In this document: in pieces, positions 1 through 64,000 of the stretch
How the letters are laid out: every line of letters begins with the position of its first letter
How positions within the stretch are numbered: position 1 is the first letter of the stretch
Virus record (IMG/VR): IMGVR_UViG_3300021962_000022
Length of the DNA stretch: 64,000 bases
Strand: one strand, 5' to 3'
From: a virus
Lineage: Duplodnaviria; Caudoviricetes
The notes under the pieces: generated by a model
Database searches by the model: none
Seen by the model: the letters and a program-made list of their open reading frames with translations, nothing else
What the model was told of the DNA's origin: nothing
Translations under genes and position numbers: made by a program

Positions 1-2387
1 AATTCTTCTTGGTATTTTTTAGTCGGTTTACTTATCTTTTGAACATCACCATCTGATTTTTTTGTACCATTATTGATGTAATAAATTGTCTCACCTAAAG
101 TTGCGGGATAGTTATTTTGTATAACCAGCTCCATGTGAGCTTGTCGAGACATTAAAGAACCTGCTTTTGTGGTCTTTTTGATGTGTTTTTTATAGTCTTC
201 TACAGATTGTTTTACACGAGACTTATTCGCCATCTTAGACAATGGTATTTGTTTATTATAAATTTGTTGGACGTATCTATAATAAAGTTCAACGAAAGAT
301 AAACCATCACCATTTAATAAATGTTTCAAACCCTCATCCAAAAATTCAACAACATATTGTTGTAGTTTTTTAGATTTGATAGTATTACCGGTTAGTTTAA
401 TCTTTTCTTTTCCCTTCTTCAGAAGTTTAATGATGTAGTTCTTTCTTGATACGTTAATACACGCGGGTGCGGTATAGTCAATATCAAGACCCATTTCATT
501 TCTCATAAAGGTATCATTGAATTCTGCAGTGTCCGCTTCGATTCCAATGTACTCTTTACCTTCTTCAACCAATTCGTTTAAACCTTTACCGATGTAAACA
601 TGAGTATCAATATCATCGGGGGTTGAAAAGTTCACACCGTCAGTATCCATAACCAAAGGTACATACCCCTTTTTCTCAAAGAACATAATCATCATACGAA
701 GACATTGTCTTCCGGTACAAGTGATTGTCTCACCCATATTCATATCTCCCCACGGAAATACTTGAGGGGCGGAAAGTGAACCAAAATACGCGTTGATAAA
801 AATCTTAATTGGTAATTGTTTTCTATCATACATCTCCGCTTCAATAGGATTTGTTTTAGACAATTCACCCGCAAGTCTTTTATATTTGATACGAATGTTT
901 CGGAAATACTTTAACATCGATTTCTGAACACCCATAACATCACATTCAGGGAAAACATCGTACACCAATTGAATTGATGGATAAAGAGACGCGTAGTCAA
1001 ATTTTACAATGTTTTTTGAATAACCAACGTTTAACAATCTTGATAAACCACCAGTAATTGCTCTCTTCTCATCTTTTGTTGGTATCGCCAATCCATTTTC
1101 ATAGGACCAAGCCAACATGATAATTTTCCAAAGAGTCGCAGTACCCATAGTTGCAATCCTTTCATAGGTTGTTGGTACCAATTTAGAAAGTAAAAAAGTT
1201 GATTGAGAGAAGGAATCATCCACAATCATTGTTTCGTACAAGTCATCGTCAAGATATTGTTCTACAATTCTTTCACCTGGCCAAATTTCATACTTACCGG
1301 GATACTTGTCTAAAAGATTTTCCGTTCCCGGCTCACCTATCTTTTTATATTTACCTGTTTTAGGGTTGATGTAGTAACTATCATTTTCCAAATAAATTTT
1401 AGAAATGAATGCACCATCAACATATACACGATTTGGTTTTTCTTTTTCCAAATACTGTGTAATATACTTCAAACCCCACGATTTAATTTCAGAGTTAATT
1501 GCTTGGGCTCTTCTTACAGCGTGTGCAATATCAACAATATTGTGTCCCCATATTATATGTTGGGTATAAGGTTCGACCTCATTTGCTAATTTAAGAACCC
1601 CTTCTTTTTGTTTAATACCATCAGAGGTTAGAATCGCGGTACACTCTTCAATATCAACACCAAGAATTTCTGCTCTTTTAAGAATAAAAGGAAAGTCAAA
1701 TGACGCTGAATTATAACCACCAATAATTGTTGGTTTTAAATCCTTTATGATTTCAAAAAATTGTTCAATACATTTTTTTTCACCATCAGGACCAAAAGCT
1801 GGAATTGTTTTTTGTAAACCACGATTGTCTTTTACTCCAATAAGAATTATCTCATTGGTTTCGGGTTCAAGACCCGTGGTCTCAATATCGAATACAAAAC
1901 GATGAACACCCGAATAATCGTCAATACCCTTGAATAATCTTTTTTTCTTTTGAATCAGATATTGTTCAACAGGTGACAGTATCGTAAACAAATGTCTAAA
2001 TTTTTCACCCCAAGGGTCTATTCCACCTTGTTTAAAAAAGTTAATCAATTCTCGATAACCCTTTAGACTTTTAACCAAATAACACTGACCATTTTCAAGT
2101 CTTTCGTTACCATGGGTTTCAAGTTTATCGATTATGATACCATACTCCCCCATTTTTTTCTTTTGTAAGGACTTACTTCCTTGATAAAAATTGCAAGAAC
2201 TTAAGTCACCCACCCAAAGAAATGGAGTTAATGAATCAGGTTTAACAACCTTACCCCTTACAGGGTCTTGAATAATTTTGTAGATTTTGTTGTGTTGATA
2301 ATCGTATTCCACCCCAACAATGAATTCTTCGGGGTCCCAACCATTTAAAAAGTTCTCGATTACCTCTTGAGAAATTACTTCTGACAT
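1..2387 (-). CDS. Family B DNA polymerase, 3' end runs off the left edge (missing from the ORF track)
   Basis: Manual translation from ATG at 2387 (MSEVISQEVIENFLNGWDPEEF...). ExoI FDIETTG, ExoII YNSASFD, motif A FDYASLYPS, motif B KIFINAYFG, motif C MDTDG. Confidence 0.95.
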   Translation of the reverse strand, partial: MSEVISQEVIENFLNGWDPEEFIVGVEYDYQHNKIYKIIQDPVRGKVVKPDSLTPFLWVGDLSSCNFYQGSKSLQKKKMGEYGIIIDKLETHGNERLENGQCYLVKSLKGYRELINFFKQGGIDPWGEKFRHLFTILSPVEQYLIQKKKRLFKGIDDYSGVHRFVFDIETTGLEPETNEIILIGVKDNRGLQKTIPAFGPDGEKKCIEQFFEIIKDLKPTIIGGYNSASFDFPFILKRAEILGVDIEECTAILTSDGIKQKEGVLKLANEVEPYTQHIIWGHNIVDIAHAVRRAQAINSEIKSWGLKYITQYLEKEKPNRVYVDGAFISKIYLENDSYYINPKTGKYKKIGEPGTENLLDKYPGKYEIWPGERIVEQYLDDDLYETMIVDDSFSQSTFLLSKLVPTTYERIATMGTATLWKIIMLAWSYENGLAIPTKDEKRAITGGLSRLLNVGYSKNIVKFDYASLYPSIQLVYDVFPECDVMGVQKSMLKYFRNIRIKYKRLAGELSKTNPIEAEMYDRKQLPIKIFINAYFGSLSAPQVFPWGDMNMGETITCTGRQCLRMMIMFFEKKGYVPLVMDTDGVNFSTPDDIDTHVYIGKGLNELVEEGKEYIGIEADTAEFNDTFMRNEMGLDIDYTAPACINVSRKNYIIKLLKKGKEKIKLTGNTIKSKKLQQYVVEFLDEGLKHLLNGDGLSFVELYYRYVQQIYNKQIPLSKMANKSRVKQSVEDYKKHIKKTTKAGSLMSRQAHMELVIQNNYPATLGETIYYINNGTKKSDGDVQKISKPTKKYQEE

Positions 2388-2473
2388 ATCGTATATTTTT
2401 GTTTTGACATATTTGCTTACAACACCGTGTTGTAGTTTGCCTTATAACAAGTATACGAAATTACTACCAAATA

Positions 2474-2842
2474 TCAAAATATGGTAATAAATAATTTTTC
2501 CTTTATCGGAAGTATCAGTTTTGTTGTTGGATTTAAATTGGTATCTAAAAATTGTACGGTAATCTTACCCTCGTATTTACCAATTTTTGATGTTTGAGAT
2601 TCTGTAAATCTGTGAGTTATATAATACTCGTCAGTGGTTTGATTGTATTTTTTATCTCTAGTTGTTATTAAACAATCTGAATTTAATATTTCAGGTTCAC
2701 CCGTTTTTGCATCGTACATATCAAATGTGATGTCACAACTTTCTAACAAATCATTAAATCCGGATTTGTCATTTTTACCATCATCAATTAACCTCATTTT
2801 AAGTATTGGGTCAGATGCTCCTTGTCGTATAAAAAATTCCAT
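2474..2842 (-). CDS. Hypothetical beta-rich protein, possibly virion/baseplate Ig-like
   Basis: 122-aa ORF with upstream TATTTAT motif; predicted beta-strand pattern only. Confidence 0.6.
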   Translation of the reverse strand: MEFFIRQGASDPILKMRLIDDGKNDKSGFNDLLESCDITFDMYDAKTGEPEILNSDCLITTRDKKYNQTTDEYYITHRFTESQTSKIGKYEGKITVQFLDTNLNPTTKLILPIKEKLFITIF

Positions 2843-2875
2843 ATTGATTAATAAATATTATTCTTTTTATTTTAA

Positions 2876-3910
2876 TTAAAATCCATTTGTTGAAGGATTA
2901 TAAAAAACTAAACCTGTCACATTTGTTGTTTTTGTTATGGTCGGCGATGAGTAACTAAATGTCATAACATCACCACCACCAATTTCACCAAATTGTATTC
3001 TTATTGGATAGTAATTTCCAGCAACTAATGAAAACGTAGCCGATACTTCCTGAACCCCATGAGCACCACCATTGTTTATATTTGAATTAGCGGTGGTAAA
3101 ACCTGATAATGCATTTGCACCAATCCAAAGATAAGAACCATCATCACTTGATAAGAAGAATGTATATGTTTCTGTTGTTGTTGCCTTAAAATACCCCAAC
3201 CATTGACAACTAAAATCAGACCCGTCATTACTTGATGGTTCAGTTATTGAAGTTGTTTGAACCGAGGTGGCAGGATTTGTACCAAAGGTCGTTGGGGTTG
3301 CAGTTGCGAAAAACGCCGGATTTTCGCTATGATAACCAGAATATGTTGTTTTATATAAACCAGCACTAAACGCACTTGTTGGAGTTGGAGTTGGTGTTAA
3401 TGTTGGGGTGATAGTTGGTGTTAATGTCGGTGTTATTGATGATGTTGGAGTGATAGTTGGTGTTATAGAAGGTGTTCTACTTGGTGTTAATGAAGGTGTG
3501 ACAGTTGGTGTTGGTGTAACTGTAGGTGTTAGTGAGGGAGTAACGGAACTTGTCGGTGTAATTGATGATGTCAACGACGGTGTGACCGACGAGGTAAGAG
3601 AAGGTGTTACCGAAGGTGTTCTACTTGGTGTTAATGAAGGTGTTATACTTGGTGTTGGTGAAGATAATACGGTAGACGGGGTTGTGGAACTTGTTGGTGT
3701 CGGTGAAGGTCCCGTTTCAATAACATATAAAGTACATGTACTACCAAAAGCCGGAAAAAACAATGAATATGTCCCATAAAAATAAGGTGCAACATAATCG
3801 TATGGTAAAACTTGTGTACCCAAATTAATAGTCCCACCCGTATCGGGATAGTATGTAATAACCGCCGATTGACCAGTATAATTTGTTGAGACTATTTTTA
3901 AAGTATCCAT
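2876..3910 (-). CDS. Pro/Thr/Ser-rich stalk protein with C-terminal PA14-like carbohydrate-binding domain
   Basis: About 110 aa of TPS/TPT repeats, then WLGYF..TYTFFLSSDDGSYLWIG..NNGGAHG..YYPIRIQFGE typical of PA14. Confidence 0.8.
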   Translation of the reverse strand: MDTLKIVSTNYTGQSAVITYYPDTGGTINLGTQVLPYDYVAPYFYGTYSLFFPAFGSTCTLYVIETGPSPTPTSSTTPSTVLSSPTPSITPSLTPSRTPSVTPSLTSSVTPSLTSSITPTSSVTPSLTPTVTPTPTVTPSLTPSRTPSITPTITPTSSITPTLTPTITPTLTPTPTPTSAFSAGLYKTTYSGYHSENPAFFATATPTTFGTNPATSVQTTSITEPSSNDGSDFSCQWLGYFKATTTETYTFFLSSDDGSYLWIGANALSGFTTANSNINNGGAHGVQEVSATFSLVAGNYYPIRIQFGEIGGGDVMTFSYSSPTITKTTNVTGLVFYNPSTNGF

Positions 3911-3942
3911 TTATTTAAAATATAATATTTTGTTTAGTATTT

Positions 3943-5313
3943 TTAAAGTCCTACCATGCTATCCACACAATCTTCAACACATTCAATTATATCGTAATTT
4001 GGTTTAATATCAACCAAATAATGATGTCTTACCCTTACGTAGTTTAATGGTTCTTGATAATATTGGACTCTTTTAAAATTAAAACAAGAGGTACCCATAT
4101 TATGAATTCCACCTGAATATTGAGTACCACCAGCCCATGATTGTATAAATGGTTGGTCACCTCTAGTTGATGGTATAACTTCTTCCCATCCTTTTAATTT
4201 ATAGATTGTTCTGCCGTTTAAATAAATTTTTAAAGTACCCAATCTTCTATTTCTTTCTAACGCCCATTTCTTATTTAATTCTTCCGCAGTTGTATAAATA
4301 GTTGTTTGTGTTGATGTTACTGCGGTGATAACAGTATCGGTATATGGAATAGTTTTTATTCCCGGTATTAAATCATTCCACCCACCATCATTTTCTAAAT
4401 TACAATCCGTATAATACTTATCTCGTTCAAAAGTAATTGTAACATTAAAATCTTTTGACGTACCACTAACACATAATACGGGTGTTTGACCCGATGAAGT
4501 ATAATATGATTCTGTATAACCACTATCGGTCACACAAACACCTGAATATCTAATTGCTCTCCATTGTATTCTACCATCATTTGTGAATGAAAATGATAGA
4601 TTATTATCTGCGTAATTTGATATTGAACTCTCATTTCTAACACCTAAATAATAAATCGTCCTTCCACTTGTCCAATTAGAACCATCTTTATTAAGTACCA
4701 AATCAATTGTCCAACCTTTTTCATTTCTTCTCTGTACTTTGTAAGAACAATTATCAGTTCCAGCACCATGATTTATTTGATATGCCCATGGTTTTGCGGT
4801 TGGAATTGGGTCTTGAGGACAACAATTATCACTGATAATTTCTGTGACACAAGGATATTTGGCACCAATCCCATTAAAATTTGCAACATTTAGAGAATTT
4901 GGATTGGATGCGGGGTCATTATAAATGTTCGCATTATGAACAAAATAATGTTTATAACCACTTCCATCGATGTATTCATAAACATCATTCTCTAAAATTA
5001 AATCTGAATTTTGTAGTTGGGTTGTAAATCCACTATAAGGTAAAACCCAAGACCAACCTGAAAATAATGAACCTGTTATATAAGAGGTTAAATTCACTTC
5101 AAGTAGGGATATAGTATCCCTTACACAATCAGTTCCGGTCATACCTGTTGTGTTAATAGTCAATCCTGTATATGATATACTATTATCCAAATCCAAAACC
5201 AAACTATCATAATCTAATTCAGTTTTAGAAATTTCGTAATCGTAATATTCCGAAGAATCGAGTTGTAAATCTAATTTACTCCCCCAAAATTTAAGTATGT
5301 TTTGACTATTCAT
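3943..5313 (-). CDS. Putative virion protein with concanavalin/LamG-like beta-sandwich
   Basis: 456 aa; GTLKIYLNGR and QSWAGG..F..VQYYQEPL resemble LamG folds; TATTTATA upstream. Confidence 0.55.
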   Translation of the reverse strand: MNSQNILKFWGSKLDLQLDSSEYYDYEISKTELDYDSLVLDLDNSISYTGLTINTTGMTGTDCVRDTISLLEVNLTSYITGSLFSGWSWVLPYSGFTTQLQNSDLILENDVYEYIDGSGYKHYFVHNANIYNDPASNPNSLNVANFNGIGAKYPCVTEIISDNCCPQDPIPTAKPWAYQINHGAGTDNCSYKVQRRNEKGWTIDLVLNKDGSNWTSGRTIYYLGVRNESSISNYADNNLSFSFTNDGRIQWRAIRYSGVCVTDSGYTESYYTSSGQTPVLCVSGTSKDFNVTITFERDKYYTDCNLENDGGWNDLIPGIKTIPYTDTVITAVTSTQTTIYTTAEELNKKWALERNRRLGTLKIYLNGRTIYKLKGWEEVIPSTRGDQPFIQSWAGGTQYSGGIHNMGTSCFNFKRVQYYQEPLNYVRVRHHYLVDIKPNYDIIECVEDCVDSMVGL

Positions 5314-5370
5314 GCTATTCTATAAATATCTTTCCTTTCTTTTGATATTTATATTAAAAAAGATATTTGC

Positions 5371-6129
5371 ATGGATAAATACATTAAAAATATTATTGAG
5401 GAAACTTTTGCGTCCAAAAAACAACAAAGATTCTTTTATGCCAAGGCGAACGACAAATCAACATCAAAGAAAGAAAGAAACAAATGGTCCAAATGGGCTA
5501 AAGAATATTCTGACGATACCGACTTTGAAAAAATACCAGAAAAGGTTGAAACTGAGGTAGATGAAATAGTTGACGAAAAAGGTAATATCGCTAGAAGAAA
5601 AACACCAAATACAAAATCAAGTAAAGGTGGTTCAAAATCAACGACTGACAAAGTGGTATACACTGGAGCTGGGTCAATGGGTATTCACGGTGTTCATGGT
5701 ACTCACACATCTTTAAGATATTGGGCGGAATCTGATTTAAGTAAAGCTTTAGGTTATAAAAATACTTTGGGTCAAGATGAGGACATTGAAGATGCATATG
5801 AATATTTTGAAGATGACCTTGGTATGGGTGATGATGAAAGTAAAGAAAGATTATCATCATATGGTTACGATGAAAATTTAAAAGGTGATAAAGTAAGATT
5901 AATAGAAAACCCAAAAAAATTTGTAAAAGATTACGTTGAAAGTGTCATAAGAAAAAAATCATCCTCAGAGGATTTGGTTAAAAAAGACCAAACCGAAGAC
6001 ATTAAGGGTGAATTAAATCCAATTATCAAAAGACAAATCACTTCTTTAAAAAATACTTTAGTTAAAAATAATTTGTCAGTTGAGGATGTAATTGACATTC
6101 TTAAATCAGAAGACGAAACCGATGAATAA
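5371..6129 (+). CDS. Hypothetical protein
   Basis: 252-aa ORF, first of a tightly packed + strand run. Confidence 0.75.
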   Translation: MDKYIKNIIEETFASKKQQRFFYAKANDKSTSKKERNKWSKWAKEYSDDTDFEKIPEKVETEVDEIVDEKGNIARRKTPNTKSSKGGSKSTTDKVVYTGAGSMGIHGVHGTHTSLRYWAESDLSKALGYKNTLGQDEDIEDAYEYFEDDLGMGDDESKERLSSYGYDENLKGDKVRLIENPKKFVKDYVESVIRKKSSSEDLVKKDQTEDIKGELNPIIKRQITSLKNTLVKNNLSVEDVIDILKSEDETDE

Positions 6130-6619
6130 AGAATTAAAAGGAAGGATTTTTGATATTCCTCAGGACATTTTAGATAAGATAAACCATACAGTAGTTGGTT
6201 TAAATAGTGAAAATGTGCGTGGTATTCAAAGAGCTAAAAAACTTTTAATCGATAAAAAAGTAAAATACGGTCAACTCAAGAGGATAATTCATGATATTCA
6301 AAACATGGATAAAATGAATGAAAAAGTTAAATATGACTTATGCGGTGGAGATTTGATGGAAAAATGGGCTAAACAATTTTTACAAGGAGAAAGAGATTTA
6401 ATAAGTAATAGGAAAGACTCCAAAAAAAGGGCGGATGATATAACATCAATGACTGGTGAGAGAAAAAACAGTCACTTGAAATCACACACAAAAAGATTTA
6501 GTTTCAAAGTCCCAATAAATTTGGTTAAAAGTAATTCCCACAAAACCAGTGTTTCACCTTTAACATCTATGAAACTATTCGAAGAGATTGATAAAATAAA
6601 AAAATTAATTAGTTATTAA
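6122..6619 (+). CDS. Hypothetical protein
   Basis: ORF track starts at 6092; ATG 6122 (MNKELKG) overlaps the previous stop and is the likelier start. Confidence 0.7.
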   Translation: MNKELKGRIFDIPQDILDKINHTVVGLNSENVRGIQRAKKLLIDKKVKYGQLKRIIHDIQNMDKMNEKVKYDLCGGDLMEKWAKQFLQGERDLISNRKDSKKRADDITSMTGERKNSHLKSHTKRFSFKVPINLVKSNSHKTSVSPLTSMKLFEEIDKIKKLISY

Positions 6620-6620
6620 T

Positions 6621-7286
6621 ATGCCAACACAATTAGAAATAATCGGAGACAGAGAAAGAAACCTTCTTGTATCAAGAAATGAATACAACTACGGGGATTT
6701 ATATAGTTCAAGCAATACAGGTGCATTATCAGACGGTGACGAAAGAGGTAAGGGTGAATTAAGTGGTAGTATTGGTTCAAAAACCGATATCGGTGAAAGA
6801 ACCTCATTACAATCCAAAAACATTTATGGACCAACCAATCAGTACGGAAGTGGAAATGCTAACGCACTTTCGGATGGTGATGAAAAAGGTAAAGGAGAGT
6901 TAAGTGGTAATATAGGTTCTAAGACTGATATCACAGAAAGAAACACTCTTGTTGCTAAAAACGTCTACAATAATTCATTTCAATACTCATCAGGTAATCC
7001 TAACGCATTATCAGATGGTGACGAAAGAGGAAGAGGTGAAAACAATTCAGGTGGTGTTGGTACCTTAACCGATATCAATGAAAGAACCACTCTTATTGCT
7101 AAAAATATTTATAACAACAATTTTGGTTACTCTTCTGGTAATCCCAATGCATTGTCAGATGGTGATGAAAAAGGACGAGGTGAAAACAATACAGGAGGTG
7201 TTGGTACTGTAACCGATATTAACGAAAGAACTGTTTTAAAAGCAAAAAATAAATACGGTAGCACAAAAACATATCCCGATTTTTAA
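6621..7286 (+). CDS. Tandem-repeat protein (four ~41-aa units, core ALSDGDE[RK]G[RK]GE)
   Basis: Repeats visible in the translation. Confidence 0.8.
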   Translation: MPTQLEIIGDRERNLLVSRNEYNYGDLYSSSNTGALSDGDERGKGELSGSIGSKTDIGERTSLQSKNIYGPTNQYGSGNANALSDGDEKGKGELSGNIGSKTDITERNTLVAKNVYNNSFQYSSGNPNALSDGDERGRGENNSGGVGTLTDINERTTLIAKNIYNNNFGYSSGNPNALSDGDEKGRGENNTGGVGTVTDINERTVLKAKNKYGSTKTYPDF

Positions 7287-8137
7287 TGATAAATTTCGAG
7301 TCAATATTAACAAACATTTTATCTGAAGCACCTTCGAGAGGAACACAAAAAACTCTTGAATATGCTATTAAGAATAGAATGCCCGTTTCTTTTGACTATA
7401 GAGGTCCAAGAGGTGAAGTATTACCAGGAAGAAGAATTAAAACAGAATTAGTTGCGTCAGGCCTAACAAAAAAAGGAAACTTATCATTTAGAGGATGGGT
7501 TCAACCACCGTCGGTGTCTAAAAAGGGATTTAAAGAACATGGTTGGAGAACTTTTATACTGGATAGAATATCTGCAGGTTCAATACAAGTTTATGAAGAT
7601 GAACAGTTTGATAATAAAAGACCGGGTTACAAAGAAGGTGATGATAGTAGTTTTTCCACTACATACGTAACAAGTGATTGGGGAACTACACCACCAGCAC
7701 CACAAGAGAGAAAACCAAGTAAAACACCCGTACCTAAACAAGAACCCGAAAAACAAAAATTACCCGAACCAAAACCAAAAGAAAAACCATCAGCGTCACC
7801 CATTGAAGTACCAAAGAGAGAAATTGAAGTGTTTAACGATTTAAAAACCAAAATCAAAGTTGTTGACAATATTAAACAAATTAGTCCTGACGATTTTAAA
7901 AATGCAATTGACGATTTGTACAAAAAGAAAATGGATGATTGGAAAAAATCACAAATCGATTTAGGTGGTAACACTAATGCCGGTGAGGGAACAAGAAGAA
8001 GAATTGAAAAGGATTCTGAATCTGATTTGGACAGATTATTAAAACAAGATAATATCAAAATAGTCGAACCATCATCAGAAGAAACAGTGGAATTACAAGA
8101 ACAATTAAATAGAATCAAGACTTTAATTTTCTTTTAA
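7286..8137 (+). CDS. WYL-like domain protein with Pro/Lys-rich linker
   Basis: N-terminal VSFDY..G.R..E..A.G....GN...RGW...GWRTFILDRI resembles WYL domains. Confidence 0.55.
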   Translation: MINFESILTNILSEAPSRGTQKTLEYAIKNRMPVSFDYRGPRGEVLPGRRIKTELVASGLTKKGNLSFRGWVQPPSVSKKGFKEHGWRTFILDRISAGSIQVYEDEQFDNKRPGYKEGDDSSFSTTYVTSDWGTTPPAPQERKPSKTPVPKQEPEKQKLPEPKPKEKPSASPIEVPKREIEVFNDLKTKIKVVDNIKQISPDDFKNAIDDLYKKKMDDWKKSQIDLGGNTNAGEGTRRRIEKDSESDLDRLLKQDNIKIVEPSSEETVELQEQLNRIKTLIFF

Positions 8138-8164
8138 AAATACTTATTTTATAAAAAAATCAAT

Positions 8165-8743
8165 ATGGAAAAAACAGGAACAGGGGTACTATCACAAAAC
8201 GATTTGATGCAAAGATTAGTACAAGCGAAAAAAATTTTAAATAAAGTAGAAAATGGTGATTACGAAAGAGGTAATGTAAATGAAGATATATTAAGGACTA
8301 ACCCTGAAGACCTCATGTCGACCGAAAATTCCGCACCAATAAGACAACCACAACAACCCAATTTTCAAAAAATACAAGAGTCTAAATTACCTGAAGCAAT
8401 TAAAAGAGCAATGATTGAAAATCCCATACCTCAAATTAGTTTATCGGATTCATTGGATTTAAATTTTGTTGAAAAAACAAAAAAATTAATGGAGAACGAA
8501 GGTGTGTCAACTAAAAAATCGTCACCACAAAAAGGTTCTTCAGTTGATAGTTCAGATTTAGTAAAACAATTAACCCCCATAATTGAAAACATTGTAAGAA
8601 AGACTGTTGTTGAAATTTTGGACAAGAAGTTAAATCAAATATTAACCGCACAACAAACCATGTCCATCAACGAGAACTTGGTTTTAAAAGTGGGTGACTC
8701 CGTTTTTAAAGGAAAAATTACGGGTGTAAATAAATCAAAGTAA
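8165..8743 (+). CDS. Hypothetical protein
   Basis: 192-aa ORF. Confidence 0.7.
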   Translation: MEKTGTGVLSQNDLMQRLVQAKKILNKVENGDYERGNVNEDILRTNPEDLMSTENSAPIRQPQQPNFQKIQESKLPEAIKRAMIENPIPQISLSDSLDLNFVEKTKKLMENEGVSTKKSSPQKGSSVDSSDLVKQLTPIIENIVRKTVVEILDKKLNQILTAQQTMSINENLVLKVGDSVFKGKITGVNKSK

Positions 8744-8796
8744 GTTTGACTTTTCGAATTTTTTTCTTATACTTTATAAAAAAGGAAAGAATTTGA

Positions 8797-10017
8797 ATGT
8801 CAAAGATTAGAATTTTAGCAATACCACCCGATACCCATGGTGTAGGTAAATATAGAATATTAGACCCATATAAATTTATTGGAGACCATTACTCAGATGA
8901 GTTCCATATTGATATCGCACTATCAGTTGAGAACAATGATAATTTCTTTAAGAACTATGACATCGTTGTTTTCCATAGTTTTATCCATCAAACAAGCCAC
9001 GAAGAAAATATTTCAAGAATTAAATGGTTAAAATCCCAAGGGATTAAGACCGTTATGGATATTGATGACCACTGGTCTCCTGACCATAGACACCCAATGT
9101 ATTTTCATATCAAAGAAAATGAATTGCCAAAAAAGAAGGTGGACATGATGAAGGAATCAGACTATGTTACATGTACCACTGAACATTTTGCGAACGGACT
9201 TAGAAAAAAACTTAATTTAAAAAATGTTTTGGTATTTCCAAACGCAATTGACCCAAATGAAAGTCAATTCCAACCAAAACCAACACAATCTGATAGACTT
9301 AGATTCGGATGGTTAGGTGGTTCAACACACTTACATGATTTAGAACAAATTAGAGGTGGTATCTCAATGATTGCAAATCAATATGATAACGTACAATTCG
9401 TTCTTTGTGGTTATGATTTAAGAGGTTCAATCACTGAAGTAAATCCACAAACCAACGAAAGAAAAACAAGACCAATCCAACCAATGGAAACGGTTTGGTA
9501 CAAATACGAACAAATTTTCACTGATAACTATAAAACTGTTGATGGAGACTATAAATCATATTTAATGAATTTCTCACCAACACCTGAAATTGACGTTAGT
9601 GATAAAAAATATAGAAGGGTATGGACTCAACCAATTGGTAGATATGGTGCAAATTATAATTTATTTGACGTATCTTTAGCACCCGTGATACCTTCAGAAT
9701 TCAATTCATATAAATCACAATTGAAAATAATCGAATCTGGTTTTCACAAAAAACCAATCATTGCTAGTGAAACGATGCCATATACCATTGATTTAAAAAA
9801 CGCTTATAAAGAGGGTAAATTACTGGATGATGGTAATGCTTTATTAGTACATGAAAATAAAAATCATAAACTTTGGGCAAAATACATGAAATTACTTATT
9901 GAAAACCCAAATATGGTTGAAGATTTAGGTAATAAACTCTATGAAACCGTAAAAGACAAATATTCTTTAGTTACGGTATCTAAAAACAGAACAGAATTTT
10001 TCAAATCAATAATTTAA
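8797..10017 (+). CDS. Glycosyltransferase, GT-B fold (GT4-like)
   Basis: DIDDHW, FPNAID, FGWLGGSTH, DVSLAP..FN.YKSQLKIIESG motifs. Confidence 0.8.
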   Translation: MSKIRILAIPPDTHGVGKYRILDPYKFIGDHYSDEFHIDIALSVENNDNFFKNYDIVVFHSFIHQTSHEENISRIKWLKSQGIKTVMDIDDHWSPDHRHPMYFHIKENELPKKKVDMMKESDYVTCTTEHFANGLRKKLNLKNVLVFPNAIDPNESQFQPKPTQSDRLRFGWLGGSTHLHDLEQIRGGISMIANQYDNVQFVLCGYDLRGSITEVNPQTNERKTRPIQPMETVWYKYEQIFTDNYKTVDGDYKSYLMNFSPTPEIDVSDKKYRRVWTQPIGRYGANYNLFDVSLAPVIPSEFNSYKSQLKIIESGFHKKPIIASETMPYTIDLKNAYKEGKLLDDGNALLVHENKNHKLWAKYMKLLIENPNMVEDLGNKLYETVKDKYSLVTVSKNRTEFFKSII

Positions 10018-10030
10018 AAACAAAAAAAAC

Positions 10031-10267
10031 ATGCATTACTTAGTTACAGTAGGTTACGAAACCGAAAATTTAGACAGAAATGGTAATCCAAGATTACAAA
10101 AAGTTAAGTACATCGTAGAAGCCGAGTCGGTTGAAGAGGCAACATTAGTTGTTTCAAAATACAGAGCGGGTGACATGCGTTCATCAGAAAGTTTGGCCAT
10201 TGTTAAAATGCCAATCGAATGTATTATTGACCCACAAAACACTCCTGAGTACTTTAAAAACAAATAA
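10031..10267 (+). CDS. Hypothetical protein
   Basis: 78-aa ORF with A-rich initiation context. Confidence 0.7.
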   Translation: MHYLVTVGYETENLDRNGNPRLQKVKYIVEAESVEEATLVVSKYRAGDMRSSESLAIVKMPIECIIDPQNTPEYFKNK

Positions 10268-10269
10268 TT

Positions 10270-10836
10270 ATGATAACCGCAGAACAAATAGAATCTAACA
10301 AAAAAAAGTTTCTTGAGACAAACTCAAAATACAAAATCTTTACAGATGAATTGTTAGATTTTTTGGGTGATGATTTCTTCATCGCACCTGCATCCACATC
10401 CCTAGACATGTACGGATGTTATCCCGGTGGATTACTTAGTCACTGCTTTAAGGCGGCCAAGTATTCTGTTAAAACAAATGAATTGTTACCCGAACCCATG
10501 AGAGTTCAGACATCATCAATTCTCAAATGTATCTTTCTTTCACAAATTGGTAAAACATTTATGTTTAAACCAAATCCAAGTGAATGGCACAGAAAAAATT
10601 TGGGTAAGTTGTACGAATTCACGGAACAAGAAGTTTCAATGAAAGCCGGTGAAAGAGCGGTCTACTACGCAACCACAAATGGTGTTAAACTTTCTGAAGA
10701 TGAATTCCAATCAATAATGAATTCAGATAAAGAATCGGATGACAAAATGGCTAAGTATCGTTCAGGAACATTGTCTAATGTAATAAGAGTCGGTTTTGAA
10801 CTATCAATATTAGAAGAAAAAAATGGACAAAAATGA
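10270..10836 (+). CDS. HD-hydrolase-like protein with degenerate HD motif
   Basis: APAS..YPGGLLSH resembles YhaM-type HD proteins, but LSQIGK replaces LHDIGK. Confidence 0.55.
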   Translation: MITAEQIESNKKKFLETNSKYKIFTDELLDFLGDDFFIAPASTSLDMYGCYPGGLLSHCFKAAKYSVKTNELLPEPMRVQTSSILKCIFLSQIGKTFMFKPNPSEWHRKNLGKLYEFTEQEVSMKAGERAVYYATTNGVKLSEDEFQSIMNSDKESDDKMAKYRSGTLSNVIRVGFELSILEEKNGQK

Positions 10837-11419
10837 AATTGAGTCGTACATTAAACGACTTCAAGAATTAGAAAAAGAAATCCTAAATGAGGATTCTAAC
10901 GACGAATCAATCATGGGGGACTTAAATAAATTGTTATTTAGTCTCGGGGATGATATTAAAAATCAAGTCGAAGAACAAGTTAATCGATTTGAGGTAAAAA
11001 TAAAAAAATTAAACCCAAATGCGGTCATCCCCTCATACTCAAAAGAGGGTGATGCTGCCATGGATTTAACCGCGGTAGATGTTGAGTTTACCGACGATTA
11101 TATTTCATATAAGACAGGTATTGCAATTGAAATACCCAAAGGTTATGTTGGTTTAGTTTTCCCGAGAAGTAGTAATTCTAAAAAAGATTTACTATTAACA
11201 AATAGCGTTGGGGTTATTGATAGTGGGTACAGGGGAGAAATTGAAATTAGATATAAAACAATTTTAAATAATAAAAGAGAAAATATTTCAATTTACAATA
11301 CCTTAGACAGAGTGGGTCAGATTATGATTATCCCATACCCTTCAATTACATTCGTTGAAGTAGATGAGTTATCACAAACAGAAAGAGGTGATGGTGGATT
11401 TGGTTCTACCGGAAAATAA
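10823..11419 (+). CDS. dut: Trimeric dUTPase with N-terminal extension
   Basis: AAMDL, FPRSS, GVIDSGYRGEI, RVGQ, RGDGGFGSTG motifs. Confidence 0.95.
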   Translation: MDKNEIESYIKRLQELEKEILNEDSNDESIMGDLNKLLFSLGDDIKNQVEEQVNRFEVKIKKLNPNAVIPSYSKEGDAAMDLTAVDVEFTDDYISYKTGIAIEIPKGYVGLVFPRSSNSKKDLLLTNSVGVIDSGYRGEIEIRYKTILNNKRENISIYNTLDRVGQIMIIPYPSITFVEVDELSQTERGDGGFGSTGK

Positions 11420-11444
11420 TAATTATATTAATAAAAATACATAC

Positions 11445-12161
11445 TTGAGAAAGTCAACAACAAAAACCGCCAATCTTATAGAAGATAAGAAAATCGCTAA
11501 AAAACAAAGAATTAGAGAAATTATAAAACAACCAAAAGAAAAATTTCTCACCAAAAATCAAGAAGAGTATTGGAGAATATTGGGTGATAATGAAATAACA
11601 CTTTGTTTTGGTCCAGCTGGTGTTGGTAAATCGTATATTGCAATGAAAAGGGCGGTTGATTTACTATGGGATGATAACAACAAATATGAAAAAATTATTA
11701 TTGTTAGACCCGCGGTTGAAGCAGAAGAAAAGTTGGGTTCATTACCTGGCGGTTTGGAAGAAAAACTTGACCCATACATCTACCCATCGTATTATCTTTT
11801 AAATAAGATAATTGGTAAAGATGCTAGAGAAAAATTAAAAGACGAAGGATTTATTGAAATCGCCGCATTAGCGTACATGAGAGGGTGGAATGTTGATAAT
11901 ACAATATTGGTGTTTGAAGAAGCTCAGAATACAACACCGTCTCAAATGAAACTACTATTAACACGTATTGGATTCAATTCTAAATTCTTCATTTCAGGAG
12001 ACTTAGAACAATCAGATAAATTCAAAGACAAAACAAAAACAGGTTTATATGATGCAAAAGTTAGACTTGGAGATTTAAAAAATGTTGGAGTTTTTGAATT
12101 TGGTAGTGAGGACATTGTAAGAAATCCTATAATCACTCAAATCTTAAAAAGATACGATTAA
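11445..12161 (+). CDS. phoH: PhoH-family ATPase
   Basis: GPAGVGKS, LGSLPG, AYMRG, EEAQN, GDLEQSD, DIVRNP. Likely TTG start at 11445 (ORF track start 11364 overlaps dut). Confidence 0.93.
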   Translation: MRKSTTKTANLIEDKKIAKKQRIREIIKQPKEKFLTKNQEEYWRILGDNEITLCFGPAGVGKSYIAMKRAVDLLWDDNNKYEKIIIVRPAVEAEEKLGSLPGGLEEKLDPYIYPSYYLLNKIIGKDAREKLKDEGFIEIAALAYMRGWNVDNTILVFEEAQNTTPSQMKLLLTRIGFNSKFFISGDLEQSDKFKDKTKTGLYDAKVRLGDLKNVGVFEFGSEDIVRNPIITQILKRYD

Positions 12162-12198
12162 ACTTTACTTATAAAGTATTATAAGTTATATTTCCTTT

Positions 12199-12879
12199 AT
12201 GGAAATATTTGTAAGTATAGACGGTGTTTTAAGAAACACCATACAAAAATTTGATTATCATTATAAAGATTATTTCTTAAACACCGAATCAGACGAAGAG
12301 GAAAAATTCGAATATGGTGTTAATGGTACCCCTATATCTATTGAGAATTTATTAAGTACATATAAATTTCAATCAATCGACGAGTTTAACAAATTTTTAT
12401 ATTTTGATTTTCCAATCGAAATATATGGTCACGCGGGTTTAAGTTACAGTCACGCGGCAACCGAATTGAACAGTTTTATTTTTGAGAATAAGGATGTGAA
12501 AATTACCTTGGTTGGTCTTAGTGAAAAAGGTAAAGCGAAACCCGCAACACTTTTCTTCTTATCAAAAAACGGTATTATGGCAGATAATGTAATTTTTTCA
12601 TCACCAGAAAAGATAAAAAAATTATGGAAAAAATGTGATGTGTGGATTACAGACGATATTAATGTTGTTTCTCAATGTCCCATCCACAAGAGGGTTATAA
12701 AATTTAATACGTTTTACAATAATAACTTTACAAATAAACTACAAATAAATAAATTATCAGAAATAAATAAAACATGGTTGAAATTTTCGGTAAAAACTAT
12801 TATATCGATGTTGATGGAATCAGTCAAAAATGTCAAACGGGTAATCAAATCCAAAACGAAGACGGAACCACAACGCTAG
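12199..12879 (+). CDS. HAD-superfamily 5'(3')-nucleotidase-like protein (first Asp replaced)
   Basis: VSIDGVLR at the N-terminus and WITDD later; canonical motif I is DxDG. Confidence 0.5.
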   Translation: MEIFVSIDGVLRNTIQKFDYHYKDYFLNTESDEEEKFEYGVNGTPISIENLLSTYKFQSIDEFNKFLYFDFPIEIYGHAGLSYSHAATELNSFIFENKDVKITLVGLSEKGKAKPATLFFLSKNGIMADNVIFSSPEKIKKLWKKCDVWITDDINVVSQCPIHKRVIKFNTFYNNNFTNKLQINKLSEINKTWLKFSVKTIISMLMESVKNVKRVIKSKTKTEPQR

Positions 12880-13055
12880 AGATAAACATATTCAAATATG
12901 AAATAATAAAAACTTGCATTGAAAGAGTGTTAAATGAATTTGAAGAATCAGATGAAACGTTAGGTGAATTTGGTGAATCAAACTTATCAATATCATTTAA
13001 AATTGCATATAACACATTAATAAAATACGAAATATTAATATCAGAAGATGAATAA
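12774..13055 (+). CDS. Hypothetical protein
   Basis: 93-aa ORF overlapping the previous gene by 106 nt and the next by 8 nt. Confidence 0.6.
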   Translation: MVEIFGKNYYIDVDGISQKCQTGNQIQNEDGTTTLEINIFKYEIIKTCIERVLNEFEESDETLGEFGESNLSISFKIAYNTLIKYEILISEDE

Positions 13056-14121
13056 CAAAGAAAACATAGAAAAACTGTCGGTGGCTTTAGAAAACCTAAC
13101 CACCAAGACTAATAACATATACTTTTTGGTATATGACACAAAAAACAATCCAAGAGCTTCAGTTAAACATATCTACGATATGGCACTGACACTAAAACAA
13201 AATGGATATAACGCTAAATTACTTGTTGAAGATAAAACATACACAGGTGTTAATTCTTGGTTAGGTGACACATATAATGAATTAGATGTTGTGACCATTA
13301 AGGATGACCGAGTTGAAATTAAAATTGAAGATGTAATTGTTGTACCTGAATATTATTCAAATGTTTTGGAATCCATGGCAAACATCAGATGTGTAAAGGT
13401 TATGTTAGTTCAACAAAAAGAATACATATTTGAGACATTACCAATTGGAAGCAGATGGTCTGATTATGGATTTGACAGAGTGATTACAACCACCGAGTTT
13501 TCTAAGAAATATATTGGTGAGATTTTTAACGAGTCTTTAGTACACATAATTCCACCAATCATTAGTGATGAATTTAAAGTTAGTGAAAAGAACACAAAAC
13601 CTATCATCGCGATTATGTGTAAAGACAGGTCAACAAATAAAAGAATTATCTCAGAATTTTATATTAGATACCCTCATTTAAGATGGTTGACGTTTAGAGA
13701 TATGGTTAACATGTCCTATCAAGAATTTGCTGATAATTTGAGAGAATGTGTTGTTTCGGTATGGGTTGACGAAGATTCAACTTTCGGGACTTTCCCATTA
13801 GAATCAATGAAATCAGGTATACCAATTATTGGTAAAATTCCTAAAAATGAACCTGATTGGTTAAGTGAGAACGGGATGTGGACATACGATGAATCAAAAA
13901 TTGTGGAGATTCTTGGTACGTATATAAACGCTTGGTTAGAGGGTGTTGAAATTAACGATGATGTTAAACAGAAAATGAAAGATACTCTTTTACCATACGA
14001 AACTGAAATTACAAAAAATAATATTTTGAATATTTTTGATTCATTCATCAATAAAAGAATTGATGCGATAGAAAAGGCATTAAATAAAATAAAAGAAGAA
14101 AACAAAGAAGAAATAGCATGA
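13048..14121 (+). CDS. Glycosyltransferase, GT-B fold
   Basis: VIVVPE, DEDSTFGTFPLESMKSGIPIIG resembles the GT4 E-x7-E region. Confidence 0.7.
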   Translation: MNNKENIEKLSVALENLTTKTNNIYFLVYDTKNNPRASVKHIYDMALTLKQNGYNAKLLVEDKTYTGVNSWLGDTYNELDVVTIKDDRVEIKIEDVIVVPEYYSNVLESMANIRCVKVMLVQQKEYIFETLPIGSRWSDYGFDRVITTTEFSKKYIGEIFNESLVHIIPPIISDEFKVSEKNTKPIIAIMCKDRSTNKRIISEFYIRYPHLRWLTFRDMVNMSYQEFADNLRECVVSVWVDEDSTFGTFPLESMKSGIPIIGKIPKNEPDWLSENGMWTYDESKIVEILGTYINAWLEGVEINDDVKQKMKDTLLPYETEITKNNILNIFDSFINKRIDAIEKALNKIKEENKEEIA

Positions 14122-14897
14122 AAGACATATCAATAATTTTACCAATCCACAAATGGGATGAGGAATATGAAATAATGTTTAAAAACGCGTTTAGTTCGGT
14201 AGAACAATTCTATAATGATGTTAAATTATTTATTGTTGGTCCATCTAATGTCGTTTCTAAAATAAAAATTGACGAGACAAATTTAGAATATCATATTATC
14301 GAAAACACCGGTAATCATGATTTTTGTTCTCAAGTAAACTTAGGAATTGAGAAGTGTGAAACCGAATGGTTTTCAATTTTAGAAGTCGATGATGAATATC
14401 ATAAAAATTGGTTGACTTTAGTAAATTCTTATAGAAGAGAAAATCCTGAAGTCAGTGCATTTTTAAGTTTAGTTAAAGACATCAATGTTGAAGGTAACTT
14501 TTTAAGTTATACAAACGAATCAACTTGGGCTTATGGTTTTACAGACAAACAAGGGTTTTTAGATAATGAAGCACTTTTAGAATATCAAAATTTCCAAATC
14601 AATGGTGGTTTGTACAAAACATCAGTTATTACTGAGTATGGTAAATTAAAATCAAACATTAAATTAACTTTTGGGTATGAATTCTTATTGAGATTAACCC
14701 ATAATAATGTTATTGTAATGACCATTCCAAGATTAGGATATCAACACGTCAATTTTAGAGAAGACTCATTATTTTGGAACTATAAAAATTCCGATGACAT
14801 GAGACTATCTCCCGAAGAAGTTAAATTTTGGTTGGATACTGCGAAAAAAGAATTTTTCTTTAAAAATAATAGAGACATAAACTATGTAGAAAATTAA
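14118..14897 (+). CDS. Glycosyltransferase, GT-A fold (GT2-like)
   Basis: ISIILPIH start, NLGI..CETEWFSILEVDDEY (DxD-like), YEFLLRL. Confidence 0.75.
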   Translation: MKDISIILPIHKWDEEYEIMFKNAFSSVEQFYNDVKLFIVGPSNVVSKIKIDETNLEYHIIENTGNHDFCSQVNLGIEKCETEWFSILEVDDEYHKNWLTLVNSYRRENPEVSAFLSLVKDINVEGNFLSYTNESTWAYGFTDKQGFLDNEALLEYQNFQINGGLYKTSVITEYGKLKSNIKLTFGYEFLLRLTHNNVIVMTIPRLGYQHVNFREDSLFWNYKNSDDMRLSPEEVKFWLDTAKKEFFFKNNRDINYVEN

Positions 14898-14899
14898 AT

Positions 14900-15598
14900 A
14901 TGCCGCGTAAACGAACCCAAAAAATTTATTTTGGGGAGGAACAAGAACAAGCGGTTGTAAGATACTTAGAATCCGACTCCGATACTGACAAGAATAAGAT
15001 ATTCAATGAATATTTAAGAGAACCTCTCACAATAATGGTCGAAAGTATAATTCGACGTTATAAATTGTATAGAAAAGACTTTGAATTCGTAGACATACAT
15101 GCGGATACAATGTCATTTCTTATGACTAAGATTAACAAATTCGACCATACAAAAAATCACAAAGCTTATTCTTATTTCGGAACCATCTGTAAAAATTACT
15201 TGATGGGGGCAATTCAGAAGGATGCTAAAGAAATGAATAGGAATGTGTCGTATGATGACATTTCATCCGATTTAGAGGAGAGTACAGAACACTCCTATTC
15301 CATAGACGAATATCATATTGATTATAAAGATGTAATCATAAAATTCATAATTGAATTAGAAACGTTTATGGAAGATGAGGATTTAAATGAAAACGAACAA
15401 AAATTAGGATACGCATTAATTGAAATCTTTAGCAACTTTGAAAAAATCTTCCAAGTTGGTGAGGGTAATAAATTCAATAAGAACTTGATTTTATTATCGT
15501 TACGTGAGATGACCTCATTATCAACTAAGGAAATACGAATATCTTTAAAAAGATATAAAAAAGTTTATGAAGGTATCATGATTGGATTCATAAATTAA
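14900..15598 (+). CDS. Phage sigma factor, gp55-like (candidate late sigma)
   Basis: Region-2-like KINKFDHTKNHKAYSYFGTICKNYL; size 232 aa. Confidence 0.65.
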   Translation: MPRKRTQKIYFGEEQEQAVVRYLESDSDTDKNKIFNEYLREPLTIMVESIIRRYKLYRKDFEFVDIHADTMSFLMTKINKFDHTKNHKAYSYFGTICKNYLMGAIQKDAKEMNRNVSYDDISSDLEESTEHSYSIDEYHIDYKDVIIKFIIELETFMEDEDLNENEQKLGYALIEIFSNFEKIFQVGEGNKFNKNLILLSLREMTSLSTKEIRISLKRYKKVYEGIMIGFIN

Positions 15599-15619
15599 TA
15601 ATTTCTCTATTTATATGTT

Positions 15620-15994
15620 ATGAGGGAAAAGAAAAACATTATATCGTTAGATACCGACTCAGCATTATCATTGATGCAGGAGATTTATAATGATATCGTT
15701 GAGCAGAAAAACACCGCGTCCATGATAACAAAAAAAATGTTAACATTCATGAAGGATGCTGAAGATATGAGTGTGATTGGTCCCGTAATTAAAGAACAAC
15801 AAAAAATACTAAACGATTGTACTGAAAAAAAGATTTCGTTAGTTAAGTTACAAAGTGCTCTATTAAAACAAACTCAAGGAAGTGGTCCTAACTCAACTGG
15901 TGGTAAACTACAACTTACAGATGAAGATAGAGTCTTGTTAGAAAAACTGATGAATGATTCAGAAGGTGAATCGTCAGGAATATATAGAGACTAA
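15620..15994 (+). CDS. Hypothetical coiled-coil protein
   Basis: 124-aa ORF, TATTTATA 4 nt upstream of ATG. Confidence 0.7.
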   Translation: MREKKNIISLDTDSALSLMQEIYNDIVEQKNTASMITKKMLTFMKDAEDMSVIGPVIKEQQKILNDCTEKKISLVKLQSALLKQTQGSGPNSTGGKLQLTDEDRVLLEKLMNDSEGESSGIYRD

Positions 15995-17952
15995 TGAGCA
16001 ATTCAAAAGAAACGAAAAAAAAACTTCAGTCACAGATTGAAGCAATCAAAAAAATTAACGACGACCCAAAGGGGGCTTCGAATTCCATTGCTGACGCATA
16101 TCAAAAAAATATACCTGACCCAAATGAATTATTTTCTAAAAAAAGTGATGATTTAAAAAATAAATTAAAATCTAAAGTAGAAAATAATAAAGACATCTTC
16201 AAAGATTTATTGGACGTTGCTGAACAATTCATTACCAGCAATAAAAAAACAAAAAAAGATACAACCGCAACACAAAAAGACAGTGTTCCCGTAAACGTAG
16301 ATAAAAATCTTGTGAAGGGAAAAATAAAAAGGTATGCGGTGTCTTCTGCAAAAACCACTTTAAAATCCGCAAAACAAATTGCAGTAAAACATTTTTCCGA
16401 AGCTCTTTTTATGGGTGATGGTATTTGTGGTAGTCAATCAGTATTCAATATCGATTCTATCACTTTAAAACCAGACGAATTTGATTTTTTAGACATATTC
16501 ACCATTGACCCCGATTCTGATTGTGGTAATTTAATCTATGAAAAGAAATCACCCAATAAGAATAAACAAAAGGCCAATAGAAAATTATATGATTTAATGT
16601 CATCAGGTGGATTATACACCTATTCATCTAATAATGGTAAAAACCTGTTTACGTCTCAATGGAGTGCATCGACACAACAATTCTTAATTACTGGTTTAAC
16701 TCAAGGAACTACAGGTGCAACTAAAGTTCAAAATTTTATTCAAGATTATTATGAATCTTTAGAATTTCCTGATATCGAGGAAATTATGAAAACATCTATG
16801 ATGTTAACAATACAAGGTGGTTCAAGTTGTAGTGAATCGAGTAAGTTTACGGTGTCATTAAACAAATCACTGAGACTTATAGATAAGTTATTTAAAGTTT
16901 GTGGTTCAAGTACCCAGAAAGATGAGTTGAAGAATCAAACTCCTGTTGATATGTTTAGTGAAAACGACCAAGACATTGAGTTTTACTTTGATTTTGACGA
17001 TGTAGAAGGTATTGATTTAGATGACGAACAAAATAGATTTAGAAGAGTATTGAGATTTAAAGATTGTTACAATTTTGAAGTTCCTGTGGACGATATGCAC
17101 ATCGAAGATTTCATCTATTTAACAAACAATAAAAATATTGAACAGGCGGTTGATGATGTTTTAGAAAGTGTATCTAAAGATGCATTATCAAAATCAGATT
17201 CATCATTTGACCTTAGCGCATTCTTGAATAATTTAATAAACAACTTTATTATAAACTTACCAAAAGCTTTGGTGATGTCTATATTGTCCGCCAAAATATT
17301 TTTACCAATAATAATTCTGTATAAAATATTTAAAACGGGATTAACCAATATCTACTTGAACAGTAAAGAATTGGCTAAGAAATTTTATAAGGCGTTAGGT
17401 AATATTATAAAAGATTTATTTTGGTTATTCATAAGAGAGTTTTGGAAATTAATTAAAACTGACCTCTTATCATTTATACAAACGATTGTACAAAGAATTA
17501 TTAAAAACAAATATAAAAGATATCTATTAATTATTACTTCATTGATAGTTTTATTAAAGAAATTATTACAAAATGAAATAAATAATTGTTACGATTTATT
17601 TCAAACAATTTTGTCAACAATTAATGCAGCACTTTCCCAAAAAGCACCAATAACAGTCCCCTCAATATTGTTACTATTTTCCGAGTCTCTTCCGGGATTT
17701 AGTCAAGACAGGGCGTTTATGAACATAATGAATAAATTAGAAGCATCAGGTGTACCAACAGGACCCTTGTATGGTGAAAGTAATAAAATAGGTGATTTAG
17801 TTAAATCCATTATAGATGGACATACTGAAGAAAAAGATGCAAACTCTTTTGTAAAAATTGTTCTAAAAGGTGGTGTTTTACCAGGTCCACCACTCGCGGG
17901 TGGTGCGGTTATTCCACCGGGTTTAATTTCTGGTGTAGGAAAAGAATTTTAA
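15994..17952 (+). CDS. Hypothetical large protein, probable virion component
   Basis: 652-aa ORF in a late-motif operon. Confidence 0.7.
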   Translation: MSNSKETKKKLQSQIEAIKKINDDPKGASNSIADAYQKNIPDPNELFSKKSDDLKNKLKSKVENNKDIFKDLLDVAEQFITSNKKTKKDTTATQKDSVPVNVDKNLVKGKIKRYAVSSAKTTLKSAKQIAVKHFSEALFMGDGICGSQSVFNIDSITLKPDEFDFLDIFTIDPDSDCGNLIYEKKSPNKNKQKANRKLYDLMSSGGLYTYSSNNGKNLFTSQWSASTQQFLITGLTQGTTGATKVQNFIQDYYESLEFPDIEEIMKTSMMLTIQGGSSCSESSKFTVSLNKSLRLIDKLFKVCGSSTQKDELKNQTPVDMFSENDQDIEFYFDFDDVEGIDLDDEQNRFRRVLRFKDCYNFEVPVDDMHIEDFIYLTNNKNIEQAVDDVLESVSKDALSKSDSSFDLSAFLNNLINNFIINLPKALVMSILSAKIFLPIIILYKIFKTGLTNIYLNSKELAKKFYKALGNIIKDLFWLFIREFWKLIKTDLLSFIQTIVQRIIKNKYKRYLLIITSLIVLLKKLLQNEINNCYDLFQTILSTINAALSQKAPITVPSILLLFSESLPGFSQDRAFMNIMNKLEASGVPTGPLYGESNKIGDLVKSIIDGHTEEKDANSFVKIVLKGGVLPGPPLAGGAVIPPGLISGVGKEF

Positions 17953-17953
17953 A

Positions 17954-18151
17954 ATGGAAATAGAAAAACTTAAAAACATTGTAGAAAACGCTAAGGACAA
18001 ATCAAATAAAGATTTATTTGATGCTGAGAATTTTTTGTTTAAACAACACGAAGAACTTAAGTTACACATAATTGAATTGACACGTAAATTAGAGTCAATT
18101 GAAAATTTACATCAAGTAATAATCACTGAAATTGAAAATAGAAAAATGTAA
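17954..18151 (+). CDS. Small coiled-coil hypothetical protein
   Basis: 65 aa, translationally coupled on both sides. Confidence 0.65.
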   Translation: MEIEKLKNIVENAKDKSNKDLFDAENFLFKQHEELKLHIIELTRKLESIENLHQVIITEIENRKM

Positions 18152-19707
18152 TGAAAATAGTTGATATTGGTGTATGTACCGAAAACAATGACCCTAAAGG
18201 ATTAGGAAGAATTAGAGTAATAGATTACGATGATTATGTTGGTGGTAAGTCGAATATAAAAGAAGGTATAGAAAAGTGGAGTAAAGACGACCCATTTATC
18301 GCATCACCATTTTTACCAAACAATATAAATTTTATTCCTGAAGAAAAACAGGCGGTAAAAATAATACGTTATGACACTAAAAAAACAACCGTTAACCAAG
18401 AATATATTGCGGGCCCGTTTTCAACTAGATACGATTTTAATTCACAAGTATTTAACACACAAATATCTCAAACATCTTACGGTGTGTCGGTTGAAGATAA
18501 AGCCGATATCATAAAAAATGAACAAGGGACTTTACCTGAAAATTGTAAGGACACACTATCTAAATACAAAGATTATTCTATTAATGGTAAGTATGGTTCT
18601 GATGCCATCTTTACACAAGATGGTTTAGTATTAAGAGGTGGTAAACTCGTACAAAAAGACATTACAAGTAATCAAAATAAAGAACTTCTAATCAAAGGTT
18701 TCCCAATTGCATCAAATAAAGTTGCAAAACTACATTTAAAGAAATTCGGACCAAAACAATTCATCGTTGATGAAACAAAAATAGAAGAGATTACAGAAAA
18801 CTCAAATCTTAAATTCATAATTGAATATGATGTTAATGACTTATCCAACCCAAATTATGTTAATTTTTATGTTTACCAAATAAAACCAAACGTATCAAAA
18901 AAATATAATTCAAGTAATTTTACTGAATCAACTCAAACCATATCAGGTGAAACAGTTTTTTTGACCGAATCAGGCAATACGTACACTTTTAGAAGTGAGT
19001 TAAATTCAATCACAGATTATAGTGGTGCAACATTAACAAAAAAGATTCAATTAATTTATCAAGAAATTAGAAATAAATTAAGTACAATACAGAGTAATGG
19101 ATTTAGTGGTACGGTATCTTTTAAAATTTTGACGGATTTAATTGTCACTCAAAGTGATTCAAATATCTATCCATTTTTCTTTAGACCAACAGATGAATTT
19201 CAAAATAGAACTGTAACCACAACCGAAGCTGAAAATAGATTAAAAATATTCAACAATGTGAAATTACCGGGTTCAACATCCAAATCTAGTTTAGTGTACA
19301 GTAAAGATAAAGTGAACCCAAATACGAGACAAGTAGAAAAAACGGTAAAGGTATTAAAAACCGATACCTCATCTGTTGAACAAACTTTTGGAAACGTCAC
19401 CGCGGATAAAATCTACTTATTATCAACTGAAACCAATTTTACCGATAAAAAAATTGATTTCCCTACACTTAACACATACGAATATGAACAGTCTGATTAT
19501 ATTGAAAAAATCGACCCCAACACTTATTCGTTAGTTAGGGGGGAAATTCTATTGGATTTTATTGACGCTTTGTACAATACATTTTTTGGTCACGTACATA
19601 ATATCAACGAGCCATATGTAAAATCGGACCCAAATCACACTAAACTAGAATTACTTTATAATAAATTAAGGGAAGAATTGATAAACAAGTCCATTAAAAT
19701 CAACTAA
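18151..19707 (+). CDS. Baseplate hub/spike-like protein (gp5/VgrG-type N-terminal OB fold)
   Basis: N-terminal GVC..NNDPKGLGRIRV is typical of gp5 OB domains; C-terminal H.H motif. Confidence 0.6.
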   Translation: MKIVDIGVCTENNDPKGLGRIRVIDYDDYVGGKSNIKEGIEKWSKDDPFIASPFLPNNINFIPEEKQAVKIIRYDTKKTTVNQEYIAGPFSTRYDFNSQVFNTQISQTSYGVSVEDKADIIKNEQGTLPENCKDTLSKYKDYSINGKYGSDAIFTQDGLVLRGGKLVQKDITSNQNKELLIKGFPIASNKVAKLHLKKFGPKQFIVDETKIEEITENSNLKFIIEYDVNDLSNPNYVNFYVYQIKPNVSKKYNSSNFTESTQTISGETVFLTESGNTYTFRSELNSITDYSGATLTKKIQLIYQEIRNKLSTIQSNGFSGTVSFKILTDLIVTQSDSNIYPFFFRPTDEFQNRTVTTTEAENRLKIFNNVKLPGSTSKSSLVYSKDKVNPNTRQVEKTVKVLKTDTSSVEQTFGNVTADKIYLLSTETNFTDKKIDFPTLNTYEYEQSDYIEKIDPNTYSLVRGEILLDFIDALYNTFFGHVHNINEPYVKSDPNHTKLELLYNKLREELINKSIKIN

Positions 19708-19732
19708 AATGATATTTATATTATAAAAGGTA

Positions 19733-21106
19733 ATGTCATACTATCGCTCATATTTCTCTAAAAATAACACTATCATTGAAAATAGTAGGGTTAACACTGC
19801 AAAAAACCCAACAACAGAAATCTTTTATGGTGATGGATATTCAAGATTTATCTTTAAAGTTGATTTTAGTGATTTACAAAGTAAGGTAAATAATGGTGAT
19901 TTGGTAATTACATCAGGTGCAACACATCATTTAAAAATGACCAATACGGTAATCGGGGACCCTAAATTGATAGGAGACAGTAAATCTAACGGAAAATACC
20001 GTGCGACATCATTCGATTTAATTCTTTTTACCGTACCACAATCATGGGATGAGGGTGTAGGTTATGATTACGAGTTCACCTCTTACGATGATAATTTGGG
20101 TAATAAAATTTATGACACTCGAGCATCAAACTGGTACGATAGAACAACAACCACAGGTTGGACATATCCAGGAATTTACACAGGTGCAACAATACTACAA
20201 ACAATACATTTTGACAATGGTAATGAAGACATCAATGTAAACATCACTAACTACGTTAATGGTATTATTCTTTCAGGTAACACCAACCATGGATTAGGTT
20301 TGGCATTCACATCTGCATTCGAGTCGATAACCACCGGAGAGACACAACAATCAGTTGCGTTCTTCTCAAAATACACACAAACTTTTTTTGAACCATTTGT
20401 TGAATCGGTATTTGATGATAGAATAGATGACAATAGACATAATTTCATTGAAGAAAGATATAATAATCTATACCTATACGTTACTAAAGGTTCCAATTTT
20501 TATAATTTAAATAGTAACCCTACGGTTGATATTTTAAACTCAAGTAGTGTTGCAATTTCGGGATTGACAGGTCTAACTACCACAAGAATTAAAAAAGGTG
20601 TCTATAAAGTTAGATTTGGTCTAACGGGTCAATTATGTGACGGTAAGAGATTCTTCTATGATAGATGGAAAGGTTTATCCTTGGATGGAATATCAATAAG
20701 TAATGTGACTCAGAAATTTGTACCTAAACCATTCACATCGGGTTATAGTATTGGTACAAACCCAACAGAAACACAAAACTATAAGATTCAATTCTCCGGT
20801 ATAAAACAAAATGAAAAAATTATCAGAGGTGAATTGAAAAAGATTGTACTTTATTTAAAATCAATCGAACAATCAAGAACTATATTATTCGACGATGTCT
20901 ATTATAGAATTTTCGTAAAAGAAGGTAAAACAAATGTAATAGTCTATGATTGGACTAAAACCGATGTAACCAATGAAAATTCATTCTACTTAGACACTTC
21001 TTATTTAATACCAAGAGAGTACTTTATTGAATTTAAGGCCAAAACGTACACTGAAGAGATATTTTATAATGATTACATCAAATTTGAAATATTATCAGAA
21101 AAATAA
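19733..21106 (+). CDS. Probable virion structural protein
   Basis: 457 aa, beta-rich, TATTTATA upstream. Confidence 0.6.
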   Translation: MSYYRSYFSKNNTIIENSRVNTAKNPTTEIFYGDGYSRFIFKVDFSDLQSKVNNGDLVITSGATHHLKMTNTVIGDPKLIGDSKSNGKYRATSFDLILFTVPQSWDEGVGYDYEFTSYDDNLGNKIYDTRASNWYDRTTTTGWTYPGIYTGATILQTIHFDNGNEDINVNITNYVNGIILSGNTNHGLGLAFTSAFESITTGETQQSVAFFSKYTQTFFEPFVESVFDDRIDDNRHNFIEERYNNLYLYVTKGSNFYNLNSNPTVDILNSSSVAISGLTGLTTTRIKKGVYKVRFGLTGQLCDGKRFFYDRWKGLSLDGISISNVTQKFVPKPFTSGYSIGTNPTETQNYKIQFSGIKQNEKIIRGELKKIVLYLKSIEQSRTILFDDVYYRIFVKEGKTNVIVYDWTKTDVTNENSFYLDTSYLIPREYFIEFKAKTYTEEIFYNDYIKFEILSEK

Positions 21107-21120
21107 AAATATTTAATATT

Positions 21121-21552
21121 ATGGACAACTTAGACGGAATTATCAAAATGCAATTAAGTAACTACAAAGATGAAAAAGTTACTGAAAATTATATGTTCTT
21201 TAGTAACTTAAAACAGTTACATAGACAATGTCAAATGTTATTGGAATTAGACCCCTCAGTCGTTGAATCTATTATACAAAATGGACACGATTGGGCTGAT
21301 GACCACATAGCAGTGGCTAAAGAAAATGTCGACCAAGTTTTTGATTTTATGATGAACACCACAAAAGAATCAATAAACGAGGCCAAATCTAATAAATTGT
21401 GTGCTAGAGGTGTCTCTGCTGCTAAATCAAAATTCAAAGTTTACCCAAGTGCTTATGCCAATGGATATGCTGTACAAGTCTGTAAAGGTAAAATAAAAGG
21501 TCTTGATGGAACAAAAAAATGTTCGGGTTCATATTGTAGTGGTAAAAAATAA
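21121..21552 (+). CDS. Hypothetical protein with Cys/Lys-rich C-terminal module
   Basis: KLCARG..AAK.KFKVYPSAYANGYAVQVCKG. Confidence 0.7.
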   Translation: MDNLDGIIKMQLSNYKDEKVTENYMFFSNLKQLHRQCQMLLELDPSVVESIIQNGHDWADDHIAVAKENVDQVFDFMMNTTKESINEAKSNKLCARGVSAAKSKFKVYPSAYANGYAVQVCKGKIKGLDGTKKCSGSYCSGKK

Positions 21553-22649
21553 TGGATAAGAAAATAATTTGTGAAAATTGTGAGTGGGGATGGTTACTAT
21601 CTGATGGTGGTGATGACCCATACTCATGTCACAAATGTGGTCATGATAATTCTGAAATTTACCTTACAAAAATTCACATAAGTGAAGAAGACTTAATGTA
21701 TGTTACGGAGTGTATTGAATCAGGTGAAGTCTTGAAAGAAGACCTCGCTAGATGGTTCAAAGAAAAATGGGTTGATGTTTCTCGTAAAATAGATGGTAAA
21801 CATCCTCCATGTGGCAGAAAATCCGCGGACGGTGATAAGAGTAGAAAAGGTTATCCAAAATGTAGACCACTAAAAAAGGTTTCCAAAGACACACCCAAAA
21901 TTGCATCTTCATATAGTAAAAAAGAAAAGAAATCTATGGTTTCTCAAAAAAGAAGGGCAGAGAAAAAAGACCCAAAACCCGGTACAGGAAATAAACCAAC
22001 ATTTACAAGATTTGATGAGAATATGATTAACAATATAACAATAAATGTAGATGAAATAATCGATACCTATAATCCACCTAAATTATGGATAGTATCGGAA
22101 TCAAAAAATTTACTAAGTGAGGGATTACAGTATCATATTGAAAAAGAAAAACCATTAATTGAAAACATATATCGAGTTTATTCTGAAAACTTTTTTAATC
22201 TATTCAACGAGTCAAGAGATTTATACAACAAAGGAGTTCTTATACTTGACGGTGAAGACTTAGATTTAATTAAAACAGACATTGGGTTAACAGGTATCTA
22301 TGAAGGTGAAGAAGTTTACTTAGACATTCCATTCATATTAAATGAAGAAGAGTATCTTGTTGAAGCTAAACACAGAGGTAAAAATGTAAAATTAAATAAA
22401 CCATTTAGAACATCAGGTGGTCCTAAAAAATTCGCGGTTTATGTTAAAAATAGTAGTGGAAATGTTGTTAAAGTAACTTTCGGTGACCCAAATCTTAGAG
22501 TTAGGAACAATAATAGGGCGGCAGCGAAGTCATTTAGAGCTCGTCACAAATGTGACCAAAAGAAAGACAGAACAACTGCTGGATATTGGAGTTGTAACAT
22601 CTCAAGATATAGAAAAGCTCTTGGTATCAAATCATCAAACCCTTGGTAA
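21552..22649 (+). CDS. Multi-module hypothetical protein (N-terminal Zn ribbon, basic Cys-containing modules)
   Basis: CENC..CHKC; WFKEKWVD..CGR..YPKCRP; FRARHKCD..AGYWSC. Confidence 0.7.
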   Translation: MDKKIICENCEWGWLLSDGGDDPYSCHKCGHDNSEIYLTKIHISEEDLMYVTECIESGEVLKEDLARWFKEKWVDVSRKIDGKHPPCGRKSADGDKSRKGYPKCRPLKKVSKDTPKIASSYSKKEKKSMVSQKRRAEKKDPKPGTGNKPTFTRFDENMINNITINVDEIIDTYNPPKLWIVSESKNLLSEGLQYHIEKEKPLIENIYRVYSENFFNLFNESRDLYNKGVLILDGEDLDLIKTDIGLTGIYEGEEVYLDIPFILNEEEYLVEAKHRGKNVKLNKPFRTSGGPKKFAVYVKNSSGNVVKVTFGDPNLRVRNNNRAAAKSFRARHKCDQKKDRTTAGYWSCNISRYRKALGIKSSNPW

Positions 22650-22945
22650 TGGATTTCCCATTCAAAGAAGAATTAAAAGAAGGATTTCATGTTAGAACAT
22701 TCACCTCAGATTTAACTGAGATGGAATTGAAGTGGCATTTTGACAAAGAAGATAGGATTGTTATTTGTGAACATGACACTGATTGGATGTTTCAAATGGA
22801 TAATGAATTACCCATACAAATTAAAAAAAATACCCCCATTTTCATACATGAGGGTACTTATCACAGAATTATTAAAGGAACAGGTGACTTAATTGTTAAA
22901 GTTAAAAAACTTAATAATAATACACCTGAACACCACACTCATTGA
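22649..22945 (+). CDS. Cupin-like hypothetical protein
   Basis: WHFDKEDR...IFIHEGTYHRIIKG; ATG 22649 overlaps the previous TAA. Confidence 0.55.
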   Translation: MDFPFKEELKEGFHVRTFTSDLTEMELKWHFDKEDRIVICEHDTDWMFQMDNELPIQIKKNTPIFIHEGTYHRIIKGTGDLIVKVKKLNNNTPEHHTH

Positions 22946-23351
22946 GAAGTTGTTGACTTTTCATCTGTGATTCCACCCATTTCTCTTTGTTTTTAGTGGT
23001 ACACTCGGTTTTACACCAAACCACTTTAATCCCCGAATTAACAATACCTCTTGCACAATCCATACAAGGTAATCCCGAAGTTAGATATATTGTGGAATTT
23101 TTAAGAGACACACCAATACGTGCTGCGTTGTAGATTGCATTACGTTCAGCGTGTTCAAACCAAAAGTATTTCTCAGGTCTTTCCTGACGTTCTTCTATGG
23201 TATCATCCAATCCTCTCGGAAATGAATTATAACCCGTAGAAAGTACCTCATTATCAACACCAACAATTACGGCACCAATCTGTGTAGATTTATCTTTTGA
23301 TTTTAGTTTTACTTGTTCGGCGATGTTTAAGAAATATTCGGTCCAATTCAT
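22911..23351 (-). CDS. dCMP deaminase
   Basis: HAERNAI and PCMDC zinc motifs, IGAVIV..GYN. Confidence 0.92.
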   Translation of the reverse strand: MNWTEYFLNIAEQVKLKSKDKSTQIGAVIVGVDNEVLSTGYNSFPRGLDDTIEERQERPEKYFWFEHAERNAIYNAARIGVSLKNSTIYLTSGLPCMDCARGIVNSGIKVVWCKTECTTKNKEKWVESQMKSQQLLNECGVQVYYY

Positions 23352-23698
23352 AATAGTTTTTGTTTAGAAATATAGTGTATTCTGTCATTAGAATAAAGGT
23401 TCATTCGATATGCGATATTTTTTTCAACCAATTTACCCATTTCGATTAAATTGTTGGAGTCTCTTAAATCTATTCCAACCATATAACCATCTGCGTGTTT
23501 TGTGTAGATTATAGGTCTAATATACTTGTCATTGTCGTCCATAACAAGATACTTTACCATTTCTTCTTTGGTTTGTTTACATTCGATGTTTCGGGACTCA
23601 ACTAAATTCTTTAAAACATCTAATCGTAATTTATTATAATCAATTGGTTCGTCTGATTTTAAACTATTAGCAATTTGTTTTTTAGTCATTTTACCCAT
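23348..23698 (-). CDS. Hypothetical protein, possible SAP/HeH-like N-terminus
   Basis: YNKLRLDVLKNLVESRNI...KEEMVKYL; TATTTATA 4 nt upstream. Confidence 0.6.
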   Translation of the reverse strand: MGKMTKKQIANSLKSDEPIDYNKLRLDVLKNLVESRNIECKQTKEEMVKYLVMDDNDKYIRPIIYTKHADGYMVGIDLRDSNNLIEMGKLVEKNIAYRMNLYSNDRIHYISKQKLL

Positions 23699-23730
23699 AG
23701 AATATAAATATAGTTAAAATATTTGGCAAT

Positions 23731-23757
23731 AAAAAAGGGGGACTAATGTCCCCCTTT
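23731..23757 (-). terminator. Rho-independent terminator after the major capsid gene
   Basis: GGGGAC-ATTA-GTCCCC followed by a T run on the minus strand. Confidence 0.85.
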
Positions 23758-23777
23758 CTATTATGAGATTGAAATGA

Positions 23778-25535
23778 TTATCTCAAGGTGTCAAGACTGA
23801 ATGTAGTCAAACCACCAACGTTAATCACACCAAAGTAACGGTTGTTAACCATTTTCTTAGCGTATCTTGTCATGATACCTTTGATTGGTGTAAAGTTGAA
23901 TGGATTGTACATTGTAGGTGTCAATTGTAATGGAACGTATGGTGCGTAAATGTAACCAGCGTCCAACAATGATTTACCTTTGTGACCGATGATAACTTTA
24001 CCAGCTGGTAAGTAAGGGTCACGGTAAACTTGATAACGACCTGCTAATGAACCGATTTTCTCGATACCCATGTTGTATTGGTCTTGCTCAGGGTTAGCGT
24101 TTGAAACGTGGAAGTATTCCAAGTCATCAAATACTGCAGATACCTCAGAAGATACAACAATCCAGTTAGCTCCACCTCTTAAGGTAGTTTTGTGGATTTG
24201 AGCTGAGATTTGGTTAATCTTGGTAACCAAAGTTTGGTTCCAATCTTTTTGAGTATAACCAGCGAATGATGAACCACCATTACCGTATCTCCACTCATTG
24301 TAGTCCCATTTAGCGGACCAAGCGGCACCTTTACGGATGTCACGAAGGATTTCACGGTCGATTTCTGCTGCGATTTGCTCAGACAATAAAGCTGTCAATT
24401 CTGCTTCAGCATCGATGTTGTGGAATGCACTTACGTCTTGAGCCAATTCAGGAGACCAGCTAGCTCTTAACTTTCTTTCAGTTACAGAAACTGTTACTGA
24501 TTGAAGGTCGAAAGATACTTCACCGATTTCTTCTTCGAATTCAAGTGAACTGTATTCTCTCCAAGAAACTTTAAGGTCAGAAGCAGCCAATGTAGAACCT
24601 GCAACTGTGTAGTCAGTGTATCCAGTTGTTACACCGTTATACTTTTGTAAGTCAACTTGAAGGTAGATAACACCTTCAGCGTCACAAATGTTGTCATATT
24701 TACCAGTTCTACCAGTACCTTTACTTCCGTATTCTACAATACCTTTACCGTATTTTTGTGTTACTACGTTAAAAGGAATGTTAGCAGCCGCAGTTGCACC
24801 TAAGTGAGTATACAAACTACTATCTACACCTGTTAGAGTAAATACAGTTAATGAAGCCAAGAACTCTTCAGTGTCCATAACTTGACCGTTAGGACCAGCA
24901 AGTTTAGCGGCACCGTCGTAAGTAGTGAAACCAGAAAGTTTCAAGATTACACTTGATACAGTGTTACCAGTTGCGATTGCTGATTGAGTTGATGCAGTAC
25001 CGTTACTGAATGTTACGAATTCAATAGAAGTACCTGTAACACTTGTGTAAGTACCTTTTGAATAATCGAACAAACCTGAATCTACTGAATCACTTGACTC
25101 ATAGAAACGGTCGTACAAGTTATTACCTGTGTAACCTGCTGCTGGGTCAGTCTCATCACTTGGGAATCCGTAAGGTTTACGGTGGTCGCCGGCGTTTCTG
25201 TCTTGGATTTTAGGTACGAAGTAGAACAATTTACCGATAGGTAAGTTCATTGCTTGTACTGAAACGATGTCATTCGCTAATAATTTAGAGAATACACGAC
25301 GGATGATAGGGAATACTACAGTTTCGAAAGAACCTGAAGCATCGGCTACAGCCGCTTCGTTGATTAGGTATGAAGCTTGGTTTTCATACAATTGTGCGAT
25401 GTTGTCTTTTTGGTGACCGTTAAGACCCTCAAGGAATCCTAAGTCGTCCCATTTTTTGATGGTATCTTCTTTGATAACACGAAGGTGCTTAAGACCGATG
25501 TTACCAACCATACCTGATTCTAATAATGCTCCCAT
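23778..25535 (-). CDS. Major capsid protein, T4 gp23-like
   Basis: VSVQAMNLPIGKLFY, RKLRASWSPELAQD, ELTALLSEQIAAEIDREI, YAPYVPL, GIMTRY. Confidence 0.97.
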   Translation of the reverse strand: MGALLESGMVGNIGLKHLRVIKEDTIKKWDDLGFLEGLNGHQKDNIAQLYENQASYLINEAAVADASGSFETVVFPIIRRVFSKLLANDIVSVQAMNLPIGKLFYFVPKIQDRNAGDHRKPYGFPSDETDPAAGYTGNNLYDRFYESSDSVDSGLFDYSKGTYTSVTGTSIEFVTFSNGTASTQSAIATGNTVSSVILKLSGFTTYDGAAKLAGPNGQVMDTEEFLASLTVFTLTGVDSSLYTHLGATAAANIPFNVVTQKYGKGIVEYGSKGTGRTGKYDNICDAEGVIYLQVDLQKYNGVTTGYTDYTVAGSTLAASDLKVSWREYSSLEFEEEIGEVSFDLQSVTVSVTERKLRASWSPELAQDVSAFHNIDAEAELTALLSEQIAAEIDREILRDIRKGAAWSAKWDYNEWRYGNGGSSFAGYTQKDWNQTLVTKINQISAQIHKTTLRGGANWIVVSSEVSAVFDDLEYFHVSNANPEQDQYNMGIEKIGSLAGRYQVYRDPYLPAGKVIIGHKGKSLLDAGYIYAPYVPLQLTPTMYNPFNFTPIKGIMTRYAKKMVNNRYFGVINVGGLTTFSLDTLR

Positions 25536-25569
25536 TTTAGTATTGATTTTTAATTTTTAAGTTTATTGT

Positions 25570-26850
25570 TTATTTTAATTTCGACATCAAATCTTTCATT
25601 CTCTTGAATTGTGGATTCTCGTATGCTTTAGATTCCGACAATACTTTTTGAGATGAAGAAGAAGTTGGTGCCGTAGTTATTTTATCAACCACTGATTCGG
25701 TCACAGGTTTTTTAGTGTCCAATTCAGTTTTTATAGAACTATATAAGTTCTTAGACTCTTTCAAGGTTGAAATTGAATCGAATCTTTTTAGGATGTTTAA
25801 CTTTTCTTGTTTGGTGGTTGAGTGTTCTGTAAACAAACGAGTAGCGTAAGCTAAGTTGGCGTTAAAGACAGCAACTTCGTTCAACTTTTCTTTGAATAAT
25901 ACAAGAGATTTCTTGTACTCATCATTTTGTTTTCTAAGTTTGCTAACTTCTTCGTTGATTTCTTCTCTCTTATTACCAGCGTAGAATTTCTTTTTGGATT
26001 TAATTCCTCCATGATATCCATTACCCATAGTACGAGCAGATTCTTCAACATCACCTTCCATAGGTTCGTAACCTTCTTCGTAAGTTTCGTCAACATATTC
26101 TTCTAATGATTCACCACCTAAGGTTTCATCATCATCTTCATATGACATGTCTTCGTTTGTATCATCAAGTTCGATTTCGTAAACAGTTTCTTCAGAGTCA
26201 TCCATCATTTCTTCCAAAGACTCATCCGAATATTCTGATTCATCACCTTCTCCCAAATTTTCATCGGAATATTCTGATTCATCACCTTCTTCTAAATCTT
26301 CTTCAGACATCATAGTTTCATCTAAGTCTTCTTCACCTAACTTAATGATATACTCATCATCACCATCAGACAATTCAATGTGGTCATCATCTTTTTTCAC
26401 GATTACACCATCTTCAGGACTCATTGCTTTGAATACTTTTAAAATTTCGTCTTCATCAGCTCCTGTCATATCAACAACGTCATTATCATCTTCGTCATCT
26501 CCGAATCCGCCCATGTTAAACATATTACCCATGTCGTCATCGTCATCTTCAGATGAATCTTTATCGTCGATACCTTTAGTTGGTTCATCAGATGATTCGT
26601 CATCATCCTCGTCCGATTTATCGTCCCCTGTTTCATCATCAGCTTTTGCTGACACATCATCTGTGGGGTCTTCTTCAGGAGTAGGTTGTTCTTTAACTTC
26701 CTTCTCCTCATCTTCCATTGATTCTTTCAACAAATCACCTAGTTCTTGCTTCATAGTAGATGCAAGTATACCTTTTGCGTTTGCTTTTACTGCCTCTTCA
26801 AGAGTCTGTACTTGAAGTAATGCTTGTTCTAGAATGGATTTTTCGCTCAT
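25570..26850 (-). CDS. Prohead core/scaffold protein (gp22-like, highly acidic)
   Basis: Lies between protease and capsid genes; D/E-rich centre, coiled-coil C-terminus, internal GDESEYSDE duplication. Confidence 0.75.
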   Translation of the reverse strand: MSEKSILEQALLQVQTLEEAVKANAKGILASTMKQELGDLLKESMEDEEKEVKEQPTPEEDPTDDVSAKADDETGDDKSDEDDDESSDEPTKGIDDKDSSEDDDDDMGNMFNMGGFGDDEDDNDVVDMTGADEDEILKVFKAMSPEDGVIVKKDDDHIELSDGDDEYIIKLGEEDLDETMMSEEDLEEGDESEYSDENLGEGDESEYSDESLEEMMDDSEETVYEIELDDTNEDMSYEDDDETLGGESLEEYVDETYEEGYEPMEGDVEESARTMGNGYHGGIKSKKKFYAGNKREEINEEVSKLRKQNDEYKKSLVLFKEKLNEVAVFNANLAYATRLFTEHSTTKQEKLNILKRFDSISTLKESKNLYSSIKTELDTKKPVTESVVDKITTAPTSSSSQKVLSESKAYENPQFKRMKDLMSKLK

Positions 26851-26930
26851 TTTATTAAATATATTTACCTATAAATATGTCGATAATGTAAAAAAATACG
26901 GATTATAGTATGATAAACTATATTAAATAC

Positions 26931-27614
26931 TTATTTACCCAAATAAGTATCCAACTTAGACATCAAATTTTTCATTCTGTCAGAGTCGGCAGGTTTATCT
27001 TGAATTGATTCTTGGTATTGGTCTCTGTCTTTTAAATCAGAGAATACATATGCACCTGGTGTGCTTGGAGATGATACTAAATCAAAACAAACTAATTCAA
27101 AATCTTCTTGAACTATGTTTTGTCCTTTAATATTTTTTAATGACCCAACACCTCTTGAAGAAATACCAAGTGTTGCTCCATTCATAAGTAACATTGCTGC
27201 TTGGTCACCTTTGGTACTAACGATACCCATTTTTTTCCAAGCGGGAGATGTAAACAATTTAATCTTACCCATTAAGATTTTCCCATCCCACCATGTTTCC
27301 AATATGGAATGAGAAACTCTATCTAAATCGATAAGAGAAGATGTTGGGTGATTTAACTCATTAAGAGCACTTCCTTTTTTTATTAAGGTTTGATATTTTT
27401 CGTTTTCTCTTTTTAATATGTTTTCAGGATATATTCTACCATTTTTATTTGGTGTGTCATATTTCTGCAAAACAGCATAAAGGACTACATCTTGCGAGTA
27501 ATCCACGTCTTTCATCTCAGAAATTATTTTCTGATTTTCTAATGGTGAGATATATCCGGCATCGTATTCAATTAGTATACCTTTACCGGTTTCATTTGGC
27601 CCGAGTATTTTCAT
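26931..27614 (-). CDS. Prohead protease, T4 gp21-like
   Basis: NKNGRIY, ELNHP, LGISSRGVGS, FDLVSSPSTPGA. Confidence 0.95.
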   Translation of the reverse strand: MKILGPNETGKGILIEYDAGYISPLENQKIISEMKDVDYSQDVVLYAVLQKYDTPNKNGRIYPENILKRENEKYQTLIKKGSALNELNHPTSSLIDLDRVSHSILETWWDGKILMGKIKLFTSPAWKKMGIVSTKGDQAAMLLMNGATLGISSRGVGSLKNIKGQNIVQEDFELVCFDLVSSPSTPGAYVFSDLKDRDQYQESIQDKPADSDRMKNLMSKLDTYLGK

Positions 27615-27649
27615 CCAACTTTTTTATAATAAATACCCCGAATACTGAA

Positions 27650-28075
27650 TTAATTCTTTTTTTCAAAGAAATTAAATAAAGTTTCGTCCGTTAAAACGGT
27701 ATCTACTATAGATTCTGATAAGTTGGATATAATATTTTTAACCTCTTTTGACCTTACATCAAAAAACTTCTCTACATATAAAGTAATTTCAAGGTCCATG
27801 AATGACCTTTTATTTTCTTTTATGCCATTAGTTTTAATATCTAAATCGACTATTGATTCTTTTTTGAATAAATCAGAATTCAAAGAATAAATTTTTTCTT
27901 TGATTTGTCTTCTGGTTTTCGAAATTAACTTATCAAAGTCGTGGTCGATTATTGTGGGTTGGGTCCATGAGTTTAGTTGAATGTAGACCGTTTTTAAGTT
28001 CTTATAATCAACAGTACCATACCCAATCTTTACATTATTGTGTACACCTATTGAAATAAACTTTCCTTTTTTCAT
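27650..28075 (-). CDS. Hypothetical protein
   Basis: 141-aa ORF. Confidence 0.7.
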   Translation of the reverse strand: MKKGKFISIGVHNNVKIGYGTVDYKNLKTVYIQLNSWTQPTIIDHDFDKLISKTRRQIKEKIYSLNSDLFKKESIVDLDIKTNGIKENKRSFMDLEITLYVEKFFDVRSKEVKNIISNLSESIVDTVLTDETLFNFFEKKN

Positions 28076-28171
28076 TTAAATTTATCATACTTATATATTT
28101 TATGGTGTATTTAAAATATACAGAATAAACTTAACAAATCAAAACTTTTCAATTATATTTAAAAAAAACAT

Positions 28172-28372
28172 ATGATAATCGTAAACGTCAATAAAGAGAA
28201 GAACCTTGAATCTGCATTAAAGAAATACAAATACAAGGTTCAAAAGACTAAACAAAACGATAAATTGAGGGAAAAACAACAATATACTAAACCCTCAGTT
28301 GCTAAAAGAAGTAAAAAGTTAAAAGCTATCTACAAACAACAATTGTTTACGAATCAAGAAAAATCAAATTAA
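28172..28372 (+). CDS. rpsU: Ribosomal protein bS21
   Basis: 66 aa; LESALKKYK.K...LR....YTKPSV.KR...KAIY matches the bS21 pattern, Bacteroidota-like. Confidence 0.9.
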   Translation: MIIVNVNKEKNLESALKKYKYKVQKTKQNDKLREKQQYTKPSVAKRSKKLKAIYKQQLFTNQEKSN

Positions 28373-29104
28373 ACCGTTTTTCAATTCAATCAACTTGTAG
28401 TAATTGTATTTTGTAACCTCTGACTTATCTACCTCTGATTTCACATTATTAAGTTTACTTACAACAGAATCTTCAGTTGATTCTTTCAAAAGAGAATCGA
28501 GTTTATTATTCAACTCTTTTTTAATTGTATTCATTTCCAAAACCAAATCATCGTTTGTCATGGAAACAATCTTATTAAACGTCCCTTTTTGTTCTTCATT
28601 TAAGAAATCTGCGTATTTTATATTAAAGTTATTTACCAACACCGCATTTAACAATGAATGGTTTTCAATTTGAATTGGTGAAGGTTCAACAACTTCTTTT
28701 TTCTTTTCAGAAATTAAATGATTTATTAAATTTTCTCTGGCGTCAATTTTAGATGCGATATTGTGCATATTAGACTCTTCAGATAAGATATCTAAGTCAT
28801 TGTATACTGAAGTATTTTCCACAACAACATCTTTGAGAGATTTACCGAATTCTTTCATCTCTTTTTTCAAAGATTTCATTTTATCAATCAAAATCGGTTC
28901 AATAGATTCTACATACAATTTAGCTTTATCTCTACTTGTAATATTAAGATTTTCTATGTTTTCATAAAACATATACATCTCAACCAAAGATTTATTTGAT
29001 TTTAGTTTTTTTACCAAATCTTTAATTTCACTCTTTTTATTAGAGGTGTACGATTCGGTTAATTTTGTCAATAGTTTTGTTTTTAATTCACCAAAGTTTG
29101 TCAT
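28364..29104 (-). CDS. Hypothetical helical protein in the head module
   Basis: 246-aa ORF directly downstream of the portal gene. Confidence 0.75.
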   Translation of the reverse strand: MTNFGELKTKLLTKLTESYTSNKKSEIKDLVKKLKSNKSLVEMYMFYENIENLNITSRDKAKLYVESIEPILIDKMKSLKKEMKEFGKSLKDVVVENTSVYNDLDILSEESNMHNIASKIDARENLINHLISEKKKEVVEPSPIQIENHSLLNAVLVNNFNIKYADFLNEEQKGTFNKIVSMTNDDLVLEMNTIKKELNNKLDSLLKESTEDSVVSKLNNVKSEVDKSEVTKYNYYKLIELKNGLI

Positions 29105-29109
29105 TTCAG

Positions 29110-30918
29110 TTATTCGTTTAAAAAGTCTTTTAGTTTATTTTCTATTTCATAAATATTCTGTTGAGCTTTATCCATGTTAAATAAATCTTTTAAATTTTCA
29201 TTTTCACCTAACATGCTCAATATATTATGTTTTTTAGTTTCATTTTCACTCAATGGAGCTTCACCACCGGCTGGCGGTGGAGGTGGAGGTGCTCCTCCTC
29301 CCATATCTGAACCCATTCCTCCTCCTCCTTCAGGTGCTTCACCACCTTCTTGTCTTTCTTCTTCAGGTACACCATACTTAGAATCCACATCATCAAATAC
29401 TCCTGAACGTTTAATTACATTTTGTGTATTTGTTAATTCAAATCCTATTGCTCTTTCAAGTCTTTGTTGTTGTAAATCCAACACTACTTCACTATCACTC
29501 ATACCAAGAATATTCTTCTTAGCCCATGTATGTGAAACAGGAAGAATACCTATTTGAGATTGGTCTGATGTTGCATCTTTATACAAGGTTATTTTTTCTT
29601 TCCATTGTTCAATTCTTAATAAATCAGACTGAGCAGATGGATTGGTTAATGATAATGTAAAGTTGTCTAATTCGTCCTCTAAACCAAGTAAATAAAGATG
29701 GATTAATGCAATCTTATTTAATTCTTGAATTATTGATTTTTGAATTCTATTAATTGTTCTTGCAAAACGTATATCCATTAACGCAAGAGTCTTACCATCG
29801 CCCACAACTTCTTCAAAACCTAAGAATGCTTTAGGAATACGAAGAGCTGCCAACATTTTCTTTTGGATGTATTCAATATCCGCAATCTCACCTAAATTTT
29901 GAGCTCCCGCCAAAGTTTCAATTGGATTTGTTTGAGCGGGGTCACGAACAGGTATGAAATAATCTTGGTCTACTGCCATTTGATTATATCTCATATCCAC
30001 CTGACCGTTTCTTGAGTCTACTATTTGGTCTCTTTTAAATTTGTTTGCAACACGTTGTACATATGCTTCAATATCTTTGTCATCCATGTTACCAACAAAG
30101 ATTTTGAAAACTCTTCTTTCAGGTGCTCTAGTTGTTCTATAAATCAACATGGCATCTTCAGCCAAAAGTAATTGTTTCCAAATCCTCCTTATTTTGTCTA
30201 ACATAGAAGTACCATAAGGAAGTTTTCTATCATCACCTAACAATCTAAAATGTGCAATTTCCCAAGCTTGGAATTCCAAATCTTTATTTTTCCATTGGAA
30301 TCTTAATTCCCTTGTGGGCATCTGCATTGCATTTTGTTGGTTCGGTGTTTTACTTTCTTTACCCTCGTGTCTTTCTATTTCAATATTTGGTAGTTGTTGG
30401 CAACCTATGATACCCTTTTCAGGGTCAATTTTCAGGTAAACGAAATTGTCTCCATACTTACACACACCTCTTGTCCACATTTGTAGATTAGTGTTTAAAT
30501 CTAATCTATTCATGAATAAATCTTCAAGAATACTTTTAATTCTTGTTGATTCTGAAAATATGGTTAAAATTTCACCCTTTTCGGATAAAGTTGTTGATTC
30601 TTCAGCGTAGATGTCTAATGCCGCAGAAATTTCAGGAGTAAACTCCATTGATTCATAATCGTAATATGCTGATAACCTGTTAGGTTCATAGTATACCGAT
30701 TGGTTGTAAAGAGATTGGTCGAGTTTTGTCCATTTATCCGCGATGTATTGACTTTGTTGTGCTTGCAACATCGCTTTCTCATACTCTTCTCGACTATTTG
30801 TTTTTAATATTTGCTCTTTGTCAAAATTGAAAGACGGAGCTTCTTCAGGAGTTACCTTATTAGGAAACCCAAACACCTTTGTTAATCTCTGAAAAACCGT
30901 CAAATTACTTTCTGCCAT
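29110..30918 (-). CDS. Portal protein, T4 gp20-like
   Basis: YESMEFTPEISAALDIYAEE, EDAMLIYRTTRAPERRVFKIFVGN, DYFIPVR, ALRIPKAFL. Confidence 0.96.
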   Translation of the reverse strand: MAESNLTVFQRLTKVFGFPNKVTPEEAPSFNFDKEQILKTNSREEYEKAMLQAQQSQYIADKWTKLDQSLYNQSVYYEPNRLSAYYDYESMEFTPEISAALDIYAEESTTLSEKGEILTIFSESTRIKSILEDLFMNRLDLNTNLQMWTRGVCKYGDNFVYLKIDPEKGIIGCQQLPNIEIERHEGKESKTPNQQNAMQMPTRELRFQWKNKDLEFQAWEIAHFRLLGDDRKLPYGTSMLDKIRRIWKQLLLAEDAMLIYRTTRAPERRVFKIFVGNMDDKDIEAYVQRVANKFKRDQIVDSRNGQVDMRYNQMAVDQDYFIPVRDPAQTNPIETLAGAQNLGEIADIEYIQKKMLAALRIPKAFLGFEEVVGDGKTLALMDIRFARTINRIQKSIIQELNKIALIHLYLLGLEDELDNFTLSLTNPSAQSDLLRIEQWKEKITLYKDATSDQSQIGILPVSHTWAKKNILGMSDSEVVLDLQQQRLERAIGFELTNTQNVIKRSGVFDDVDSKYGVPEEERQEGGEAPEGGGGMGSDMGGGAPPPPPPAGGEAPLSENETKKHNILSMLGENENLKDLFNMDKAQQNIYEIENKLKDFLNE

Positions 30919-30970
30919 GTATATAAATAGTTTATGAGAATATAATTAATTCTGTTATGATAATAAAGGA

Positions 30971-32746
30971 TTATCTTTTTTTACCAAACAACCATGCGTA
31001 CTGTTGGTAATTTTCTTTTGTTGCGTTATTGGTATGTCTTGGGATACTCGGGTCATTATCCATGGACATTGAACCTATTTGGTCAAAAGCGGTACCGTAA
31101 GAATAAAATGATTTGTTTGGTTCATATGTTCTTTCAGACAAAGTCCATGATTCCAACATTGCTTTATTCGCGTTTTCATTTTTAGTTAATTGACTAAAAG
31201 ATATGTCACCAACATATAAAGCCATAGACATACTCATAATTGCGTCGTCATGTGCTCCTTTCATGTGGTCAGGTCTACCATTTATATAAACAAACGTGTT
31301 TAATTCATTCATTAATCTTGTTGACCTTACTTGAAATCCCTTTCTTAATTGTTCCTCAAATGCCGCGACAATTTGTGTTCTTTTATTGTTAAAGTTTAAT
31401 CCAGGAATTTTCTCCATCGCTTTTGAATTATACTCCCAAATATTCTTGGTATTAATACCATCTATGTAAAGATTTTTGTAGTTTAATTCTTGTAACTTTC
31501 TTGATGTTGCAACACCCATACCTCCTGTAATATCGACAACAATGAATGCCTCATATAAAATACCCCACTTGTATGCGATGGATGCTAAATCATCTGGTGG
31601 TATTTTTCCAATATATTCTGCAACTTGTTCCCTCTCATCAAAATCAATAATATTAATTGATGAAAAGTCTTCACTATCTCCACGGGATACGTCTACACCC
31701 ATAATATACTTGTGACCTTGTATTGGTTCTTTCCATTGCCAAAAGGTACCCTGTATATATTTTTCTTTTGGGTCCCTTATCATGTTTTTAACAATGTTAT
31801 CTTGAACCTCACTAGGAATTACACCATCACCCGAACCTAAAAAATCACACTCTAATTCCTGTGCAATTTTACGTCTATCAAATTTGAATTTTTTAGACAT
31901 GGATTCAAACCATGAAGAAAGTGGTTTATACCCATCCTCTTCATATTGTTTATAATTGGTGATGTCAAAATCGTACATTACAACTTCGTTATCGTCGTAT
32001 TGTTCTCTGTTTAACATATAGTGAACAATATCCGAACACTTAACCCATCTTAAATCTTTTGTGTATCGTGGGTCTTTAAACCATCTTAAATCCGTAATGT
32101 GAAAATCATTAACACCTCTGATTGCTTGGTCATATACACCGTAATAAATCGGGTCAAATCCATTAGGGGTAGAAATTAGAATAATTTTACCGCCCGTTGA
32201 TAATGACGCCATTGATGCCGCCCAAAAATCTTCACCAGCTTCAATATATGCAGCTTCGTCAAATACAAGTATGGTTGGGGTATATCCACGTAACGCGTCC
32301 GCGGATGTTGCCACCGCTTTGACCTCACATCCATTGTTTAATCTAAATCTACTTTCAGAATTCTTATCGGGTGAGAACCCAACATTTAACCAATCAGGCC
32401 ATTGGTCTAAGAAATGTCTAACTTTATTAGCCATTTCGACCGCGGTATCCTTTTTGTTGGCGATAACAAGAACCCTTTCAGGGTTTTCAGGTTTTGCTAA
32501 TTGTAACTTTTTAGAAATCCAAGCAGCGGTTACTGTAGTTACACCCGCCTGTCTATACTTTCTAGTTATATTTTCGTTGTATTGTTCGTAATCTTTGAGT
32601 AACTGAATTTGGTCAGGGAACAACTCTAACGGTACATATTTTTTTTGGGTATTATCATATGTTTGAAGATACGTTTTCAACGCATAGGTTGTATCTTTCA
32701 TTATACGAGCATACTCTTTTAATTGTTCAATTTTTTGATTACTCAT
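30971..32746 (-). CDS. Terminase large subunit, T4 gp17-like
   Basis: YRQAGVTT Walker A, LVFDEAA Walker B, ISTPNG, GVDVSRG and HDDAIM nuclease motifs. Confidence 0.96.
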   Translation of the reverse strand: MSNQKIEQLKEYARIMKDTTYALKTYLQTYDNTQKKYVPLELFPDQIQLLKDYEQYNENITRKYRQAGVTTVTAAWISKKLQLAKPENPERVLVIANKKDTAVEMANKVRHFLDQWPDWLNVGFSPDKNSESRFRLNNGCEVKAVATSADALRGYTPTILVFDEAAYIEAGEDFWAASMASLSTGGKIILISTPNGFDPIYYGVYDQAIRGVNDFHITDLRWFKDPRYTKDLRWVKCSDIVHYMLNREQYDDNEVVMYDFDITNYKQYEEDGYKPLSSWFESMSKKFKFDRRKIAQELECDFLGSGDGVIPSEVQDNIVKNMIRDPKEKYIQGTFWQWKEPIQGHKYIMGVDVSRGDSEDFSSINIIDFDEREQVAEYIGKIPPDDLASIAYKWGILYEAFIVVDITGGMGVATSRKLQELNYKNLYIDGINTKNIWEYNSKAMEKIPGLNFNNKRTQIVAAFEEQLRKGFQVRSTRLMNELNTFVYINGRPDHMKGAHDDAIMSMSMALYVGDISFSQLTKNENANKAMLESWTLSERTYEPNKSFYSYGTAFDQIGSMSMDNDPSIPRHTNNATKENYQQYAWLFGKKR

Positions 32747-32760
32747 ATATATAAATATGA

Positions 32761-32785
32761 AAAAGGGTGGTTAAAACCACCCTTT
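32761..32785. terminator. Hairpin between ORF 32795 and terminase
   Basis: AAAGGGTGG-TTAAAA-CCACCCTTT perfect inverted repeat. Confidence 0.7.
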
Positions 32786-32794
32786 AGTATTATT

Positions 32795-34144
32795 TTAAGA
32801 TGTTGGACCCTCAGGGTCTTCATCATCATCTGAGAATCTAATACCTATATCTCCTAAGAAACCTCTTAAATCATCATCACTTATATCGTCACTCACTTGT
32901 TCTAAGTCTTCATTAAACCTTGACATTGCGTCTTGGTAATCTTGATTTTTTAACATTTGGTCAATTCCTTGTAACAATTCTCCCATAAATCTTTTTCCGT
33001 TTTCGGAACCCGATAATACTTCTTTGGTGAAAACCAAAAATTCTTTAGCCGGTAATTTGAAAATACTAACTAAAAGGTAGTTTTGTAATTCAAATTTAGT
33101 TTCATCAACTAAAATTTCTTCAGGGAATTGTCTTCTCATTCTTTCCCAAATTGCTGGACCTAATCTCAAATCCCATATTTCTTTTTCTAAAGTATCTTCA
33201 GATTGTTCAACTTCAGACCATCTTGGGTCTTCATTACCTTGTTCATCCTTAGGTCTACCTTGAATGGCGAATAATTCTAAAACTCCTTTAATTAATTCGT
33301 GAACTAATATTGGGAAGTTAATACCCCGAGCAACAATGGTTGGTGGTGTAGTATTTCTTCTAACTTCTTGTTTACCACCTACACTTCCGCCACCACCAGC
33401 TCCACCCATCATCATTTTCATGGTGTCATCACTTAATTGCCAATATAATGTGTCATTTACTGACATTAATATCCCATATTGATTAAGTAGAGTTTCTGAA
33501 CCGGTGATTTCTCTAATTTTATCTGCAACAAAATGATACATGTAGTGACCTTTTTTAGATGCCCCTTGTATCATACTATTGATTAATCTTCTTTTTGCCT
33601 TTTCTAAATTTAAAACACTTAAATCATCAGATAAATCTTGTTCAATGTCAACAGGTTCCATGTTAGGTTCTTCTTGCATTTCTCTGTTGAAATTCGAAGT
33701 ATCTATTTGACCAACACCAACAATTTTAGCATCGAATTGTAATCTACCTTCAGGTATAGACATTTCTCTTTTTACCAATTCTATTGCCAATTGTTCAAGC
33801 GCTTCTTTATGTGCCGCTTCTGTTTGAATAATCTCATTGTGAGCTCCCATCATCATTTGTGCAAGTGGCATTACACCACGTTCACCTGACATAGGAGTTT
33901 GAACACCTGTGTATTCTCTTACTTTAGCAACAACTTGTCTATATCTTTCTGAAGCCAATAATTCTTGGAAATTCTTATTAGGTTCATCCCCTGTTTGTGG
34001 TAGTGGTACCTTTTTTAAAGGTGTGTCACCTTGAGCTAATTTATCTTGTAACCCTTGGAAAGGTCTATCCTCTGTATCAAAATCCATTGGCATTTCATTA
34101 ATATCTTCCATTAAAGATATTAAATCTTTTTTTGTAAATCTCAT
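32795..34144 (-). CDS. Hypothetical protein
   Basis: 449-aa helical ORF upstream of terminase. Confidence 0.8.
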   Translation of the reverse strand: MRFTKKDLISLMEDINEMPMDFDTEDRPFQGLQDKLAQGDTPLKKVPLPQTGDEPNKNFQELLASERYRQVVAKVREYTGVQTPMSGERGVMPLAQMMMGAHNEIIQTEAAHKEALEQLAIELVKREMSIPEGRLQFDAKIVGVGQIDTSNFNREMQEEPNMEPVDIEQDLSDDLSVLNLEKAKRRLINSMIQGASKKGHYMYHFVADKIREITGSETLLNQYGILMSVNDTLYWQLSDDTMKMMMGGAGGGGSVGGKQEVRRNTTPPTIVARGINFPILVHELIKGVLELFAIQGRPKDEQGNEDPRWSEVEQSEDTLEKEIWDLRLGPAIWERMRRQFPEEILVDETKFELQNYLLVSIFKLPAKEFLVFTKEVLSGSENGKRFMGELLQGIDQMLKNQDYQDAMSRFNEDLEQVSDDISDDDLRGFLGDIGIRFSDDDEDPEGPTS

Positions 34145-34761
34145 TTTGATATTTTTTTCTTTTCTGCTAATGCCTTTGGTTTTGGGTCAGTACCCGGACC
34201 TGGCTCATACGGGTCTATAGTTGGTTTTTCAGGTGTCTTTGGTTTGGTTGGGGTATCTACATCAGGTTTAGTTTCAGCGGGTGTTGGTTGTGACGCCACG
34301 ATTGCATCATATGACATAAACTCAGGAACACCATTGTGACCTTTACGTGCTTTACTTTTTGGCATTGGTTGGAACGTTTCCCCAACTTTTTCATTTATAA
34401 CACCCATGATGTCTTTTTTTGATGTAAAGTGAGAATACTTTGATTCTGCTAAATCTAGAACCCATTCTTCAATTTCTTGAGATTTGTTTTCTTTGTGTTT
34501 TTTATCTTTACACTTACAATCTTTCATTCCACAAACGGAACAAACTTTTGTTTTATTTTTTTCTGTTAATTGGACATTGAATCCAGCATCTGTATATTTT
34601 TTAACTTCAGCAGGAGACGTTGTTTTTTTCATCATAACAGAACCCACCTCTTTTAAAACGGTATTTGAAAGTGTTATGAGTTCGTTATCACTTAAACGAG
34701 AAAGAGTCTTATCTGAAAACCCTTCCATAACTAATTTTTCGATGATTAATTTTCTATTCAT
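34141..34761 (-). CDS. Hypothetical protein
   Basis: 206 aa with CSVCGMKDCKC and a Pro-rich C-terminus. Confidence 0.7.
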   Translation of the reverse strand: MNRKLIIEKLVMEGFSDKTLSRLSDNELITLSNTVLKEVGSVMMKKTTSPAEVKKYTDAGFNVQLTEKNKTKVCSVCGMKDCKCKDKKHKENKSQEIEEWVLDLAESKYSHFTSKKDIMGVINEKVGETFQPMPKSKARKGHNGVPEFMSYDAIVASQPTPAETKPDVDTPTKPKTPEKPTIDPYEPGPGTDPKPKALAEKKKISK

Positions 34762-35159
34762 GATTCTTTGAATTTTATTGATTTTTTCTCAAGAGTAAAA
34801 TTCCTCTCTTTTAATTTTTTTGAAACATTTTCATATGATTCACCAAAACGGAAAAACAATCTATCTTCTTCTAAATCAAAATTTGATTTTTCCCAAGCCA
34901 TAGCGATTATTCCGTCCACAGCATCAATAACACCGAAATAGTCAGAATTTTGTATCAATTCAAAAACTATGTCGGTGTCTTTTAAGAGACCTACTTGGTC
35001 AATATATTCTATGTTTGGTGATTTTGGTGTAGATGTAGAAGATGCTGGTACGTCAAACCATTCGTCCATGTCTATCTCAGTAGATTCACTAAAAATGAAT
35101 TCATACTGTTTTTGACCCTTATAATCGGTTCCGATTTCGTTGACATATATCAGTCTCAT
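34758..35159 (-). CDS. Hypothetical protein
   Basis: 133-aa ORF, coupled to its neighbours. Confidence 0.7.
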   Translation of the reverse strand: MRLIYVNEIGTDYKGQKQYEFIFSESTEIDMDEWFDVPASSTSTPKSPNIEYIDQVGLLKDTDIVFELIQNSDYFGVIDAVDGIIAMAWEKSNFDLEEDRLFFRFGESYENVSKKLKERNFTLEKKSIKFKES

Positions 35160-36188
35160 TTACTTAAAGTATTTACCCAGTGTTTCAGATATACTTTTGT
35201 TGATTTCTTTCTTTATTTCGTCTAAATCAATCTCTTTAACATCATCATTACCTAAATCAGCGTATTTTGATAAATCGATTTCTTCTTCGGTTGACATTGG
35301 TGTATTAATAAATGTTTCCAATTTATCCATTACATCCATTTCACCTAAATCTCCCTCATCTCCTGTTGGTTCTGCGGGTGTAGTATCATCATCAGCGGGT
35401 ACATCTGGCATATCATCAGACATATCTGCGTCGTCTTCGATTTCTCTATCGAATTTTTTACCAATTTCTTCAATATCTTCATCATCAAGTTTATCCAAGT
35501 CAACAGCGGAAATAATCATATTCAAAACGTATTTGATATCATCACTTTCCATTTTTTCTTTTTGGTCTCTTAATTCTTGGCCAAGTTTACCTGAATATTT
35601 TTGAATTTCGGACATGTAATCAGATGGTTTAGCACCGCCCATATCTCCTTCGTCACCCATATCTGTTTCATCTGATGGTGGAACATCCCCACCCATTTCA
35701 GGTGCAGGAGGAACATCACCACCCATGTCAGGTGCGGGTGCTGGTGGAACATCCCCACCCATTTCAGGTGCAGGAGGAACATCACCACCCATGTCAGGTG
35801 CGGGTACAGGAGCTTCATTTGCTTGTCCTGAATTTTGTTTTAAAACATATTTTGTTGCTTCATTAAGTTCACCACCAGATAATAGTTGTAATCTTTTTAA
35901 TGCCTCAGCGTATGAATTAAATCTATTTTTATTTTTCATGAAAAGACCACCAATGTAGTCTAATGAACTTTCATTTAACCCTTTTTTTACGTAATATCCA
36001 TCTTTCTCCTTAACAATACCAAATTTAGACCCATTCACTGATTCTGATAGATATTCGGTTTTTGATGTTAATGTTTGATTTGATGTAGTTGATTTTTTAT
36101 CACTACCGTAATAGGTTAACTCAAGGATACGCTTCAATTTGTCGTCTCCGTTAAGTTTTTCGCTTCCTAGTGGTTTTAAATCTGCCAT
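35160..36188 (-). CDS. Hypothetical acidic protein with Pro/Gly-rich repeats
   Basis: 342 aa; PDMGGDVPPAPEMGGDVPP repeats. Confidence 0.75.
   Translation of the reverse strand: MADLKPLGSEKLNGDDKLKRILELTYYGSDKKSTTSNQTLTSKTEYLSESVNGSKFGIVKEKDGYYVKKGLNESSLDYIGGLFMKNKNRFNSYAEALKRLQLLSGGELNEATKYVLKQNSGQANEAPVPAPDMGGDVPPAPEMGGDVPPAPAPDMGGDVPPAPEMGGDVPPSDETDMGDEGDMGGAKPSDYMSEIQKYSGKLGQELRDQKEKMESDDIKYVLNMIISAVDLDKLDDEDIEEIGKKFDREIEDDADMSDDMPDVPADDDTTPAEPTGDEGDLGEMDVMDKLETFINTPMSTEEEIDLSKYADLGNDDVKEIDLDEIKKEINKSISETLGKYFK
35676..35805. repeat. Exact 64-nt tandem duplication (period 66) inside ORF 35160-36188
   Basis: tggtggaacatcccc...tcaggtgcgggt at 35676-35739 and 35742-35805. Confidence 0.9.
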
Positions 36189-36262
36189 TTGTTTAAATGT
36201 TGATAATTATATTATTCTTGTATCCTATAAATACATGCATATAGTAAAAAAAATTATTCTAT

Positions 36263-37048
36263 TTACTGTGGTAGGGACAATTTTTTATTTCTGACCTTTG
36301 TTTTTATATCAAATAACTTTTCGATGTAACCATTTCTTCGTAATAACTTGAAAGTTAAATTTTCATACGAATATTCACCACCCACTTCTAATCCAGTTTG
36401 TCTGAACTTCTTTAACTTACTTTTTAGTTCATCTACTTGTTTTATAACGTCATTACCTTCTTCAGCACTTTTTTCCAAACTGTCGATTAGTTTACCATAT
36501 TCTTCACTCTTCTCAAGGATTTTCTTATCGTCTAAGTCAAATGCAGATTCTATTTGTTTAGGTTCAACAACCCAATCATTATTTAAAATAGAATAAACAC
36601 CCGTTGATACACCAGGAGAATCGATGTCTTGAACATAAAACTCCACTTCAAAACCTTTTACAGTGATATCATTTGATGCTGCCCATGATTTTTTCTTAAG
36701 TTCAAAAAACTCTTTTATTATTTCGTGAAAAACAATAGAATTTGATTTTGCAGAATCAAACTCATCTATATCAACTAATATGTGGATATCTAAATCAGAA
36801 TAATTAGACCAATTATAGTTCGCTAATGAACCTGTAAAATGGATATCGTAAATAAAAAAATCAATACCGATAAAATCAAGAAATGAGTTGGTGATTTCTA
36901 AAAGTTTCTCTCTTATTTCTTCTTTTATAACATAAGAATTTTTTGTCTTATTAAAAATTTCCAATGATAGTGAATCCTTAGGTATAAAGGATTTCATTAT
37001 TTCTTTATCTTTTTCAATATCTTCAATAAATTCTCTATAATTTTTCAT
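36263..37048 (-). CDS. Pol-beta-superfamily nucleotidyltransferase-like protein
   Basis: TGSLANYNWSNYSDLDIHI = GS-x(n)-DxD; third acidic site in VEFYVQD. Confidence 0.75.
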   Translation of the reverse strand: MKNYREFIEDIEKDKEIMKSFIPKDSLSLEIFNKTKNSYVIKEEIREKLLEITNSFLDFIGIDFFIYDIHFTGSLANYNWSNYSDLDIHILVDIDEFDSAKSNSIVFHEIIKEFFELKKKSWAASNDITVKGFEVEFYVQDIDSPGVSTGVYSILNNDWVVEPKQIESAFDLDDKKILEKSEEYGKLIDSLEKSAEEGNDVIKQVDELKSKLKKFRQTGLEVGGEYSYENLTFKLLRRNGYIEKLFDIKTKVRNKKLSLPQ

Positions 37049-37290
37049 TTTATCTTTTTGTATTTAAAACTTCTTGAAATGTTTGCGTTAAAATGTTTAC
37101 CCTGTGATTCCGCTTTCTTAAAATCTGTAAACACCTCTAACGGCACTTTTTCATATTCATAAATAGAGCCGTTGTTAAATTCAATCATAAGATTGTTGTC
37201 TTCGGTATTGAAAACCGCTCTACCGATATTTGAAGATGTTACTACCACCTCAATTAAGTTACCTTCCGTTTTTTCTAAAATAATCGCCAT
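37045..37290 (-). CDS. KTSC-domain protein
   Basis: SSNI..AVF....L.IEFNNGSIYEY..VP..VF..F..AESQGKHFNANI. Confidence 0.88.
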   Translation of the reverse strand: MAIILEKTEGNLIEVVVTSSNIGRAVFNTEDNNLMIEFNNGSIYEYEKVPLEVFTDFKKAESQGKHFNANISRSFKYKKIK

Positions 37291-37495
37291 AATTTTTTTA
37301 GATATTATTATACATAATAAATATCAAATAAAAAACCCCGAGCAACACATCTTCTATTTTTTGAGTATGTTTGTAAAGAACATATTCTGTTGAGACGTTT
37401 TAGACAATATGTCATTTTTATTTTTATACAATTGAAAAAATGTCATTGTTTGTTTTTACGGGATATATTTTGTATACTTAAAGAAAATAATTCAG

Positions 37496-39514
37496 ATGTC
37501 AGTAGATTTTTTCGAAGAAGGAAATGTTTCCAACCCTAAAAAGACAAGAAAGGGTTCTACCACCCCTATCCTTGATAATTTTTCAAGGGATTTAAACAAA
37601 ATGGTTGAAGAAGGTAAAATTGACCCCGTCATTGGTAGAGATAGTGAGGTTAAGAGAATTGCTCAGATTTTATCTCGTAAAAAGAAAAACAATGTTGTAA
37701 TAGTTGGTGATGCTGGTGTGGGTAAATCCGCTTTAGTTGAAAAGTTGGCACAACTAATCATTAAAGGTGATTGTCCGTCGAATCTTTTAGATAAAAGAAT
37801 CGTATCACTTGATTTAACATCATTAGTTGCGGGTACCAAGTATAGAGGTCAATTTGAAGAAAGAATCAAAGCGATATTGAATGAATTACAAAATGAACCC
37901 AATGTCATTGTCTTCATTGATGAAATACATACAATGGTTGGTGCGGGTAATGCCAGTGGTTCAATGGATGCTGCGAATATCATGAAACCCGCGTTAGCAA
38001 GAGGTGAAATTCAATGTATTGGGGCAACCACTTTTGATGAATTTAAAAAACACATTGAAAAAGATGGTGCGTTAGTTAGAAGGTTTCAAAAAATAATTTT
38101 AAAAGAACCAACTAAAGAAGAAACGGTACAAATTTTAAATAATTTGAAAGACTCGTACCAAAGTTTCCACAAGGTATTTTATGAACCGAATGTATTTGAA
38201 ACAATCGTTAACCTCTCATCAAGATTTATTACGGATAGACAATTCCCTGATAAGGCGATTGACGTAATGGACGAACTTGGTTCAGATAAAAAAATTAACA
38301 CTAAAATTCCTGAAGTTTTAGAAAAACTTAAAAAAGATTCCGATGAATTAAAGGAAAGAAAAATACAAGTTGTTAAAAGTCAAAACTACGAACAGGCGGC
38401 AAAATTGAGAGATGAGGAAAGAAAGATATTGAGTAGGTTGGATGAAGAGAAGAAAAAATGGTTGGAAAAACAAAAGGATAACAAGACGCCAGTAACAGTA
38501 GATGATGTTTATGATATTATCTCACAAATGACAGGTGTCCCACTTTCTAAGATTGATGAAAGAGAAACATCAAACTTACTAAGTTTAGAAGAGAAGTTAA
38601 AATCAAAGGTAATTGGACAAGATGACGCCATTTCAATCATTTCAAAAGCGATTAGAAGAAATAGAGTTGGAATCAAAGACACAAATAAACCTATTGGTTC
38701 ATTTATCTTCTTAGGGTCAACAGGTGTTGGTAAAACATATTTAGCAAAATCAATCGCTGAAATTTTATTTGGAGACCCCGACAAAGTTGTGCGTGTAGAT
38801 ATGAGTGAGTACATGGAAAAACACAATGTTGCAAAATTAATCGGTTCTCCTCCGGGATATGTTGGTTATGATGAGGGTGGACAATTAACCGAAAAAATAA
38901 AGAACAATCCATTCTCAGTTGTTTTGTTTGATGAGGTTGAGAAGGCACACAAAGATGTGTTTAACATTTTACTTCAAATCTTGGATGAGGGTCACTTAAC
39001 CGATTCATTTGGTAGAAAGGTTAACTTTACAAATACAATTGTGATTATGACATCAAACATCGGTGCAAAAAAAGTGTCCGAGTTTGGTAAAGGTGTTGGA
39101 TTTGATTCCTCATCGTCTAACAGTCAAAATTTTGAAGTTAAAAAATCCATTGTACAAAAATCTTTGAAGCAACATTTTAATCCTGAGTTTTTAAATAGGG
39201 TTGACGATATTATCAGTTTCAATTCATTGGACAAAGACGTTATCAAAAAAATCATTGGAATTGAATTGAATAAATTAGTTGTGAGATTGAAGGATAAGAA
39301 TTTCAAGATTTCATTTGATAAAACAATCATTGAAAGGATTTCAGAACTCAACACTCAAGAAGATTATGGAGCAAGACCAATTAAAAGAATCATTCAAAAT
39401 CTCTGTGAGGACTTTTTGAGTGATTCAATTTTAAAGGGTGACATCAAAGAAAATGAAACCATAACTTTAAAATTTAAAGATGGTGAAATAAAAATTTTTA
39501 AAAAAAAGGTCTAA
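37496..39514 (+). CDS. ClpC/ClpB-type double AAA+ ATPase lacking the N-terminal Clp repeat domain
   Basis: DPVIGR, GDAGVGKS, FIDEIH, GSTGVGKT, LFDEVEKAH, GARP; only ~20 aa precede NBD1. Confidence 0.93.
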   Translation: MSVDFFEEGNVSNPKKTRKGSTTPILDNFSRDLNKMVEEGKIDPVIGRDSEVKRIAQILSRKKKNNVVIVGDAGVGKSALVEKLAQLIIKGDCPSNLLDKRIVSLDLTSLVAGTKYRGQFEERIKAILNELQNEPNVIVFIDEIHTMVGAGNASGSMDAANIMKPALARGEIQCIGATTFDEFKKHIEKDGALVRRFQKIILKEPTKEETVQILNNLKDSYQSFHKVFYEPNVFETIVNLSSRFITDRQFPDKAIDVMDELGSDKKINTKIPEVLEKLKKDSDELKERKIQVVKSQNYEQAAKLRDEERKILSRLDEEKKKWLEKQKDNKTPVTVDDVYDIISQMTGVPLSKIDERETSNLLSLEEKLKSKVIGQDDAISIISKAIRRNRVGIKDTNKPIGSFIFLGSTGVGKTYLAKSIAEILFGDPDKVVRVDMSEYMEKHNVAKLIGSPPGYVGYDEGGQLTEKIKNNPFSVVLFDEVEKAHKDVFNILLQILDEGHLTDSFGRKVNFTNTIVIMTSNIGAKKVSEFGKGVGFDSSSSNSQNFEVKKSIVQKSLKQHFNPEFLNRVDDIISFNSLDKDVIKKIIGIELNKLVVRLKDKNFKISFDKTIIERISELNTQEDYGARPIKRIIQNLCEDFLSDSILKGDIKENETITLKFKDGEIKIFKKKV

Positions 39515-39551
39515 ATATTCATACTTTTTAAAAAAACATATATATTTATAT

Positions 39552-39652
39552 TCACACAGGACATCTTTGCCGATTTCCTCTCGTTTTATAGTCTGTGGTG
39601 TTGAAACCACAAAATGACCACAAACCCCCGACTCACCGTTGGGGGTTTTTTA
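39552..39652 (+). ncRNA. Candidate ~100-nt small RNA
   Basis: TATTTATA at 39543-39550, hairpins AGGA/TCCT and GTGGT/ACCAC, and a terminator at 39622-39651; no ORF. Confidence 0.5.
39622..39651 (+). terminator. Rho-independent terminator
   Basis: AAACCCCCGA-CTCACCG-TTGGGGGTTT plus T run. Confidence 0.85.
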
Positions 39653-39654
39653 TT

Positions 39655-39686
39655 TTTGGTATTCTAAAAATAATTGTATATATTTG
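39655..39686 (+). promoter_or_regulatory. Bacteroidota sigma70-type promoter for the RNA-repair genes
   Basis: TTTG (39655-58), 20-nt spacer, TATATTTG (39679-86). Confidence 0.7.
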
Positions 39687-39704
39687 TGATAAAATAATCT
39701 TAAA

Positions 39705-40118
39705 ATGGAATATACAAAAGATTTGATACTTGTTCGTGGTATCCCTGGCTCGGGTAAATCAACTTTGGGTGAGGTAATCCTATACATCCCAAACAACCCG
39801 TTGAAACCTTTATCTGCGGATGATTACTTTATGGATAAAGAGGGTAACTACAATTTCGACCCAACAAAAATTAGGGAAGCTCACAACGACTGCCAACAAA
39901 GATGTGCAAACCTGATGATGAATTCAGTTGTTAGGGTTGTAGTTTCAAATACATTTACACAAGAATGGGAAATGGAACCATATTTTGAAATGGCTCGTAG
40001 ATATGGTTATAGAGTCCACACTGTTATTGTTGAAAATAGACATGGTGGGTCTAACGTTCATGGTGTTCCTGAGGACAAATTAGAAATAATGAAAAATCGA
40101 TTTGAGGTCAAGTTGTGA
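39705..40118 (+). CDS. P-loop kinase (AAA_33 / polynucleotide kinase-like)
   Basis: LVRGIPGSGKST, SADDYF, VVVSNTF, NVHGVP. Confidence 0.85.
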   Translation: MEYTKDLILVRGIPGSGKSTLGEVILYIPNNPLKPLSADDYFMDKEGNYNFDPTKIREAHNDCQQRCANLMMNSVVRVVVSNTFTQEWEMEPYFEMARRYGYRVHTVIVENRHGGSNVHGVPEDKLEIMKNRFEVKL

Positions 40119-41185
40119 TAGATAGACTCGAAAAATATCATGAAGATGGGTTGTTAGTAAAACAAACCCACCCAACTAAAGATTTGTACATTTGGAATTA
40201 CACACCAAGAGTACAATATGAATCTTTATGGGATGATATTACTATGCAATGTCGTGGACTTATTACAACTCATTCGGGAGAAGTTATATCAAGACCATTC
40301 GGTAAGTTTTTTAATTATGAAGAGGTTATTGATAAGGATATGATTCCATGGGACAGTGAGTATGCTCATGTGCAAACAAAAATGGATGGTTCTCTCGGTA
40401 TACTATTTTTCTATGATGGTGAATGGATTATGTCGACAAGGGGTTCATTCACATCTGAACAATCAATTCGAGGATTAGAGATTCTAAAATCAAAATACGA
40501 TTTGGGGAGGTTTTCTAAAGAATTTACTTATCTATGTGAAATAATTTATCCTGAGAATAGAATCGTAGTAAATTACGGTGAGGATAAAATCACATTTTTG
40601 TCTATAACCACTCCTGAAGGAGAATTGAATTGGGCTACATCAAATTTGATATTTCACTCATCAAATATCAAGGAAGAAGATATTGTCAATAGTACTATGG
40701 TCACTTTTAATAAAGAAACTTTCGATACTTACAAAAAACTAAACTTACCAAATGAGGAGGGATTTGTCATTAGATTTTATCCATCTAATTTTAGGATGAA
40801 GATAAAATTTGAGGAGTATGTTCGTTTACATAGAATTTTAACCAACGTATCAAATAGAGATATTTGGGAAGTACTTCGTACCAATGGTGACATGAAAGAA
40901 ATACTTGATGGTGTACCAGATGAATTTTATGATTGGGTCCGTAAAACAAAAGAGGATTTATTATTCCAATACAAACACTTGGAACGTGAATACCAATGGA
41001 TTTTTAAAATCATAAATCGAGCCCCGAACATAGAAAATCGAGCTGTTTTCGCTGAGTACGCAAAGAGATATAAACACCCCTCAATATTGTTTAATATGTT
41101 AGATAATAAGGATTACTCCCAACAAATTTGGAAGTTGATTTATCCATCATATTCGAAACCATTTAAAACAAATGAAGAGAATTAG
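40115..41185 (+). CDS. RNA ligase, T4 Rnl1-like
   Basis: CRGLI, RPFGKFFN, KMDGSLG (adenylated Lys), EII, EGFV, MKIK. Confidence 0.9.
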   Translation: MIDRLEKYHEDGLLVKQTHPTKDLYIWNYTPRVQYESLWDDITMQCRGLITTHSGEVISRPFGKFFNYEEVIDKDMIPWDSEYAHVQTKMDGSLGILFFYDGEWIMSTRGSFTSEQSIRGLEILKSKYDLGRFSKEFTYLCEIIYPENRIVVNYGEDKITFLSITTPEGELNWATSNLIFHSSNIKEEDIVNSTMVTFNKETFDTYKKLNLPNEEGFVIRFYPSNFRMKIKFEEYVRLHRILTNVSNRDIWEVLRTNGDMKEILDGVPDEFYDWVRKTKEDLLFQYKHLEREYQWIFKIINRAPNIENRAVFAEYAKRYKHPSILFNMLDNKDYSQQIWKLIYPSYSKPFKTNEEN

Positions 41186-41612
41186 TAAGAAGAATTATAC
41201 AATGAAAACGAGAATTTATTTAGACGATGTAAGAACCCCCATCGAAAAAGACCAATGGGTTGTTGTTAGAAATTACGAAGAGTTTGTAAATAAAGTTAGT
41301 GAAATTGGTTTGGAGAACATATCTCTAATATCATTGGACCACGATTTAGGTGAAACAGCAATGGCCGAATGGCATCGTAATGTTTATCACCACTATGAGT
41401 TAGATTATGACAACATCTTGGAAAAAACCGGAATGGATTGTACCAAATGGTTGGTTGAACAATGGATGAATGGTAAACCCGTGGTTGACGTTGTTGTTCA
41501 TTCCGCAAACGCTATTGGTAGCGGTAATATGATGGGTTACATAAACAACTACAGACACATTAATCGACTACCTCAGAACTGTATTAGAGTTCAAATTGAA
41601 CATACTGTGTAA
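41172..41612 (+). CDS. Cyclic-phosphate-processing receiver-like domain protein
   Basis: IYLDDVRTP, SLDHDLG, KTGMDC..WL, VHSAN..G..NM; alternative start at 41202. Confidence 0.75.
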   Translation: MKRISKKNYTMKTRIYLDDVRTPIEKDQWVVVRNYEEFVNKVSEIGLENISLISLDHDLGETAMAEWHRNVYHHYELDYDNILEKTGMDCTKWLVEQWMNGKPVVDVVVHSANAIGSGNMMGYINNYRHINRLPQNCIRVQIEHTV

Positions 41613-41697
41613 AGGTTTTTCTAAACTTTTTGGTTAAAAGTTTGTTTGTGTCGGTTTTTATAGTCATATTTGTGATAAACCAAAAATTAAATCGACA

Positions 41698-42039
41698 ATG
41701 TCAACAAAAGAACCGAACAAACCAAAAGATACGGTAATTAAAAAACTCATACTAAAACAAGATTATAAAAACTTCAGTGATTTTTATAACATCAACAAAG
41801 AATCCATTTACAGAACCTTAGCAAATCTTTTTAAAAGTTTGAAGAGAAGGGATAAACAAGTGGTTATTTTAGTTTTGGGTGCTAAGATTAATGGACTACA
41901 ATGGGAAACCGAGCTAAAGTTTAAAAGACAAGAATCAGTTGTTTTAGTCAGGGATATTTTACCTTTCTTTGAACAAAATGAAGATTACGAAACTTGTGGA
42001 GAAATAACGGAAACCTACAATAAGATTTTAGAGATTTAA
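41698..42039 (+). CDS. Hypothetical protein
   Basis: 113 aa; preceded by TTTG-N20-CATATTTG. Confidence 0.65.
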   Translation: MSTKEPNKPKDTVIKKLILKQDYKNFSDFYNINKESIYRTLANLFKSLKRRDKQVVILVLGAKINGLQWETELKFKRQESVVLVRDILPFFEQNEDYETCGEITETYNKILEI

Positions 42040-44330
42040 TAAGACGAAGAGGATAAATTAGCATCACCTTTTACTATGTACTTAATATTGAAAATTAATG
42101 AAGTATTGGTAAAATTAATTGTGAAATTTGTCACTGGTTGTACGTTGTTAAAATTCGACAAAGTTAGGGAGTTGAAATCTGATGATGTGTACCAATACAC
42201 TTCGTTAAATGGTATCATTCCACTAATGTTTGCACCCAACAGATAAGCGTCTGAAATATTAATTTTACCGTCTTTATTTATGTCCCCTGCTTTCATTTTA
42301 GGACCGTTGTTAAGTACTAAACCCGGTTGAAGTTGGGTTGGGGTATTTTCATTTTGTGACTCATTAAAAACTTCATTAAAGTCATTTGATGTCAAAGATG
42401 GTGTGTACGTTGGTACAATCTTATACGTTGAATTATATTTGGTTGGGTTAAATGTGAATGAACCTGTTGCACCAACTATTGCGGTTTGCAGTAAAGTCTC
42501 GACCCCATTTTCAACCAAATAAAATTTTAATTCGGGTCTTACAGATAAACCTGAAGGGATAGTAACTGTTCCTGATATTGTTTCTGTTATTATCGTAACC
42601 GAACCTGAAGAACTAAATGCAAATCCACATGTCCCACTCTGTAATTGTGCTCTGAATAGAGTTTTTACGGATATGTTTGAATAAGACTGTGATGCGGTTG
42701 TATTCACAATATCGGTCCACGTAACACCGTCATTTGTTGACCTCTGCCATTTAACAATACTACCACTATACCCACTTAAAGTTAATGTTCCTGAGTTTGT
42801 TGTTGTGGTATGAATCGACGATGATACCGAACCACCAACAGGAGGTGTACCTGATGTCACGGTAATTGTTTTTGAGTCCGAATTAACTGCACTACCACAA
42901 TTTGGTGTTTGTACCTGAACTCGGTAATAATATGTTCCGGCTGAACTTAACGTTTGTGTTAAACTTGTAGTTGTGTTAGAAATATCTACCCAATTTATAT
43001 TGTCTGTTGAACGTTGCCATTTATTTACATTACCCTGTTGACCTGATAATGTTAGTTCTACTTGACCACCGGCACATATTGAATTATTAACAGCAAATAT
43101 GGTACCCGATTTTGTTGGTTTAACTGACAAGAATACACTTGACGTTGGTAAACTTGAGCAAGTTGTTGGACTAGTTGAATTCACAATCGCCCTATAGTAT
43201 GTTGTTTTAGTTAGATTAGTTACGGTAATAGTTGATGATGTACTTGATATTGTCGTACCAGCGGTAAAAAAGTTATCAAATGAAGATTCCCATCTCGCGA
43301 TACTACCTGTATATCCATTAAGTGTTAGTGTTGTACTATTACTACCTGAACAGACATTAATATCACCACCACTAATATACCCACTTGATGCCCCACTAAT
43401 TTCTAAATTTCTTGTTAATATGGTTGTACTTGTGGTGATGTCACCTGGCATGTCACCATATTCACAAATATATCCGGGTAGAGATGTGTTTGGTAAATCA
43501 TTCCATTGACCCGCATTACCTGAATAAAATTGACCGTAATGTTCTGCACCGGCATTATTAGGTTCCCCACCCGCCCATTTTGCATATTGACCTGTAACAG
43601 CGGTACTACCGTTAGAAAATTGAGTTCCCTTTTCAGGTCCTGTAACCCAATGCCACTTTTGTTCAACGGCAGCTTGTGATGCGAACGCGGTGGTACCTTT
43701 AGCGGTATTGACCACACCCATTTCATCTGAAGCACCAAACCAACCATCTGACGACATTAATTTCCAAATAAAATTATTTTCCGCCTCAGATGACATTGTT
43801 GCCAAATAACCCGCTCTACCAAAATATGAACGATTTTCTGCGGATGTTTTTGAATTTGTCCACGTTGTTGAACCGGAAACATATTCATAAAAATGTTCAG
43901 TTAATGGGTTGTAAAATACAATTCCCGCAACGAATGTTACTCTTCTTTGTAATGCGTAACAGGTAGAGGTTGTTGACCTAAATTCAACTCCTCTTAAAAC
44001 CGTTTCCCAATTTGAGGCGGTTGTTGTTCCATTAAAAACTAATACACCTGTGGTTGTATTGAATGCGGAAACAGTAATACCCGACGGTAAAGTCGCTGTT
44101 GACCTTAATTGGTCACCACTTGTACCACTTATGTAACTTTGAGATATTTGAACTCTAAACCCATTAATTGTACCATTTGCGGTCAAAGTAAGATTCGGGT
44201 CAACCGTTGTCCAAGTATTAAAACTTGCGGAAAGTGTGCCCGTACTCGATGTGCCTAAAGAAACTGATGTTGCTTGTGAGTAACCGAGAATCGGTAAAAT
44301 TAAAAGTAATATAATAATTAAATTTCTCAT
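42036..44330 (-). CDS. Exported multi-domain protein: C-type lectin-like, Ig-like repeats, dockerin-like C-terminus
   Basis: Signal peptide; YLATMSSEAENNFI..W.G...W..GEPNN..EHY...WNDL..YICEY; GDINKDGKINISDAYLL. Confidence 0.8.
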   Translation of the reverse strand: MRNLIIILLLILPILGYSQATSVSLGTSSTGTLSASFNTWTTVDPNLTLTANGTINGFRVQISQSYISGTSGDQLRSTATLPSGITVSAFNTTTGVLVFNGTTTASNWETVLRGVEFRSTTSTCYALQRRVTFVAGIVFYNPLTEHFYEYVSGSTTWTNSKTSAENRSYFGRAGYLATMSSEAENNFIWKLMSSDGWFGASDEMGVVNTAKGTTAFASQAAVEQKWHWVTGPEKGTQFSNGSTAVTGQYAKWAGGEPNNAGAEHYGQFYSGNAGQWNDLPNTSLPGYICEYGDMPGDITTSTTILTRNLEISGASSGYISGGDINVCSGSNSTTLTLNGYTGSIARWESSFDNFFTAGTTISSTSSTITVTNLTKTTYYRAIVNSTSPTTCSSLPTSSVFLSVKPTKSGTIFAVNNSICAGGQVELTLSGQQGNVNKWQRSTDNINWVDISNTTTSLTQTLSSAGTYYYRVQVQTPNCGSAVNSDSKTITVTSGTPPVGGSVSSSIHTTTTNSGTLTLSGYSGSIVKWQRSTNDGVTWTDIVNTTASQSYSNISVKTLFRAQLQSGTCGFAFSSSGSVTIITETISGTVTIPSGLSVRPELKFYLVENGVETLLQTAIVGATGSFTFNPTKYNSTYKIVPTYTPSLTSNDFNEVFNESQNENTPTQLQPGLVLNNGPKMKAGDINKDGKINISDAYLLGANISGMIPFNEVYWYTSSDFNSLTLSNFNNVQPVTNFTINFTNTSLIFNIKYIVKGDANLSSSSY

Positions 44331-46087
44331 AAATTTATCTTACTACCAACTAAGAAAAATGATAGAATTGGAAATTCAGGGTTTGTACTCATGTTCGCCT
44401 TATAGTTAACATTTAACTTAAAACGTTTTGAGATTTGATAGTCAAAACCACTACCAATAAAACCACTCACATATCTATCAGTTATTGATACGTTGTCTTT
44501 GGATGAATAAACTAAAGGTGTTGAAATAACATACAATTCGGGTGACACAATTAATTTTTTACCGACTTTAAATGGTCTTGTGTAAAAAGCGGTGATAGAT
44601 GGTGAATAATAACCATTCTTTTCTTCCGATATAATTGTCGCAGCAGCACTTACGTTAAAACCCGTAATACCATATTTTCCACCATTTAAAATACCACTAT
44701 AACCAATAAAACCTAAATAATTACCATAAGTGTAAACCCCTGTCAGGTTTATGTTATGAATGAACTTCAACTTTTTTGTTTTATTATAATGTATTTTAGT
44801 ATATTTTGTTGACACAGCAAACTGTTTGAAATTTAACCAAACCATACCAGTTACCCCATAACTTGATAAACCTGTCATTGATGATTTACTTGTCCCAATG
44901 TTTACTATTGGGGTAAACGTTCTATTCAAATTTTGAGCGGAGGTAACATCAGAAGAAACAATGATAGGGTTAGACCTCGCACCACCATTACTACCCGATT
45001 TACCTTTTCCACCACCACTTGAACCACCGGAACCACCCGCGTTATTATCGTTGTGGGCATCATTGTTCATTTGTGTTGTTGCACCAACTTCTTCACCTTG
45101 TTTTTGGGTGTTGTTTTGATTATTGTTCCCATTGGATGTACCTGTTCCACCATTATTTGAGTTTCCCGAACTACCGCTATTTCCTGTGGTGGTAGAACCA
45201 CCGGAACCTCCGTTATTACCTGAAGTTCCCGAACTTCCTGAACCATTATTTCCTGTGTTTGTTCCGTTGGTTGTTCCCGAACCACCTGTGGTGCTCGAAC
45301 CATTTGAACCTCCGTTATTTGATGAGGACCCATTTCCGTTATTAGAACCACCTGTAGACCCTGAACCACCGTTGTTCGAACCCGAATTGTTTGATGGGGA
45401 TGTCCCATTAGAGTTACCCGAACCTACAGACGGTTGAGTCGTTGAATTTCCCCCCTGAGTTGAGTTACCTGTACTTGATGACGTTCCTCCATTTGTTGAA
45501 TTTCCACTTCCTTGAGTCGAGTTACCTCCTCCATTTGTTGTATTAGTTCCTGAATTCGATTGGGATTGTCCTCCATTTTGAGTTGTACTATTATTCGTAG
45601 TATTTGATTGAGATGAATTACTTCCATTACCTTGGTTATTATTGTTTTTCTTCTTATCAGAACTTTTATTATCCTTACCACCAGCATCACTACTACCCGA
45701 CGAACCAGTTTCTAAACTAGATGATTGTGCTTGACTACTTGACAAAATCGAACTCACAACTGACTGAACCGTACTACCAATAATTTGGGCGGTTATTTGG
45801 TTTTGAGTTACCTGACCCTGTTGTTGTGAACATGGGTTTGTTTGTCTGTATGTGGTATAAACCTGATTTACCCAATTGGAAAATGTACCATTGGATAAAT
45901 CGTTCGCGTCAAAACTACCAACATTATTTAAAAAAATAATCATCGTTTTACCCCCCTGTATTGGTACACTAAATATTGTGACTTCTTTTGTACAGGGGTC
46001 TATAAAAGTATACGTTGATACTTGTGCTTTCGATACATTACATACGAAAGTAAGAAAAAATGTTAATATTAATGTCTTAATGTTCAT
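44327..46087 (-). CDS. Exported protein with Gly/Ser/Asn low-complexity linker and C-terminal beta-barrel-like region
   Basis: Signal peptide, ~230-aa G/S/N/T tract, amphipathic C-terminal strands. Confidence 0.75.
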   Translation of the reverse strand: MNIKTLILTFFLTFVCNVSKAQVSTYTFIDPCTKEVTIFSVPIQGGKTMIIFLNNVGSFDANDLSNGTFSNWVNQVYTTYRQTNPCSQQQGQVTQNQITAQIIGSTVQSVVSSILSSSQAQSSSLETGSSGSSDAGGKDNKSSDKKKNNNNQGNGSNSSQSNTTNNSTTQNGGQSQSNSGTNTTNGGGNSTQGSGNSTNGGTSSSTGNSTQGGNSTTQPSVGSGNSNGTSPSNNSGSNNGGSGSTGGSNNGNGSSSNNGGSNGSSTTGGSGTTNGTNTGNNGSGSSGTSGNNGGSGGSTTTGNSGSSGNSNNGGTGTSNGNNNQNNTQKQGEEVGATTQMNNDAHNDNNAGGSGGSSGGGKGKSGSNGGARSNPIIVSSDVTSAQNLNRTFTPIVNIGTSKSSMTGLSSYGVTGMVWLNFKQFAVSTKYTKIHYNKTKKLKFIHNINLTGVYTYGNYLGFIGYSGILNGGKYGITGFNVSAAATIISEEKNGYYSPSITAFYTRPFKVGKKLIVSPELYVISTPLVYSSKDNVSITDRYVSGFIGSGFDYQISKRFKLNVNYKANMSTNPEFPILSFFLVGSKINL

Positions 46088-46097
46088 AGTGTATATT

Positions 46098-46122
46098 AAA
46101 AAAGGGGTTTTACCCCCTTTTT
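46098..46122. terminator. Bidirectional terminator-like hairpin
   Basis: A6-GGGGT-TTT-ACCCC-C-T5. Confidence 0.7.
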
Positions 46123-46146
46123 ATTAGTATTATCAAACATTATTAA

Positions 46147-46932
46147 TTATTTAGGGAATACACCCTTTTTTATCATTCTTAATAGAATTCTAGAACATGC
46201 AATATCTAATGCTTTTTTGGTACTAATTCCTATTGTCGATTGATTAAATTTAACTTCACTTAAATTATCGTCATTTAGTAAACTTAATTCTCTAACGGTA
46301 ACCGATTCACCCAATCCACTAGCCGCAATTATTTGACCCGTTTCTGCATCGGTGAATCTAACTTGTAACCCTAATCTTGTAACAACAGTGTTTTTAACAC
46401 CATTACTAAGATTAACTGTCTCATCCTCACTCACTGAAAATTCATAAACTTCAATTGTAACAAAATAGTGTGCTAAACGTATTTTTCCTCTACCATTTAA
46501 AGTATCATAACTGATACCCGCTTGAGAAGCTTGGTATTGTTTCACCATTCTATTTTTGATTTCGGTTTTATCCTCAGTAAATGTGAATCTATTTAAATTC
46601 TCCAAATATTCTAATGTTATATTTGCCACACCTAAACCTACTTTCTTTTCTTTTAATTCAGGATATTGTTCATATACTTCATCACTGATTCCAATTTTTA
46701 GAATTTGTATTGGAATTTGTGGTCCGTCATAATCCATTAGTGAATCAATGCTCACATTAGTTTCAAACGATGCTTTATATTGTTCTGTTTGTGTTTTACC
46801 AACAACCTGTGCACTTACAGTATTGGCGAAGACAAACATCAATACAAACCATAGTATTATCAGAATTACTGGTGATAATAGTTTTTCTATGACAAATTTT
46901 TTCATTTTATTCGGGGTCTTGTATTTTACCAC
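46147..46932 (-). CDS. CsgG-like envelope protein
   Basis: Signal region; NRFTFTED, VTIEVYEFS, LGLQVRFTDAETGQIIAASG, KKALDIA resemble the CsgG family. Confidence 0.65.
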   Translation of the reverse strand: MVKYKTPNKMKKFVIEKLLSPVILIILWFVLMFVFANTVSAQVVGKTQTEQYKASFETNVSIDSLMDYDGPQIPIQILKIGISDEVYEQYPELKEKKVGLGVANITLEYLENLNRFTFTEDKTEIKNRMVKQYQASQAGISYDTLNGRGKIRLAHYFVTIEVYEFSVSEDETVNLSNGVKNTVVTRLGLQVRFTDAETGQIIAASGLGESVTVRELSLLNDDNLSEVKFNQSTIGISTKKALDIACSRILLRMIKKGVFPK

Positions 46933-47443
46933 ATTTCAAACATTCCAACTCACCGTCATTGTCTTGGTCACCCCAAACATGTTCGCATTGGCGATGTTCA
47001 AAATACTCATCAATTATACCATCGTTGTCATAATCTAAACCGTCCATAACACCATCACCATCTTCATCAATTTCAACACCAACTTTTGATGTTGACTCGG
47101 TGATTGGTTCGTTTTTGGTTTCATTATTTGATGATTTCATATCTGCGGTGTTTGAAAAAGAAACACCATCTTCCTCATCCATTTTTTGTACTAACATCTT
47201 ATCCTTATCGGTATCACTAAACCAATAGTCAATAATTTTACCATAAGAACCTATGAAAGCACCTAATAGTAGGAGAAGTAATTCTTTCCATTCACCACCG
47301 ATTTCATTTTTACCTATAATAGCCGCGAAAATTCCAGCCATGATAAACATAAAACCACCTAACACAATCGCGGTAATAAACCACCTTCTTTTCATCATTG
47401 CGTTAAGAAGGTCTCTAAATCCGGTTGGTTGATTGTTTACCAT
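46907..47443 (-). CDS. Two-TM membrane protein with Ca-binding-like DxDxDG repeats and C-terminal Zn ribbon
   Basis: Two hydrophobic helices; DEDGDGVMDGLDYDNDG; CEHVW..CLKCG. Confidence 0.7.
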   Translation of the reverse strand: MVNNQPTGFRDLLNAMMKRRWFITAIVLGGFMFIMAGIFAAIIGKNEIGGEWKELLLLLLGAFIGSYGKIIDYWFSDTDKDKMLVQKMDEEDGVSFSNTADMKSSNNETKNEPITESTSKVGVEIDEDGDGVMDGLDYDNDGIIDEYFEHRQCEHVWGDQDNDGELECLKCGKIQDPE

Positions 47444-47778
47444 TGTGGCTCCTTTTCTTTGAATTCATCACCCTCTTTTTTAGGTTTTGCGGGTTCTGAC
47501 TTAACCGGTTTTTCAACCACTCTTTCTTTTATTATAGTTGTGTTACCACCACCACTTGATGACGTATTCTTAGAAGAATTGTCAACATTTAAATTAATTA
47601 CAGGTGCTGCTTGTTGTGTTTGGGTTGGTTCCTTTTCTTTGTCATCACCACCACCAAATAAGGTAGTTGTAAAGTAAGTTCCGCCAGCCATAACTGCCGT
47701 GGTAATAACCCCAATAATTGTTTTCTTCAGTCCTGACCATGTTCCGTCAGATTCTGGTACGTTTGTTTCTTCGCTCAT
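47437..47778 (-). CDS. Single-TM membrane protein
   Basis: 113 aa, one hydrophobic helix then a low-complexity tail. Confidence 0.7.
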   Translation of the reverse strand: MSEETNVPESDGTWSGLKKTIIGVITTAVMAGGTYFTTTLFGGGDDKEKEPTQTQQAAPVINLNVDNSSKNTSSSGGGNTTIIKERVVEKPVKSEPAKPKKEGDEFKEKEPQW

Positions 47779-47782
47779 TGTT

Positions 47783-49696
47783 TTAAACTTTAATGAATTG
47801 TTTAGTTAATTGTTTATTATAATTATTTAATACTAAATAATAATTACCTGCTGCGGATGATGTCATATCAATTTGCTTATATGCAATTTTTTCTGATGAA
47901 TTGGTTGAAACAGAACCGATGTTTTTAACCAATTGACCTCTCACGTCATAAATTGAACCAATCATCTCCATATTTGGATTTGGGAACCTAATTTCAATTT
48001 CAAACCAACCACTTGTCGGGTTTGGTCTAATTGATGCTGTGATTTCATCAATTGATTGGTCTGTAGGTGGGGCCATTTTGTACATAATAACCGCAATACT
48101 ACTAACCAAATCAATGTTTAAATGGTCTCCTCTTTCATCTGACGCATCCATCAACTCTCTGACATAGATATTACTTACGATGTCATTATTACCAATTGGT
48201 GAGAATTTTAATTTAAATGGGGTTGCTTGACCAATCAAACCATTTTTGAATTGGTTATTCATACCACCAAATCTAATTGTACCATTGGTTGCGTCGTGAG
48301 TTACATATTGTAACCATGGACCCCCATTAAAATTTGATACAATCTCTTCAAATTTAACTTTAGTTTTATCGTACTTCATTTCAAATTGTAATCCATAATT
48401 GTTATCACCATTTGTGTTAACATTAAATGGTACATATATTGGTTGACTTCCTGTTGCAGAAGTGTTAGGTATCTCAACATCTAATTTACCTTTGAATACC
48501 GCTTTAGCAACTAATACACCTGATGAGTTCCATACTCTTGATGAATATGTTCTATCTACGTCACCCTGAATAAAGTATTTAATGTTTACCGTTTTATTCA
48601 CTAAACCAACACTATCCGTGATAAAATTGGTTGCGGTTAAATGGTTTGGCCAATCGTTCCATTGGGTTGAACCTAAAACTAAAGAGTCGTAAACACTCGC
48701 GTGGAAAGTTCTAATCATTGTTGTAGTATCTATTTTTTTCATACCACTTACGTTAGCGTAAATTAGATATGGGTCACCACCGTCTAATTTTCCGTTTTGG
48801 TTCATATCACCAATAAGGTACGCTAAACCATTTTTTAAATATTGTTGACCAAATCCTTGGTTAACATCTGTAATAGTATATTCATCGTAAGTCTTAACCG
48901 CGTCTGATATTGTAACAGCATAATCCCTAAAGACTTCCATACTGTCAGCGGGGAATCTCACCAATAATTTATATTTGGTGTTTTTGTCTACGTTGTTTAG
49001 TGAATAGTTACCCGCGGTATCACATAAAGACGATGAAACAAAAGTACCTGTATTAAACTTTGTACATATAACTGTTGGTCTTCTACCAGCCAATTTCATT
49101 GTTGGTGGTAATTCAACAACGCCACTAATCACCAAGTTACCTAAAAGTTCAAGGTGCATATCTTGTACATTCAAGATTGCGATGTTATCACCAATTGTAG
49201 AACCGTCATATTTGAACATTCTAGCCCAGTTAATTTCAACGCTATCGGCGTCAAAGTTTGATTCGACATCATTAATAATAAATTTGTTATGTATTAAAAA
49301 TGTGTCTTGTGTTATTTGAGAACCACTTGAAAGAACCAAGAAATTTCTCGCTACGGTGTAGTTAGTATCACTCGTATATGAATACAAACCTGTACCCGAA
49401 CTATAACTTGAGTATTTGTAATTGCTAAAGAATTTTATCGAAAGAGCCGGAGTCATAGTACTCACAGTTGGGTCAACAGTAGTTGATACGTGAGTGAAAA
49501 GTTGTTTTCTATACTGAAAATCAACTTGGAATGTTCTTACGTCAACCGCAGATGCTGGTGTGTATTTAAACACAACATCTAAAGTGTCACCTCTTTTGAT
49601 AGTTTTATACGCAACGGGATTACCTATTTGAGGTGTTTGTGAAAACGCCATTGTCGTGAGAAATAATGTAATTAGGAAAAGTGTTATTTTTTTCAT
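47783..49696 (-). CDS. T9SS cargo protein with cohesin-like and dockerin-like domains
   Basis: Signal peptide; GLQFEMKYDKTKVKF (cohesin-like); GDMNQNGKLDGGD (dockerin-like); C-terminal IRPNPTSG..IYDVRGQLV..GNYYLVL..TKQFIKV = type A T9SS CTD. Confidence 0.85.
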   Translation of the reverse strand: MKKITLFLITLFLTTMAFSQTPQIGNPVAYKTIKRGDTLDVVFKYTPASAVDVRTFQVDFQYRKQLFTHVSTTVDPTVSTMTPALSIKFFSNYKYSSYSSGTGLYSYTSDTNYTVARNFLVLSSGSQITQDTFLIHNKFIINDVESNFDADSVEINWARMFKYDGSTIGDNIAILNVQDMHLELLGNLVISGVVELPPTMKLAGRRPTVICTKFNTGTFVSSSLCDTAGNYSLNNVDKNTKYKLLVRFPADSMEVFRDYAVTISDAVKTYDEYTITDVNQGFGQQYLKNGLAYLIGDMNQNGKLDGGDPYLIYANVSGMKKIDTTTMIRTFHASVYDSLVLGSTQWNDWPNHLTATNFITDSVGLVNKTVNIKYFIQGDVDRTYSSRVWNSSGVLVAKAVFKGKLDVEIPNTSATGSQPIYVPFNVNTNGDNNYGLQFEMKYDKTKVKFEEIVSNFNGGPWLQYVTHDATNGTIRFGGMNNQFKNGLIGQATPFKLKFSPIGNNDIVSNIYVRELMDASDERGDHLNIDLVSSIAVIMYKMAPPTDQSIDEITASIRPNPTSGWFEIEIRFPNPNMEMIGSIYDVRGQLVKNIGSVSTNSSEKIAYKQIDMTSSAAGNYYLVLNNYNKQLTKQFIKV

Positions 49697-50190
49697 AGTA
49701 TTAATTTGTTTATTAGGGTTTGAGTTGTTTTCTTTAATGCCGAACTAGCAGATTGTTGATTGAATTTACCACCCTCATCAATCATAATAGTTGAGGTTGA
49801 AATTTCGGTAGATTTACCTTCCGAGAATTCCTGTTTAATTTTTTTATCACCTTTGTATAAAACACCTTTCATTCTTATCACAGTCGTTGTTTTATCTTCG
49901 TGAAAAATACTAACCCCCGAGTTAGTTGTTACAATGTCAAAAAATATAAGTTCAACTTTAATTTTGTAGTCGGCTTTATTTTTATCTGTAATCAGAATTA
50001 AACTATCCTGTTCGTTTATGATTTCTTCAATGATGTTTTTTACACCAAAAGCTAAATTTTTGTTTTCAGTAAACGGACCAATTTTAATGTTATTGATAAC
50101 AGTATCAACAACAATAGTTTGAGCATTTAGATTAGAAAATCCAAATGATATTAAAAATAATAGTAATATGATGGGTAATCTTTTCATCAC
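49693..50190 (-). CDS. Exported protein (CsgG/LptE-like alpha-beta fold, tentative)
   Basis: Signal peptide; ends SALKKTTQTLINKL like CsgG-family C-termini. Confidence 0.55.
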   Translation of the reverse strand: MMKRLPIILLLFLISFGFSNLNAQTIVVDTVINNIKIGPFTENKNLAFGVKNIIEEIINEQDSLILITDKNKADYKIKVELIFFDIVTTNSGVSIFHEDKTTTVIRMKGVLYKGDKKIKQEFSEGKSTEISTSTIMIDEGGKFNQQSASSALKKTTQTLINKLIL

Positions 50191-50210
50191 AAAAAAGAAA
50201 AAAAGGAAAA

Positions 50211-50231
50211 AACGGGGTTATTAGACCCCGT
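50211..50231 (-). terminator. Terminator-like hairpin after ORF 50237
   Basis: ACGGGGTC-TAAT-AACCCCGT-TTTT on the minus strand. Confidence 0.7.
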
Positions 50232-50236
50232 AATTC

Positions 50237-50491
50237 TTATTCAGAAACTTCGTCTTCTGATTTTTTCTTATGTGAGAACTTGTCTAAAGTATCTGCACCC
50301 ATTCCAATTGCAGTAATTACCATTACCGCATTTACCAATTCTTCTGATGGTTTAATGTCACCATGTGTAAAAGAGTTTGCCATCATGGTTCCGCAAAGGA
50401 ATAACGCACCTAAGAGCGCGATTACCGGTTTGATTGAAGTTGACCCTCTTTCGTCTTTGAATAGGTCAATAATCCATTTTTTAAAGTTCAT
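50237..50491 (-). CDS. Two-TM small membrane protein (holin-like)
   Basis: 84 aa, two hydrophobic helices, charged C-terminus. Confidence 0.6.
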   Translation of the reverse strand: MNFKKWIIDLFKDERGSTSIKPVIALLGALFLCGTMMANSFTHGDIKPSEELVNAVMVITAIGMGADTLDKFSHKKKSEDEVSE

Positions 50492-50588
50492 AGTTGTAAT
50501 TTAGTTTAGTTTTATTATTTGGTTTACTATAAATACCACGGCAATTCAGATTTTCATATATATTATTTTAAAAAAATTTTAAACTTTT

Positions 50589-50620
50589 CTTGTTTTTCCG
50601 AATACTTATTGTTATCTTTG
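50589..50620 (+). promoter_or_regulatory. Bacteroidota sigma70-type promoter of tRNA operon 1
   Basis: CTTG (50589-92), 20-nt spacer, TATCTTTG (50613-20). Confidence 0.8.
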
Positions 50621-50651
50621 TAAAAGATTTTAAAAATTAAATAAACTTTCG

Positions 50652-50741
50652 ATGATACGCTCAACACATACAATGTCGTTTACAATCTGTTCAAAATGGG
50701 CAGAGGTGGCTGATATTTGCATGTCCCGAGGTGTCTTGTGA
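50652..50741 (+). CDS. Candidate attenuator leader peptide 1 (MIRSTHTMSFTICSKWAEVADICMSRGVL)
   Basis: 29-codon ORF between promoter and terminator; contains the antiterminator segment 50724-50732. Confidence 0.55.
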   Translation: MIRSTHTMSFTICSKWAEVADICMSRGVL

Positions 50742-50769
50742 GTTGTTTAGTTTAAAACGATACTTTAAG

Positions 50770-50799
50770 AACCTCGGGAGAAATCTCGAGGTTTTTTTG
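50770..50799 (+). terminator. Attenuator terminator 1
   Basis: AACCTCGGGA-GAAA-TCTCGAGGTT plus T run. Confidence 0.9.
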
Positions 50800-50805
50800 T
50801 TTTAT

Positions 50806-50875
50806 GGGCCTGATGTCAACGGCAGACCGTCTGATTTGCAATCAGAACGATTGGGTTCGATTCCCACAGTGTCCA
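50806..50875 (+). tRNA. tRNA-Ala(TGC), imperfect acceptor/T stems
   Basis: TCTGA-TT TGC AA-TCAGA; G3:U70 present; TTCGATT loop. Confidence 0.7.
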
Positions 50876-50881
50876 CAAAGA

Positions 50882-50904
50882 TGTTCTTTGACATATTGGT
50901 TTAA
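50882..50904 (+). promoter_or_regulatory. boxA-like antitermination element
   Basis: TGTTCTTTGACATATTGGTTTAA, identical 23-mer at 53981-54003. Confidence 0.6.
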
Positions 50905-50907
50905 TTT

Positions 50908-50980
50908 GGTACCGTAGCTCAGTAGGTAGAGCACCAGACTGAAAATCTGGGTGTCACTGGTTCAAATCCAGTCGGTACCA
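50908..50980 (+). tRNA. tRNA-Phe(GAA)
   Basis: CCAGA-CT GAA AA-TCTGG; acceptor GGTACCG/CGGTACC. Confidence 0.95.
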
Positions 50981-50985
50981 CACTT

Positions 50986-51059
50986 GTCTTCGTAGCTCAG
51001 TTGGTTAGAGCACCTCACTTTTAATGAGGGAGTCACGCGTTCGAGTCGCGTCGGGGACA
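50986..51059 (+). tRNA. tRNA-Lys(TTT)
   Basis: CCTCA-CT TTT AA-TGAGG. Confidence 0.95.
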
Positions 51060-51063
51060 CAAA

Positions 51064-51191
51064 GGTTGATTGGGGAATGGTTATGTCTATAGTTCGAGAG
51101 TGAATACTGACTGATATAATCGGAGTTTGGAGGTATTCACCTAAGTAACGCCAATCGTAAAAGGAGATGTCCACTGAACCATCTTCTCCTT
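51064..51191 (+). ncRNA. Unassigned structured RNA A
   Basis: GATTGG/CCAATC, GTTAT/GTAAC, GTGAATAC/GTATTCAC, AGGAGATG/CATCTTCT. Confidence 0.5.
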
Positions 51192-51201
51192 TCCTTGACT
51201 T

Positions 51202-51274
51202 AGTTCCTTAGCTCAGTTGGTAGAGCATCTGCCTTACATGCAGAGGGTCGTTGGTTCGAATCCGACAGGAACTA
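51202..51274 (+). tRNA. tRNA-Val(TAC)
   Basis: TCTGC-CT TAC AT-GCAGA. Confidence 0.95.
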
Positions 51275-51282
51275 CATTATAC

Positions 51283-51353
51283 ACAGGTGTGGTGAAAGGG
51301 TATCATACCGGTCTCCAAAACCGTTGTTGGGAGTTCGAATCTCTCCACCTGTG
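51283..51353 (+). tRNA. tRNA-Trp(CCA)
   Basis: CGGT-CT CCA AA-ACCG; acceptor ACAGGTG/CACCTGT. Confidence 0.92.
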
Positions 51354-51428
51354 CAAATTATATGTAAAGACATATAAAATAACGGTACATAATAAAATTA
51401 TATCTAAAAACATATAAAACTAAAAACT

Positions 51429-51860
51429 ATGAATAATCAAATGGGAATCGAAGCAGCAAAAATTAAATTTGAGGCTGAGAAAATGAAACTAAAGGAGGAA
51501 AGAGAACAAAGGATTAAAGATTTTTGGGAAAACGGAATACCCAAATTAAATAATCCTGAAGACGTACCAACCCTTCCAAGAGTGAATGAAAAAGAATGGA
51601 AAGAGTATTATGTACCAAGATTGATTGATGCGGGTGCAATCCCCAAAAAAGATTTAATCCACGGACAAGTTTATATTGGTGACCATCGAAACACAGATGT
51701 TGCAAGATGGAATCAAGAAACAAATAAATTTGACCATATGAGATATAAATTTGGTTGGAGGAAAGATGACTGTAACCATTTTGAAGATGATGATGGGTTT
51801 GCGTTATTTGTTCCGATTAGATTAGGTACTGAAGATGATTGGAATGAAAGAATTAAATAA
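51429..51860 (+). CDS. Hypothetical protein within the tRNA array
   Basis: 143 aa, A-rich initiation context. Confidence 0.75.
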   Translation: MNNQMGIEAAKIKFEAEKMKLKEEREQRIKDFWENGIPKLNNPEDVPTLPRVNEKEWKEYYVPRLIDAGAIPKKDLIHGQVYIGDHRNTDVARWNQETNKFDHMRYKFGWRKDDCNHFEDDDGFALFVPIRLGTEDDWNERIK

Positions 51861-51865
51861 ATGAT

Positions 51866-51939
51866 ACTCTCGTAGTTCAATGGATTAGAACATTTCACTA
51901 CGGATGAAAGGGTTGGGAGTTCGAGTCTCTCCGAGAGTA
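51866..51939 (+). tRNA. tRNA-Arg(ACG)
   Basis: TTTCA-CT ACG GA-TGAAA. Confidence 0.93.
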
Positions 51940-51945
51940 CAATAA

Positions 51946-52015
51946 GGTCAGTTTGGTCATGGAGGCCGGTTAGTCTGCAAAACTAACGGAGTTGGTTCGA
52001 TTCCAACATTGACCT
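51946..52015 (+). tRNA. tRNA-Cys(GCA)
   Basis: TTAGT-CT GCA AA-ACTAA; U73 discriminator. Confidence 0.9.
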
Positions 52016-52071
52016 CAATATAAGGTCTGAACCTAATAGTGGGGGATTATTAGGTCTAGAACTTATAATAT

Positions 52072-52146
52072 GGTAGATATAGTTCAGTTGGTTAGAACGT
52101 CTGATTGTGGTTCAGAAGGTCGTCGGTTCGAATCCGATTATTTACC
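52072..52146 (+). tRNA. tRNA-His(GTG)
   Basis: TCTGA-TT GTG GT-TCAGA; G-1:C73. Confidence 0.93.
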
Positions 52147-52152
52147 CTTTAT

Positions 52153-52229
52153 TGGAATATAGCTCAATTGGTTAGAGCATTCGTCTGATACGCGAAAGGT
52201 TATAGGTTCGATTCCTATTATTCCAACCA
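52153..52229 (+). tRNA. tRNA-Ile(GAT), CCA encoded
   Basis: TTCGT-CT GAT AC-GCGAA. Confidence 0.95.
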
Positions 52230-52234
52230 AACAT

Positions 52235-52308
52235 TGCGGGGTGGACTGGAGAGGTTCCAGCTCAGTCTCATAAGCTGAATGACGTGGGTTCGATTCCCAC
52301 CCCCGCAA
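52235..52308 (+). tRNA. tRNA-Met(CAT), initiator-like 5' end
   Basis: TCAGT-CT CAT AA-GCTGA; starts TGCGGGGTGG but lacks the three G:C anticodon-stem pairs. Confidence 0.85.
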
Positions 52309-52388
52309 CTTTTTCATTGAATATTTTGAAATATGAAATTTCATGTTTATATTTTAATTGTTCGTTTGTTCTTTGAAATAAAAATATG

Positions 52389-52471
52389 GGTATAACTAGG
52401 GTCGAGCCAGATTTTGCCACGGTTATATCAAGGGTTGGAAGGACCAGAGCTGGCCGTGACTACTCCAACCC
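52389..52471 (+). ncRNA. Unassigned structured RNA B (two hairpins with complementary loops)
   Basis: GGTATAAC/GTTATATC and GGGTTGGA/TCCAACCC; loop segments GCCAG/CTGGC and GGTC/GACT; boxA-like site at 52367-79 upstream. Confidence 0.55.
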
Positions 52472-52477
52472 ACTATC

Positions 52478-52551
52478 GCCTCCTTAGCTCAGTTGGCCAG
52501 AGCGCCTCACTTGTAATGAGGATGTCGTTGGTTCGAATCCGACAGGAGGCT
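52478..52551 (+). tRNA. tRNA-Thr(TGT)
   Basis: CCTCA-CT TGT AA-TGAGG. Confidence 0.95.
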
Positions 52552-52560
52552 CTGCAGGGT

Positions 52561-52646
52561 TTTCGGTGTAAAGGGTGTCACAACCTACCTGAGCAAAACC
52601 TAACACATGTCCACTATGTGTTAGGGTAATGTGGATAAAACCGAAA
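52561..52646 (+). ncRNA. Unassigned structured RNA C (pseudoknot)
   Basis: TTTCGGT/ACCGAAA closing stem; CCTAACACAT/ATGTGTTAGG with loop GTCCAC pairing to GTGGAT at 52631-36. Confidence 0.55.
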
Positions 52647-52648
52647 TT

Positions 52649-52720
52649 GGTCTCATAGTTAAACGGCTATAATGCAGCCCTGTCACGGCTGAGTTCGGGG
52701 TTCGATTCCCCGTGGGACCG
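52649..52720 (+). tRNA. tRNA-Asp(GTC)
   Basis: CAGCC-CT GTC AC-GGCTG. Confidence 0.95.
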
Positions 52721-52721
52721 C

Positions 52722-53005
52722 AATGGGTAAGAGATACTCAGGAAGATTGGCTACATTCTTTAAAAAAGTAGTGGTGGTAAAAAAATCCTCGACCTTAATG
52801 AGGTATCGATTCGGATAAAACGGTAGCAAGACTCTGCACCGCCGACGTATAGAGTTGACAGGTTTTTATGTGGTAAGACACTAATGAGAAAGGCCCAATG
52901 ATGGAGGACACTTTTAAGCAATATGTTCAGAGAGCGTTGGGGGATATGGTTCTCGAAACAGTGAGAGAAACCCGTTAAAATCTACTTATTGTAATCTCAG
53001 ATAAG
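52722..53005 (+). ncRNA. Unassigned ~285-nt multi-helix RNA D
   Basis: AATGGGT/ACCCGTT long-range pair; CCCAAT/GTTGGG crossing GAGAGC/GTTCTC; several local hairpins; no ORF in the track. Confidence 0.5.
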
Positions 53006-53011
53006 GAAATT

Positions 53012-53097
53012 GGAGAGTTGGCAGAGCTGGTTGAACGCGGCGGTCTTGAAAACCGTTTTATCGAAAGGTAACGGGGGTTCGAATCCCTCACTCTCCG
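53012..53097 (+). tRNA. tRNA-Ser(TGA)
   Basis: GCGGT-CT TGA AA-ACCGT; long variable arm. Confidence 0.95.
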
Positions 53098-53105
53098 CAA
53101 ATTAT

Positions 53106-53180
53106 GGCCCTTTCGTCTATCGGTTAGGACAGGTCCCTTTCACGGACCAGAGACGGGTTCGATTCCCGTAGGGGCTACCA
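53106..53180 (+). tRNA. tRNA-Glu(TTC), CCA encoded
   Basis: GGTCC-CT TTC AC-GGACC. Confidence 0.95.
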
Positions 53181-53194
53181 AACAAAAAACCAAT

Positions 53195-53437
53195 ATGTTA
53201 GAGAAAATTTTAGAACAATACGAAGGTGAAGAAATCTTAATCGCGGATGGATTTGATAATGCTGTTATAGGTATTGACGAATCTTCAATGAGATTAATTT
53301 ATTCTGTTGAAAAGTGTATAGAAATCCTTATGAAACAAGGAATGGATATGACTGAAGCCGTTGAATACTTTGATTTTAATGTGTCAGGTTCATATGTTGG
53401 GGAGAAGACACCAATATGGTGTGACGATTTATTTTAA
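53195..53437 (+). CDS. Small acidic hypothetical protein
   Basis: 80 aa; ADGFDNAVIG..RLIYS..EAVEYFDFNV.GSYVGEKTP. Confidence 0.75.
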   Translation: MLEKILEQYEGEEILIADGFDNAVIGIDESSMRLIYSVEKCIEILMKQGMDMTEAVEYFDFNVSGSYVGEKTPIWCDDLF

Positions 53438-53550
53438 AAAATAACACCCTATGTTACCCTATTGTTAAAGGAATTTATTAATATGTTTTTTTTATTATAT
53501 TACAATATCTATAAGTAATAATAAAAAATAAAAACAAACAAAAGAAAATT

Positions 53551-53715
53551 ATGCAAAAAGAACAAATACTAGGAATCGTAAGACACACATTAACATTTAT
53601 TGGTGGTGCATTAGTAGCAAAAGGATTAACAACAGACGTTTTATCTAATGAATTAATTGGTGCTGCAATGACATTAATTGGTGGTGTGTGGTCAATCATA
53701 TCAAAAAATAAATAA
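53551..53715 (+). CDS. Small two-TM protein, holin-like (not in the ORF track)
   Basis: MQKEQILGIVRHTLTFIGGALVAKGLTTDVLSNELIGAAMTLIGGVWSIISKNK, 54 aa, A-rich initiation region. Confidence 0.75.
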   Translation: MQKEQILGIVRHTLTFIGGALVAKGLTTDVLSNELIGAAMTLIGGVWSIISKNK

Positions 53716-53731
53716 AAAAATTTTAAAATTA

Positions 53732-53762
53732 CTTGTAAATAAAAAAACTTTTCGTATCTTTG
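53732..53762 (+). promoter_or_regulatory. Bacteroidota sigma70-type promoter of tRNA operon 2
   Basis: CTTG (53732-35), 19-nt spacer, TATCTTTG (53755-62). Confidence 0.8.
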
Positions 53763-53779
53763 TAATAGTTATTTAAGAA

Positions 53780-53884
53780 ATGATGAACTTGGTATACATA
53801 CAACAACCGTCAAACAATCCACTTAGTGGTAATGGGAGAGGTATATATTTATGTGGCCCAAGTTCGGAGTTAAACAAGTTGTAA
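53780..53884 (+). CDS. Candidate attenuator leader peptide 2 (MMNLVYIQQPSNNPLSGNGRGIYLCGPSSELNKL)
   Basis: 34-codon ORF between promoter and terminator; contains the antiterminator segment 53861-53871. Confidence 0.5.
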   Translation: MMNLVYIQQPSNNPLSGNGRGIYLCGPSSELNKL

Positions 53885-53910
53885 GAAAGTAAAAAACTTA
53901 TAGACAGGTG

Positions 53911-53942
53911 AAACCCGAACTCAAAAAAAGTTCGGGTTTTTT
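53911..53942 (+). terminator. Attenuator terminator 2
   Basis: AAACCCGAACT-CAAAAAA-AGTTCGGGTTT plus T run. Confidence 0.9.
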
Positions 53943-53980
53943 GTTTTTTAAGATTTTCGCTCTTATATTTTGATTATATT

Positions 53981-54003
53981 TGTTCTTTGACATATTGGTT
54001 TAA
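53981..54003 (+). promoter_or_regulatory. boxA-like antitermination element
   Basis: Identical to 50882-50904. Confidence 0.6.
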
Positions 54004-54009
54004 GTAGAT

Positions 54010-54094
54010 GCCGAGGTGATGGAATGGTAGACATGAGGGACTTAAAATCCCTTGGACAGTAATGTTCGTGTGGGTTCGACTCCCATCCTCGGTA
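54010..54094 (+). tRNA. tRNA-Leu(TAA)
   Basis: AGGGA-CT TAA AA-TCCCT; long variable arm. Confidence 0.95.
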
Positions 54095-54097
54095 CAA

Positions 54098-54300
54098 AAG
54101 AAACATCCTTACAGAAGGTGATAATGCTTCACTGAAAGGACTACTGACTTCCAAGTGGGTCGCAACCACAATCGGAAGGTACGACACGGCTCAGTAGACT
54201 CTGTAATGGACCCTGATCTATGGTGCACACATAACAGGTGATGGGGAACAAACCATCGGTAAAATCTAAACCTACGGTGAGCGTAGAAGGATTGTTTCTT
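54098..54300 (+). ncRNA. Unassigned ~200-nt multi-helix RNA E
   Basis: AAGAAACA-TCCT/AGGA-T-TGTTTCTT ends; TACAGA/TCTGTA; CTACTGA/TCAGTAG; CTTCC/GGAAG; CCTG/CAGG; GATGG/CCATC; CTACG/CGTAG. Confidence 0.65.
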
Positions 54301-54306
54301 TTTTTT

Positions 54307-54380
54307 GTCTCCGTAGCTCAGTTGGATAGAGCAACAGCCTTCTAAGCTGTGGGTCATTGGTTCGAATCCAATCGGGGATA
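54307..54380 (+). tRNA. tRNA-Arg(TCT)
   Basis: ACAGC-CT TCT AA-GCTGT. Confidence 0.95.
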
Positions 54381-54382
54381 CT

Positions 54383-54522
54383 AAGATAGTGGTCACTCTT
54401 ACAATGAAAGTCGACAAAGTAGTTGTAAGGTTCATAGTGTTCAGCACCCTCGGCCAGTGCACTGATAAAACTCAGAAGAAGCCGTTAAGATTGGAGCGAG
54501 ATGGGTACTCCATCACTATCTT
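54383..54522 (+). ncRNA. Unassigned ~140-nt structured RNA F
   Basis: AAGATAGTG/CACTATCTT ends; CTTACAA/TTGTAAG enclosing GAA...AGTA; TCAG-CAC/GTG-CA-CTGA; TGGAG/CTCCA. Confidence 0.6.
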
Positions 54523-54527
54523 TTTAT

Positions 54528-54600
<73 letters not shown>

Positions 54601-54605
54601 CACAA

Positions 54606-54677
54606 TCCTCGATAGCTCAGCGGTAGAGCACACGGCTGTTAACCGTGTGGTCGTTGGTTCGAATCCATCTCGGGGAG
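54606..54677 (+). tRNA. tRNA-Asn(GTT)
   Basis: CACGG-CT GTT AA-CCGTG. Confidence 0.93.
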
Positions 54678-54753
54678 CAAAAAAATCGCTGATAGAAACA
54701 TCGAAGGTGTACAATGCTAGCAACACCGTAGGTTAAGCGATATCCTACAATAG

Positions 54754-54834
54754 GCCTTGGTGGTGGAATGGTAGACACGCTAGTCTTAGGAACTAGTGGC
54801 GAAAGTCGTGTCGGTTCGAGTCCGACCTGAGGTA
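54754..54834 (+). tRNA. tRNA-Leu(TAG)
   Basis: CTAGT-CT TAG GA-ACTAG; long variable arm. Confidence 0.95.
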
Positions 54835-54840
54835 CAAAAT

Positions 54841-54923
54841 TGAAAGGTGGGTGAGTGGTTAAAACCGACAGACTGTAAATCTGTTCTCTTTGGAGTACGG
54901 CGGTTCGAATCCGTCCCTTTCAA
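54841..54923 (+). tRNA. tRNA-Tyr(GTA)
   Basis: ACAGA-CT GTA AA-TCTGT; long variable arm. Confidence 0.95.
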
Positions 54924-54936
54924 CAAAAATATTAAT

Positions 54937-55491
54937 ATGGGAACTAGAAGTAAAAAAATTTCAGAGATGTTATCAAACATAACACCTGAAATGAAAGAGA
55001 AATGGAAACAAGAAAGAGTTGAGAGTAAAAAGAAATTAACTCTTGAATATCAACTTGGTTACTATGTTGGTTTGGAGATTGTTCACAGATATCTACCAAC
55101 ACTTTCCACAGATATGTTACAATCTCGTACCGTGATTGAAGTTTCTGAAGAAGATACTTTAGAAAATGAAAGATTGGATACCGAATGGTATTCAACAACA
55201 ACACACGGTGGAGAATGGAATGGTGTTGATGAAAATGGTAATAAAGAAAAATGGGAGTTGTACCATCAACACAATAAGATGTTAGAGAGGAAATACCTAC
55301 CAAATCCATTAGAGTGTTACATGAGTTTATTAAATGTTCAAAACATGGATGAATTTAAAAAAGGTTTAAGGTTCGCTTTGTGGGATTGTGATATGTGTTC
55401 ATACAATATTGAACCTGAAAACATAAAAATTTACGATGATGAACAATCAATGTTTACAATCATCGAATTACAATTAGATTCAGTGGTGTAG
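54937..55491 (+). CDS. Hypothetical protein within the tRNA array
   Basis: In frame with ORF-track 54847; true start likely ATG 54937 (MGTRSKK) after tRNA-Tyr; stop lies inside the next tRNA. Confidence 0.75.
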   Translation: MGTRSKKISEMLSNITPEMKEKWKQERVESKKKLTLEYQLGYYVGLEIVHRYLPTLSTDMLQSRTVIEVSEEDTLENERLDTEWYSTTTHGGEWNGVDENGNKEKWELYHQHNKMLERKYLPNPLECYMSLLNVQNMDEFKKGLRFALWDCDMCSYNIEPENIKIYDDEQSMFTIIELQLDSVV

Positions 55492-55558
55492 CTCAATTGG
55501 TGAGAGCAGGACTCTTATACAGTCAAGGTTATGGGTTCAAATCCCGTCATCACTACCA
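55482..55558 (+). tRNA. tRNA-Ile(TAT), CCA encoded
   Basis: GACT-CT TAT AC-AGTC; acceptor AGTGGTG/CATCACT. Confidence 0.85.
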
Positions 55559-55581
55559 ATTATCGTCGATTTGAACGATAC

Positions 55582-55655
55582 GGTCCCTTAGCTCAGTTGG
55601 TTAGAGCAACTGACTCATAATCAGTAGGTCCACGGTTCAAGCCCGTGAGGGACCA
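55582..55655 (+). tRNA. tRNA(CAT), Ile2-like (lysidine type) or elongator Met
   Basis: ACTGA-CT CAT AA-TCAGT; body GGTCCCTTAGCTCAG..TTAGAGCA..GACTCATAATC resembles bacterial Ile2 tRNAs. Confidence 0.85.
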
Positions 55656-55682
55656 CGGAGATATTTATATAATAAAAAAACT

Positions 55683-56054
55683 ATGGGAATTGAATTAAAA
55701 AAGAAAAAACAACTTATTGAAAGATTAAATAAAAGATTATTATCTGAAGCTGAGATGGAATGCCCCAAATCAACAAAAGATACTGAACTTAACGACACCA
55801 ATAAGAAAAAAATCGAAAAGACACATCAGTACGGATTACCAACTGAAGAAGCAAAAGAAAAAAATCAAAATTGTGGAAATTGTGTTGCGTTTGATATTTC
55901 ATCAAGAATGAAAGATTGTATGAGTGATAATAGTGGTGAAATTGGTTATTGTTGGATGCACCACTTTATGTGTTCAGGAAAAAAATGGTGTGACACATGG
56001 GTTGAAGGTGGTCCAATCACAAAAGATTCTGTTTCATACGAAAAACAACAATAA
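55683..56054 (+). CDS. Cys-rich protein with HiPIP-like cysteine spacing
   Basis: NCGNCVAF...GYCWMHHFMC...WCDTW; TATTTATA upstream. Confidence 0.65.
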   Translation: MGIELKKKKQLIERLNKRLLSEAEMECPKSTKDTELNDTNKKKIEKTHQYGLPTEEAKEKNQNCGNCVAFDISSRMKDCMSDNSGEIGYCWMHHFMCSGKKWCDTWVEGGPITKDSVSYEKQQ

Positions 56055-56117
56055 ATGTAGTCGTACCCTTAACTCCAAAACTCACCTATGAGTCTCCGTT
56101 ATGGGAAGGCTACTCCC

Positions 56118-56190
56118 GCGGAAATAGCTCAGTTGGTAGAGCATCACCTTGCCAAGGTGAGGGTCGCGAGTTCGAGTCTCGTTTTCCGCT
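56118..56190 (+). tRNA. tRNA-Gly(GCC)
   Basis: TCACC-TT GCC AA-GGTGA; U73. Confidence 0.95.
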
Positions 56191-56259
56191 CTAAGTAAAC
56201 CTTAAAAAGGGCCCTTCCGTTGGTACGACAACGGCTTGTTGGGCCCGGGTTTACTTTTT

Positions 56260-56331
56260 GCGAATATCGTATAATGGTCATTACTCCTTCCTTCCAAGTA
56301 GGAGATGTCGGTTCGATTCCGGCTATTCGCT
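56260..56331 (+). tRNA. tRNA-Gly(TCC)
   Basis: CCTTC-CT TCC AA-GTAGG (one mismatch); U73. Confidence 0.9.
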
Positions 56332-56384
56332 CAATCATTATAGAGACTACTAAATCGGGTTAGTGAGAATCTATTTGTTATTAT

Positions 56385-56455
56385 TGTCCTGTGGTGTAAC
56401 GGCAGCACATCTGGTTTTGGTCCAGAGAATTGAGGTTCGAATCCTTGCGGGACAA
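56385..56455 (+). tRNA. tRNA-Gln(TTG)
   Basis: TCTGG-TT TTG GT-CCAGA. Confidence 0.92.
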
Positions 56456-56493
56456 CAAAATTTTTAAATCATAAAAAAACCAATATGTCGAGA

Positions 56494-56581
56494 GGAAAGT
56501 TACCCAAGTTGGTGAAGGGGACGGTTTGCTAAACCGTTAGGTCGAGTAATCGGCGCGAGGGTTCGAGCCCCTCACTTTCCG
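56494..56581 (+). tRNA. tRNA-Ser(GCT)
   Basis: ACGGT-TT GCT AA-ACCGT; long variable arm. Confidence 0.95.
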
Positions 56582-56612
56582 CAAAATACTTATAACTAGA
56601 ATAATATGTAAT

Positions 56613-57074
56613 ATGACAAAATTTAGAACATTGTACGGAACACCCATAACTGACGTTATTGGTTACATCAAAGATTATTTGGTGGATAAAACTGATGTTG
56701 AGATATTAATTGGTTCGGATTCACAATCATTTAGTAATTCAAAAACGGTTTATGGAGTGGTTATTGCACTTTACACAACAGGTAAGGGTGCACACGTATT
56801 ATGTACTAAAGACGTTACACCATTTGAAAAAGATACATCAAGTAGATTAATGACCGAAGTTTGGAAAGCTGTTGAAGTTGCTGAACATTTGAGAAATAAT
56901 GGTTTACCAAAAGCCACATGGATTGATATAGACTTAAATCCTGACCCAAGATATAAATCAAACAAAGTTTTAAGACAAGCGGTTGGTTTGGTTGAGGGTA
57001 TGGGATACAAGGTAAGATACAAACACGCAGGTGCTATGGTGACTTACAGTGCAAACCATTTGGTAAGAATTTAA
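56613..57074 (+). CDS. RNase H-like protein, YkuK/DUF458 family
   Basis: ILIGSDSQ, GKGA, RLMTEV..AVEVA, IDIDLN..KSN, C-terminal A.H. Confidence 0.75.
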   Translation: MTKFRTLYGTPITDVIGYIKDYLVDKTDVEILIGSDSQSFSNSKTVYGVVIALYTTGKGAHVLCTKDVTPFEKDTSSRLMTEVWKAVEVAEHLRNNGLPKATWIDIDLNPDPRYKSNKVLRQAVGLVEGMGYKVRYKHAGAMVTYSANHLVRI

Positions 57075-57102
57075 ATTTTTTTTATTTTTTTTTTTGAAAG
57101 GG

Positions 57103-57133
57103 CTTGTTTTTTAAAAAAAGTTTCTTACCTTTG
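57103..57133 (+). promoter_or_regulatory. Bacteroidota sigma70-type promoter of the 690-aa protein / RNA-array operon
   Basis: CTTG (57103-06), 19-nt spacer, TACCTTTG (57126-33). Confidence 0.8.
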
Positions 57134-57171
57134 TACCACTACAATAAATTACAACATTTAATACGACATAT

Positions 57172-59244
57172 ATGACAACAAGAAATTTAGTTGCATTTCA
57201 AAAGAATTTGGTGTGTTCACCAAACGACGGTCAAGATAACAGAATCGCCGTAGCAACCGTACAATCCCACCTAATGCAATGGGGTTACATGTTAGACGAA
57301 GACGCTTTCTTCGCATTATCCAAATCAGATTTATCGTTTATTCAAAACTTCAATGACGAAGTGTTGAATCATTTGAAAAATGTAATGGGGGGTAATCGTA
57401 ATTACCAACCTTTATATAAAAATTTCCCACAAGAAGTAATGGTTATGTCCGACTTCGAATTGTACATGAACGCAATCATGCACTATTGGAGTAACGGTCA
57501 ATGGGAACCATCCACCCATACTTATGAGAAAGAAATCAAGTTTGAAAAAATCAAATACAACTTGATTAAGTATGGTACTTCGGAAAGATTCTCAAAAATT
57601 TTCACTGATTTAGTGTCAATAAACACATCATTAACTCCTCAAGACCTTGAGATTGTTAAATGGTTTGTTGAGAGTGGTGAAACATTGGTCTTCCCTGACA
57701 CAATTCCCTTTAAAGAGAACTTGTGTACATTGGCGGCCATGGGAATCGCGGGATTACCAGTTAAGACTTCAACCGATGTGTTAAGAATCGCCGTTCATCT
57801 TTCAGGTGGTGATATCAGTTTACCAAAAGTTCCTGAAAAGGAAATTAGAGCAAACAGATGGACTACTCAAAGGATTACAAATCCCGAAAGAGAAAAGTTT
57901 AAATTCAAGAAATTCTCTCGTAAAGAAAGAAAATACATCTTGGGTTTACTTGAGAACACAAACTGCGACCCACGTGAAATGGTTTTAAGAGACCAACGTT
58001 GGGTTCGTTTAGGTGAAATATTACACCCCGGTGAATATAAAAACCAATTCCCTAAGTCTTTCGAGGCCTTCAACAAAATCCGAAACGAGAAAGTAAAATC
58101 TTGGTTCGCACTTGTTAATGAAGGTTTCAATAAAGGGTTAGAGAATGGTTTGAGAGTATTGTCTCAAAGACCCGGTGAATTCTCTCGTAGAATGGATTGG
58201 TTGGTTCGTACATATCCAAAAGATATCGAACTAATTATGAAGTTCTTCGGGGAAGTGGTAAAAGGTACATCAAACAAAGTATTGTTTGAGGTTTACACTC
58301 ACTTTGAAAATCGTACTGAACCTGTAGATAATAGGTCTATTATGATTAAAGGAGCGAGAAAACGTACCACGTTACCATCACTACCAGCAATCCCTAAAGA
58401 AATTGTGGAAACCATCCACTCTAAATTATTTGAAACACTTAGAGATAAGTTTTCGGTAATGGAATCTTTAGGTAACTGTTGGATTGATGAGGAATTGAAA
58501 AAAATTCCTTTACCAACCAACATGAGAAGTATGAACTTCTCAACTAAACCAACAATCAGAGGTCAAAGAGTTCCACTTGAAAACCCTGATGCAAAAGTTA
58601 TCAGACCGTTTGTTCATTGGATGGATAAACGTGGTAGCGAAGACTTGGATTTAAGTGTTACGTTTGTTGGTGAAAAAGTGTCAGAAGTATTATCTTTCAG
58701 TAACTTGAGAGTTGGTAAATCTTGTCACTCAGGGGACGTGAGACATAGACAGGGTCCTTGTGCCGAGTACATCGACATCGATATCCAAGATGCGTTAAAA
58801 CAAGGATTCAAATACGCCGTTATTGACGTGAGAAACTTCAATGGTGGTACTTTGAGTTCACTTGAAACATCTTTTGGTATCATGGAACGAGAACATCCTG
58901 AATCAAACAAAACATGGTTACCTGAAACAATTTCAAATTGTCAATCATTGGAATCGGCGTCGTCAAACACATTGATTTCTATTATTGACCTTGAAACTAA
59001 GGAGTACATCATGTTGGATGTTGATTCATCAGGTTTCGTTACCGCGAGAGGTGACTTCAAAAACACACTGAAAGTAATTCAACAATACGCGGAATTACCA
59101 AAAGTAAGTGTTTATGACCTTATTCTTCTACACGTAGAAGGTCGAGGAAAACAAGTTACTCTTGATGAAAATGTCGACGTACATTTTAAGTACGAGGACT
59201 TCTGTTACTCTTATGAAGAGACAGGTAAATTGATGGGTGTCTAA
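57172..59244 (+). CDS. 690-aa protein: helical N-terminal region (possible Ro60/TROVE-like) plus C-terminal TerD-like domain
   Basis: C-terminal DLDLSV..HSGDVR..CAEYIDIDI..YAVIDVRNF resembles TerD; the TROVE-like call for the N-terminus is inference from size, helicity and the adjacent RNAs. Confidence 0.65.
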   Translation: MTTRNLVAFQKNLVCSPNDGQDNRIAVATVQSHLMQWGYMLDEDAFFALSKSDLSFIQNFNDEVLNHLKNVMGGNRNYQPLYKNFPQEVMVMSDFELYMNAIMHYWSNGQWEPSTHTYEKEIKFEKIKYNLIKYGTSERFSKIFTDLVSINTSLTPQDLEIVKWFVESGETLVFPDTIPFKENLCTLAAMGIAGLPVKTSTDVLRIAVHLSGGDISLPKVPEKEIRANRWTTQRITNPEREKFKFKKFSRKERKYILGLLENTNCDPREMVLRDQRWVRLGEILHPGEYKNQFPKSFEAFNKIRNEKVKSWFALVNEGFNKGLENGLRVLSQRPGEFSRRMDWLVRTYPKDIELIMKFFGEVVKGTSNKVLFEVYTHFENRTEPVDNRSIMIKGARKRTTLPSLPAIPKEIVETIHSKLFETLRDKFSVMESLGNCWIDEELKKIPLPTNMRSMNFSTKPTIRGQRVPLENPDAKVIRPFVHWMDKRGSEDLDLSVTFVGEKVSEVLSFSNLRVGKSCHSGDVRHRQGPCAEYIDIDIQDALKQGFKYAVIDVRNFNGGTLSSLETSFGIMEREHPESNKTWLPETISNCQSLESASSNTLISIIDLETKEYIMLDVDSSGFVTARGDFKNTLKVIQQYAELPKVSVYDLILLHVEGRGKQVTLDENVDVHFKYEDFCYSYEETGKLMGV

Positions 59245-59272
59245 ACCCACCCATCAGTTCTTTGAAATACTA

Positions 59273-59672
59273 TATGTGGCTATGTGAGCCATTGAGAGGA
59301 TAGTCAACTGCCCATCACACCAAACCACGAGGTGGTTCTGTTTTGGGCCTTAGCGGTGACAAAAGTATCAATGCAAACGTCTTACTTCTAACATACAACT
59401 ATCAGATACATCGTTAGACACACAATCTCCACATAAACTTCTTTGACGGCTATGTACTAAGTTACTTCTAGCTAAACAATTGGATGTTATCACACTTGTA
59501 CCCTTTCCGTCTACCATCTTAAGTGGCTATCTACCAACTTACTTCTATATTATATCAGATAAAATAAAAATTAGTTGTAGTCTTTCCACTTTAAAAATCT
59601 TAATGGCTATGTGATTAGTTACTTCTAACTTTGACTGATTATCAAACCAACGATACTAACACAATTCCCATT
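59273..59672 (+). ncRNA. Tandem array of four bulged-stem RNAs (Y/Yrl-like candidates)
   Basis: Units 59273-435, 59445-511, 59522-590, 59602-672 share invariant GGCTAT and TTACTTCTA with compensatory stem changes; boxA-like GTTCTTTGAAAT at 59257-68. Confidence 0.8.
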
Positions 59673-59700
59673 TTTAAAAACAACATTTAAAACAACAATT

Positions 59701-60150
59701 ATGGCAACAAAAACAACAACCGACGAAAAAGTTAAACAACTGTTTGACCTCGTACAAGAAAAAAAATTAGCAATTGAAAAGGCGGAAAGACCTTGTTGGA
59801 AAACAAGTTGTAATTTCGGATTTTCAGCAAATTCTGCACACGACAGAACATCAATTCCATTAGTAACTGATGTTCGTAAACTTGTAGAAATGTACGCTTT
59901 CTTGATGGAAAGACGTGATAAATCTGAAAGTGCAGCAAAAGAGCTTGGAGTTGATTACAACTTCACTTGGTTAGGATTTACCGTAGAAGAATGGAAAGAT
60001 GATTTCCAAACTCGAGTAAATCAAATTTCAATTCAAGAAAAACGTAAAGAACTCGCCGAATTAGAATCTCGTTTGAATGCAATTATTTCACCCGAATTAA
60101 AAGCACAAATGGAATTAGAGGCAATTGAAAAATTATTGAGTTCTAAGTAA
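59701..60150 (+). CDS. Hypothetical protein, last gene of the RNA-array operon
   Basis: 149 aa, C-terminal coiled coil. Confidence 0.8.
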   Translation: MATKTTTDEKVKQLFDLVQEKKLAIEKAERPCWKTSCNFGFSANSAHDRTSIPLVTDVRKLVEMYAFLMERRDKSESAAKELGVDYNFTWLGFTVEEWKDDFQTRVNQISIQEKRKELAELESRLNAIISPELKAQMELEAIEKLLSSK

Positions 60151-60212
60151 AAACTTTTCTTGGTTTAGTAAAATCAAGTGGTGGAGTCGTACCGAAAAAC
60201 CGGTCGTCCTGT

Positions 60213-60241
60213 TAAGGGGTTGGGCAACTAACCCCTTTTTT
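60213..60241 (+). terminator. Rho-independent terminator
   Basis: GGGGTTG-GGCAAC-TAACCCC plus T run. Confidence 0.8.
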
Positions 60242-60272
60242 AAATAAAATAATTTATATATATTTACAATAT

Positions 60273-60992
60273 ATGAGAATAGTTTGTATATCCGATACCC
60301 ACTCTTTGCATCCGTATATGTCACATGACATACCGAATGGTGATATATTAATACATTCTGGTGATTGTACAAATATTGGTGAAGAAAATGATGTTCGTGA
60401 GTTTATTACTTGGTTCCAAAATATTCAGGGATTTAGTCATAAAATTTTTATTGCGGGAAATCATGATTTTGCATTTGAAAGAGAACCTTCATGGTTAAAT
60501 CTCTACATTGACCCAAATATTTTAACAGAACACAATGTAACATATTTGGAAGACGGTGAATTAGAGATTGTAAGTTCCGAATTTTCGAGACCGATAAAAA
60601 TATACGGTAGTCCATGGCAACCTGAATTTTATGATTGGGCATTTAACTTACCGAGAAATGGTGAGGTTTTAGCATCAAGATGGGCGGACATACCTGATAA
60701 TACAGATATCTTAATCACCCATGGACCTCCACACGGTATTAGAGACTTTACTCCCACAAATTTACAAGTGGGATGTGAGTTACTGAGAAGTAGGGTTTTT
60801 GAAATAAGACCGTTATTACATGTTTTTGGACATATACACGGTGCTTATGGTGGTGTTGAGGTAGACGGTATCACTTTCGCAAACGCATCAATTTGTACTG
60901 AAAGATATAAACCAACTAATAAACCATTAGTTTTTGATTTAACAGAAAATAATGGTAATTTTACAATTACATACGTAGACGAAGAAAATTAA
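60273..60992 (+). CDS. Calcineurin-like metallophosphoesterase
   Basis: ISDTH, HSGD, IAGNHD, THGPP, VFGHIH. Confidence 0.93.
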   Translation: MRIVCISDTHSLHPYMSHDIPNGDILIHSGDCTNIGEENDVREFITWFQNIQGFSHKIFIAGNHDFAFEREPSWLNLYIDPNILTEHNVTYLEDGELEIVSSEFSRPIKIYGSPWQPEFYDWAFNLPRNGEVLASRWADIPDNTDILITHGPPHGIRDFTPTNLQVGCELLRSRVFEIRPLLHVFGHIHGAYGGVEVDGITFANASICTERYKPTNKPLVFDLTENNGNFTITYVDEEN

Positions 60993-61019
60993 TTATCTTT
61001 GTTTCGTTCTTTGATTTAT

Positions 61020-61416
61020 GGGGGTGTATGGAATTGATTGGCATTGATATTCTAAATGGGCACGTAGTCGGACTTCATCTACGACTTAAATCTACGGTGG
61101 AAAAATTCAAACGGCAACGTTTACAACAACATGGAAGTAGCAGGTCTTCTTGCAACTTCTAAAGTTGCTGCCTAATCGGTAGTAACTAACGGGTCGATGG
61201 ACACATAACCTTGGAACAGAAGTCCTTACAGTGTAATACCACTTAGAGTGTTAGGAGAATGGCCTGATTGTCTCTTTAAATTATAGTCAGGAACAGGTTT
61301 GTTGTTTTTCTGTATATGAAATCAAATATTTGTTGGTTGTGAATAACCAAATAAACGTGTAGTCCATTTATGGTATGATGAGCAAGACGCGGGTTCGAAA
61401 CCCGCCACCTCCACCA
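61020..61416 (+). ncRNA. ssrA: tmRNA
   Basis: Acceptor GGGGGTG/CACCTCC with G3:U70 and ACCA end, T arm GCGGG-TTCGAAA-CCCGC, internal tag frame 61113-61175 (GNVYNNMEVAGLLATSKVAA*); TATCTTTG box at 60994-61001. Confidence 0.93.
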
Positions 61417-61422
61417 AATAAG

Positions 61423-61452
61423 AAGGGGACCCTTAAAAGGTCCCCTTTTTTA
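61423..61452. terminator. Bidirectional terminator between tmRNA and the DUF2589-like operon
   Basis: AAGGGGACC-CTTAAAA-GGTCCCCTT plus T run. Confidence 0.88.
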
Positions 61453-61938
61453 TTGTTTTGTTGGATTTATGTTTGGTTCAGACATATTTTGAATGTAACC
61501 ATCTATAATTCTACTGACCGCTTCAGGTTTGTCATCTGATTTAAATTTAACTTTAATCTTAGCCATTCCATAGTCGTCAATATTTTTACCCGAATCAACT
61601 TTTATTCCTCTGATATTGTGTTTATAATCTTTTTTCTTAAAAATCCCTAAAAGTGATTTTTTTAAATTAGATACGTCACATGAATCATCATCAAAAAGAA
61701 GTCTGGCGTCAAATTCAACATCCAATTCATTTAATCCAATTGAAGAGTGGTCCGCTAAAATATAATAAGGAACCACTATTTCTTTTTCCCCAACTTTAAA
61801 AGTTGTTGTTATTGGTGTACCATCCTCATTGAAATAATTTTTTAAATTATCAATGTGTTGTCTTTCACTAATACTTTGAGCAACCATAGCCGCTTCTAAA
61901 AGACCACCAATAAGTTCTTCAATATTTAATTTTGACAT
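61450..61938 (-). CDS. DUF2589-like protein
   Basis: LIGGLLEAAMVAQ..., VPYYILADHSSIGLNELDVEF, KIKVKFK...PEAVSRI. Confidence 0.65.
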   Translation of the reverse strand: MSKLNIEELIGGLLEAAMVAQSISERQHIDNLKNYFNEDGTPITTTFKVGEKEIVVPYYILADHSSIGLNELDVEFDARLLFDDDSCDVSNLKKSLLGIFKKKDYKHNIRGIKVDSGKNIDDYGMAKIKVKFKSDDKPEAVSRIIDGYIQNMSEPNINPTKQ

Positions 61939-61993
61939 TCTTAAAAATTATGTTAATTAAATATAACACAATTTTTTGACAAAATCAAATATC

Positions 61994-62590
61994 TTATTTA
62001 CTTGGGTCTGCGGTCAAAGGAATCAAAGATGGTTCTAACATCTGAGTAAGATAATCAGACAACTTTAACATACCTTCAGTTGGTGGTAATTGTTCAGCAT
62101 GAACTTTAACTTCATATTTAGCTGAGTTATCCGTACTTCTTGTATTTTCCTTATGTGTAGCGACTTTACCTGCAACAGTTGCTGAGAATTTCATACCCCA
62201 CCAACTAGCTGATGCTGTTGCTGAATATGATGATTCACTATCAGAACTCTCTTGAGATGTTTCTGAAGTTTTAACTTCCATTGTAAACCCAATATCAGCA
62301 GAAGTAATCGCTAAAGCTGGAAGTGGCACCAATGGTAACATTGGAACTTTATTGTATAATTTTTGAATTTCTTGTTGACCTGTTTCACCGTTTGTTACAA
62401 CTCTATTCATTTCAACGTCTAATGAACGAGCAGTAGTGTTACCGTCCTTATCTTTTTCAAATGCAACTTCAGAGATGTATCTCCAAGTAACTTCATTTAA
62501 TTTCGCTTGTCCTTTAGCCATACCGACAATTGGGGACACGATTAAGTCTTCAATAGGAAGACCTACAAATTGGTCTGCAATTCCTGCCAT
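61994..62590 (-). CDS. DUF2589-like protein
   Basis: FVGLPIEDLIVSPIV..AKGQ, VPMLPLVPLPALAI, SAKYEVKVHAEQLPPTEG. Confidence 0.75.
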   Translation of the reverse strand: MAGIADQFVGLPIEDLIVSPIVGMAKGQAKLNEVTWRYISEVAFEKDKDGNTTARSLDVEMNRVVTNGETGQQEIQKLYNKVPMLPLVPLPALAITSADIGFTMEVKTSETSQESSDSESSYSATASASWWGMKFSATVAGKVATHKENTRSTDNSAKYEVKVHAEQLPPTEGMLKLSDYLTQMLEPSLIPLTADPSK

Positions 62591-62651
62591 AATTTTGTTT
62601 TTTTAGTTAATTTATATAACAATAAATATCACGAGTAATGGTAAAGTCGTT

Positions 62652-62855
62652 TTACCCAAATTTGACCAAACCTTTATATTGTTTTTTGATTTTATCAATT
62701 TCATTCATCGCTTCGGTATATGTTTTTTTAATCTCTTCATTTACCGTAAAATCCAAAATTGTTTTACAATGTGGACAAGCAGAAACAGGATGTTTGATAA
62801 TAAACTCTAAAGTTAATCCGAGCGGATTTTTACACATTGGACAAGGAAGTGCCAT
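62652..62855 (-). CDS. Small zinc-ribbon protein
   Basis: CPMC..CPHC, 67 aa. Confidence 0.75.
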   Translation of the reverse strand: MALPCPMCKNPLGLTLEFIIKHPVSACPHCKTILDFTVNEEIKKTYTEAMNEIDKIKKQYKGLVKFG

Positions 62856-62900
62856 GATATAATATAAGAATTGAGATTTTGATTATCAAGGATAAATAAA

Positions 62901-63015
62901 TGGGAGGTATATAACGAACAAAGGAGTCGATTAAGACTCCCTTGCCGAGATGTGGATACCTCCTTTCGTTTTTTAGTCTAATTATCGTCTCATGGCGACC
63001 AAACCATTTGACTCT
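62901..63015. ncRNA. Structured element upstream of the Zn-ribbon/DUF2589 operon
   Basis: GGAGGTAT/ATACCTCC enclosing GGAGTC/GACTCC; shares TTGCCGA and a 17/19-nt block with 39567-39594. Confidence 0.5.
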
Positions 63016-63041
63016 AATTATAAATATCTTGTAATCTTAAA

Positions 63042-63992
63042 TTATACGTATTTTTTTGCTAAAGTTTTTAATAAACCTATACCAATTACGCCCGAAAGTG
63101 GATTAAACCCTGAACCCTGTCCTTGAGATTCAATTTGACTTAAATCTTCAGTGTTAGTGTTCTGTGCAATATATTGACTAACTTGTGGGTCATTCGCTAA
63201 CGCATCTCTGAATTTAGAGTTATTCATCATATCATCCAATTGGTCCATACTTAAATCGGGTAAACCAAACATTTTAGCAACCTCACTAGCCGCAACTATT
63301 GACCTGAACATATCTCGTCTTGATTGTCTGCCCGCTCTTGTGATATTCCACCATTTACTTAACCAATTACTTGGTTCCATGCCTTTTTTTGCAACATACT
63401 GTGCTAATTTTTCATCTCTGAAAAACGCTTTCATTCCTGTAGCAACAGGTCCTTTACCCATCATCATTTTAAGATACCCTGCGGGTTGTTGAGTTGCAAT
63501 TTCTTTACCAATTCTTTGTGTCATTTGAACTGGTCTTAATTTTGATGCTGTTGCTTTTAATGACCCGAGACCATCTGACATTTTTTGTGCCCAAGATTTG
63601 TTAATACTACCCACTGAATTAATTGTTTGTTTAACCCCTGCGTCGTCAAAATGTTTTGACATTTTTAAAAATTGTTCTTTAGCACTTGGATTCTGCATCA
63701 AATATTTTGCCAAATCATCACTACTTCTCATAGCGGTTTTTCCAGCAATACCAGCACCCTTTAACACTCTAATAAATGGTTTCGCAATAAAGTCACCCAC
63801 GGTTGGTATTAAAGCGATTAACATTAGTGCAGCATAGATATATTCTTTCTTATAGATGTATCTAATAATTAAGATTATATCGGCAATCTCACCAATAACA
63901 GGGACAAATCCTGCAACCATTAAAATATTCTCAAGAGTATCCTCTTTTAATACTTGTCTATTTTCTAATATTTGTTTTTTAGTAAGTTTCAT
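63042..63992 (-). CDS. Hypothetical protein with N-terminal pre-toxin TG-like segment
   Basis: VAGFVPVIGEIADI...YAALMLIALIPTVGD; 316 aa. Confidence 0.6.
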   Translation of the reverse strand: MKLTKKQILENRQVLKEDTLENILMVAGFVPVIGEIADIILIIRYIYKKEYIYAALMLIALIPTVGDFIAKPFIRVLKGAGIAGKTAMRSSDDLAKYLMQNPSAKEQFLKMSKHFDDAGVKQTINSVGSINKSWAQKMSDGLGSLKATASKLRPVQMTQRIGKEIATQQPAGYLKMMMGKGPVATGMKAFFRDEKLAQYVAKKGMEPSNWLSKWWNITRAGRQSRRDMFRSIVAASEVAKMFGLPDLSMDQLDDMMNNSKFRDALANDPQVSQYIAQNTNTEDLSQIESQGQGSGFNPLSGVIGIGLLKTLAKKYV

Positions 63993-64000
63993 TAATGAAT

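Follow-up and report, generated by a model that had tools for sequence, protein, structure and literature searches.

Two structured small RNA genes of a probable jumbo T4-like phage as a candidate trans-encoded antisense pair

The c4 RNA of phages P1 and P7 and the CI RNA of P4 recognize their targets via two short segments that are located in loops or single strands and that change along with the target sites between related phages. The targets reside in the same operon transcript, out of which the RNA itself is processed, and what is controlled is an antirepressor or immunity. DapZ and MicL of the enterobacteria are encoded by sRNA genes that are embedded in a 3'-UTR, have an internal promoter and act on target mRNAs. 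To our knowledge, little has been established about the regulatory RNAs of virulent or jumbo phages, and next to nothing where the host belongs to the Bacteroidota, bacteria that have no Hfq and mostly ignore Shine-Dalgarno (SD) sequences. The c4 antisense RNA of P1/P7 and the CI RNA of P4 have been summarised, with the C4 family (RF01695), in PMC12197685. In addition, sponge pairs have been described, such as the prophage-encoded AgvB versus GcvB, SprY versus RNAIII and SroC versus GcvB (PMC12197685, PMC4474525).

We have analyzed two loci, A and B, within a 64,000-nucleotide stretch of viral DNA (referred to as the window), and they resemble each of these systems in part. The likeness to C4 is functional only and lies in recognition by two separate segments, each of which covaries with its target segment; membership of that family was rejected, as no C4 match was obtained up to an E-value of 10 and the partner is found neither in the same transcript nor in the vicinity. 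In contrast to c4 and CI, the partner is a separate gene at a distance of 10-27 kb, with its own promoter and 3' stem. With the sponge pairs A and B have in common that the RNAs are separately encoded, that the complementarity consists of short imperfect blocks, that one RNA is thought to neutralise the other and that one or both partners are encoded by a phage; in fact, B appears to carry a site complementary to the seed of A. They differ from those pairs in that both partners reside in a single jumbo phage of the lytic type, are inherited and lost together and have the same late-type box, and they have no sequence or Rfam relationship to the known pairs. Like DapZ and MicL, A and B are situated directly behind a protein gene without a terminator in between, have a promoter of their own and share the terminator of the mRNA, although they belong to a phage and to a different phylum, and the targets of DapZ and MicL are mRNAs rather than an sRNA of the same genome. 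Neither RNA falls within any family of Rfam 15, the best permissive scores being terminator-based and amounting to 25.4 bits versus the 55 needed (A) and 14.3 versus 41 (B), and no report of small RNAs in phages of this kind emerged from our literature search.

Positions 1-63083 of the window match an IMG/VR virus record of 115,864 b (38% complete, 33.6% G+C) bar two single-base differences, at 54216 and 60438, and the window extends 917 b further (63084-64000); it therefore derives from a longer, near-identical record. The window and this overlapping record together formed the 116.8 kb that was searched. A 316-aa ORF at 63042-63992 (-) has no Pfam match. Relatives of the phage reach 310-335 kb, and the source of the window is probably a virulent-looking jumbo T4-like phage of about 300 kb with a Bacteroidota host. 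Its gene starts are preceded by Bacteroidota-type TAnnTTTG elements or by a TATTTATW box, and SD sequences are absent from the phage genes examined. The window contains 27 tRNA genes and a tmRNA gene, and nothing else from Rfam at gathering thresholds. Its protein genes include a ClpB-like ATPase and an RNA-repair cassette with a Pnk-like kinase, an Rnl1 ligase and a cREC_REC protein. This cassette (39705-41612, +; AAA_33 kinase, T4 Rnl1-type RNA ligase and cyclic-phosphate processing receiver protein) lies directly 3' of sRNA A behind a host-type TAtaTTTG element. The stretch upstream of the ClpB-like gene (36263-37290, -) encodes a KTSC-domain protein and a second protein, whose nucleotidyltransferase-like matches are weak. 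The phage also has a gene for bS21 (28173-28339, +; PF01165, 40.9 bits), and no SD, which as a site could be masked by A, was found before its ATG. Genes for bS21 are present in the relatives G004, G009 and G022 as well, so that their presence does not follow that of the A/B pair. Freshwater Bacteroidetes-infecting myophages of up to 331 kb have been reported to encode bS21 and to express it late (PMC9723584), and the phage studied here matches that group. A megablast of the locus against cultured phage records gave no match, and a tblastn with the ClpB-like protein gave matches of at most 54% identity to huge uncultured phages and to unrelated hosts, which is uninformative on the host.

The initial annotation had proposed, on the basis of the window alone, that a + strand sRNA at A is complementary to the leader of an operon 23 kb away. 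The sequence elements to which it referred are all present, namely the box TATTTATA at 39543-39550 (+), TTGCCGA at 39567-39573 and TCCTCTCGTTTTATAGTCT at 39576-39594 at locus A, and, on the + strand at locus B, TTGCCGA at 62942-62948 and TCCTTTCGTTTTTTAGTCT at 62961-62979 (a 17/19 match). The boxes indeed point in opposite directions, as TATAAATA at 63019-63026 on the + strand equals TATTTATA on the - strand. One 17/19 match is expected by chance somewhere in 64 kb, and the match alone proves little. Independent evidence was therefore sought in a scan for partners, in the pairing across genomes and in conserved structure. The search for further copies that had been suggested located the degenerate 19-mer at these two sites only, in the window plus the 115,864-b contig.

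The box itself, TATTTATW, reads on its opposite strand as the T4 late promoter word TATAAATA and sits 3-37 nt before many genes. It occurs 42 times in the 116.8 kb, with 27 copies at most 60 nt upstream of a gene in the sense orientation versus 6 in the opposite-orientation control. Thus, the orientation of the box is strongly tied to the direction of the genes, which supports the strands assigned to the transcripts of A and B. The only intergenic copies without a gene behind them in the 116.8 kb are those at 39543 (+) and 63026 (-). The former, the late-type promoter box of sRNA A (39543-39550, +), was read directly and has the form ATATATTTATAT in relatives; the latter, the promoter box of sRNA B (63019-63026, -), has the form GATATTTATA. 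In most relatives a TTGACUUUUU-like stretch is found about 20 nt 5' of the box of A, and the window has TTCATACTTTTT in the corresponding region (39515-39542); no counterpart was found upstream of the box of B. The stretch may serve as an additional promoter element, or as the site of a regulator by which the ratio of A to B is fixed.

Relatives of locus A were collected by fetching 80 loci with the ClpB-like protein (72-100% amino-acid identity), and in about 77 of these 80 the ClpB-like gene is followed by the conserved element. Its core motif was found in at least 119 IMG/VR contigs. In seven relatives (L028, L032, L034, L046, L048, L063 and L074; around 6000-6700) a gene is inserted between the ClpB-like gene and A, whose product opens with a GDSF motif and is SGNH/GDSL-hydrolase-like; A is still present 3' of the insert. 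The RNA of about 95 nt (39557-39651, +), of which the 5' end was placed at the onset of conservation and the 3' end at the T-run, displays a conserved order of box ATATATTTATAT, some 7 nt, hairpin P1, the U-rich strand CCUUU(U)CGUUUU, hairpin P2, GACC and terminator. In alignment A2 (45 distinct sequences) 97.7% of the cells are paired, versus 30-60% when the partner columns are slid, and compensatory change is seen at 11 of the 21 pairs; none of 500 shuffles reached the observed values. CM R1 gives 104.5 bits at 39550-39651, with no comparable match in the rest of the window.

The individual elements of A are equally well defined. Hairpin P1 (39558-39579, +; AGGA..UC[UUUGCC]GA..UCCU, and AGGU-UC[UUUGYC]GA-ACCU across relatives) covaries at pair 13:28 (UA 29, AU 12, GU 2, CG 1). 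Its loop and 3' side hold pairing block 1, CUUUGCCGA (39565-39573, +). Pairing block 2, UCCUCUCGUUUUAUAGUCU (39576-39594, +), is U-rich and single-stranded. Hairpin P2 (39595-39610, +; GUGGU[GUUGAA]ACCAC) has an invariant loop and covaries strongly, with both sides changing at all five pairs and a closing pair that is GC in 22, UA in 10 and AU in 4 sequences. The single-stranded linker GACC (39616-39619, +) is nearly invariant in A2 and complementary to GGUC in the loop of the 5' hairpin of B. The terminator that had been claimed for A was recovered as a terminator-like hairpin plus T-run at 39622-39651 (+), with compensatory change at 5 of 10 pairs. Its G-U pairs (in 26 of 45 sequences at pair 102:114) are possible only in RNA of the + strand, which fixes the strand of A as +. 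As there is no other terminator between 39514 and this hairpin, it also ends the ClpB-like transcript. Judged by its own box, terminator and conserved covarying structure, locus A is a real small RNA gene, and the + strand sRNA proposed at the outset is supported.

For locus B, 80 loci were fetched with the DUF2589 protein and the element was found upstream of the Zn-ribbon gene in a subset. The corresponding sRNA of about 100 nt (62912-63012, -) is recognized by CM R2 with 54-112 bits in 21 related genomes. The conserved order comprises the box GATATTTATA, some 6 nt, a hairpin with the invariant loop UUUGGUCR, GAUAA, a variable stretch and AAACGAAAGGAGGU; then come the short hairpin GAGGU...AUCUC and, last, the long 3' stem GCAAAGGGGUC[loop]GACCUCUUUGU, which has UCGUU as its tail. 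In alignment A5 (22 sequences) 87.8% of the cells are paired versus 40-58% with the partner columns slid, and the compensatory change at 14 pairs was reached by none of 500 shuffles. The many G-U pairs of B are possible only in RNA of the - strand, and B is therefore assigned to that strand. Conservation ends immediately 3' of the tail UUUGUUCGUU.

The 5' hairpin of B (62987-63012, -) has the invariant loop UUUGGUCG (63003-62996) and shows compensatory change at 8 of its 9 pairs; UGG/CCA is for instance replaced by UAC/GUA in one clade, and UUGGUC in the loop is invariant throughout A5. It is followed by block 2', AGACUAAAAAACGAAAGGA (62961-62979, -), complementary to 39576-39594 of A, and by a predicted internal hairpin between the blocks, GAGGU[AUCCAC]AUCUC (62947-62962, -), of which both arms are nearly invariant; in the sole variant, that of G028 with GAGAG, an A-U pair takes the place of a G-U pair. 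Block 1', UCGGCAAGGG (62939-62948, -), is complementary to 39564-39573 of A and makes up, in the predicted fold of free B, the 5' strand at the base of the 3' stem. This 3' stem-loop, GGCAAGGGAGUC[UUAAUC]GACUCCUUUGUU with the tail CGUU (62912-62945, -), has 97.9% of its cells paired and is likely a terminator. A simple terminator scan of the window did not flag it; it may be leaky in this phage, with read-through into the Zn-ribbon gene as a possibility. The 3' end of B is cleaner in G006, where GGGUC[UUCG]GACC is followed by a U-tract. The clade with a TTGTCGA-type A has a second strong hairpin, AAACCCATC...GATGGGTTT, at most about 10 nt after B (L170, around 1600-1650, which is G006, and L172, which is G009). 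The convergent gene probably terminates here, and read-through from B would be blocked.

The initial annotation regarded B as the leader of the Zn-ribbon/DUF2589 operon. The location holds for the window, where B adjoins that operon, whereas the interpretation has to be changed to an autonomous structured RNA of about 100 nt. The box of B directly adjoins the stop codon of the gene before it, and the genes that follow B are those for the Zn-ribbon and DUF2589 proteins in five genomes (the window, G004, G013, G014 and G015), convergent genes in G006, G008 and G009, and another co-oriented gene in G002 and G016. In relatives without B the Zn-ribbon gene has a box about 14 nt before its ATG, and the DUF2589 gene has its own TATTTATW box at 62628. 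To all appearances, then, locus B is a second conserved structured RNA gene and not merely an operon leader; B does not fit the class of cis-acting leaders or attenuators, as it is not always upstream of and co-oriented with the Zn-ribbon/DUF2589 operon. Both RNAs seem to have the general attributes of trans-encoded sRNAs, that is, an own box, a terminator or 3' stem, a covarying structure and no conserved ORF. With respect to the last point, the alignments of A and B contain indels of 1-2 nt throughout and no conserved ORF, the only short frame of B not being kept in G006. A type I toxin-antitoxin system was rejected, as neither alignment has a conserved ATG-initiated frame.

The complementarity of A and B is organized in two blocks. 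In block 1 the P1 loop of A, CUUUGCCGA, pairs with UCGGCAAG(G) of B, and in block 2 UCCUCUCGUUUUAUAGUCU pairs with AGACUAAAAAACGAAAGGA. The blocks are separated by 2-3 nt in A versus 13-16 nt in B, where the extra nucleotides form the internal hairpin, and since this extra stretch folds on its own the modelled A:B complex would be a three-way junction. When the 5' half of A was scanned against 9,336 windows of 100 nt on both strands of the 116.8 kb, the best non-self partner was the - strand at 62901-63025, with -45.3 kcal/mol as compared to -39.0 for the next best and a mean of -18.1 (sd 4.8); the next-best duplexes are formed by purine-rich coding repeats. No other site with the target core was found in the 117 kb, nor any convincing further target of A therein. 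Moreover, the strand of B that has the same orientation as A yields only -7 to -14 kcal/mol. In four clades, cofolding is 5-13 kcal/mol more favourable than the two RNAs folded separately, and it leaves the GC-rich upper stem and the U-rich tail of the 3' stem of B intact.

Across genomes, cognate A/B pairs outperform shuffled B in 20 of 20 distinct pairs (z from -2.5 to -6.0), and the core CCU(U)UUCGUUU pairs with B without gaps in the same 20. Imperfections do occur, as block 2 of the window itself contains a C-A and an A-A mismatch and block 1 of G008 and G032 one or two C-A mismatches. For the conserved core the difference between cognate and non-cognate combinations is modest (-28.7 versus -25.1 kcal/mol). 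A third and weaker contact, between GACC of A and GGUC in the 5' loop of B, is possible. Taken together with the conserved structure, the scan for partners and these tests across genomes indicate that the complementarity is more than chance. Of the two alternatives offered by the initial annotation, the one of complementary transcripts that act as a trans-acting antisense pair is favoured, with B presumably read from the opposite strand. That A and B are two copies of one orientation-independent element is unlikely, considering that the model of A misses B and that block spacing and promoter distances differ. B was also rejected as a paralogue of A, for R1 run with filters off finds only 39550-39651, and nothing at 62.9 kb even at E=10.

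The two RNAs are linked in their distribution. Both are present in 22 genomes (the window and 21 others), and L095 (333 kb) and L093 are two further cases when the core motif of A is counted. They are 23.4 kb apart on opposite strands in the window and 9.6-27 kb apart in the relatives (9.6 kb in L198). Contigs with only one of the RNAs end before the expected position of the partner (about 10-27 kb, on the appropriate side), with G010 as the sole exception; in this 137-kb fragment (44% complete), which has a divergent A, B was not found with a relaxed model threshold and a pattern search. Both RNAs are absent from five relatives of 94-100% completeness; two of these, G017 and G018, encode a ClpB of 50% identity, and no A-like element was found behind it.

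Several changes are matched between the partners. The Y in the loop of P1 varies jointly with its partner base in B, the combination being C:G in the window, G002, G004 and G013, U:A in G006, G009, G016, G026, G035 and G049, and U:G in G012, G014 and G030. Similarly, the pyrimidine run is CCUUUCG/CGAAAGG or CCUUUUCG/CGAAAAGG, i.e. U3:A3 turned into U4:A4, and G016, which is placed among the clade with four U, has three on both partners. The 3' extension of block 2 reads UAGUCU/AGACUA in the clade of the window, CUCGUU/AACGAA in that of G028 and AUAAGU/ACUUAU in G030. For this variable extension, which carries the signal that is weak over the core, the cognate mean was -3.8 versus -2.5 +/- 0.32 kcal/mol after permutation, a value reached by 1 of 20,000 permutations in a test uncorrected for kinship. 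The sequences are related, and the matched changes therefore represent a handful of events at the level of clades and not twenty. Among the differences between partners there is no clear bias of G-U over C-A (about 8 versus 6 genomes).

In our view A and B are probably a trans-encoded antisense pair, an sRNA and an anti-sRNA, with late-type promoters. The comparative evidence indicates that both genes exist, fold, keep their complementarity, co-occur and share several matched changes; from it we infer transcription, the start sites, pairing in vivo, the role as regulator and the final target of A and B. According to this proposal there would be two independent RNA genes, each behind a late-type TATTTATA box and within the 3' region of the protein gene that precedes it. 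A would display the hairpin loop CUUUGYCGA followed by the U-rich single strand CCUUUCGUUUU, and B would bear both complementary blocks with a small hairpin of its own between them. The two could then anneal via two helices, of about 10 and 11-19 bp, to a three-way junction around the hairpin of B, to which the loop-to-linker contact GGUC:GACC may add, and the pairing would have to open P1 of A and the base of the 3' stem of B. Each RNA would titrate the other, perhaps with subsequent cleavage of the duplex, so that one RNA would serve as anti-sRNA (sponge) to its partner and create a threshold in the late phase of infection. Reciprocal titration, whether or not the duplex is cleaved, is the likeliest outcome but is put forward only tentatively, and the apparent use of the same promoter class at A and B counts against one RNA outnumbering the other.

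A rather unlikely alternative is that B acts in cis, A pairing with the leader as it is being transcribed, the 5' side of the 3' stem included, and altering termination or processing so as to control the Zn-ribbon/DUF2589 genes. The position of B directly upstream of and co-oriented with these genes in the window, G004, G013, G014 and G015 is in line with such a function, as is the location of block 1' within the 3' stem, the lower half of which would be removed by pairing with A. The convergent genes behind B in G006, G008 and G009 and the different gene in G002 and G016 argue against it, and so do the separate boxes of the Zn-ribbon gene in relatives without B and of the DUF2589 gene, the survival of the upper stem and the U-rich tail in the cofold, and the end of conservation at the tail. 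Nevertheless, the simple scan does not call the 3' stem a terminator, and read-through retains some weight for the clade of the window. That the likeness resides in the DNA, as a site for a phage protein or a remnant of recombination, and that RNA pairing is irrelevant, is very unlikely. The blocks do have the same orientation on the DNA, a change of specificity or gene conversion would also produce matched changes, and there is no clear G-U bias. Yet the blocks lie inside what appear to be transcribed, structured RNAs, and relative to the boxes they come in inverted order, at 14 and 25 nt in A and at about 39 and 70 nt in B. Their spacing differs (2-3 versus 13-16 nt), with the extra part of B folding into a hairpin, only two copies exist in 117 kb, and inverted repeats that recombine over a distance of 10-27 kb would flip the segment between them. 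Finally, a chance likeness of two loci in an AT-rich genome is exceedingly improbable. A 17/19 match is expected many times among the position pairs of the 64-kb window according to our estimate, and a test of a pattern chosen post hoc is unfair, but in more than 20 genomes the two loci are complementary, occur together and show matched changes, for which chance does not account.

A further reading concerns the ribosome. At 62953-62970 (-), in block 2' and the internal hairpin, B contains GAAAGGAGGU, a strong extended SD-like word in a phage otherwise devoid of SD sequences. Over 10 nt this word is complementary to the common form of the 16S 3' end. The related AAGGAGG occurs in the window at chance frequency only. 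In Flavobacteriales an extended SD is found essentially on rpsU alone, and it is read by ribosomes that lack bS21 (PMC9976891, PMC7797042). The complementarity to A could be secondary, each RNA acting chiefly on some third party, for example with B offering the rpsU-like extended SD to host 30S subunits without bS21 and A acting on an SD-bearing RNA, which we regard as unlikely. In keeping with this idea, GGAGG is present in 21 of 22 B sequences even though A pairs only with its first two G, the phage genes examined have no SD while the phage encodes bS21 (28173-28339), and block 2 of A resembles the 16S 3' tail, such that A-B pairing would merely tune. However, the same bases form the conserved GAGGU/AUCUC hairpin, which suffices to explain the conservation, and the variant GGAGAG of G028 breaks the SD core while it improves the hairpin. 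Furthermore, no start codon follows GAAAGGAGGU at a fixed distance, and bS21 is also encoded by G022, a relative without either of the two RNAs. The more specific version, in which the host ribosomes normally conceal their anti-SD behind bS21, the A:B duplex or B alone captures or senses the bS21-less 30S, A serves as the switch, and the phage monitors or manipulates the bS21 autoregulation of its host and supplies its own bS21 late, is quite improbable.

For the antisense pair that we favour, the A/B genes, kept and changed together across the clade, point to a yet undescribed RNA-on-RNA control step in late infection. The pair is widespread in freshwater metagenomes and offers a clean and testable case of such control within one viral genome, for which the comparative data provide natural compensatory variants. 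If the SD-like word of B is functional, a phage RNA would be linked to the unusual ribosome biology of the host. If the pair acts as a timer or a threshold, it would constitute an extra regulatory layer in late infection.

Follow-up and report, generated by a model that had tools for sequence, protein, structure and literature searches.

The right half of the window (the whole 64,000-nucleotide stretch of DNA analysed) probably forms a translation-support island carried by an uncultivated jumbo phage from fresh water that infects Bacteroidota. The original prediction placed here a kinase, an RNA ligase, a cREC gene, tRNAs, an RNase H-like gene, a 690-aa gene with small RNAs, a phosphoesterase and a tmRNA, and all were present where it had put them. 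The features are as follows.

37496-39514, + strand: ClpA/ClpB/ClpC-like double AAA+ ATPase (Pfam AAA_2, AAA_lid_9, ClpB_D2-small, UVR)
39656-39686, + strand: Bacteroidota-type promoter of the repair operon, exact pattern match
39705-40118, + strand: polynucleotide-kinase-type P-loop kinase, 137 aa (AAA_33 at 1e-12; phrog_2071 at 5e-40)
40115-41185, + strand: T4 Rnl1-family RNA ligase (PF09511 at 1e-16; phrog_562 at 1e-63)
41172-41612, + strand: cREC, predicted 2',3'-cyclic-phosphate phosphoesterase (PF20274, 78.8 bits, cut-off 27)
41698-42039, + strand: fourth cassette gene, 113 aa, phage-only, following cREC in 34 related loci
50590-50620, + strand: promoter of tRNA operon 1, exact Bacteroidota-type match, core invariant in 13 relatives
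50652-50741, + strand: leader ORF 1, 29 codons, MIRSTHTMSFTICSKWAEVADICMSRGVL, conserved in 13 distinct relatives
50767-50796, + strand: attenuator terminator 1 (terminator scan)
50806-53180, + strand: tRNA operon 1, 14 tRNAs (ARAGORN and Rfam)
53733-53762, + strand: promoter of tRNA operon 2, exact Bacteroidota-type match
53780-53884, + strand: leader ORF 2, 34 codons, MMNLVYIQQPSNNPLSGNGRGIYLCGPSSELNKL, conserved in 11 relatives
53910-53940, + strand: attenuator terminator 2 (terminator scan)
53982-56582, + strand: boxA-like site, then tRNA operon 2, 12 tRNAs (ARAGORN and Rfam)
54202-54264, + strand: freshwater-1 RNA motif within operon 2 (RF02979, 71.6 bits, cut-off 72, E 2e-15)
56613-57074, + strand: YkuK/DUF458 RNase H-fold gene (PF04308 at 61 bits)
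57104-57133, + strand: promoter of the 690-aa gene, exact Bacteroidota-type match
57172-59244, + strand: 690-aa protein, ZorC-EH-like helical N-terminal part and C-terminal TerD domain (AlphaFold, structure matches)
59257-59676, + strand: boxA-like site, then four structured RNA units (repeats)
59701-60150, + strand: 149-aa helical protein (phrog_2574)
60214-60237, + strand: terminator ending the 690-aa/RNA/149-aa unit (terminator scan)
60273-60992, + strand: MPPED2-like (class III) metallophosphoesterase (PF00149; PDB 3rl4, E 3e-53)
60993-61416, + strand: -7 box, boxA-like site (61006-61014) and tmRNA (61020-61416; RF00023)
61420-61450: two-way terminator 3' of the tmRNA (terminator scan)

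Most units had been expected to sit behind host-type promoters, and exact matches to the Bacteroidota-type pattern (TTG, 16-21 nt, TAnnTTTG) were found before four of them, at 39656 (repair operon), 50590 and 53733 (tRNA operons 1 and 2) and 57104 (690-aa gene), but the tmRNA has a -7 box only. Five copies of the boxA-like sequence GTTCTTTGA lie on the + strand in a span of 10.5 kb, where 1.4 would be expected in the whole window, and such sites precede every stable-RNA unit (those of operon 1 lying at 50883 and 52368), which suggests that host Nus antitermination factors may be used.

The predicted 26 tRNAs were recovered, 25 by ARAGORN and a weak 26th by Rfam (50806-50875, 31.8 bits) that we read by eye as tRNA-Ala(UGC) with G3:U70, so that all 20 amino acids are covered. 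Operon 1 encodes Ala(UGC, weak), Phe, Lys, Val, Trp, Arg(ACG), Cys, His, Ile(GAU), Met, Thr, Asp, Ser(UGA) and Glu, together with a 143-aa ORF (51429-51860). Operon 2 encodes Leu(UAA), Arg(UCU), Pro, Asn, Leu(UAG), Tyr, Ile(UAU), Met, Gly(GCC), Gly(UCC), Gln and Ser(GCU), interspersed with ORFs and with a copy of freshwater-1, an orphan structured RNA of freshwater and phage DNA found near tRNA genes, which scores 72.5 bits in relative L138. The RNase H-like gene was borne out by its PF04308 match and, as it starts 30 nt past the last tRNA, is probably the final gene of operon 2; its homologues adjoin or sit within tRNA arrays in relatives L012, L013, L021, L026, L069 and L073. The family is uncharacterised (PMC3985635), and the protein may act in tRNA precursor processing.

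What stands out is that each tRNA block lies behind a tiny leader ORF composed of the codons that its own tRNAs decode. The original prediction of stall-sensing control thus gained a concrete form, with two codon-matched, trp-style leader-peptide attenuators, one per tRNA operon. Of the 29 codons of leader 1, operon-1 tRNAs decode 26 and those of the other operon 6, with 14/14 tRNAs represented; the corresponding values for leader 2 are 28/34, 8/34 and 12/12. The match holds at the synonymous level, with AGT, AGA and ATA in leader 2 against TCA, CGC and ATC in leader 1. Under a null drawn from the phage's own ORFs, matching codons numbered 17.9 +/- 2.9 for leader 1 and 14.7 +/- 3.2 for leader 2, and none of 20,000 samples reached full tRNA coverage for operon 1, compared with 1.3% for operon 2. 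Leader codons without a match gather at or past the antiterminator segment. Among relatives, 21-30 of the 29-31 codons of leader 1 match their own operon. Codon content does not follow tRNA loss closely: leader 2 persists in L015, which has just 4 tRNAs, and L132 retains Phe, Lys and Val leader codons with those tRNAs not called.

The 5' arms of terminators 1 and 2 can pair alternatively with 50724-50732 within leader ORF 1 and with 53858-53869 of leader 2, respectively, and the predicted folds give 1:2 plus 3:4 for the complete leader (z -6.5) and 2:3 once the 3' arm of the terminator is omitted. In the alignment of terminator 1, 98.8% of cells are paired, and attenuator pairs are retained in 88-91% of cells, compared with 37-52% when the partners are slid; covariation is thin because the relatives are close, antiterminator 1 offering a single compensatory change (CG to UA). 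A metatranscriptome contig (53778-54340; run X17, depth 91) extends from leader 2 across the terminator, tRNA-Leu and freshwater-1 to tRNA-Arg, and freshwater-1 is spanned by RNA-library contigs, which show presence in RNA libraries and are neither proof of transcription nor end mapping.

The phage leaders share with trpL, hisL and the multivalent ilvGMEDA and thr leaders a promoter, a short ORF, a U-tract terminator, mutually exclusive 1:2, 2:3 and 3:4 hairpins and regulatory codons matching what the operon provides. They differ in controlling tRNAs rather than enzymes, in spanning 12-14 different codons instead of a run of one, and in being viral, with a host among the Bacteroidota; our literature search found no published leader-peptide attenuator controlling a tRNA operon. 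For the trigger and outcome of this control we infer that a host-type promoter drives each tRNA operon and the attenuator gates it. When the leader is read fast, ribosomes would cover the antiterminator segment, the terminator would form and few tRNAs would be made; when any leader codon is decoded slowly, possibly as a host tRNA is cleaved, scarce or uncharged, the antiterminator would form and the operon would be transcribed.

As such attenuators would sense decoding speed whatever its cause, they also fit an account without defence, in which the tRNAs, tmRNA and repair enzymes sustain translation while the demand of the AT-rich phage exceeds the host tRNA pool and host RNA decays, and the attenuators merely adjust tRNA output to phage codon demand. 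We regard this as possible rather than probable. Relatives with minimal arrays retain Lys(UUU), Glu(UUC), Leu(UAA) and Arg(UCU), as expected if tRNAs for A-ending codons are kept; these are equally U34 tRNAs, typical nuclease targets, and so also favour a response to host anticodon nucleases. Huge phages generally carry tRNAs, tmRNA and SmpB (PMC7162821), in keeping with compensation, but full 20-amino-acid sets exceed the need from codon bias, and the kinase/ligase/cREC operon has no obvious use in compensation unless RNA ends get cut.

That operon bears out the predicted repair genes, its kinase, Rnl1 and cREC matching a published gene neighbourhood that is predicted to heal and seal tRNA ends (PMC7824862, PMC9503650). 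The kinase, which also matches phrog_505 'polynucleotide kinase' at 3e-8, has a P-loop (GIPGSGKST) and an ADDY motif; the Rnl1 start overlaps the kinase stop codon, and alignment with T4 Rnl1 (2c5u) places motifs I, IV and V at TKMDGSL, EGFV and MKIKFEEY. cREC overlaps the 3' end of the ligase gene by 14 nt and has acidic residues within YLDDV and SLDHD. The earlier description of cREC as cyclic-phosphate receiver-like stands as a fold name but not as a sensor, since the family is a predicted enzyme (PF20274), a role proposed in PMC7824862. Here, as throughout the island, activities are predicted: the kinase would phosphorylate 5'-OH ends, cREC would open 2',3'-cyclic phosphates and Rnl1 would seal broken anticodon loops of tRNAs. 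The likeness to T4 Pnkp and Rnl1, which repair PrrC-cleaved tRNA-Lys, lies in the Pnk-type P-loop kinase and the ligase with intact motifs; unlike T4 Pnkp, the phage kinase has no HAD 3'-phosphatase domain, and no 3'-phosphatase was found to complete the pathway.

Like the neighbourhoods of Iyer et al. (PMC7824862, PMC9503650), the genes form one overlapping operon, but no sirtuin, MazG or 2H partner lies nearby, and the operon is always placed between the ClpC-like ATPase and the 113-aa gene. This order is kept in about 35 loci, and 35 related loci have the ATPase gene immediately 5' of the kinase; in the window the ATPase gene lies just outside the originally noted region, and its product scores under the cut-offs of the NCBIfam ClpB and ClpA models. 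The 113-aa protein had no match in Pfam, PHROG or PADLOC, and its Atlas neighbours are all viral and without names.

The genes and RNAs behind the fourth promoter had been called a Y-like RNA operon. The RNAs are real, but no Rfam Y RNA model matched in 59245-59700, and the 690-aa protein lacks both TROVE and vWA domains (Pfam, structure searches), so it was rejected as Ro60-like and the "Y-like" label is unsupported. Its AlphaFold model (pLDDT 79) matches TerD structures 2qz7 and 2kxt at the C-terminus; AFDB matches were TerD proteins and one auto-named 'ZorC EH domain' (33% identity, residues 1-471), and NCBIfam RING_SCO0854 scored under its cut-off. The RNA units, at about 59272-59434, 59441-59517, 59518-59597 and 59598-59676, each contain GGCUAU, a loop beginning UUACUUCUA and UUUCC; 11 of 13 pairs show compensatory changes, all relatives with the module have 2-8 units, and covariance-model matches were confined to loci with the 690-aa gene (1.1 Mb searched). 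The 149-aa gene, whose product had no structural match, always lies 3' of the array, the order holding in the 22 loci, out of 23, with DNA extending so far. The TerD/ZorC-like protein, the RNAs and the 149-aa protein form a conserved module, probably a ribonucleoprotein. As in Ro60-Y RNA systems (Rsr/YrlA), a large protein gene precedes an array of small covarying stem-loop RNAs, and some units in relatives are embedded in tRNA-like molecules, recalling the YrlA tRNA-like domain; however, the YrlA model does not match them and the topology is unlike, the phage unit being set into the tRNA-like RNA at its anticodon arm. Nor do the units match GOLLD (RF02032, a large orphan structured RNA of freshwater and phage DNA near tRNA genes), freshwater-1 or any other Rfam family.

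The metallophosphoesterase and tmRNA were both confirmed, the former by PF00149, by DxH, GD and GNHD motifs read in the sequence and as PADLOC candidate PDC-S10 (266 bits), the latter by RF00023 at 90.5 bits (cut-off 47) and by coverage in RNA-library contigs of three studies. The tag, by homology to the ARAGORN call in L021, is GNVYNNMEVAGLLATSKVAA. The tmRNAs of huge phages (Al-Shayeb et al. 2020, PMC7162821) are likewise one-piece with a tag frame ending AA, whereas here the tag is long (20 aa), a boxA-like site precedes the gene, and in some relatives a group I intron splits it in the T-loop. SmpB was not found in this genome's sequence (38% complete); several relatives encode it, and among the five largest, three have both tmRNA and SmpB and two have neither. 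Together these would rescue stalled ribosomes, with the putative phosphodiesterase in the same unit. Separately, a true TROVE gene adjoins SmpB in relative G003.

The order 690-aa gene, RNAs, 149-aa gene, phosphoesterase and tmRNA is kept over 23 loci. One may ask whether the clustering arises only since the tRNA region tolerates insertions, the elements sharing no function. Same-slot swaps in relatives (GOLLD, group I introns in tmRNA, and GIY-YIG-like ORFs within the RNA array of L146 and L158) and an 8.5-kb block of surface-protein genes, present in some relatives and absent in others, speak for this. We nevertheless find it distinctly unlikely, as gene order holds down to 73% identity for the 690-aa protein and about 52% for Rnl1, stable-RNA units share a boxA-like site and four units a promoter type, and all elements are RNA-related, unlike random cargo.

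The original prediction went further, to one layered counter-defence in which all modules, co-expressed early, detect, repair and replace tRNAs cut by host anticodon nucleases and clear stalled ribosomes, a concept already in print for jumbo phages (PMC7824862). All units are indeed RNA- or translation-related and lie inside 22 kb, four with host-type promoters, and in G002 SmpB and tmRNA flank the 690-aa/phosphoesterase block. We consider it unlikely, since the modules have separate promoters and the 8.5-kb block, on the opposite strand, splits off the repair operon from the remaining units. The co-occurrence across relatives that had been proposed as a check did not hold either, the modules varying independently: the repair operon is stable, apart from the absence of Rnl1 in L159 and of cREC in G005, while tRNA number ranges from 2 to 28, and the 690-aa module is absent in G003, G004 and G005 and replaced by GOLLD in L021. 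Neither a shared regulator nor a nuclease target was found, nor any tie to tRNA damage for the YkuK-like gene, the 690-aa/RNA module or the phosphoesterase. Given this modular variation, a single counter-defence is at most a hypothesis; the island itself appears real, its integration putative.

Rather than one machine, the parts resemble separate units that can be swapped, and we favour an island of at least five self-contained units acting in parallel over a single circuit. Within it, as each leader lists its own operon's codons, we propose that the phage's tRNA supply would track demand and be self-limiting.

Leader-based control of the two tRNA operons was the strongest result of this analysis, and these putative demand-sensing attenuators stand out most in the region, with a new RNA family next. 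The features concerned are, by position in the window:

37496-39514, ClpA/B/C-like double AAA+ ATPase gene with a UVR motif
39705-40118, kinase gene of the repair operon
40115-41185, Rnl1 RNA ligase gene of the repair operon
41172-41612, cREC gene of the repair operon
41698-42039, 113-aa protein gene
42036-50491, block of large proteins, on the strand opposite to the repair operon and tRNAs
50652-50741, leader 1
50806-53180, tRNA operon 1 (14 tRNAs)
53780-53884, leader 2
53982-56582, tRNA operon 2 (12 tRNAs)
56613-57074, YkuK-like gene
57172-59244, 690-aa protein gene
59257-59676, array of RNA units
59701-60150, 149-aa protein gene
60273-60992, phosphoesterase gene
61020-61416, tmRNA

Each tRNA operon was found to open with an exact host-type promoter, a short ORF and a strong terminator. 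Twenty-six of the 29 sense codons of leader 1 are read by operon-1 tRNAs (6/29 by operon-2 tRNAs), with a cognate codon for all 14 tRNAs, and 28 of the 34 sense codons of leader 2 are read by tRNAs of its own operon (8/34 by those of the other), with 12/12 tRNAs represented. Synonymous codons are also partitioned, with AGT, AGA and ATA in leader 2 for Ser(GCU), Arg(UCU) and Ile(UAU), and TCA/TCG, CGC/CGA and ATC/ATT in leader 1 for Ser(UGA), Arg(ACG) and Ile(GAU). In segments drawn at random from the phage's ORFs, 17.9 ± 2.9 (leader 1) and 14.7 ± 3.2 (leader 2) codons matched; the 28 matches of leader 2 arose in 0 of 200,000 samples. Full coverage of the tRNAs arose by chance in 1.3% of samples for operon 2, and for operon 1 in 0 of 20,000. 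The mismatched codons mostly fall at the terminator-pairing segment or beyond it, where a stall could not trigger read-through.

Folding of the full leader paired the ORF start with the ORF end and let the terminator form (z -6.5), while folding without the 3' arm of the terminator paired the ORF end with the terminator 5' arm. The ORFs, pairing segments and terminators are kept across 13 (leader 1) and 11 (leader 2) distinct relatives. Within the leader-1 alignment, to which this comparison applies, 88-91% of cells were paired versus 37-52% in slid controls. One compensatory change was seen (a synonymous C to T in the leader with G to A in the terminator arm), covariation being thin because the relatives are close. 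The content of the leaders lags behind tRNA loss in two related loci (L015, L132). A metatranscriptome contig of a close relative starts 2 nt before the leader-2 start codon and crosses the terminator into tRNA-Leu, the freshwater-1 motif and tRNA-Arg, which is consistent with the promoter position and with read-through; metatranscriptome depth over the tRNAs is contaminated by tRNAs of other organisms. These leaders share with known leader-peptide attenuators an ORF between promoter and terminator, mutually exclusive pairings overlapping the ORF, and codons tied to the product, and they are predicted to give more read-through when a ribosome stalls. Our literature search turned up no description of tRNA genes controlled in this way.

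The predicted count of 26 tRNAs held, with 25 called by ARAGORN and a weak 26th at 50806-50875 added by Rfam. Inspection by eye gives the latter the anticodon UGC and a G3:U70 pair, and ARAGORN calls tRNA-Ala(UGC) at that position in relatives; reading it as Ala(UGC) means that all 20 amino acids are covered. ARAGORN alone was not enough for this window, as it missed both tRNA-Ala and the tmRNA, which Rfam recovered. In the window's sub-lineage (also L022, L002 and L005) the D-arm of the Ala(UGC) tRNA at 50806-50875 is shortened and its acceptor stem is weak, the copies of other relatives being canonical, and this first tRNA of the window may be decaying. Stop-codon anticodons were observed in relatives, where CUA (called Pyl by ARAGORN) and UUA tRNAs of L026 (16558-16632) and L069 (5173-5250) are possible suppressors. 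A freshwater-1 motif (RF02979) at 54202-54264 scored 71.6 bits against a cut-off of 72, with a copy in the related locus L138 at 72.5 bits; it sits in the attenuated operon 2 between tRNA-Leu(UAA) and tRNA-Arg(UCU), and is spanned by RNA-library contigs.

Bacteroidota-type promoters numbered 17 in the whole window versus 9.6 ± 2.5 in shuffles, a modest excess; the argument rests on promoter positions. A sigma-70 promoter scan found sites rarer than in shuffles and was not informative for this host type. In both operons a 23-nt box, TGTTCTTTGACATATTGGTTTAA, invariant in relatives, stands ahead of the first canonical tRNA. Its core GTTCTTTGA has five + strand copies (50883, 52368, 53982, 59257 and 61006) versus 1.4 expected in the whole window; these lie before each tRNA operon, within operon 1, and ahead of both the RNA array and the tmRNA. 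We take GTTCTTTGA to resemble the rrn boxA, and its placement between promoter and stable RNA is that of rrn-type (Nus) antitermination. The boxA 14-mer also stands 337 nt ahead of the 16S gene of a Rhodobacteraceae, in a scan that was unspecific, with only this 1 of 80 loci upstream of a 16S gene and no Bacteroidota rrn leader among the 80. These putative boxA sites mark a shared transcriptional context of several orphan RNAs.

Downstream of the tRNAs, the RNase H-like gene of the original prediction was confirmed as a PF04308 RNase H-fold gene of the YkuK family, which comprises predicted but uncharacterised nucleases (PMC3985635). It starts 30 nt past the last tRNA and lies beside or inside the tRNA arrays of relatives even at 42% identity, and we infer that it might act in tRNA precursor processing. 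The 690-aa protein that follows belongs to a large uncharacterised family (1,390 hits), and in its model (pLDDT 79) the N-terminal part is helical and resembles proteins automatically named 'ZorC EH domain', while the C-terminal domain is TerD; PADLOC did not match it to ZorC, and NCBIfam places it near RING_SCO0854, minus the RING. No TROVE or vWA domain was found in it by Pfam even at E 5, in agreement with a helical plus TerD fold, so it is not Ro60-like, and no TROVE gene was found in the genome records G000 and G002. The YrlA model, tried as a route to Y RNA identity, matched true tRNAs only and nothing in 59245-59700. The 'Y-like' label proposed for the RNA operon here is thus not supported, with no match to a Y RNA model and a 690-aa protein without TROVE. 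A true TROVE (Ro60-type) gene was seen in a more distant relative, directly upstream of SmpB (G003:C1:114734-116647), in a genome without the 690-aa gene.

The RNA units themselves are real. An array of 2-8 units lies between the 690-aa and 149-aa genes in every relative, each unit carrying an invariant GGCUAU, a loop opened by UUACUUCUA, and UUUCC, with compensatory changes in 11 of 13 pairs, and a covariance model run on 1.1 Mb of related DNA matched only loci with the 690-aa gene. The fold of the whole array was not unusually stable (z -1.2), only the covariation per unit being convincing. The simplest reading is that the 690-aa protein and the RNAs form a ribonucleoprotein. In riverine metatranscriptome run X17, the 690-aa gene (57509-59509) was covered at depths of 245-630 versus 0-4 over the 42-50 kb block; missing metatranscriptome cover over that block and over the RNA units after 59510 is not evidence of silence. 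The 149-aa protein gave a helical model without a structural match. ORFs resembling GIY-YIG homing endonucleases were observed between the 690-aa and 149-aa genes in L158 (~4497-5145) and L146 (~10920-11500), which fits a mobile-element hot-spot.

Some relatives embed units in tRNA-like molecules (Rfam tRNA, 41-48 bits), whose anticodon arm holds an insert of 55-65 nt. Such tRNA-like genes, with a GGCUAU...UUACUUCUA unit in the anticodon arm, stand at the end of the RNA array in L145 (6328-6456), L158 (6049-6185), L146 (10705-10827) and L147 (8306-8435). By eye the unit follows position 37 of a Tyr(GUA)-like loop in L145 and of an Asn(GUU)-like loop in L158, and falls within the 5' strand of the anticodon stem in L146. 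The units could on this basis be intron-like at the canonical tRNA position 37/38, to be rejoined after cleavage by the repair operon with the 690-aa and 149-aa proteins as recognition or cleavage partners, an account that we consider very improbable. If it held, the kinase, cREC and Rnl1 operon would match the eukaryotic tRNA-splicing ligase Trl1 in its three activities, and the phage would possess a pathway of tRNA-splicing type, beyond damage repair. A ribonucleoprotein remains the simplest reading of the module.

The predicted metallophosphoesterase and tmRNA were both borne out, the former by Pfam and PHROGs and the latter by RF00023 (90.5 bits, above gathering), a tRNA-like end and a tag ORF encoding GNVYNNMEVAGLLATSKVAA. 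The phosphoesterase is nearest to mammalian MPPED2 (3rl4, E 3e-53), has the metal-binding motifs DxH, GD and GNHD of a class III metallophosphodiesterase, and matches the PADLOC candidate PDC-S10 at 266 bits; candidate roles are the opening of 2',3'-cyclic ends or the degradation of cyclic-nucleotide signals. It is consistently flanked by the 149-aa gene and the tmRNA rather than by the ligase. The tmRNA is covered at near identity by RNA-library contigs of three studies, two of which start at 61029. Phage tmRNA with SmpB has been documented in huge phages (PMC7162821). SmpB, TROVE and ClpP were not found in the window's own record (116 kb, 38% complete by CheckV). SmpB is encoded in larger relatives G002, G003, G004 and G008, lying in G002 between the YkuK-like and 690-aa genes, directly upstream of the latter. 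Among the five largest relatives tmRNA and SmpB were both present in three and both absent in two. A group I intron interrupts the tmRNA T-loop in L015 (18948-19535; GGGTT^CGAAACCC), as verified by sequence, and matches of the same intron model to the same tmRNA slot point to interruption in L140, L144, L146 and L151. In L021, a GOLLD RNA (6363-6767, 315 bits) was observed between the YkuK-like gene and the tmRNA, in the slot of the 690-aa/RNA/149-aa/phosphoesterase block.

The kinase, RNA ligase and cREC genes, whose presence Pfam and PHROGs bore out, overlap at 40115-40118 and 41172-41185 behind an exact Bacteroidota-type promoter. The ligase (PF09511, 61.7 bits) aligns motif I TKMDGSL with T4 TKEDGSL, keeping the KxDGSL lysine, and has EGFV and KIKFEEY as motifs IV and V. 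The kinase (AAA_33, 49 bits; phrog_505 'polynucleotide kinase') has the P-loop GIPGSGKST and an ADDY motif, and at 137 aa is a kinase domain alone without a fused HAD DxDxT 3'-phosphatase; no phosphatase was recognised by Pfam or PHROGs anywhere in the operon. The operon thus shares Rnl1 motifs and a 5'-kinase P-loop domain with T4-type Pnkp and Rnl1 healing-and-sealing, but lacks the kinase-fused 3'-phosphatase. The gene described as cyclic-phosphate receiver-like is indeed a cREC (PF20274, 78.8 bits versus a cut-off of 27, acidic DD and D residues kept), a family called uncharacterised and predicted to be an enzyme rather than a detector (PMC7824862, PMC9503650). For loci that combine a nucleotide kinase, cREC and a T4-like ligase, Iyer and colleagues proposed that 2',3'-cyclic ends are cleaned up and ligated (PMC7824862, PMC9503650).

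Around 35 related loci keep the order ClpC-like ATPase, kinase, Rnl1, cREC and 113-aa gene, and in 44 of 80 loci cREC and Rnl1 are no more than 10 kb apart. The kinase and Rnl1 remain less than ~2 kb from each other in more distant relatives, while cREC drifts or disappears. The close relative L159 (170 kb) has the kinase directly followed by cREC at 3661-4493, with Rnl1 absent between them. The ClpA/B/C-like ATPase (37496-39514) and the 113-aa protein (41698-42039) bracket the repair operon in all close relatives. The latter has no family match, only a weak UVR-like lead from Atlas, and contains a UVR-like EDYETCGEI helix; the two may be an unfoldase-adaptor pair. The block at 42036-50491, of which one protein carries a T9SS C-terminal sorting domain, is missing from L015, L017, L018 and L023, where the repair operon abuts the tRNA region.

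The same RNA ligase is encoded in more than 200 related IMG/VR contigs, and at least half of the region's sampled words were present in DNA runs of 9 studies (marine, estuary and freshwater metagenomes). Searched by megablast, GenBank phages matched the region over tRNA-sized stretches only. Many related contigs are fragments, which limits co-occurrence counts, and gene absences in the larger relatives G006-G010 carry no weight because these are 67-80% complete, two of them ending in the tRNA array.

The original prediction joined these modules into one toolkit that detects, repairs and replaces damaged host tRNAs and clears stalled ribosomes. In favour of such integration are the common promoter type, the common boxA-like sites, the single theme and the stable gene order. 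Against it are the separate transcription units, the 8.5-kb opposite-strand T9SS-tailed block between the repair operon and the tRNAs, tRNA numbers ranging from 2 to 28 among relatives, and the replacement of the 690-aa block by GOLLD in L021. Against it, too, the 690-aa module, the YkuK-like gene, cREC and Rnl1 are each lost independently among relatives. All the elements exist, and this lineage conserves the island. Layered counter-defence is plausible and already published as a hypothesis, and the toolkit idea adds little beyond that jumbo-phage concept.

The island brings freshwater-1, GOLLD (in a relative) and a new TerD/ZorC-linked covarying RNA family into one testable setting. Why large phages carry tRNAs has long been debated, the two answers being codon bias and the replacement of tRNAs that host defences destroy. 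Gating of a tRNA operon by a leader of its own codons would mean that the phage measures decoding speed and answers it.

Follow-up and report, generated by a model that had tools for sequence, protein, structure and literature searches.

The 64,000-nucleotide stretch of viral DNA analysed here (the window) comes from a giant freshwater phage and belongs to a 115.9-kb IMG/VR virus record, IMGVR_UViG_3300021962_000022, with an estimated completeness of 38%. Two clusters of tRNA genes lie on its plus strand, each headed by a promoter, a short open reading frame (ORF) and a terminator (Table 1). For the first of these, a preliminary description made from the sequence alone had reported a promoter, a 29-codon ORF, a strong terminator and a 9-nt sequence in the ORF complementary to the terminator, and all four are present; the length of the ORF was confirmed. 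A holin of the Pam3 gp28 family (53551-53715, plus strand) is encoded between both tRNA clusters, and an RNase H-like protein (56613-57074, plus strand) directly after cluster 2.

The promoter of leader 1 has the arrangement TTG-N20-TATCTTTG, which we take to be the -33/-7 promoter type of Bacteroidota. The preliminary description had called it host-type. A promoter is indeed present on the plus strand, and it is of the Bacteroidota -33/-7 type rather than sigma-70, which is why a sigma-70 promoter scan did not detect it ahead of leader 1. Motifs of the TTG...TATCTTTG type occur four times on the plus strand of 50000-57200, two of them preceding the two leaders, and the leader 1 promoter is kept in most relatives. 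A Bacteroidota host also fits the T9SS C-terminal sorting domain encoded by a neighbouring phage gene (a 637-aa protein, 47783-49696, minus strand, which has a weak cohesin-like match as well).

Table 1. Features of the two leader-tRNA units, in window coordinates.
Feature	Position	Strand	Basis or remark
Promoter 1, Bacteroidota type	50590-50620	+	-33 TTG (50590-50592), 20-nt spacer, -7 TATCTTTG (50613-50620)
Hairpin 1:2, long, imperfect	50635-50752	+	Predicted by MFE folding
Leader ORF 1, 29 codons	50652-50741	+	ORF list, homologues, codon tests
Region 2, antiterminator strand TCCCGAGGT	50724-50732	+	Within codons 25-27 of leader ORF 1
Region 3, terminator 5′ arm, alternative partner of region 2	50770-50779	+	Scan, covariation
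Region 4, terminator 3′ arm and T7 run	50784-50798	+	Scan, covariation
tRNA-Ala(UGC)-like gene, first of the putatively gated genes	50806-50875	+	Rfam tRNA 31.8 bits, cut-off 29
boxA-like GTTCTTTGACA	50883-50893	+	Shortly after candidate attenuator 1
Rest of tRNA cluster 1: Phe, Lys, Val, Trp, Arg(ACG), Cys, His, Ile(GAT), Met, Thr, Asp, Ser(TGA), Glu	50908-53180 (shared span)	+	
Promoter 2 (TTG ... TATCTTTG)	53733-53762	+	Motif scan
Leader ORF 2, 34 codons	53780-53884	+	Sequence unrelated to leader 1
Region 2 of leader 2, AGTTCGG	53861-53867	+	Arm pairing
Terminator 2	53911-53942	+	5′ arm CCGAACT (53915-53921), complementary to AGTTCGG
boxA-like GTTCTTTGACA, second copy	53982-53992	+	Shortly after candidate attenuator 2
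tRNA cluster 2: Leu(TAA), Arg(TCT), Pro, Asn, Leu(TAG), Tyr, Ile(TAT), Met, Gly(GCC), Gly(TCC), Gln, Ser(GCT)	54010-56582 (shared span)	+	

Cluster 1 comprises 14 tRNA genes, counting the tRNA-Ala-like gene at its head, which ARAGORN missed at 50806-50875. Its anticodon is UGC and its D stem has 3 bp; a G3:U70 pair, which marks alanine identity, is present, and the acceptor stem seems to contain one additional bulged base on its 3′ side. At the same place the relatives have either the unusual Ala form (many of them) or a canonical tRNA-Ala(TGC). With a gap of only 7 nt between the T run of the terminator and the gene, a further promoter would not fit ahead of the first tRNA. Further downstream the cluster includes an ORF of 143 aa, inside which lies a promoter-like motif, TTG-N22-TAAATTTG (51700-51732, plus strand); if active, this motif could supply the tRNAs from 51866 onward without the attenuator. 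The sequence GTTCTTTGACA resembles the boxA of rrn operons, which we take to be GCTCTTTAACA in E. coli. It occurs only twice in the 64-kb window, either strand considered, with one copy behind each candidate attenuator, and it is kept in relatives.

A terminator scan found the strong terminator that had been reported before the first tRNA. It has a 13-pair stem capped by a GAAA loop and followed by a T run, the 10-bp core (AACCTCGGGA / TCTCGAGGTT) spanning 50770-50793 and the T7 run 50792-50798. The complement noted within the ORF is exact over its 9 nt, TCCCGAGGT (50724-50732) facing ACCTCGGGA (50771-50779). Pairing of the terminator 5′ arm with the RNA upstream yields -18.9 kcal/mol, compared with -8.0 ± 1.8 kcal/mol in 300 dinucleotide shuffles, none of which (0/300) reached the observed value. 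The stop codon of leader 1 lies 6 nt after the end of region 2 and 28 nt ahead of the terminator stem, so that a ribosome sitting at the stop would, given the known size of its footprint, cover region 2 and spare region 3.

Folding of the whole leader 1 RNA gave a minimum free energy (MFE) with a z-score of -6.3 and a second partner for region 2. In the predicted 1:2 hairpin, one strand comprises the start-codon region and the first codons, the other the end of the ORF together with the 3′ flank of region 2. When 23 homologues were folded without region 3, region 2 or its 3′ flank was predicted to pair with ORF nucleotides -5 to +15 in 20 of them; the register of 1:2 differs between the two leader-1 subfamilies, its support coming from folding predictions. 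The layout of the leader 1 RNA is the classical one of 1:2, 2:3 and 3:4 helices, with 1:2 predicted by folding.

The codons of leader 1 were compared with the anticodons downstream. As had been remarked in the preliminary description, the leader has no run of a single amino acid and draws on many codons, sampling 16 amino acids. It contains a cognate codon for 13 of the 13 non-Met anticodons of cluster 1, and all of the matching codons precede region 2 (codons 2-24). Such full coverage was reached by 0 of 20,000 random codon strings of the same length taken from the phage's own long ORFs (P < 5e-5). Three codons of leader 1, ATA, GGT and TTG, are read only by cluster-2 tRNAs, and the match is therefore complete in one direction only.

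Relatives were collected as 138 related loci from viral contigs by way of two flanking proteins, and a conserved 20-mer search added 26 further loci; leader 1 was found by profile search in 62 loci, 28 of them distinct. In every homologue with a placeable start (about 26 distinct) the leader ORF is open, with a length of 28-34 codons, and the indels in its first 18 codons, of 3 or 6 nt, are all in-frame. The peptide core is strongly conserved within the leader-1 family, and synonymous third-position changes predominate in it. The frequent polymorphisms TCG/TCA (at two Ser codons), GCA/GCG, TTT/TTC and CGC/CGT/CGA are synonymous, and each such set of codons remains readable by a single phage tRNA. 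Conservation of this kind is expected of a sequence that is translated and for which the codon family matters, and we infer that the leader is translated. The second half of the peptide, by comparison, is wholly different between the two subfamilies, and the motif GTCYCGR is kept there in another reading frame in each; this persistence despite the frame change suggests that the motif is constrained at the level of the RNA.

Covariation was scored on an alignment redone from region 2 onward; a whole-leader MAFFT alignment was dropped, as region 2 of the two subfamilies fell three columns apart. In the antiterminator helix 2:3, 94.9% of cells are paired and four pairs have changed on both sides (18 cells), the paired changes including TCTCGAGGT/ACCTCGAGA (L004), TTCCGAG/CTCGGAA (L092) and GTCTCAG/CTGAGAC (L154). 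The covariation score of 0.259 fell to 0.002-0.089 when the partner was slid by 1-3 columns. In the terminator helix 3:4, 99.5% of cells are paired among 22 distinct homologues and three pairs have changed on both sides, with a score of 0.270 and values of 0.010-0.100 for the slid partner. The covariation of 2:3 is comparable to that of 3:4, and the antiterminator is thus as well supported as the terminator. Conservation of the pairing in related phages, which the preliminary description had proposed as a check, was thereby borne out.

Two groups of homologues depart from this plan. The natural leader-1 variant of L147 and L150 (on viral contigs 3300020198_000006 and 3300020222_001274) has lost region 2 and is directly followed by a tRNA; its terminator is mismatched in the 3′ arm and lacks a T run, and the unit is possibly constitutively open. 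Leader-1 subfamily 2 (L027, L023, L019, L021, L025, L154, L017 and L140) has an extra small hairpin between region 2 and the terminator; the 5′ arm of this hairpin contains the stop codon of the leader, as in GGTTAA ... TTAACC, and L140 shows compensating changes (GGCTAA ... TTGGCT).

The unusual stability of the leader RNA, together with a start codon predicted to be buried in the 1:2 helix, might be taken to indicate a switch made of RNA only, in which the long hairpin is the target of a protein or, as with a T-box, of a tRNA itself, the ORF being left untranslated. We regard this as very improbable. An Rfam cmscan of 50000-57500, with E values up to 1, placed no leader family (Trp_leader, His_leader, Leu_leader, Thr_leader, Bacteroid-trp or others) in 50589-50805, and no other Rfam family matched there at that threshold; the covariance model of the T-box (RF00230) had no match in this interval, which holds a conserved coding-type ORF instead. 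The restriction of the first half of the ORF to in-frame indels and the mostly synonymous third-position changes of its core also speak against such a switch, and one RNA would need to read thirteen different tRNAs. A small regulatory RNA was considered as the main reading as well and was rejected.

The unit ahead of cluster 2 repeats the arrangement with an unrelated leader. Leader 2 covers 11 of the 11 non-Met anticodons of its cluster (P = 0.004), and 82% of its codons are readable by cluster 2 (P < 5e-5). Leader 1 has 23 codons read only by cluster 1 and 3 read only by cluster 2, compared with 6 and 26, respectively, in leader 2 (Fisher p = 1.6e-7). The split runs through the codons of single amino acids: arginine is encoded by CGC and CGA in leader 1 versus AGA in leader 2, isoleucine by ATC and ATT versus ATA, and serine by TCN versus AGT. 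Cluster 2 also contains a match to the freshwater-1 RNA (RF02979; 54202-54264, plus strand), located between tRNA-Leu(TAA) and tRNA-Arg(TCT), with 71.6 bits against a gathering score of 72 and E = 1.6e-15; this orphan Rfam motif may be a phage RNA that is made along with the tRNAs.

Further leader-tRNA units were identified with a tRNA-blind rule, requiring a terminator with a tRNA at most 130 nt downstream and taking as leader the longest ATG ORF of 18-45 codons that ends 5-75 nt before the terminator. An earlier rule, under which the leader was the ORF whose stop lay nearest the terminator, was dropped since it chose wrong frames at several loci. The tRNA-blind rule yielded 45 distinct leaders in the collected loci. 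For 41 of them coverage of the anticodons as far as the next terminator is 100%, and the leaders belong to at least 10 sequence-unrelated families. For the coverage test 13 leader groups were used, namely ten families and three divergent variants of the two window families. Full coverage was given by a group's own leader in 12 of the 13 groups, and by the leader of another group in 13 of 156 pairings (permutation P about 1e-5).

Moreover, the leaders change along with the tRNA sets, as seen at the loci L022 and L014 and in the units of the phage record LR756501.1. At L022 the leader-1 scaffold is kept and its core spells Asn-Pro-Gln-Trp codons before tRNAs for Pro, Asn, Trp and Gln. Among some relatives (L019), Thr codons are kept in the leader and tRNA-Thr lies in the other cluster. 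The geometry is shared as well. In 17 representative leaders, most of them sequence-unrelated, the best partner of the terminator arm lies 0-18 nt before the stop, two of the 17 having an offset of -2, with the predicted duplex running into the stop codon; in each of the 17 the arm pairing is better than in at least 94% of shuffles.

LR756501.1, the public 735-kb record of an uncultured phage, was reached with the 143-aa ORF as query. The 40 kb around the match to this ORF contain no tRNA, the tRNA clusters being elsewhere in the record. Five leader-tRNA units (loci L167-L171) were found on its minus strand. A leader rich in Lys, His, Ser, Phe and Trp precedes tRNAs for Trp, His, His, Phe, Lys and Ser; one rich in Thr, Pro, Ala, Val, Arg and Gly precedes Arg, Thr, Val, Ala, Gly and Pro tRNAs; one rich in Met, Gln, Ile and Glu precedes Met, Gln, Ile and Glu tRNAs; a Tyr/Asn/Asp/Cys/Ile leader stands before Ile, Cys, Asp, Asn and Tyr tRNAs; and a Leu-rich leader before five tRNA-Leu. 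The record, which is without annotation, has 66 tRNA matches grouped by amino acid, with at least five clusters behind codon-matched leaders that have a common terminator type, ACCCAATCAG... Three of its leaders end in Leu-Ile-Gly, which corresponds to the antiterminator strand CTGATTGG or its variant TTGATTGG. A nucleotide search of GenBank phages with 50200-51100 matched tRNA genes only and not the leader, and a protein search with an 84-aa divergent neighbour gave no match.

Short ORFs ahead of terminators could also be ordinary small protein genes, with the tRNAs expressed through constitutive leakage of the terminator and the 9-nt complement incidental. Strong terminators often end small genes, and the strong conservation of the peptide core in the leader-1 family would suit a functional peptide. 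Yet region 2 covaries with the terminator arm and its motif survives a change of reading frame, leaders unrelated in sequence have in common only their geometry and the match to their tRNAs, and an autonomous peptide would not need to follow the anticodons encoded downstream. We therefore consider a plain small gene highly unlikely.

The locus brings together a short ORF, an intrinsic terminator, an exclusive antiterminator helix and control codons that match the product, all of them features of leader-peptide attenuators. On the strength of the sequence comparisons, cluster 1 is very probably gated by such an attenuator, which would sense the availability of those aminoacyl-tRNAs whose tRNAs the cluster itself encodes. 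The preliminary description had favoured a general translation sensor. In that alternative any slowing of the ribosome would open the cluster and the choice of codons would have no specific meaning, in keeping with the 16 amino acids sampled by leader 1 and its lack of a single-codon run; for antibiotic-resistance genes, attenuators responding to ribosome stalling in general are known. However, the codons of leader 1 match the tRNAs of cluster 1 and those of leader 2 the tRNAs of cluster 2, the partition of codons between the two leaders following exactly that of the tRNAs between the clusters. Full coverage by a group's own leader lies far beyond the chance level and exceeds what the leaders of other groups provide, and leaders vary with their tRNA sets (L022, L014, LR756501.1). 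A sensor indifferent to codon identity is accordingly improbable.

The attenuator specific to charged tRNAs would work as follows. Transcription would start a few nucleotides after the -7 box, with a ribosome translating the 29-codon leader close behind the RNA polymerase. When all codons are decoded promptly, the ribosome at the last codons would cover region 2, allowing the 3:4 hairpin to form, and transcription would end at the T run, ahead of tRNA-Ala. If a charged tRNA is scarce, the ribosome would stall earlier, leaving region 2 free while region 1 is still occupied; the free region 2 would pair with region 3, the terminator would not form and the whole of cluster 1 would be transcribed. 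With at least one codon for each cluster tRNA in the leader, a shortage of any one of them should suffice to open the cluster, and the newly made tRNAs would shut it off again. The scheme would amount to a demand-driven feedback loop acting on the product itself, and the unit at 53733-53942 would act likewise on cluster 2. Sensing by charged tRNA cannot separate a shortage of tRNA from amino-acid starvation.

The core of this logic, termination with the ribosome at the stop and read-through when it stalls, had been put forward in the preliminary description and is supported by the covariation of 2:3, by the coding-type conservation of the ORF and by the like geometry in the 17 leaders. Its further proposal, that an absent ribosome also allows read-through, appears doubtful. 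Without a ribosome the predicted 1:2 pairing would form and leave the terminator free, so that transcription would be expected to end.

The locus was also compared with contigs assembled from public RNA libraries, namely four runs belonging to four studies. The contigs come from relatives about 95% alike, do not allow true ends or ratios to be derived and may include DNA carry-over; they were aligned to 650 nt, the runs having been found via the leader alone, and a 2-kb alignment was uninformative for the leader. No contig of the four runs covers 50450-50625. In run X25 the contigs cover 50647-50874, with 16 unlike letters at the 5′ end, in X29 50691-50915 and in X33 50722-50982, whereas those of X34 end at 50776 and 50793, at the foot of the terminator stem. 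Contigs in three of the four runs thus cross the terminator from the leader into tRNA-Ala, and those of X34 stop at the stem. This fits a transcript start just after the promoter, together with terminated and read-through products.

Why and when large phages use their own tRNA genes is a long-standing question. The usual answers are that such tRNAs match codon usage, replace host tRNAs that have been degraded or let the phage escape anticodon nucleases. If the attenuator reading is true, the phage would gauge the speed of decoding codon by codon and top up only what is short, and the leaders would reveal which tRNAs it treats as one unit of supply, making the question testable. Possibly, although we put this forward tentatively and think it rather less likely than otherwise, the codon-matched leaders serve as sentinels that detect an assault on the pool of tRNAs: if particular tRNAs are removed, be it by an anticodon nuclease of the host or by the shut-off of the host that the phage itself brings about, ribosomes would stall at the corresponding leader codon and only the cluster with the replacement tRNAs would be turned on. 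The clustering of phage tRNA genes would then reflect which tRNAs are lost together. Furthermore, reporter fusions of the element, of about 200 nt, would report tRNA availability in living Bacteroidota cells. Going by the units recognised so far, the mechanism would be common in huge phages, including the published 735-kb genome that lacks its annotation.

Attenuation is known for amino-acid genes. For leader peptides or attenuators before tRNA genes, a full-text search of the literature found no description, whether in phages or in general, in agreement with the preliminary description, which had known of none for phage tRNA arrays; one paper (PMC3082878) contains all of the search terms but mentions a tRNA operon in passing.

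Among known systems, T-box riboswitches likewise sense the charging of a specific tRNA and choose between terminator and antiterminator. Unlike the present element, they bind the tRNA itself, by means of a specifier codon and the T-box bulge, each responding to one tRNA and having no translated ORF, and they control synthetase and amino-acid genes, mostly in Firmicutes. The attenuators of resistance genes (the ermC leader, bmrB-bmrCD and the vmlR leaders) resemble it in that a ribosome stalled on a short leader ORF frees an antiterminator, but there the stall arises from a drug on the ribosome and not from the codon-specific supply of tRNA. In the rRNA operons, boxA likewise stands at the head of a long operon for structured RNA; here the boxA is putative, being recognised by sequence likeness to that of E. 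coli. Leader-peptide attenuation is also used in the presumed host phylum: the Bacteroid-trp leader (RF01692) and similar predicted peptide leaders of Bacteroidota lie before tryptophan biosynthesis genes and have Trp codons only. No match to the Bacteroid-trp leader was found in 50000-57500.

The closest parallel is with the attenuators of amino-acid operons in Enterobacteria (trpL, hisL, leuL, thrL, pheL, ilvL and ivbL). These likewise have a promoter-proximal short ORF, 1:2, 2:3 and 3:4 helices with an intrinsic terminator before the first regulated gene, and control codons that read the supply of charged tRNA, and in the multivalent ilv leaders codons of three amino acids are already mixed. 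In contrast to them, the present unit is encoded by a phage and has a Bacteroidota-type promoter, and its leader represents each of 13 anticodons by one or a few codons instead of runs of a single codon. Above all, the genes under control would be those for tRNAs and not for biosynthetic enzymes, so that the product would feed straight back on the signal, extending classical attenuation from amino-acid operons to the genes for the sensed molecule itself.

Follow-up and report, generated by a model that had tools for sequence, protein, structure and literature searches.

The whole spacer between the tRNA-Asp and tRNA-Ser(UGA) genes, positions 52722–53011 (+) of the 64,000-nt stretch of phage DNA analysed here (the window), is a single non-coding RNA gene of 290 nt that belongs to a large uncatalogued family residing in the tRNA arrays of uncultured freshwater phages. 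From 5′ to 3′ the RNA comprises a terminal hairpin (H1), three H-type pseudoknots in tandem, a UUGAC word, the hairpins HF and HG, and a second terminal hairpin (Hlast), and the two terminal loops hardly vary across the family. Taking the analysis together, we consider it fairly probable that the RNA acts in trans as a stable scaffold and offers its invariant loops to a partner from translation or tRNA metabolism. A first-pass annotation of the window had placed a structured RNA in this gap at 52722–53005. A full-length match to a covariance model of the family (R1) and strong covariation over the homologues bear out the placement and its start, whereas the true end lies six nucleotides further on, at 53011, abutting tRNA-Ser(UGA) at 53012.

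The upstream neighbour of the RNA is tRNA-Asp(GUC) at 52649–52721 (+; ARAGORN, with an Rfam tRNA score of 61 bits), which does not encode its CCA end, and the downstream neighbour is tRNA-Ser(UGA) at 53012–53098 (+; ARAGORN). The spacer contains no ORF of at least 60 codons (60 aa) and is, as the first-pass annotation had noticed, the largest such stretch of the array; its G+C content is 0.42–0.44, compared with ~0.30 in the adjacent coding DNA. The record to which the window belongs is a 115.8-kb fragment of an uncultured IMG/VR phage with an estimated completeness of 38%, and it carries 25 tRNA genes in two blocks as well as a tmRNA. Within this 25-tRNA array, the RNA is located downstream of 11 tRNAs, and in near relatives it also lies deep inside the array. 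Model R1 identifies the window copy as the sole copy in the 115.8-kb record, and no paralogues of the RNA were found in the window or in the whole record. The phage host is probably a member of the Bacteroidota, since a neighbouring gene encodes a type IX secretion (T9SS) sorting domain (Pfam Por_Secre_tail, 47783–49696 (−)) and one member of the RNA family lies on a Bacteroidia MAG contig. Other occupants of the region of stable-RNA genes include an RNaseH_like PF04308 protein (56613–57074 (+)) and a calcineurin-like phosphoesterase (60273–60992 (+)), as well as the phage tmRNA at 61020–61416 (+), which scores 90.5 bits across the full Rfam model.

Loci of relatives were first retrieved via two small proteins encoded in the array. 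The gap between tRNA-Asp and tRNA-Ser(UGA) measures ~200–290 nt in most related arrays where the two genes are adjacent, and many other tRNAs in those arrays are only 3–7 nt apart. When aligned, these gaps share a near-invariant 5′ end, AAUGAGUAAGAGAUACUCA, and a 3′ end in which CUACUCAC, GUAAUCUCA and GGUGGGGAAA follow each other at intervals, and their interior is variable with many compensatory hairpins. The 5′ word is present in at least 119 IMG/VR contigs, nearly all of them genuine members, and searching with the 3′ word and with variants of the 5′ word brought further members. Built from ~210-nt homologues, R1 recovers 91 full-length members in the first set of loci, and 53 full-length and three end-truncated members in the second. 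Over both sets the family amounts to at least 135 distinct sequences, usually 209–215 nt in length, and spans well over a hundred related phages. The window sequence 52722–53012 aligns with R1 over positions 1–212 of 212 (102.2 bits, E 3e-33), and thus contains the ~210-nt family form together with a clade-specific insert. A scan of prokaryote genomes with the 5′ word returned seven matches. One of them (L265), on a short, tRNA-rich contig of a Bacteroidia MAG, is a true but truncated member, and the others are weak or chance matches. Matches to the 3′ word outside the family fall in protein-coding DNA, and therefore no other RNA class sharing the Hlast hairpin was found by that scan.

None of the 4,227 families of Rfam 15 matches inside the spacer at the gathering score, or at E ≤ 10 when 52300–53200 is searched, and a typical ~210-nt member (L009) likewise has no Rfam match at E ≤ 10. 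With the window copy and a typical member as queries, blastn against 50,697 GenBank phage records, including T4, returned matches to the flanking tRNAs only, and full-text literature searches found no published description of the family. The earlier suggestion that the gap encodes a new kind of structured RNA close to phage tRNAs is therefore upheld, the RNA being conserved, covarying and matched by none of the Rfam families.

All family helices can form in the window copy and were mapped to window coordinates. H1 (52725–52739 (+)) pairs GGGUA 52725–29 with UACUC 52735–39 and closes the loop AGAGA 52730–34. Pseudoknot 1 (52742–52772 (+)) consists of stem 1, 52742–46 with 52757–61, and stem 2, in which 52750–54 within the loop of stem 1 pairs with 52768–72. 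Pseudoknot 2 follows directly (52773–52803 (+)), with stem 1 formed by GGU 52773–75 and ACC 52792–94 and stem 2 by CCUC 52787–90 and GAGG 52800–03. Pseudoknot 3 (52812–52856 (+)) combines two nested helices identified by covariation, CGG 52812–14 with CCG 52842–44 and CGGU 52821–24 with ACCG 52838–41, and a crossing stem between GACUCU 52830–35 and AGAGUU 52851–56; it also holds a conserved C-rich strand and the word AGUAG. On the 3′ side of pseudoknot 3 lies the UUGAC word (52855–52859 (+)), where, in the model-based alignment, U and G are at least 97% conserved and the other positions at least 75%. HF (52870–52881 (+)) pairs GUG with CAC around the loop GUAAGA, which across the family reads GUAAGA or GAUG/GACG, and HG is in the family a U/A-rich hairpin with the strands GGUUUU and AAAACC. 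Finally, Hlast (52985–53005 (+)) pairs CUUAU 52985–89 with AUAAG 53001–05 and closes the loop UGUAAUCUCAG, whose core AUCUC occupies 52994–98. This core is present in 130 of the 135 distinct sequences, within a near-invariant family loop, GUAAUCUCA. Thus, crossing helices exist, as the first-pass annotation had proposed, but they are the three H-type pseudoknots within 52742–52856, which were missing from the helices that it listed.

The fold is carried by covariation among the homologues. In the model-based alignments, 91.6%, 89.8% and 90.8% of the cells assigned to pairs hold standard pairs, compared with 72–74% after shuffling, and compensatory changes are seen in 28 of the 33 nested pairs (~17–19 when shuffled). 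The covariation score reaches 0.41–0.45, a value attained by none of 500 shuffles, and drops to 0.13–0.14 in shuffled alignments and to at most 0.114 when the partners are slid by 1–3 columns. The crossing stems were scored in two ways, namely by pseudoknot brackets on an alignment that had not been fitted to them, and by comparing cognate with swapped partners. In the swap test, the cognate partner gives a longer helix than the partners taken from other members for each of five stems (0/300 permutations each), four of them in pseudoknots 1 and 2 and the fifth being the one that crosses in pseudoknot 3, and two control pairs of regions show no signal. Stem 2 of pseudoknot 1 is paired in 96% of cases with 5/5 pairs compensatory, and stem 1 in 92% with 4/5; in pseudoknot 2, all five pairs of stem 2 are compensatory in the alignment not fitted to the stem, and at least two of the three pairs of stem 1 are so in each alignment, with 3/3 in A2 and A4. 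The crossing stem of pseudoknot 3 recurs as GGUUCA/UGAACU in L099 and as GGUUCU/AGAGCU in L195.

The smaller hairpins covary as well. The HF stem pairs interchange between GC, UA, AU and CG, and the Hlast stem reads CUCAC/GUGGG in most members, CUUAU/AUAAG in the window, GUUAC/GUAAU in L248 and ACUCUC/GAGGGU in L169. H1 is invariant in the first set, which was gathered by the H1 word itself; in members gathered without the exact 5′ word (for example L276, L307, L334 and L310), 4/5 of its pairs are compensatory. The abundant G·U pairs are compatible with the + strand only. The nested minimum free energy (MFE) is uninformative for a pseudoknotted RNA, the z scores relative to shuffles being −0.14 (window copy) and −1.59 (L009). 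The evidence for structure comes from the homologues, and tests on the single sequence (MFE, Rfam, blastn) would have failed the finding.

RNAalifold, run on a MAFFT alignment, proposed that the 5′ UGAGUA forms a long-range helix with a second UACUCA close to the 3′ end. This helix was rejected as a conserved pairing because compensation falls within H1 and within Hlast: changes in the 5′ strand of L276, L307, L334 and L310 are compensated in the local H1 partner and leave the distal copy unchanged, and changes in the distal UACUCA are compensated in the 3′ strand of Hlast. In L179, a 40-nt mini form (4139–4180) has H1 fused to the loop and 3′ strand of Hlast with the pseudoknot body gone, as a deletion between the two copies of UACUCA would produce, and can be drawn as a small H-type pseudoknot of GAGUA/UACUC plus GAGA/UCUC.

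The GAGA of the H1 loop and the UCUC of the Hlast loop are mutually complementary, and the variation within both loops is compatible with their pairing. Across the 135 sequences, variation in the H1 loop consists almost exclusively of A-to-G substitutions facing the two U's, seen in 27 sequences; the sole other change affects the first loop base, outside GAGA, and G to A opposite the C's does not occur. Within UCUC, the sole substitution replaces C by U, opposite G. A GAGA/UCUC change compensated on both sides is not found in the 135 sequences, and contact between the two loops, whether intra- or intermolecular, is therefore put forward here as a hypothesis. The pseudoknots may form a rigid rod with one terminal loop at either end, such that copies of the RNA could join head-to-tail through GAGA and UCUC into an RNA-only ring, filament or cage. 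Such an assembly, which we regard as improbable, would be a miniature counterpart of those formed by ROOL and GOLLD, with a 210-nt unit.

The additional length of the window copy is explained by an extra, ~60-nt branched domain between HF and HG, which is shared by the window clade (L002, L082, L014, L084, L143, L166 and L171) and absent from the ~210-nt members. The closing helix UAAUG 52882–86/CGUUA 52973–77 (52882–52977 (+)) encloses both the insert and the equivalent of HG, and an identical UAAUG...CGUUA pairing closes the short HG hairpin in members of the L247 type. The insert itself (52894–52941 (+)) is formed by the helix CCCAAU 52894–99/GUUGGG 52936–41 and an inner, variable hairpin, GGACA 52906–10/UGUUC 52924–28, which reads GGAUG/UGUCC in L082. 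The equivalent of HG (52948–52972 (+)), GGUUCUC 52948–54 paired with GAG(A)AACC 52965–72 with A52968 bulged, aligns with the GGUUUU/AAAACC of the family and is kept in all insert-bearing relatives.

Most of the helices and motifs from which the first-pass annotation had assembled a group I-like P3/P7 core fall in this region. Of these, the CCCAAU/GUUGGG helix is genuine and covaries in four diverged relatives, for example as CCCAU/AUGGG (L084), CCUAUC/GAUAGG (L166) and CUCGC/GUGGG (L014), with L143 being the fourth. By contrast, the proposed crossing partner, GAGAGC 52930–35 with GUUCUC 52949–54, is not conserved, since GAGAGC lies in a variable stretch and is absent from L084, L166, L143, L171 and L014, and GGUUCUC has its conserved local partner in GAG(A)AACC. 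A proposed long-range pairing of the 5′ end, AAUGGGU with ACCCGUU 52970–76, fares no better: the 5′ end is a family motif, over 100 members carry it and lack ACCCGUU, and the nearest relatives, L002 and L082, have AAUGAGU, which leaves an uncompensated A·C. The words that had been likened to the R and J8/7 motifs lie within the insert, and most family members lack them. With neither the 5′-end pairing nor GAGAGC/GUUCUC conserved, and with the region of both proposed core helices confined to one clade, the group I reading fails. Taken together, the observations of the first-pass annotation are partly confirmed and its interpretation partly supported.

Two short frames within the spacer raise the possibility of tiny protein genes, one at 52723–52818 (31 aa) and one at 52898–52978 (26 aa, with GAAAGG upstream). 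Both are open in the window and in the nearest relatives, and the AUG at 52723 is kept in 84 of 91 members. The first frame varies from 6 to 60 codons across the members, has indels that are not multiples of three and shares nothing beyond MSKRYS, which is encoded by the RNA motif; the second lies mostly in the insert lacking from most members and is lost or shifted in relatives, in L143 by an indel of 2 nt and in L166 and L171 by other changes. As, moreover, the substitutions track base pairing rather than codons, we consider protein coding extremely improbable.

The RNA is tied to tRNA genes throughout the family. The first set of 91 loci contains 949 tRNAs, every one of them encoded on the strand of the RNA, and the median is nine tRNAs per family locus. 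Of the 91 members, 45 begin 0–1 nt after an upstream tRNA and 55 lie within 2 nt of a downstream tRNA. The species of the flanking tRNAs vary widely among phages and the place of the RNA among them differs freely. Co-transcription of the RNA with the tRNAs is suggested because it shares the strand of all neighbouring tRNAs and is often 0–2 nt from them. Given the established knowledge of tRNA processing by RNase P and the tRNA 3′-end endonuclease, the 3′ end would be released by RNase P cleavage at the 5′ end of tRNA-Ser and the 5′ end set by the endonuclease cutting behind the CCA-less tRNA-Asp, after which the two terminal hairpins may protect the ends of the RNA. On one of its two sides, about a quarter of the members lack any tRNA over a distance of 400 nt, and release by tRNA enzymes is therefore not the whole story for those.

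Parts of the RNA are contained in metatranscriptome contigs from four libraries, although the data, being contigs, do not allow ends, strand or level to be read. Contigs of run X16 cover 52722–53091, where one contig passes from unrelated sequence to homology exactly at 52722, and those of run X15 cover 52864–52986; some runs have no contig over the ORF at 53195–53437 or over parts of the RNA, gaps that carry no evidential weight. The X16 contig starting at 52722 fits a discrete module, which is weak evidence because DNA carry-over into the RNA libraries is not excluded.

Could the RNA be a ribozyme, whether built on a reduced core of the group I type or cleaving itself so as to trim the adjacent tRNA? 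The smallest group I introns borne by tRNA genes are comparable in size to the present RNA, which likewise lies among tRNA genes and has crossing helices, and the self-cleaving HDV-like theta ribozymes of gut phages trim a neighbouring tRNA. Multiple pseudoknots with invariant unpaired nucleotides would suit a catalytic RNA, and the 45 members that start 0–1 nt behind a tRNA would suit a trimming activity. However, many members have no upstream tRNA to trim, and the ribozyme families of Rfam 15 yield no match at E ≤ 10, including group I (RF00028), RNase P RNA (RF00010, RF00011, RF00373 and RF02357, searched with both the window copy and L009) and the HDV-like ribozymes. The architecture is a string of H-type knots, rather than the nested double knot of HDV-like ribozymes or the P3–P9 core of group I introns, and the element at the 5′ end is a simple 5-bp hairpin. 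The pairing proposed as P7-like is not conserved, nor is there a conserved core of the P3–P7 type, and there are no flanking exons; since the flanks are a complete tRNA-Asp and a complete tRNA-Ser, no gene is interrupted. A ribozyme is thus very unlikely.

The same tRNA context bears on whether the RNA works as a free molecule at all. If it served the tRNA operon in cis, it would either promote polymerase read-through of the structure-rich array, as the HK022 put RNAs and the EAR element help RNA polymerase to do, or guide or shield processing of the polycistronic precursor, and no free RNA would be needed. This would account for its strict co-orientation with the tRNAs, its often exact abutment and its single copy in the window, as well as for the 25 of 91 members that have no tRNA within 400 nt upstream, several of which directly precede a tRNA in the manner of a leader. 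The protein neighbours are also not recurrent, with the best cluster present in 22 of 127 loci, and thus offer no candidate protein partner; a recurrent RNA neighbour is likewise not found, as adjoining spacers form only small clusters. In addition, L230 has the 5′ hairpin AAUGAGUAAGAGAUACUCA on its own (8203–8227), between tRNA-Thr and tRNA-Leu(UAA), followed after the latter tRNA by a different structured stretch. The 5′ hairpin may therefore be a separable module, and its solitary occurrence would also fit a cis-acting processing or transcription signal, which counts against a role in trans. Yet the window copy and those of near relatives lie deep in the array, in the window after 11 tRNAs, rather than at its head, the position among the tRNAs varies freely between phages, and three covarying pseudoknots with invariant loops far exceed the needs of known processing signals. 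On balance, we consider a cis-acting role unlikely.

We therefore favour the trans-acting scaffold, in which a rigid row of pseudoknots would display the invariant single-stranded words AGAGA, AGUAG, UUGAC, GUAAGA and AAUCUC during infection, for recognition by a partner (protein or RNA) from the translation or tRNA machinery. Such an RNA could be a counterpart of T4 RNAC and RNAD and of GOLLD and ROOL. RNAC and RNAD (species 1 and 2) are small non-tRNA RNAs within a phage tRNA cluster, where they are transcribed (PMC3014915). The present RNA is similarly encoded in, and co-oriented with, a phage tRNA cluster, but is longer, contains three pseudoknots and has no blastn similarity to them, the comparison being one of sequence and not of fold. 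GOLLD (RF01998) and ROOL (RF03087) are pseudoknot-rich RNAs of phages and prophages that have no known protein partner (PMC12286853; PMC5737381) and are found near phage tRNA islands (PMC12286853). The RNA described here shares with them the phage setting, the proximity to tRNA genes and the richness in pseudoknots, but GOLLD and ROOL are 580–800 nt or longer, compared with ~210 nt, and neither Rfam model matches at E ≤ 10. Self-assembly into cages has been shown for GOLLD and ROOL.

Rows of H-type pseudoknots beside a tRNA or tRNA-like element also occur as PK2–PK4 of tmRNA and in the upstream pseudoknot domain of the tobamovirus 3′ end, and the likeness is one of architecture only. The present RNA lacks a tRNA-like domain, a tag frame and an end that could be aminoacylated; ARAGORN reports no tmRNA at its position, and the only Rfam tmRNA match in the window is the one at 61020–61416.

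A scaffold with exposed loops could also be directed at the host, as a decoy or antidote against its defences, either as a sponge for a tRNA nuclease or as a mimic of a ToxI-like type III antitoxin. The RNA travels with tRNA genes in large phages, its invariant exposed loops could serve as bait, and pseudoknotted antitoxin RNAs and phage mimics of them are known precedents (PMC4627078, PMC5772629). Against this, no hairpin has the geometry of an anticodon arm (5-bp stem, 7-nt loop), the three pseudoknots are not sequence repeats, unlike those of ToxI, and defence-related or toxin genes do not recur nearby. A decoy function hence appears improbable.

The non-tRNA passengers of large-phage tRNA arrays, such as RNAC, RNAD, GOLLD and ROOL, have gone unexplained for decades. 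The family joins them as a compact representative, whose fold is well resolved, which offers over 130 natural variants and whose invariant loops are sharply delimited. Its size of 210 nt suits chemical probing, crystallography, cryo-EM and pull-downs, and thus makes it a more tractable entry to the structured RNAs linked to phage tRNAs than the ornate RNAs of 600–800 nt. The family is also a ready candidate for a new Rfam entry.

Another orphan RNA motif from freshwater metagenomes, freshwater-1 (RF02979), occurs in the same tRNA arrays. It is a 62-nt motif that neither overlaps nor resembles 52722–53011, and in the window it matches ~1.2 kb downstream, at 54202–54264 (+), in the gap between tRNA-Leu(UAA) and tRNA-Arg(UCU). 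With 71.6 bits (E 5e-17), this match was missed by the default scan because it falls just under the gathering score of 72; a syntenic freshwater-1 in L009 (6720–6781) scores 84.7 bits. Among the related phages, an ORF for an HNH-type endonuclease is inserted between the RNA and tRNA-Ser in L097 (~8330–8835), and the array of L103 contains a tRNA with the anticodon CUA, of the amber suppressor type, as called by ARAGORN, which hints at stop-codon recoding in that relative.
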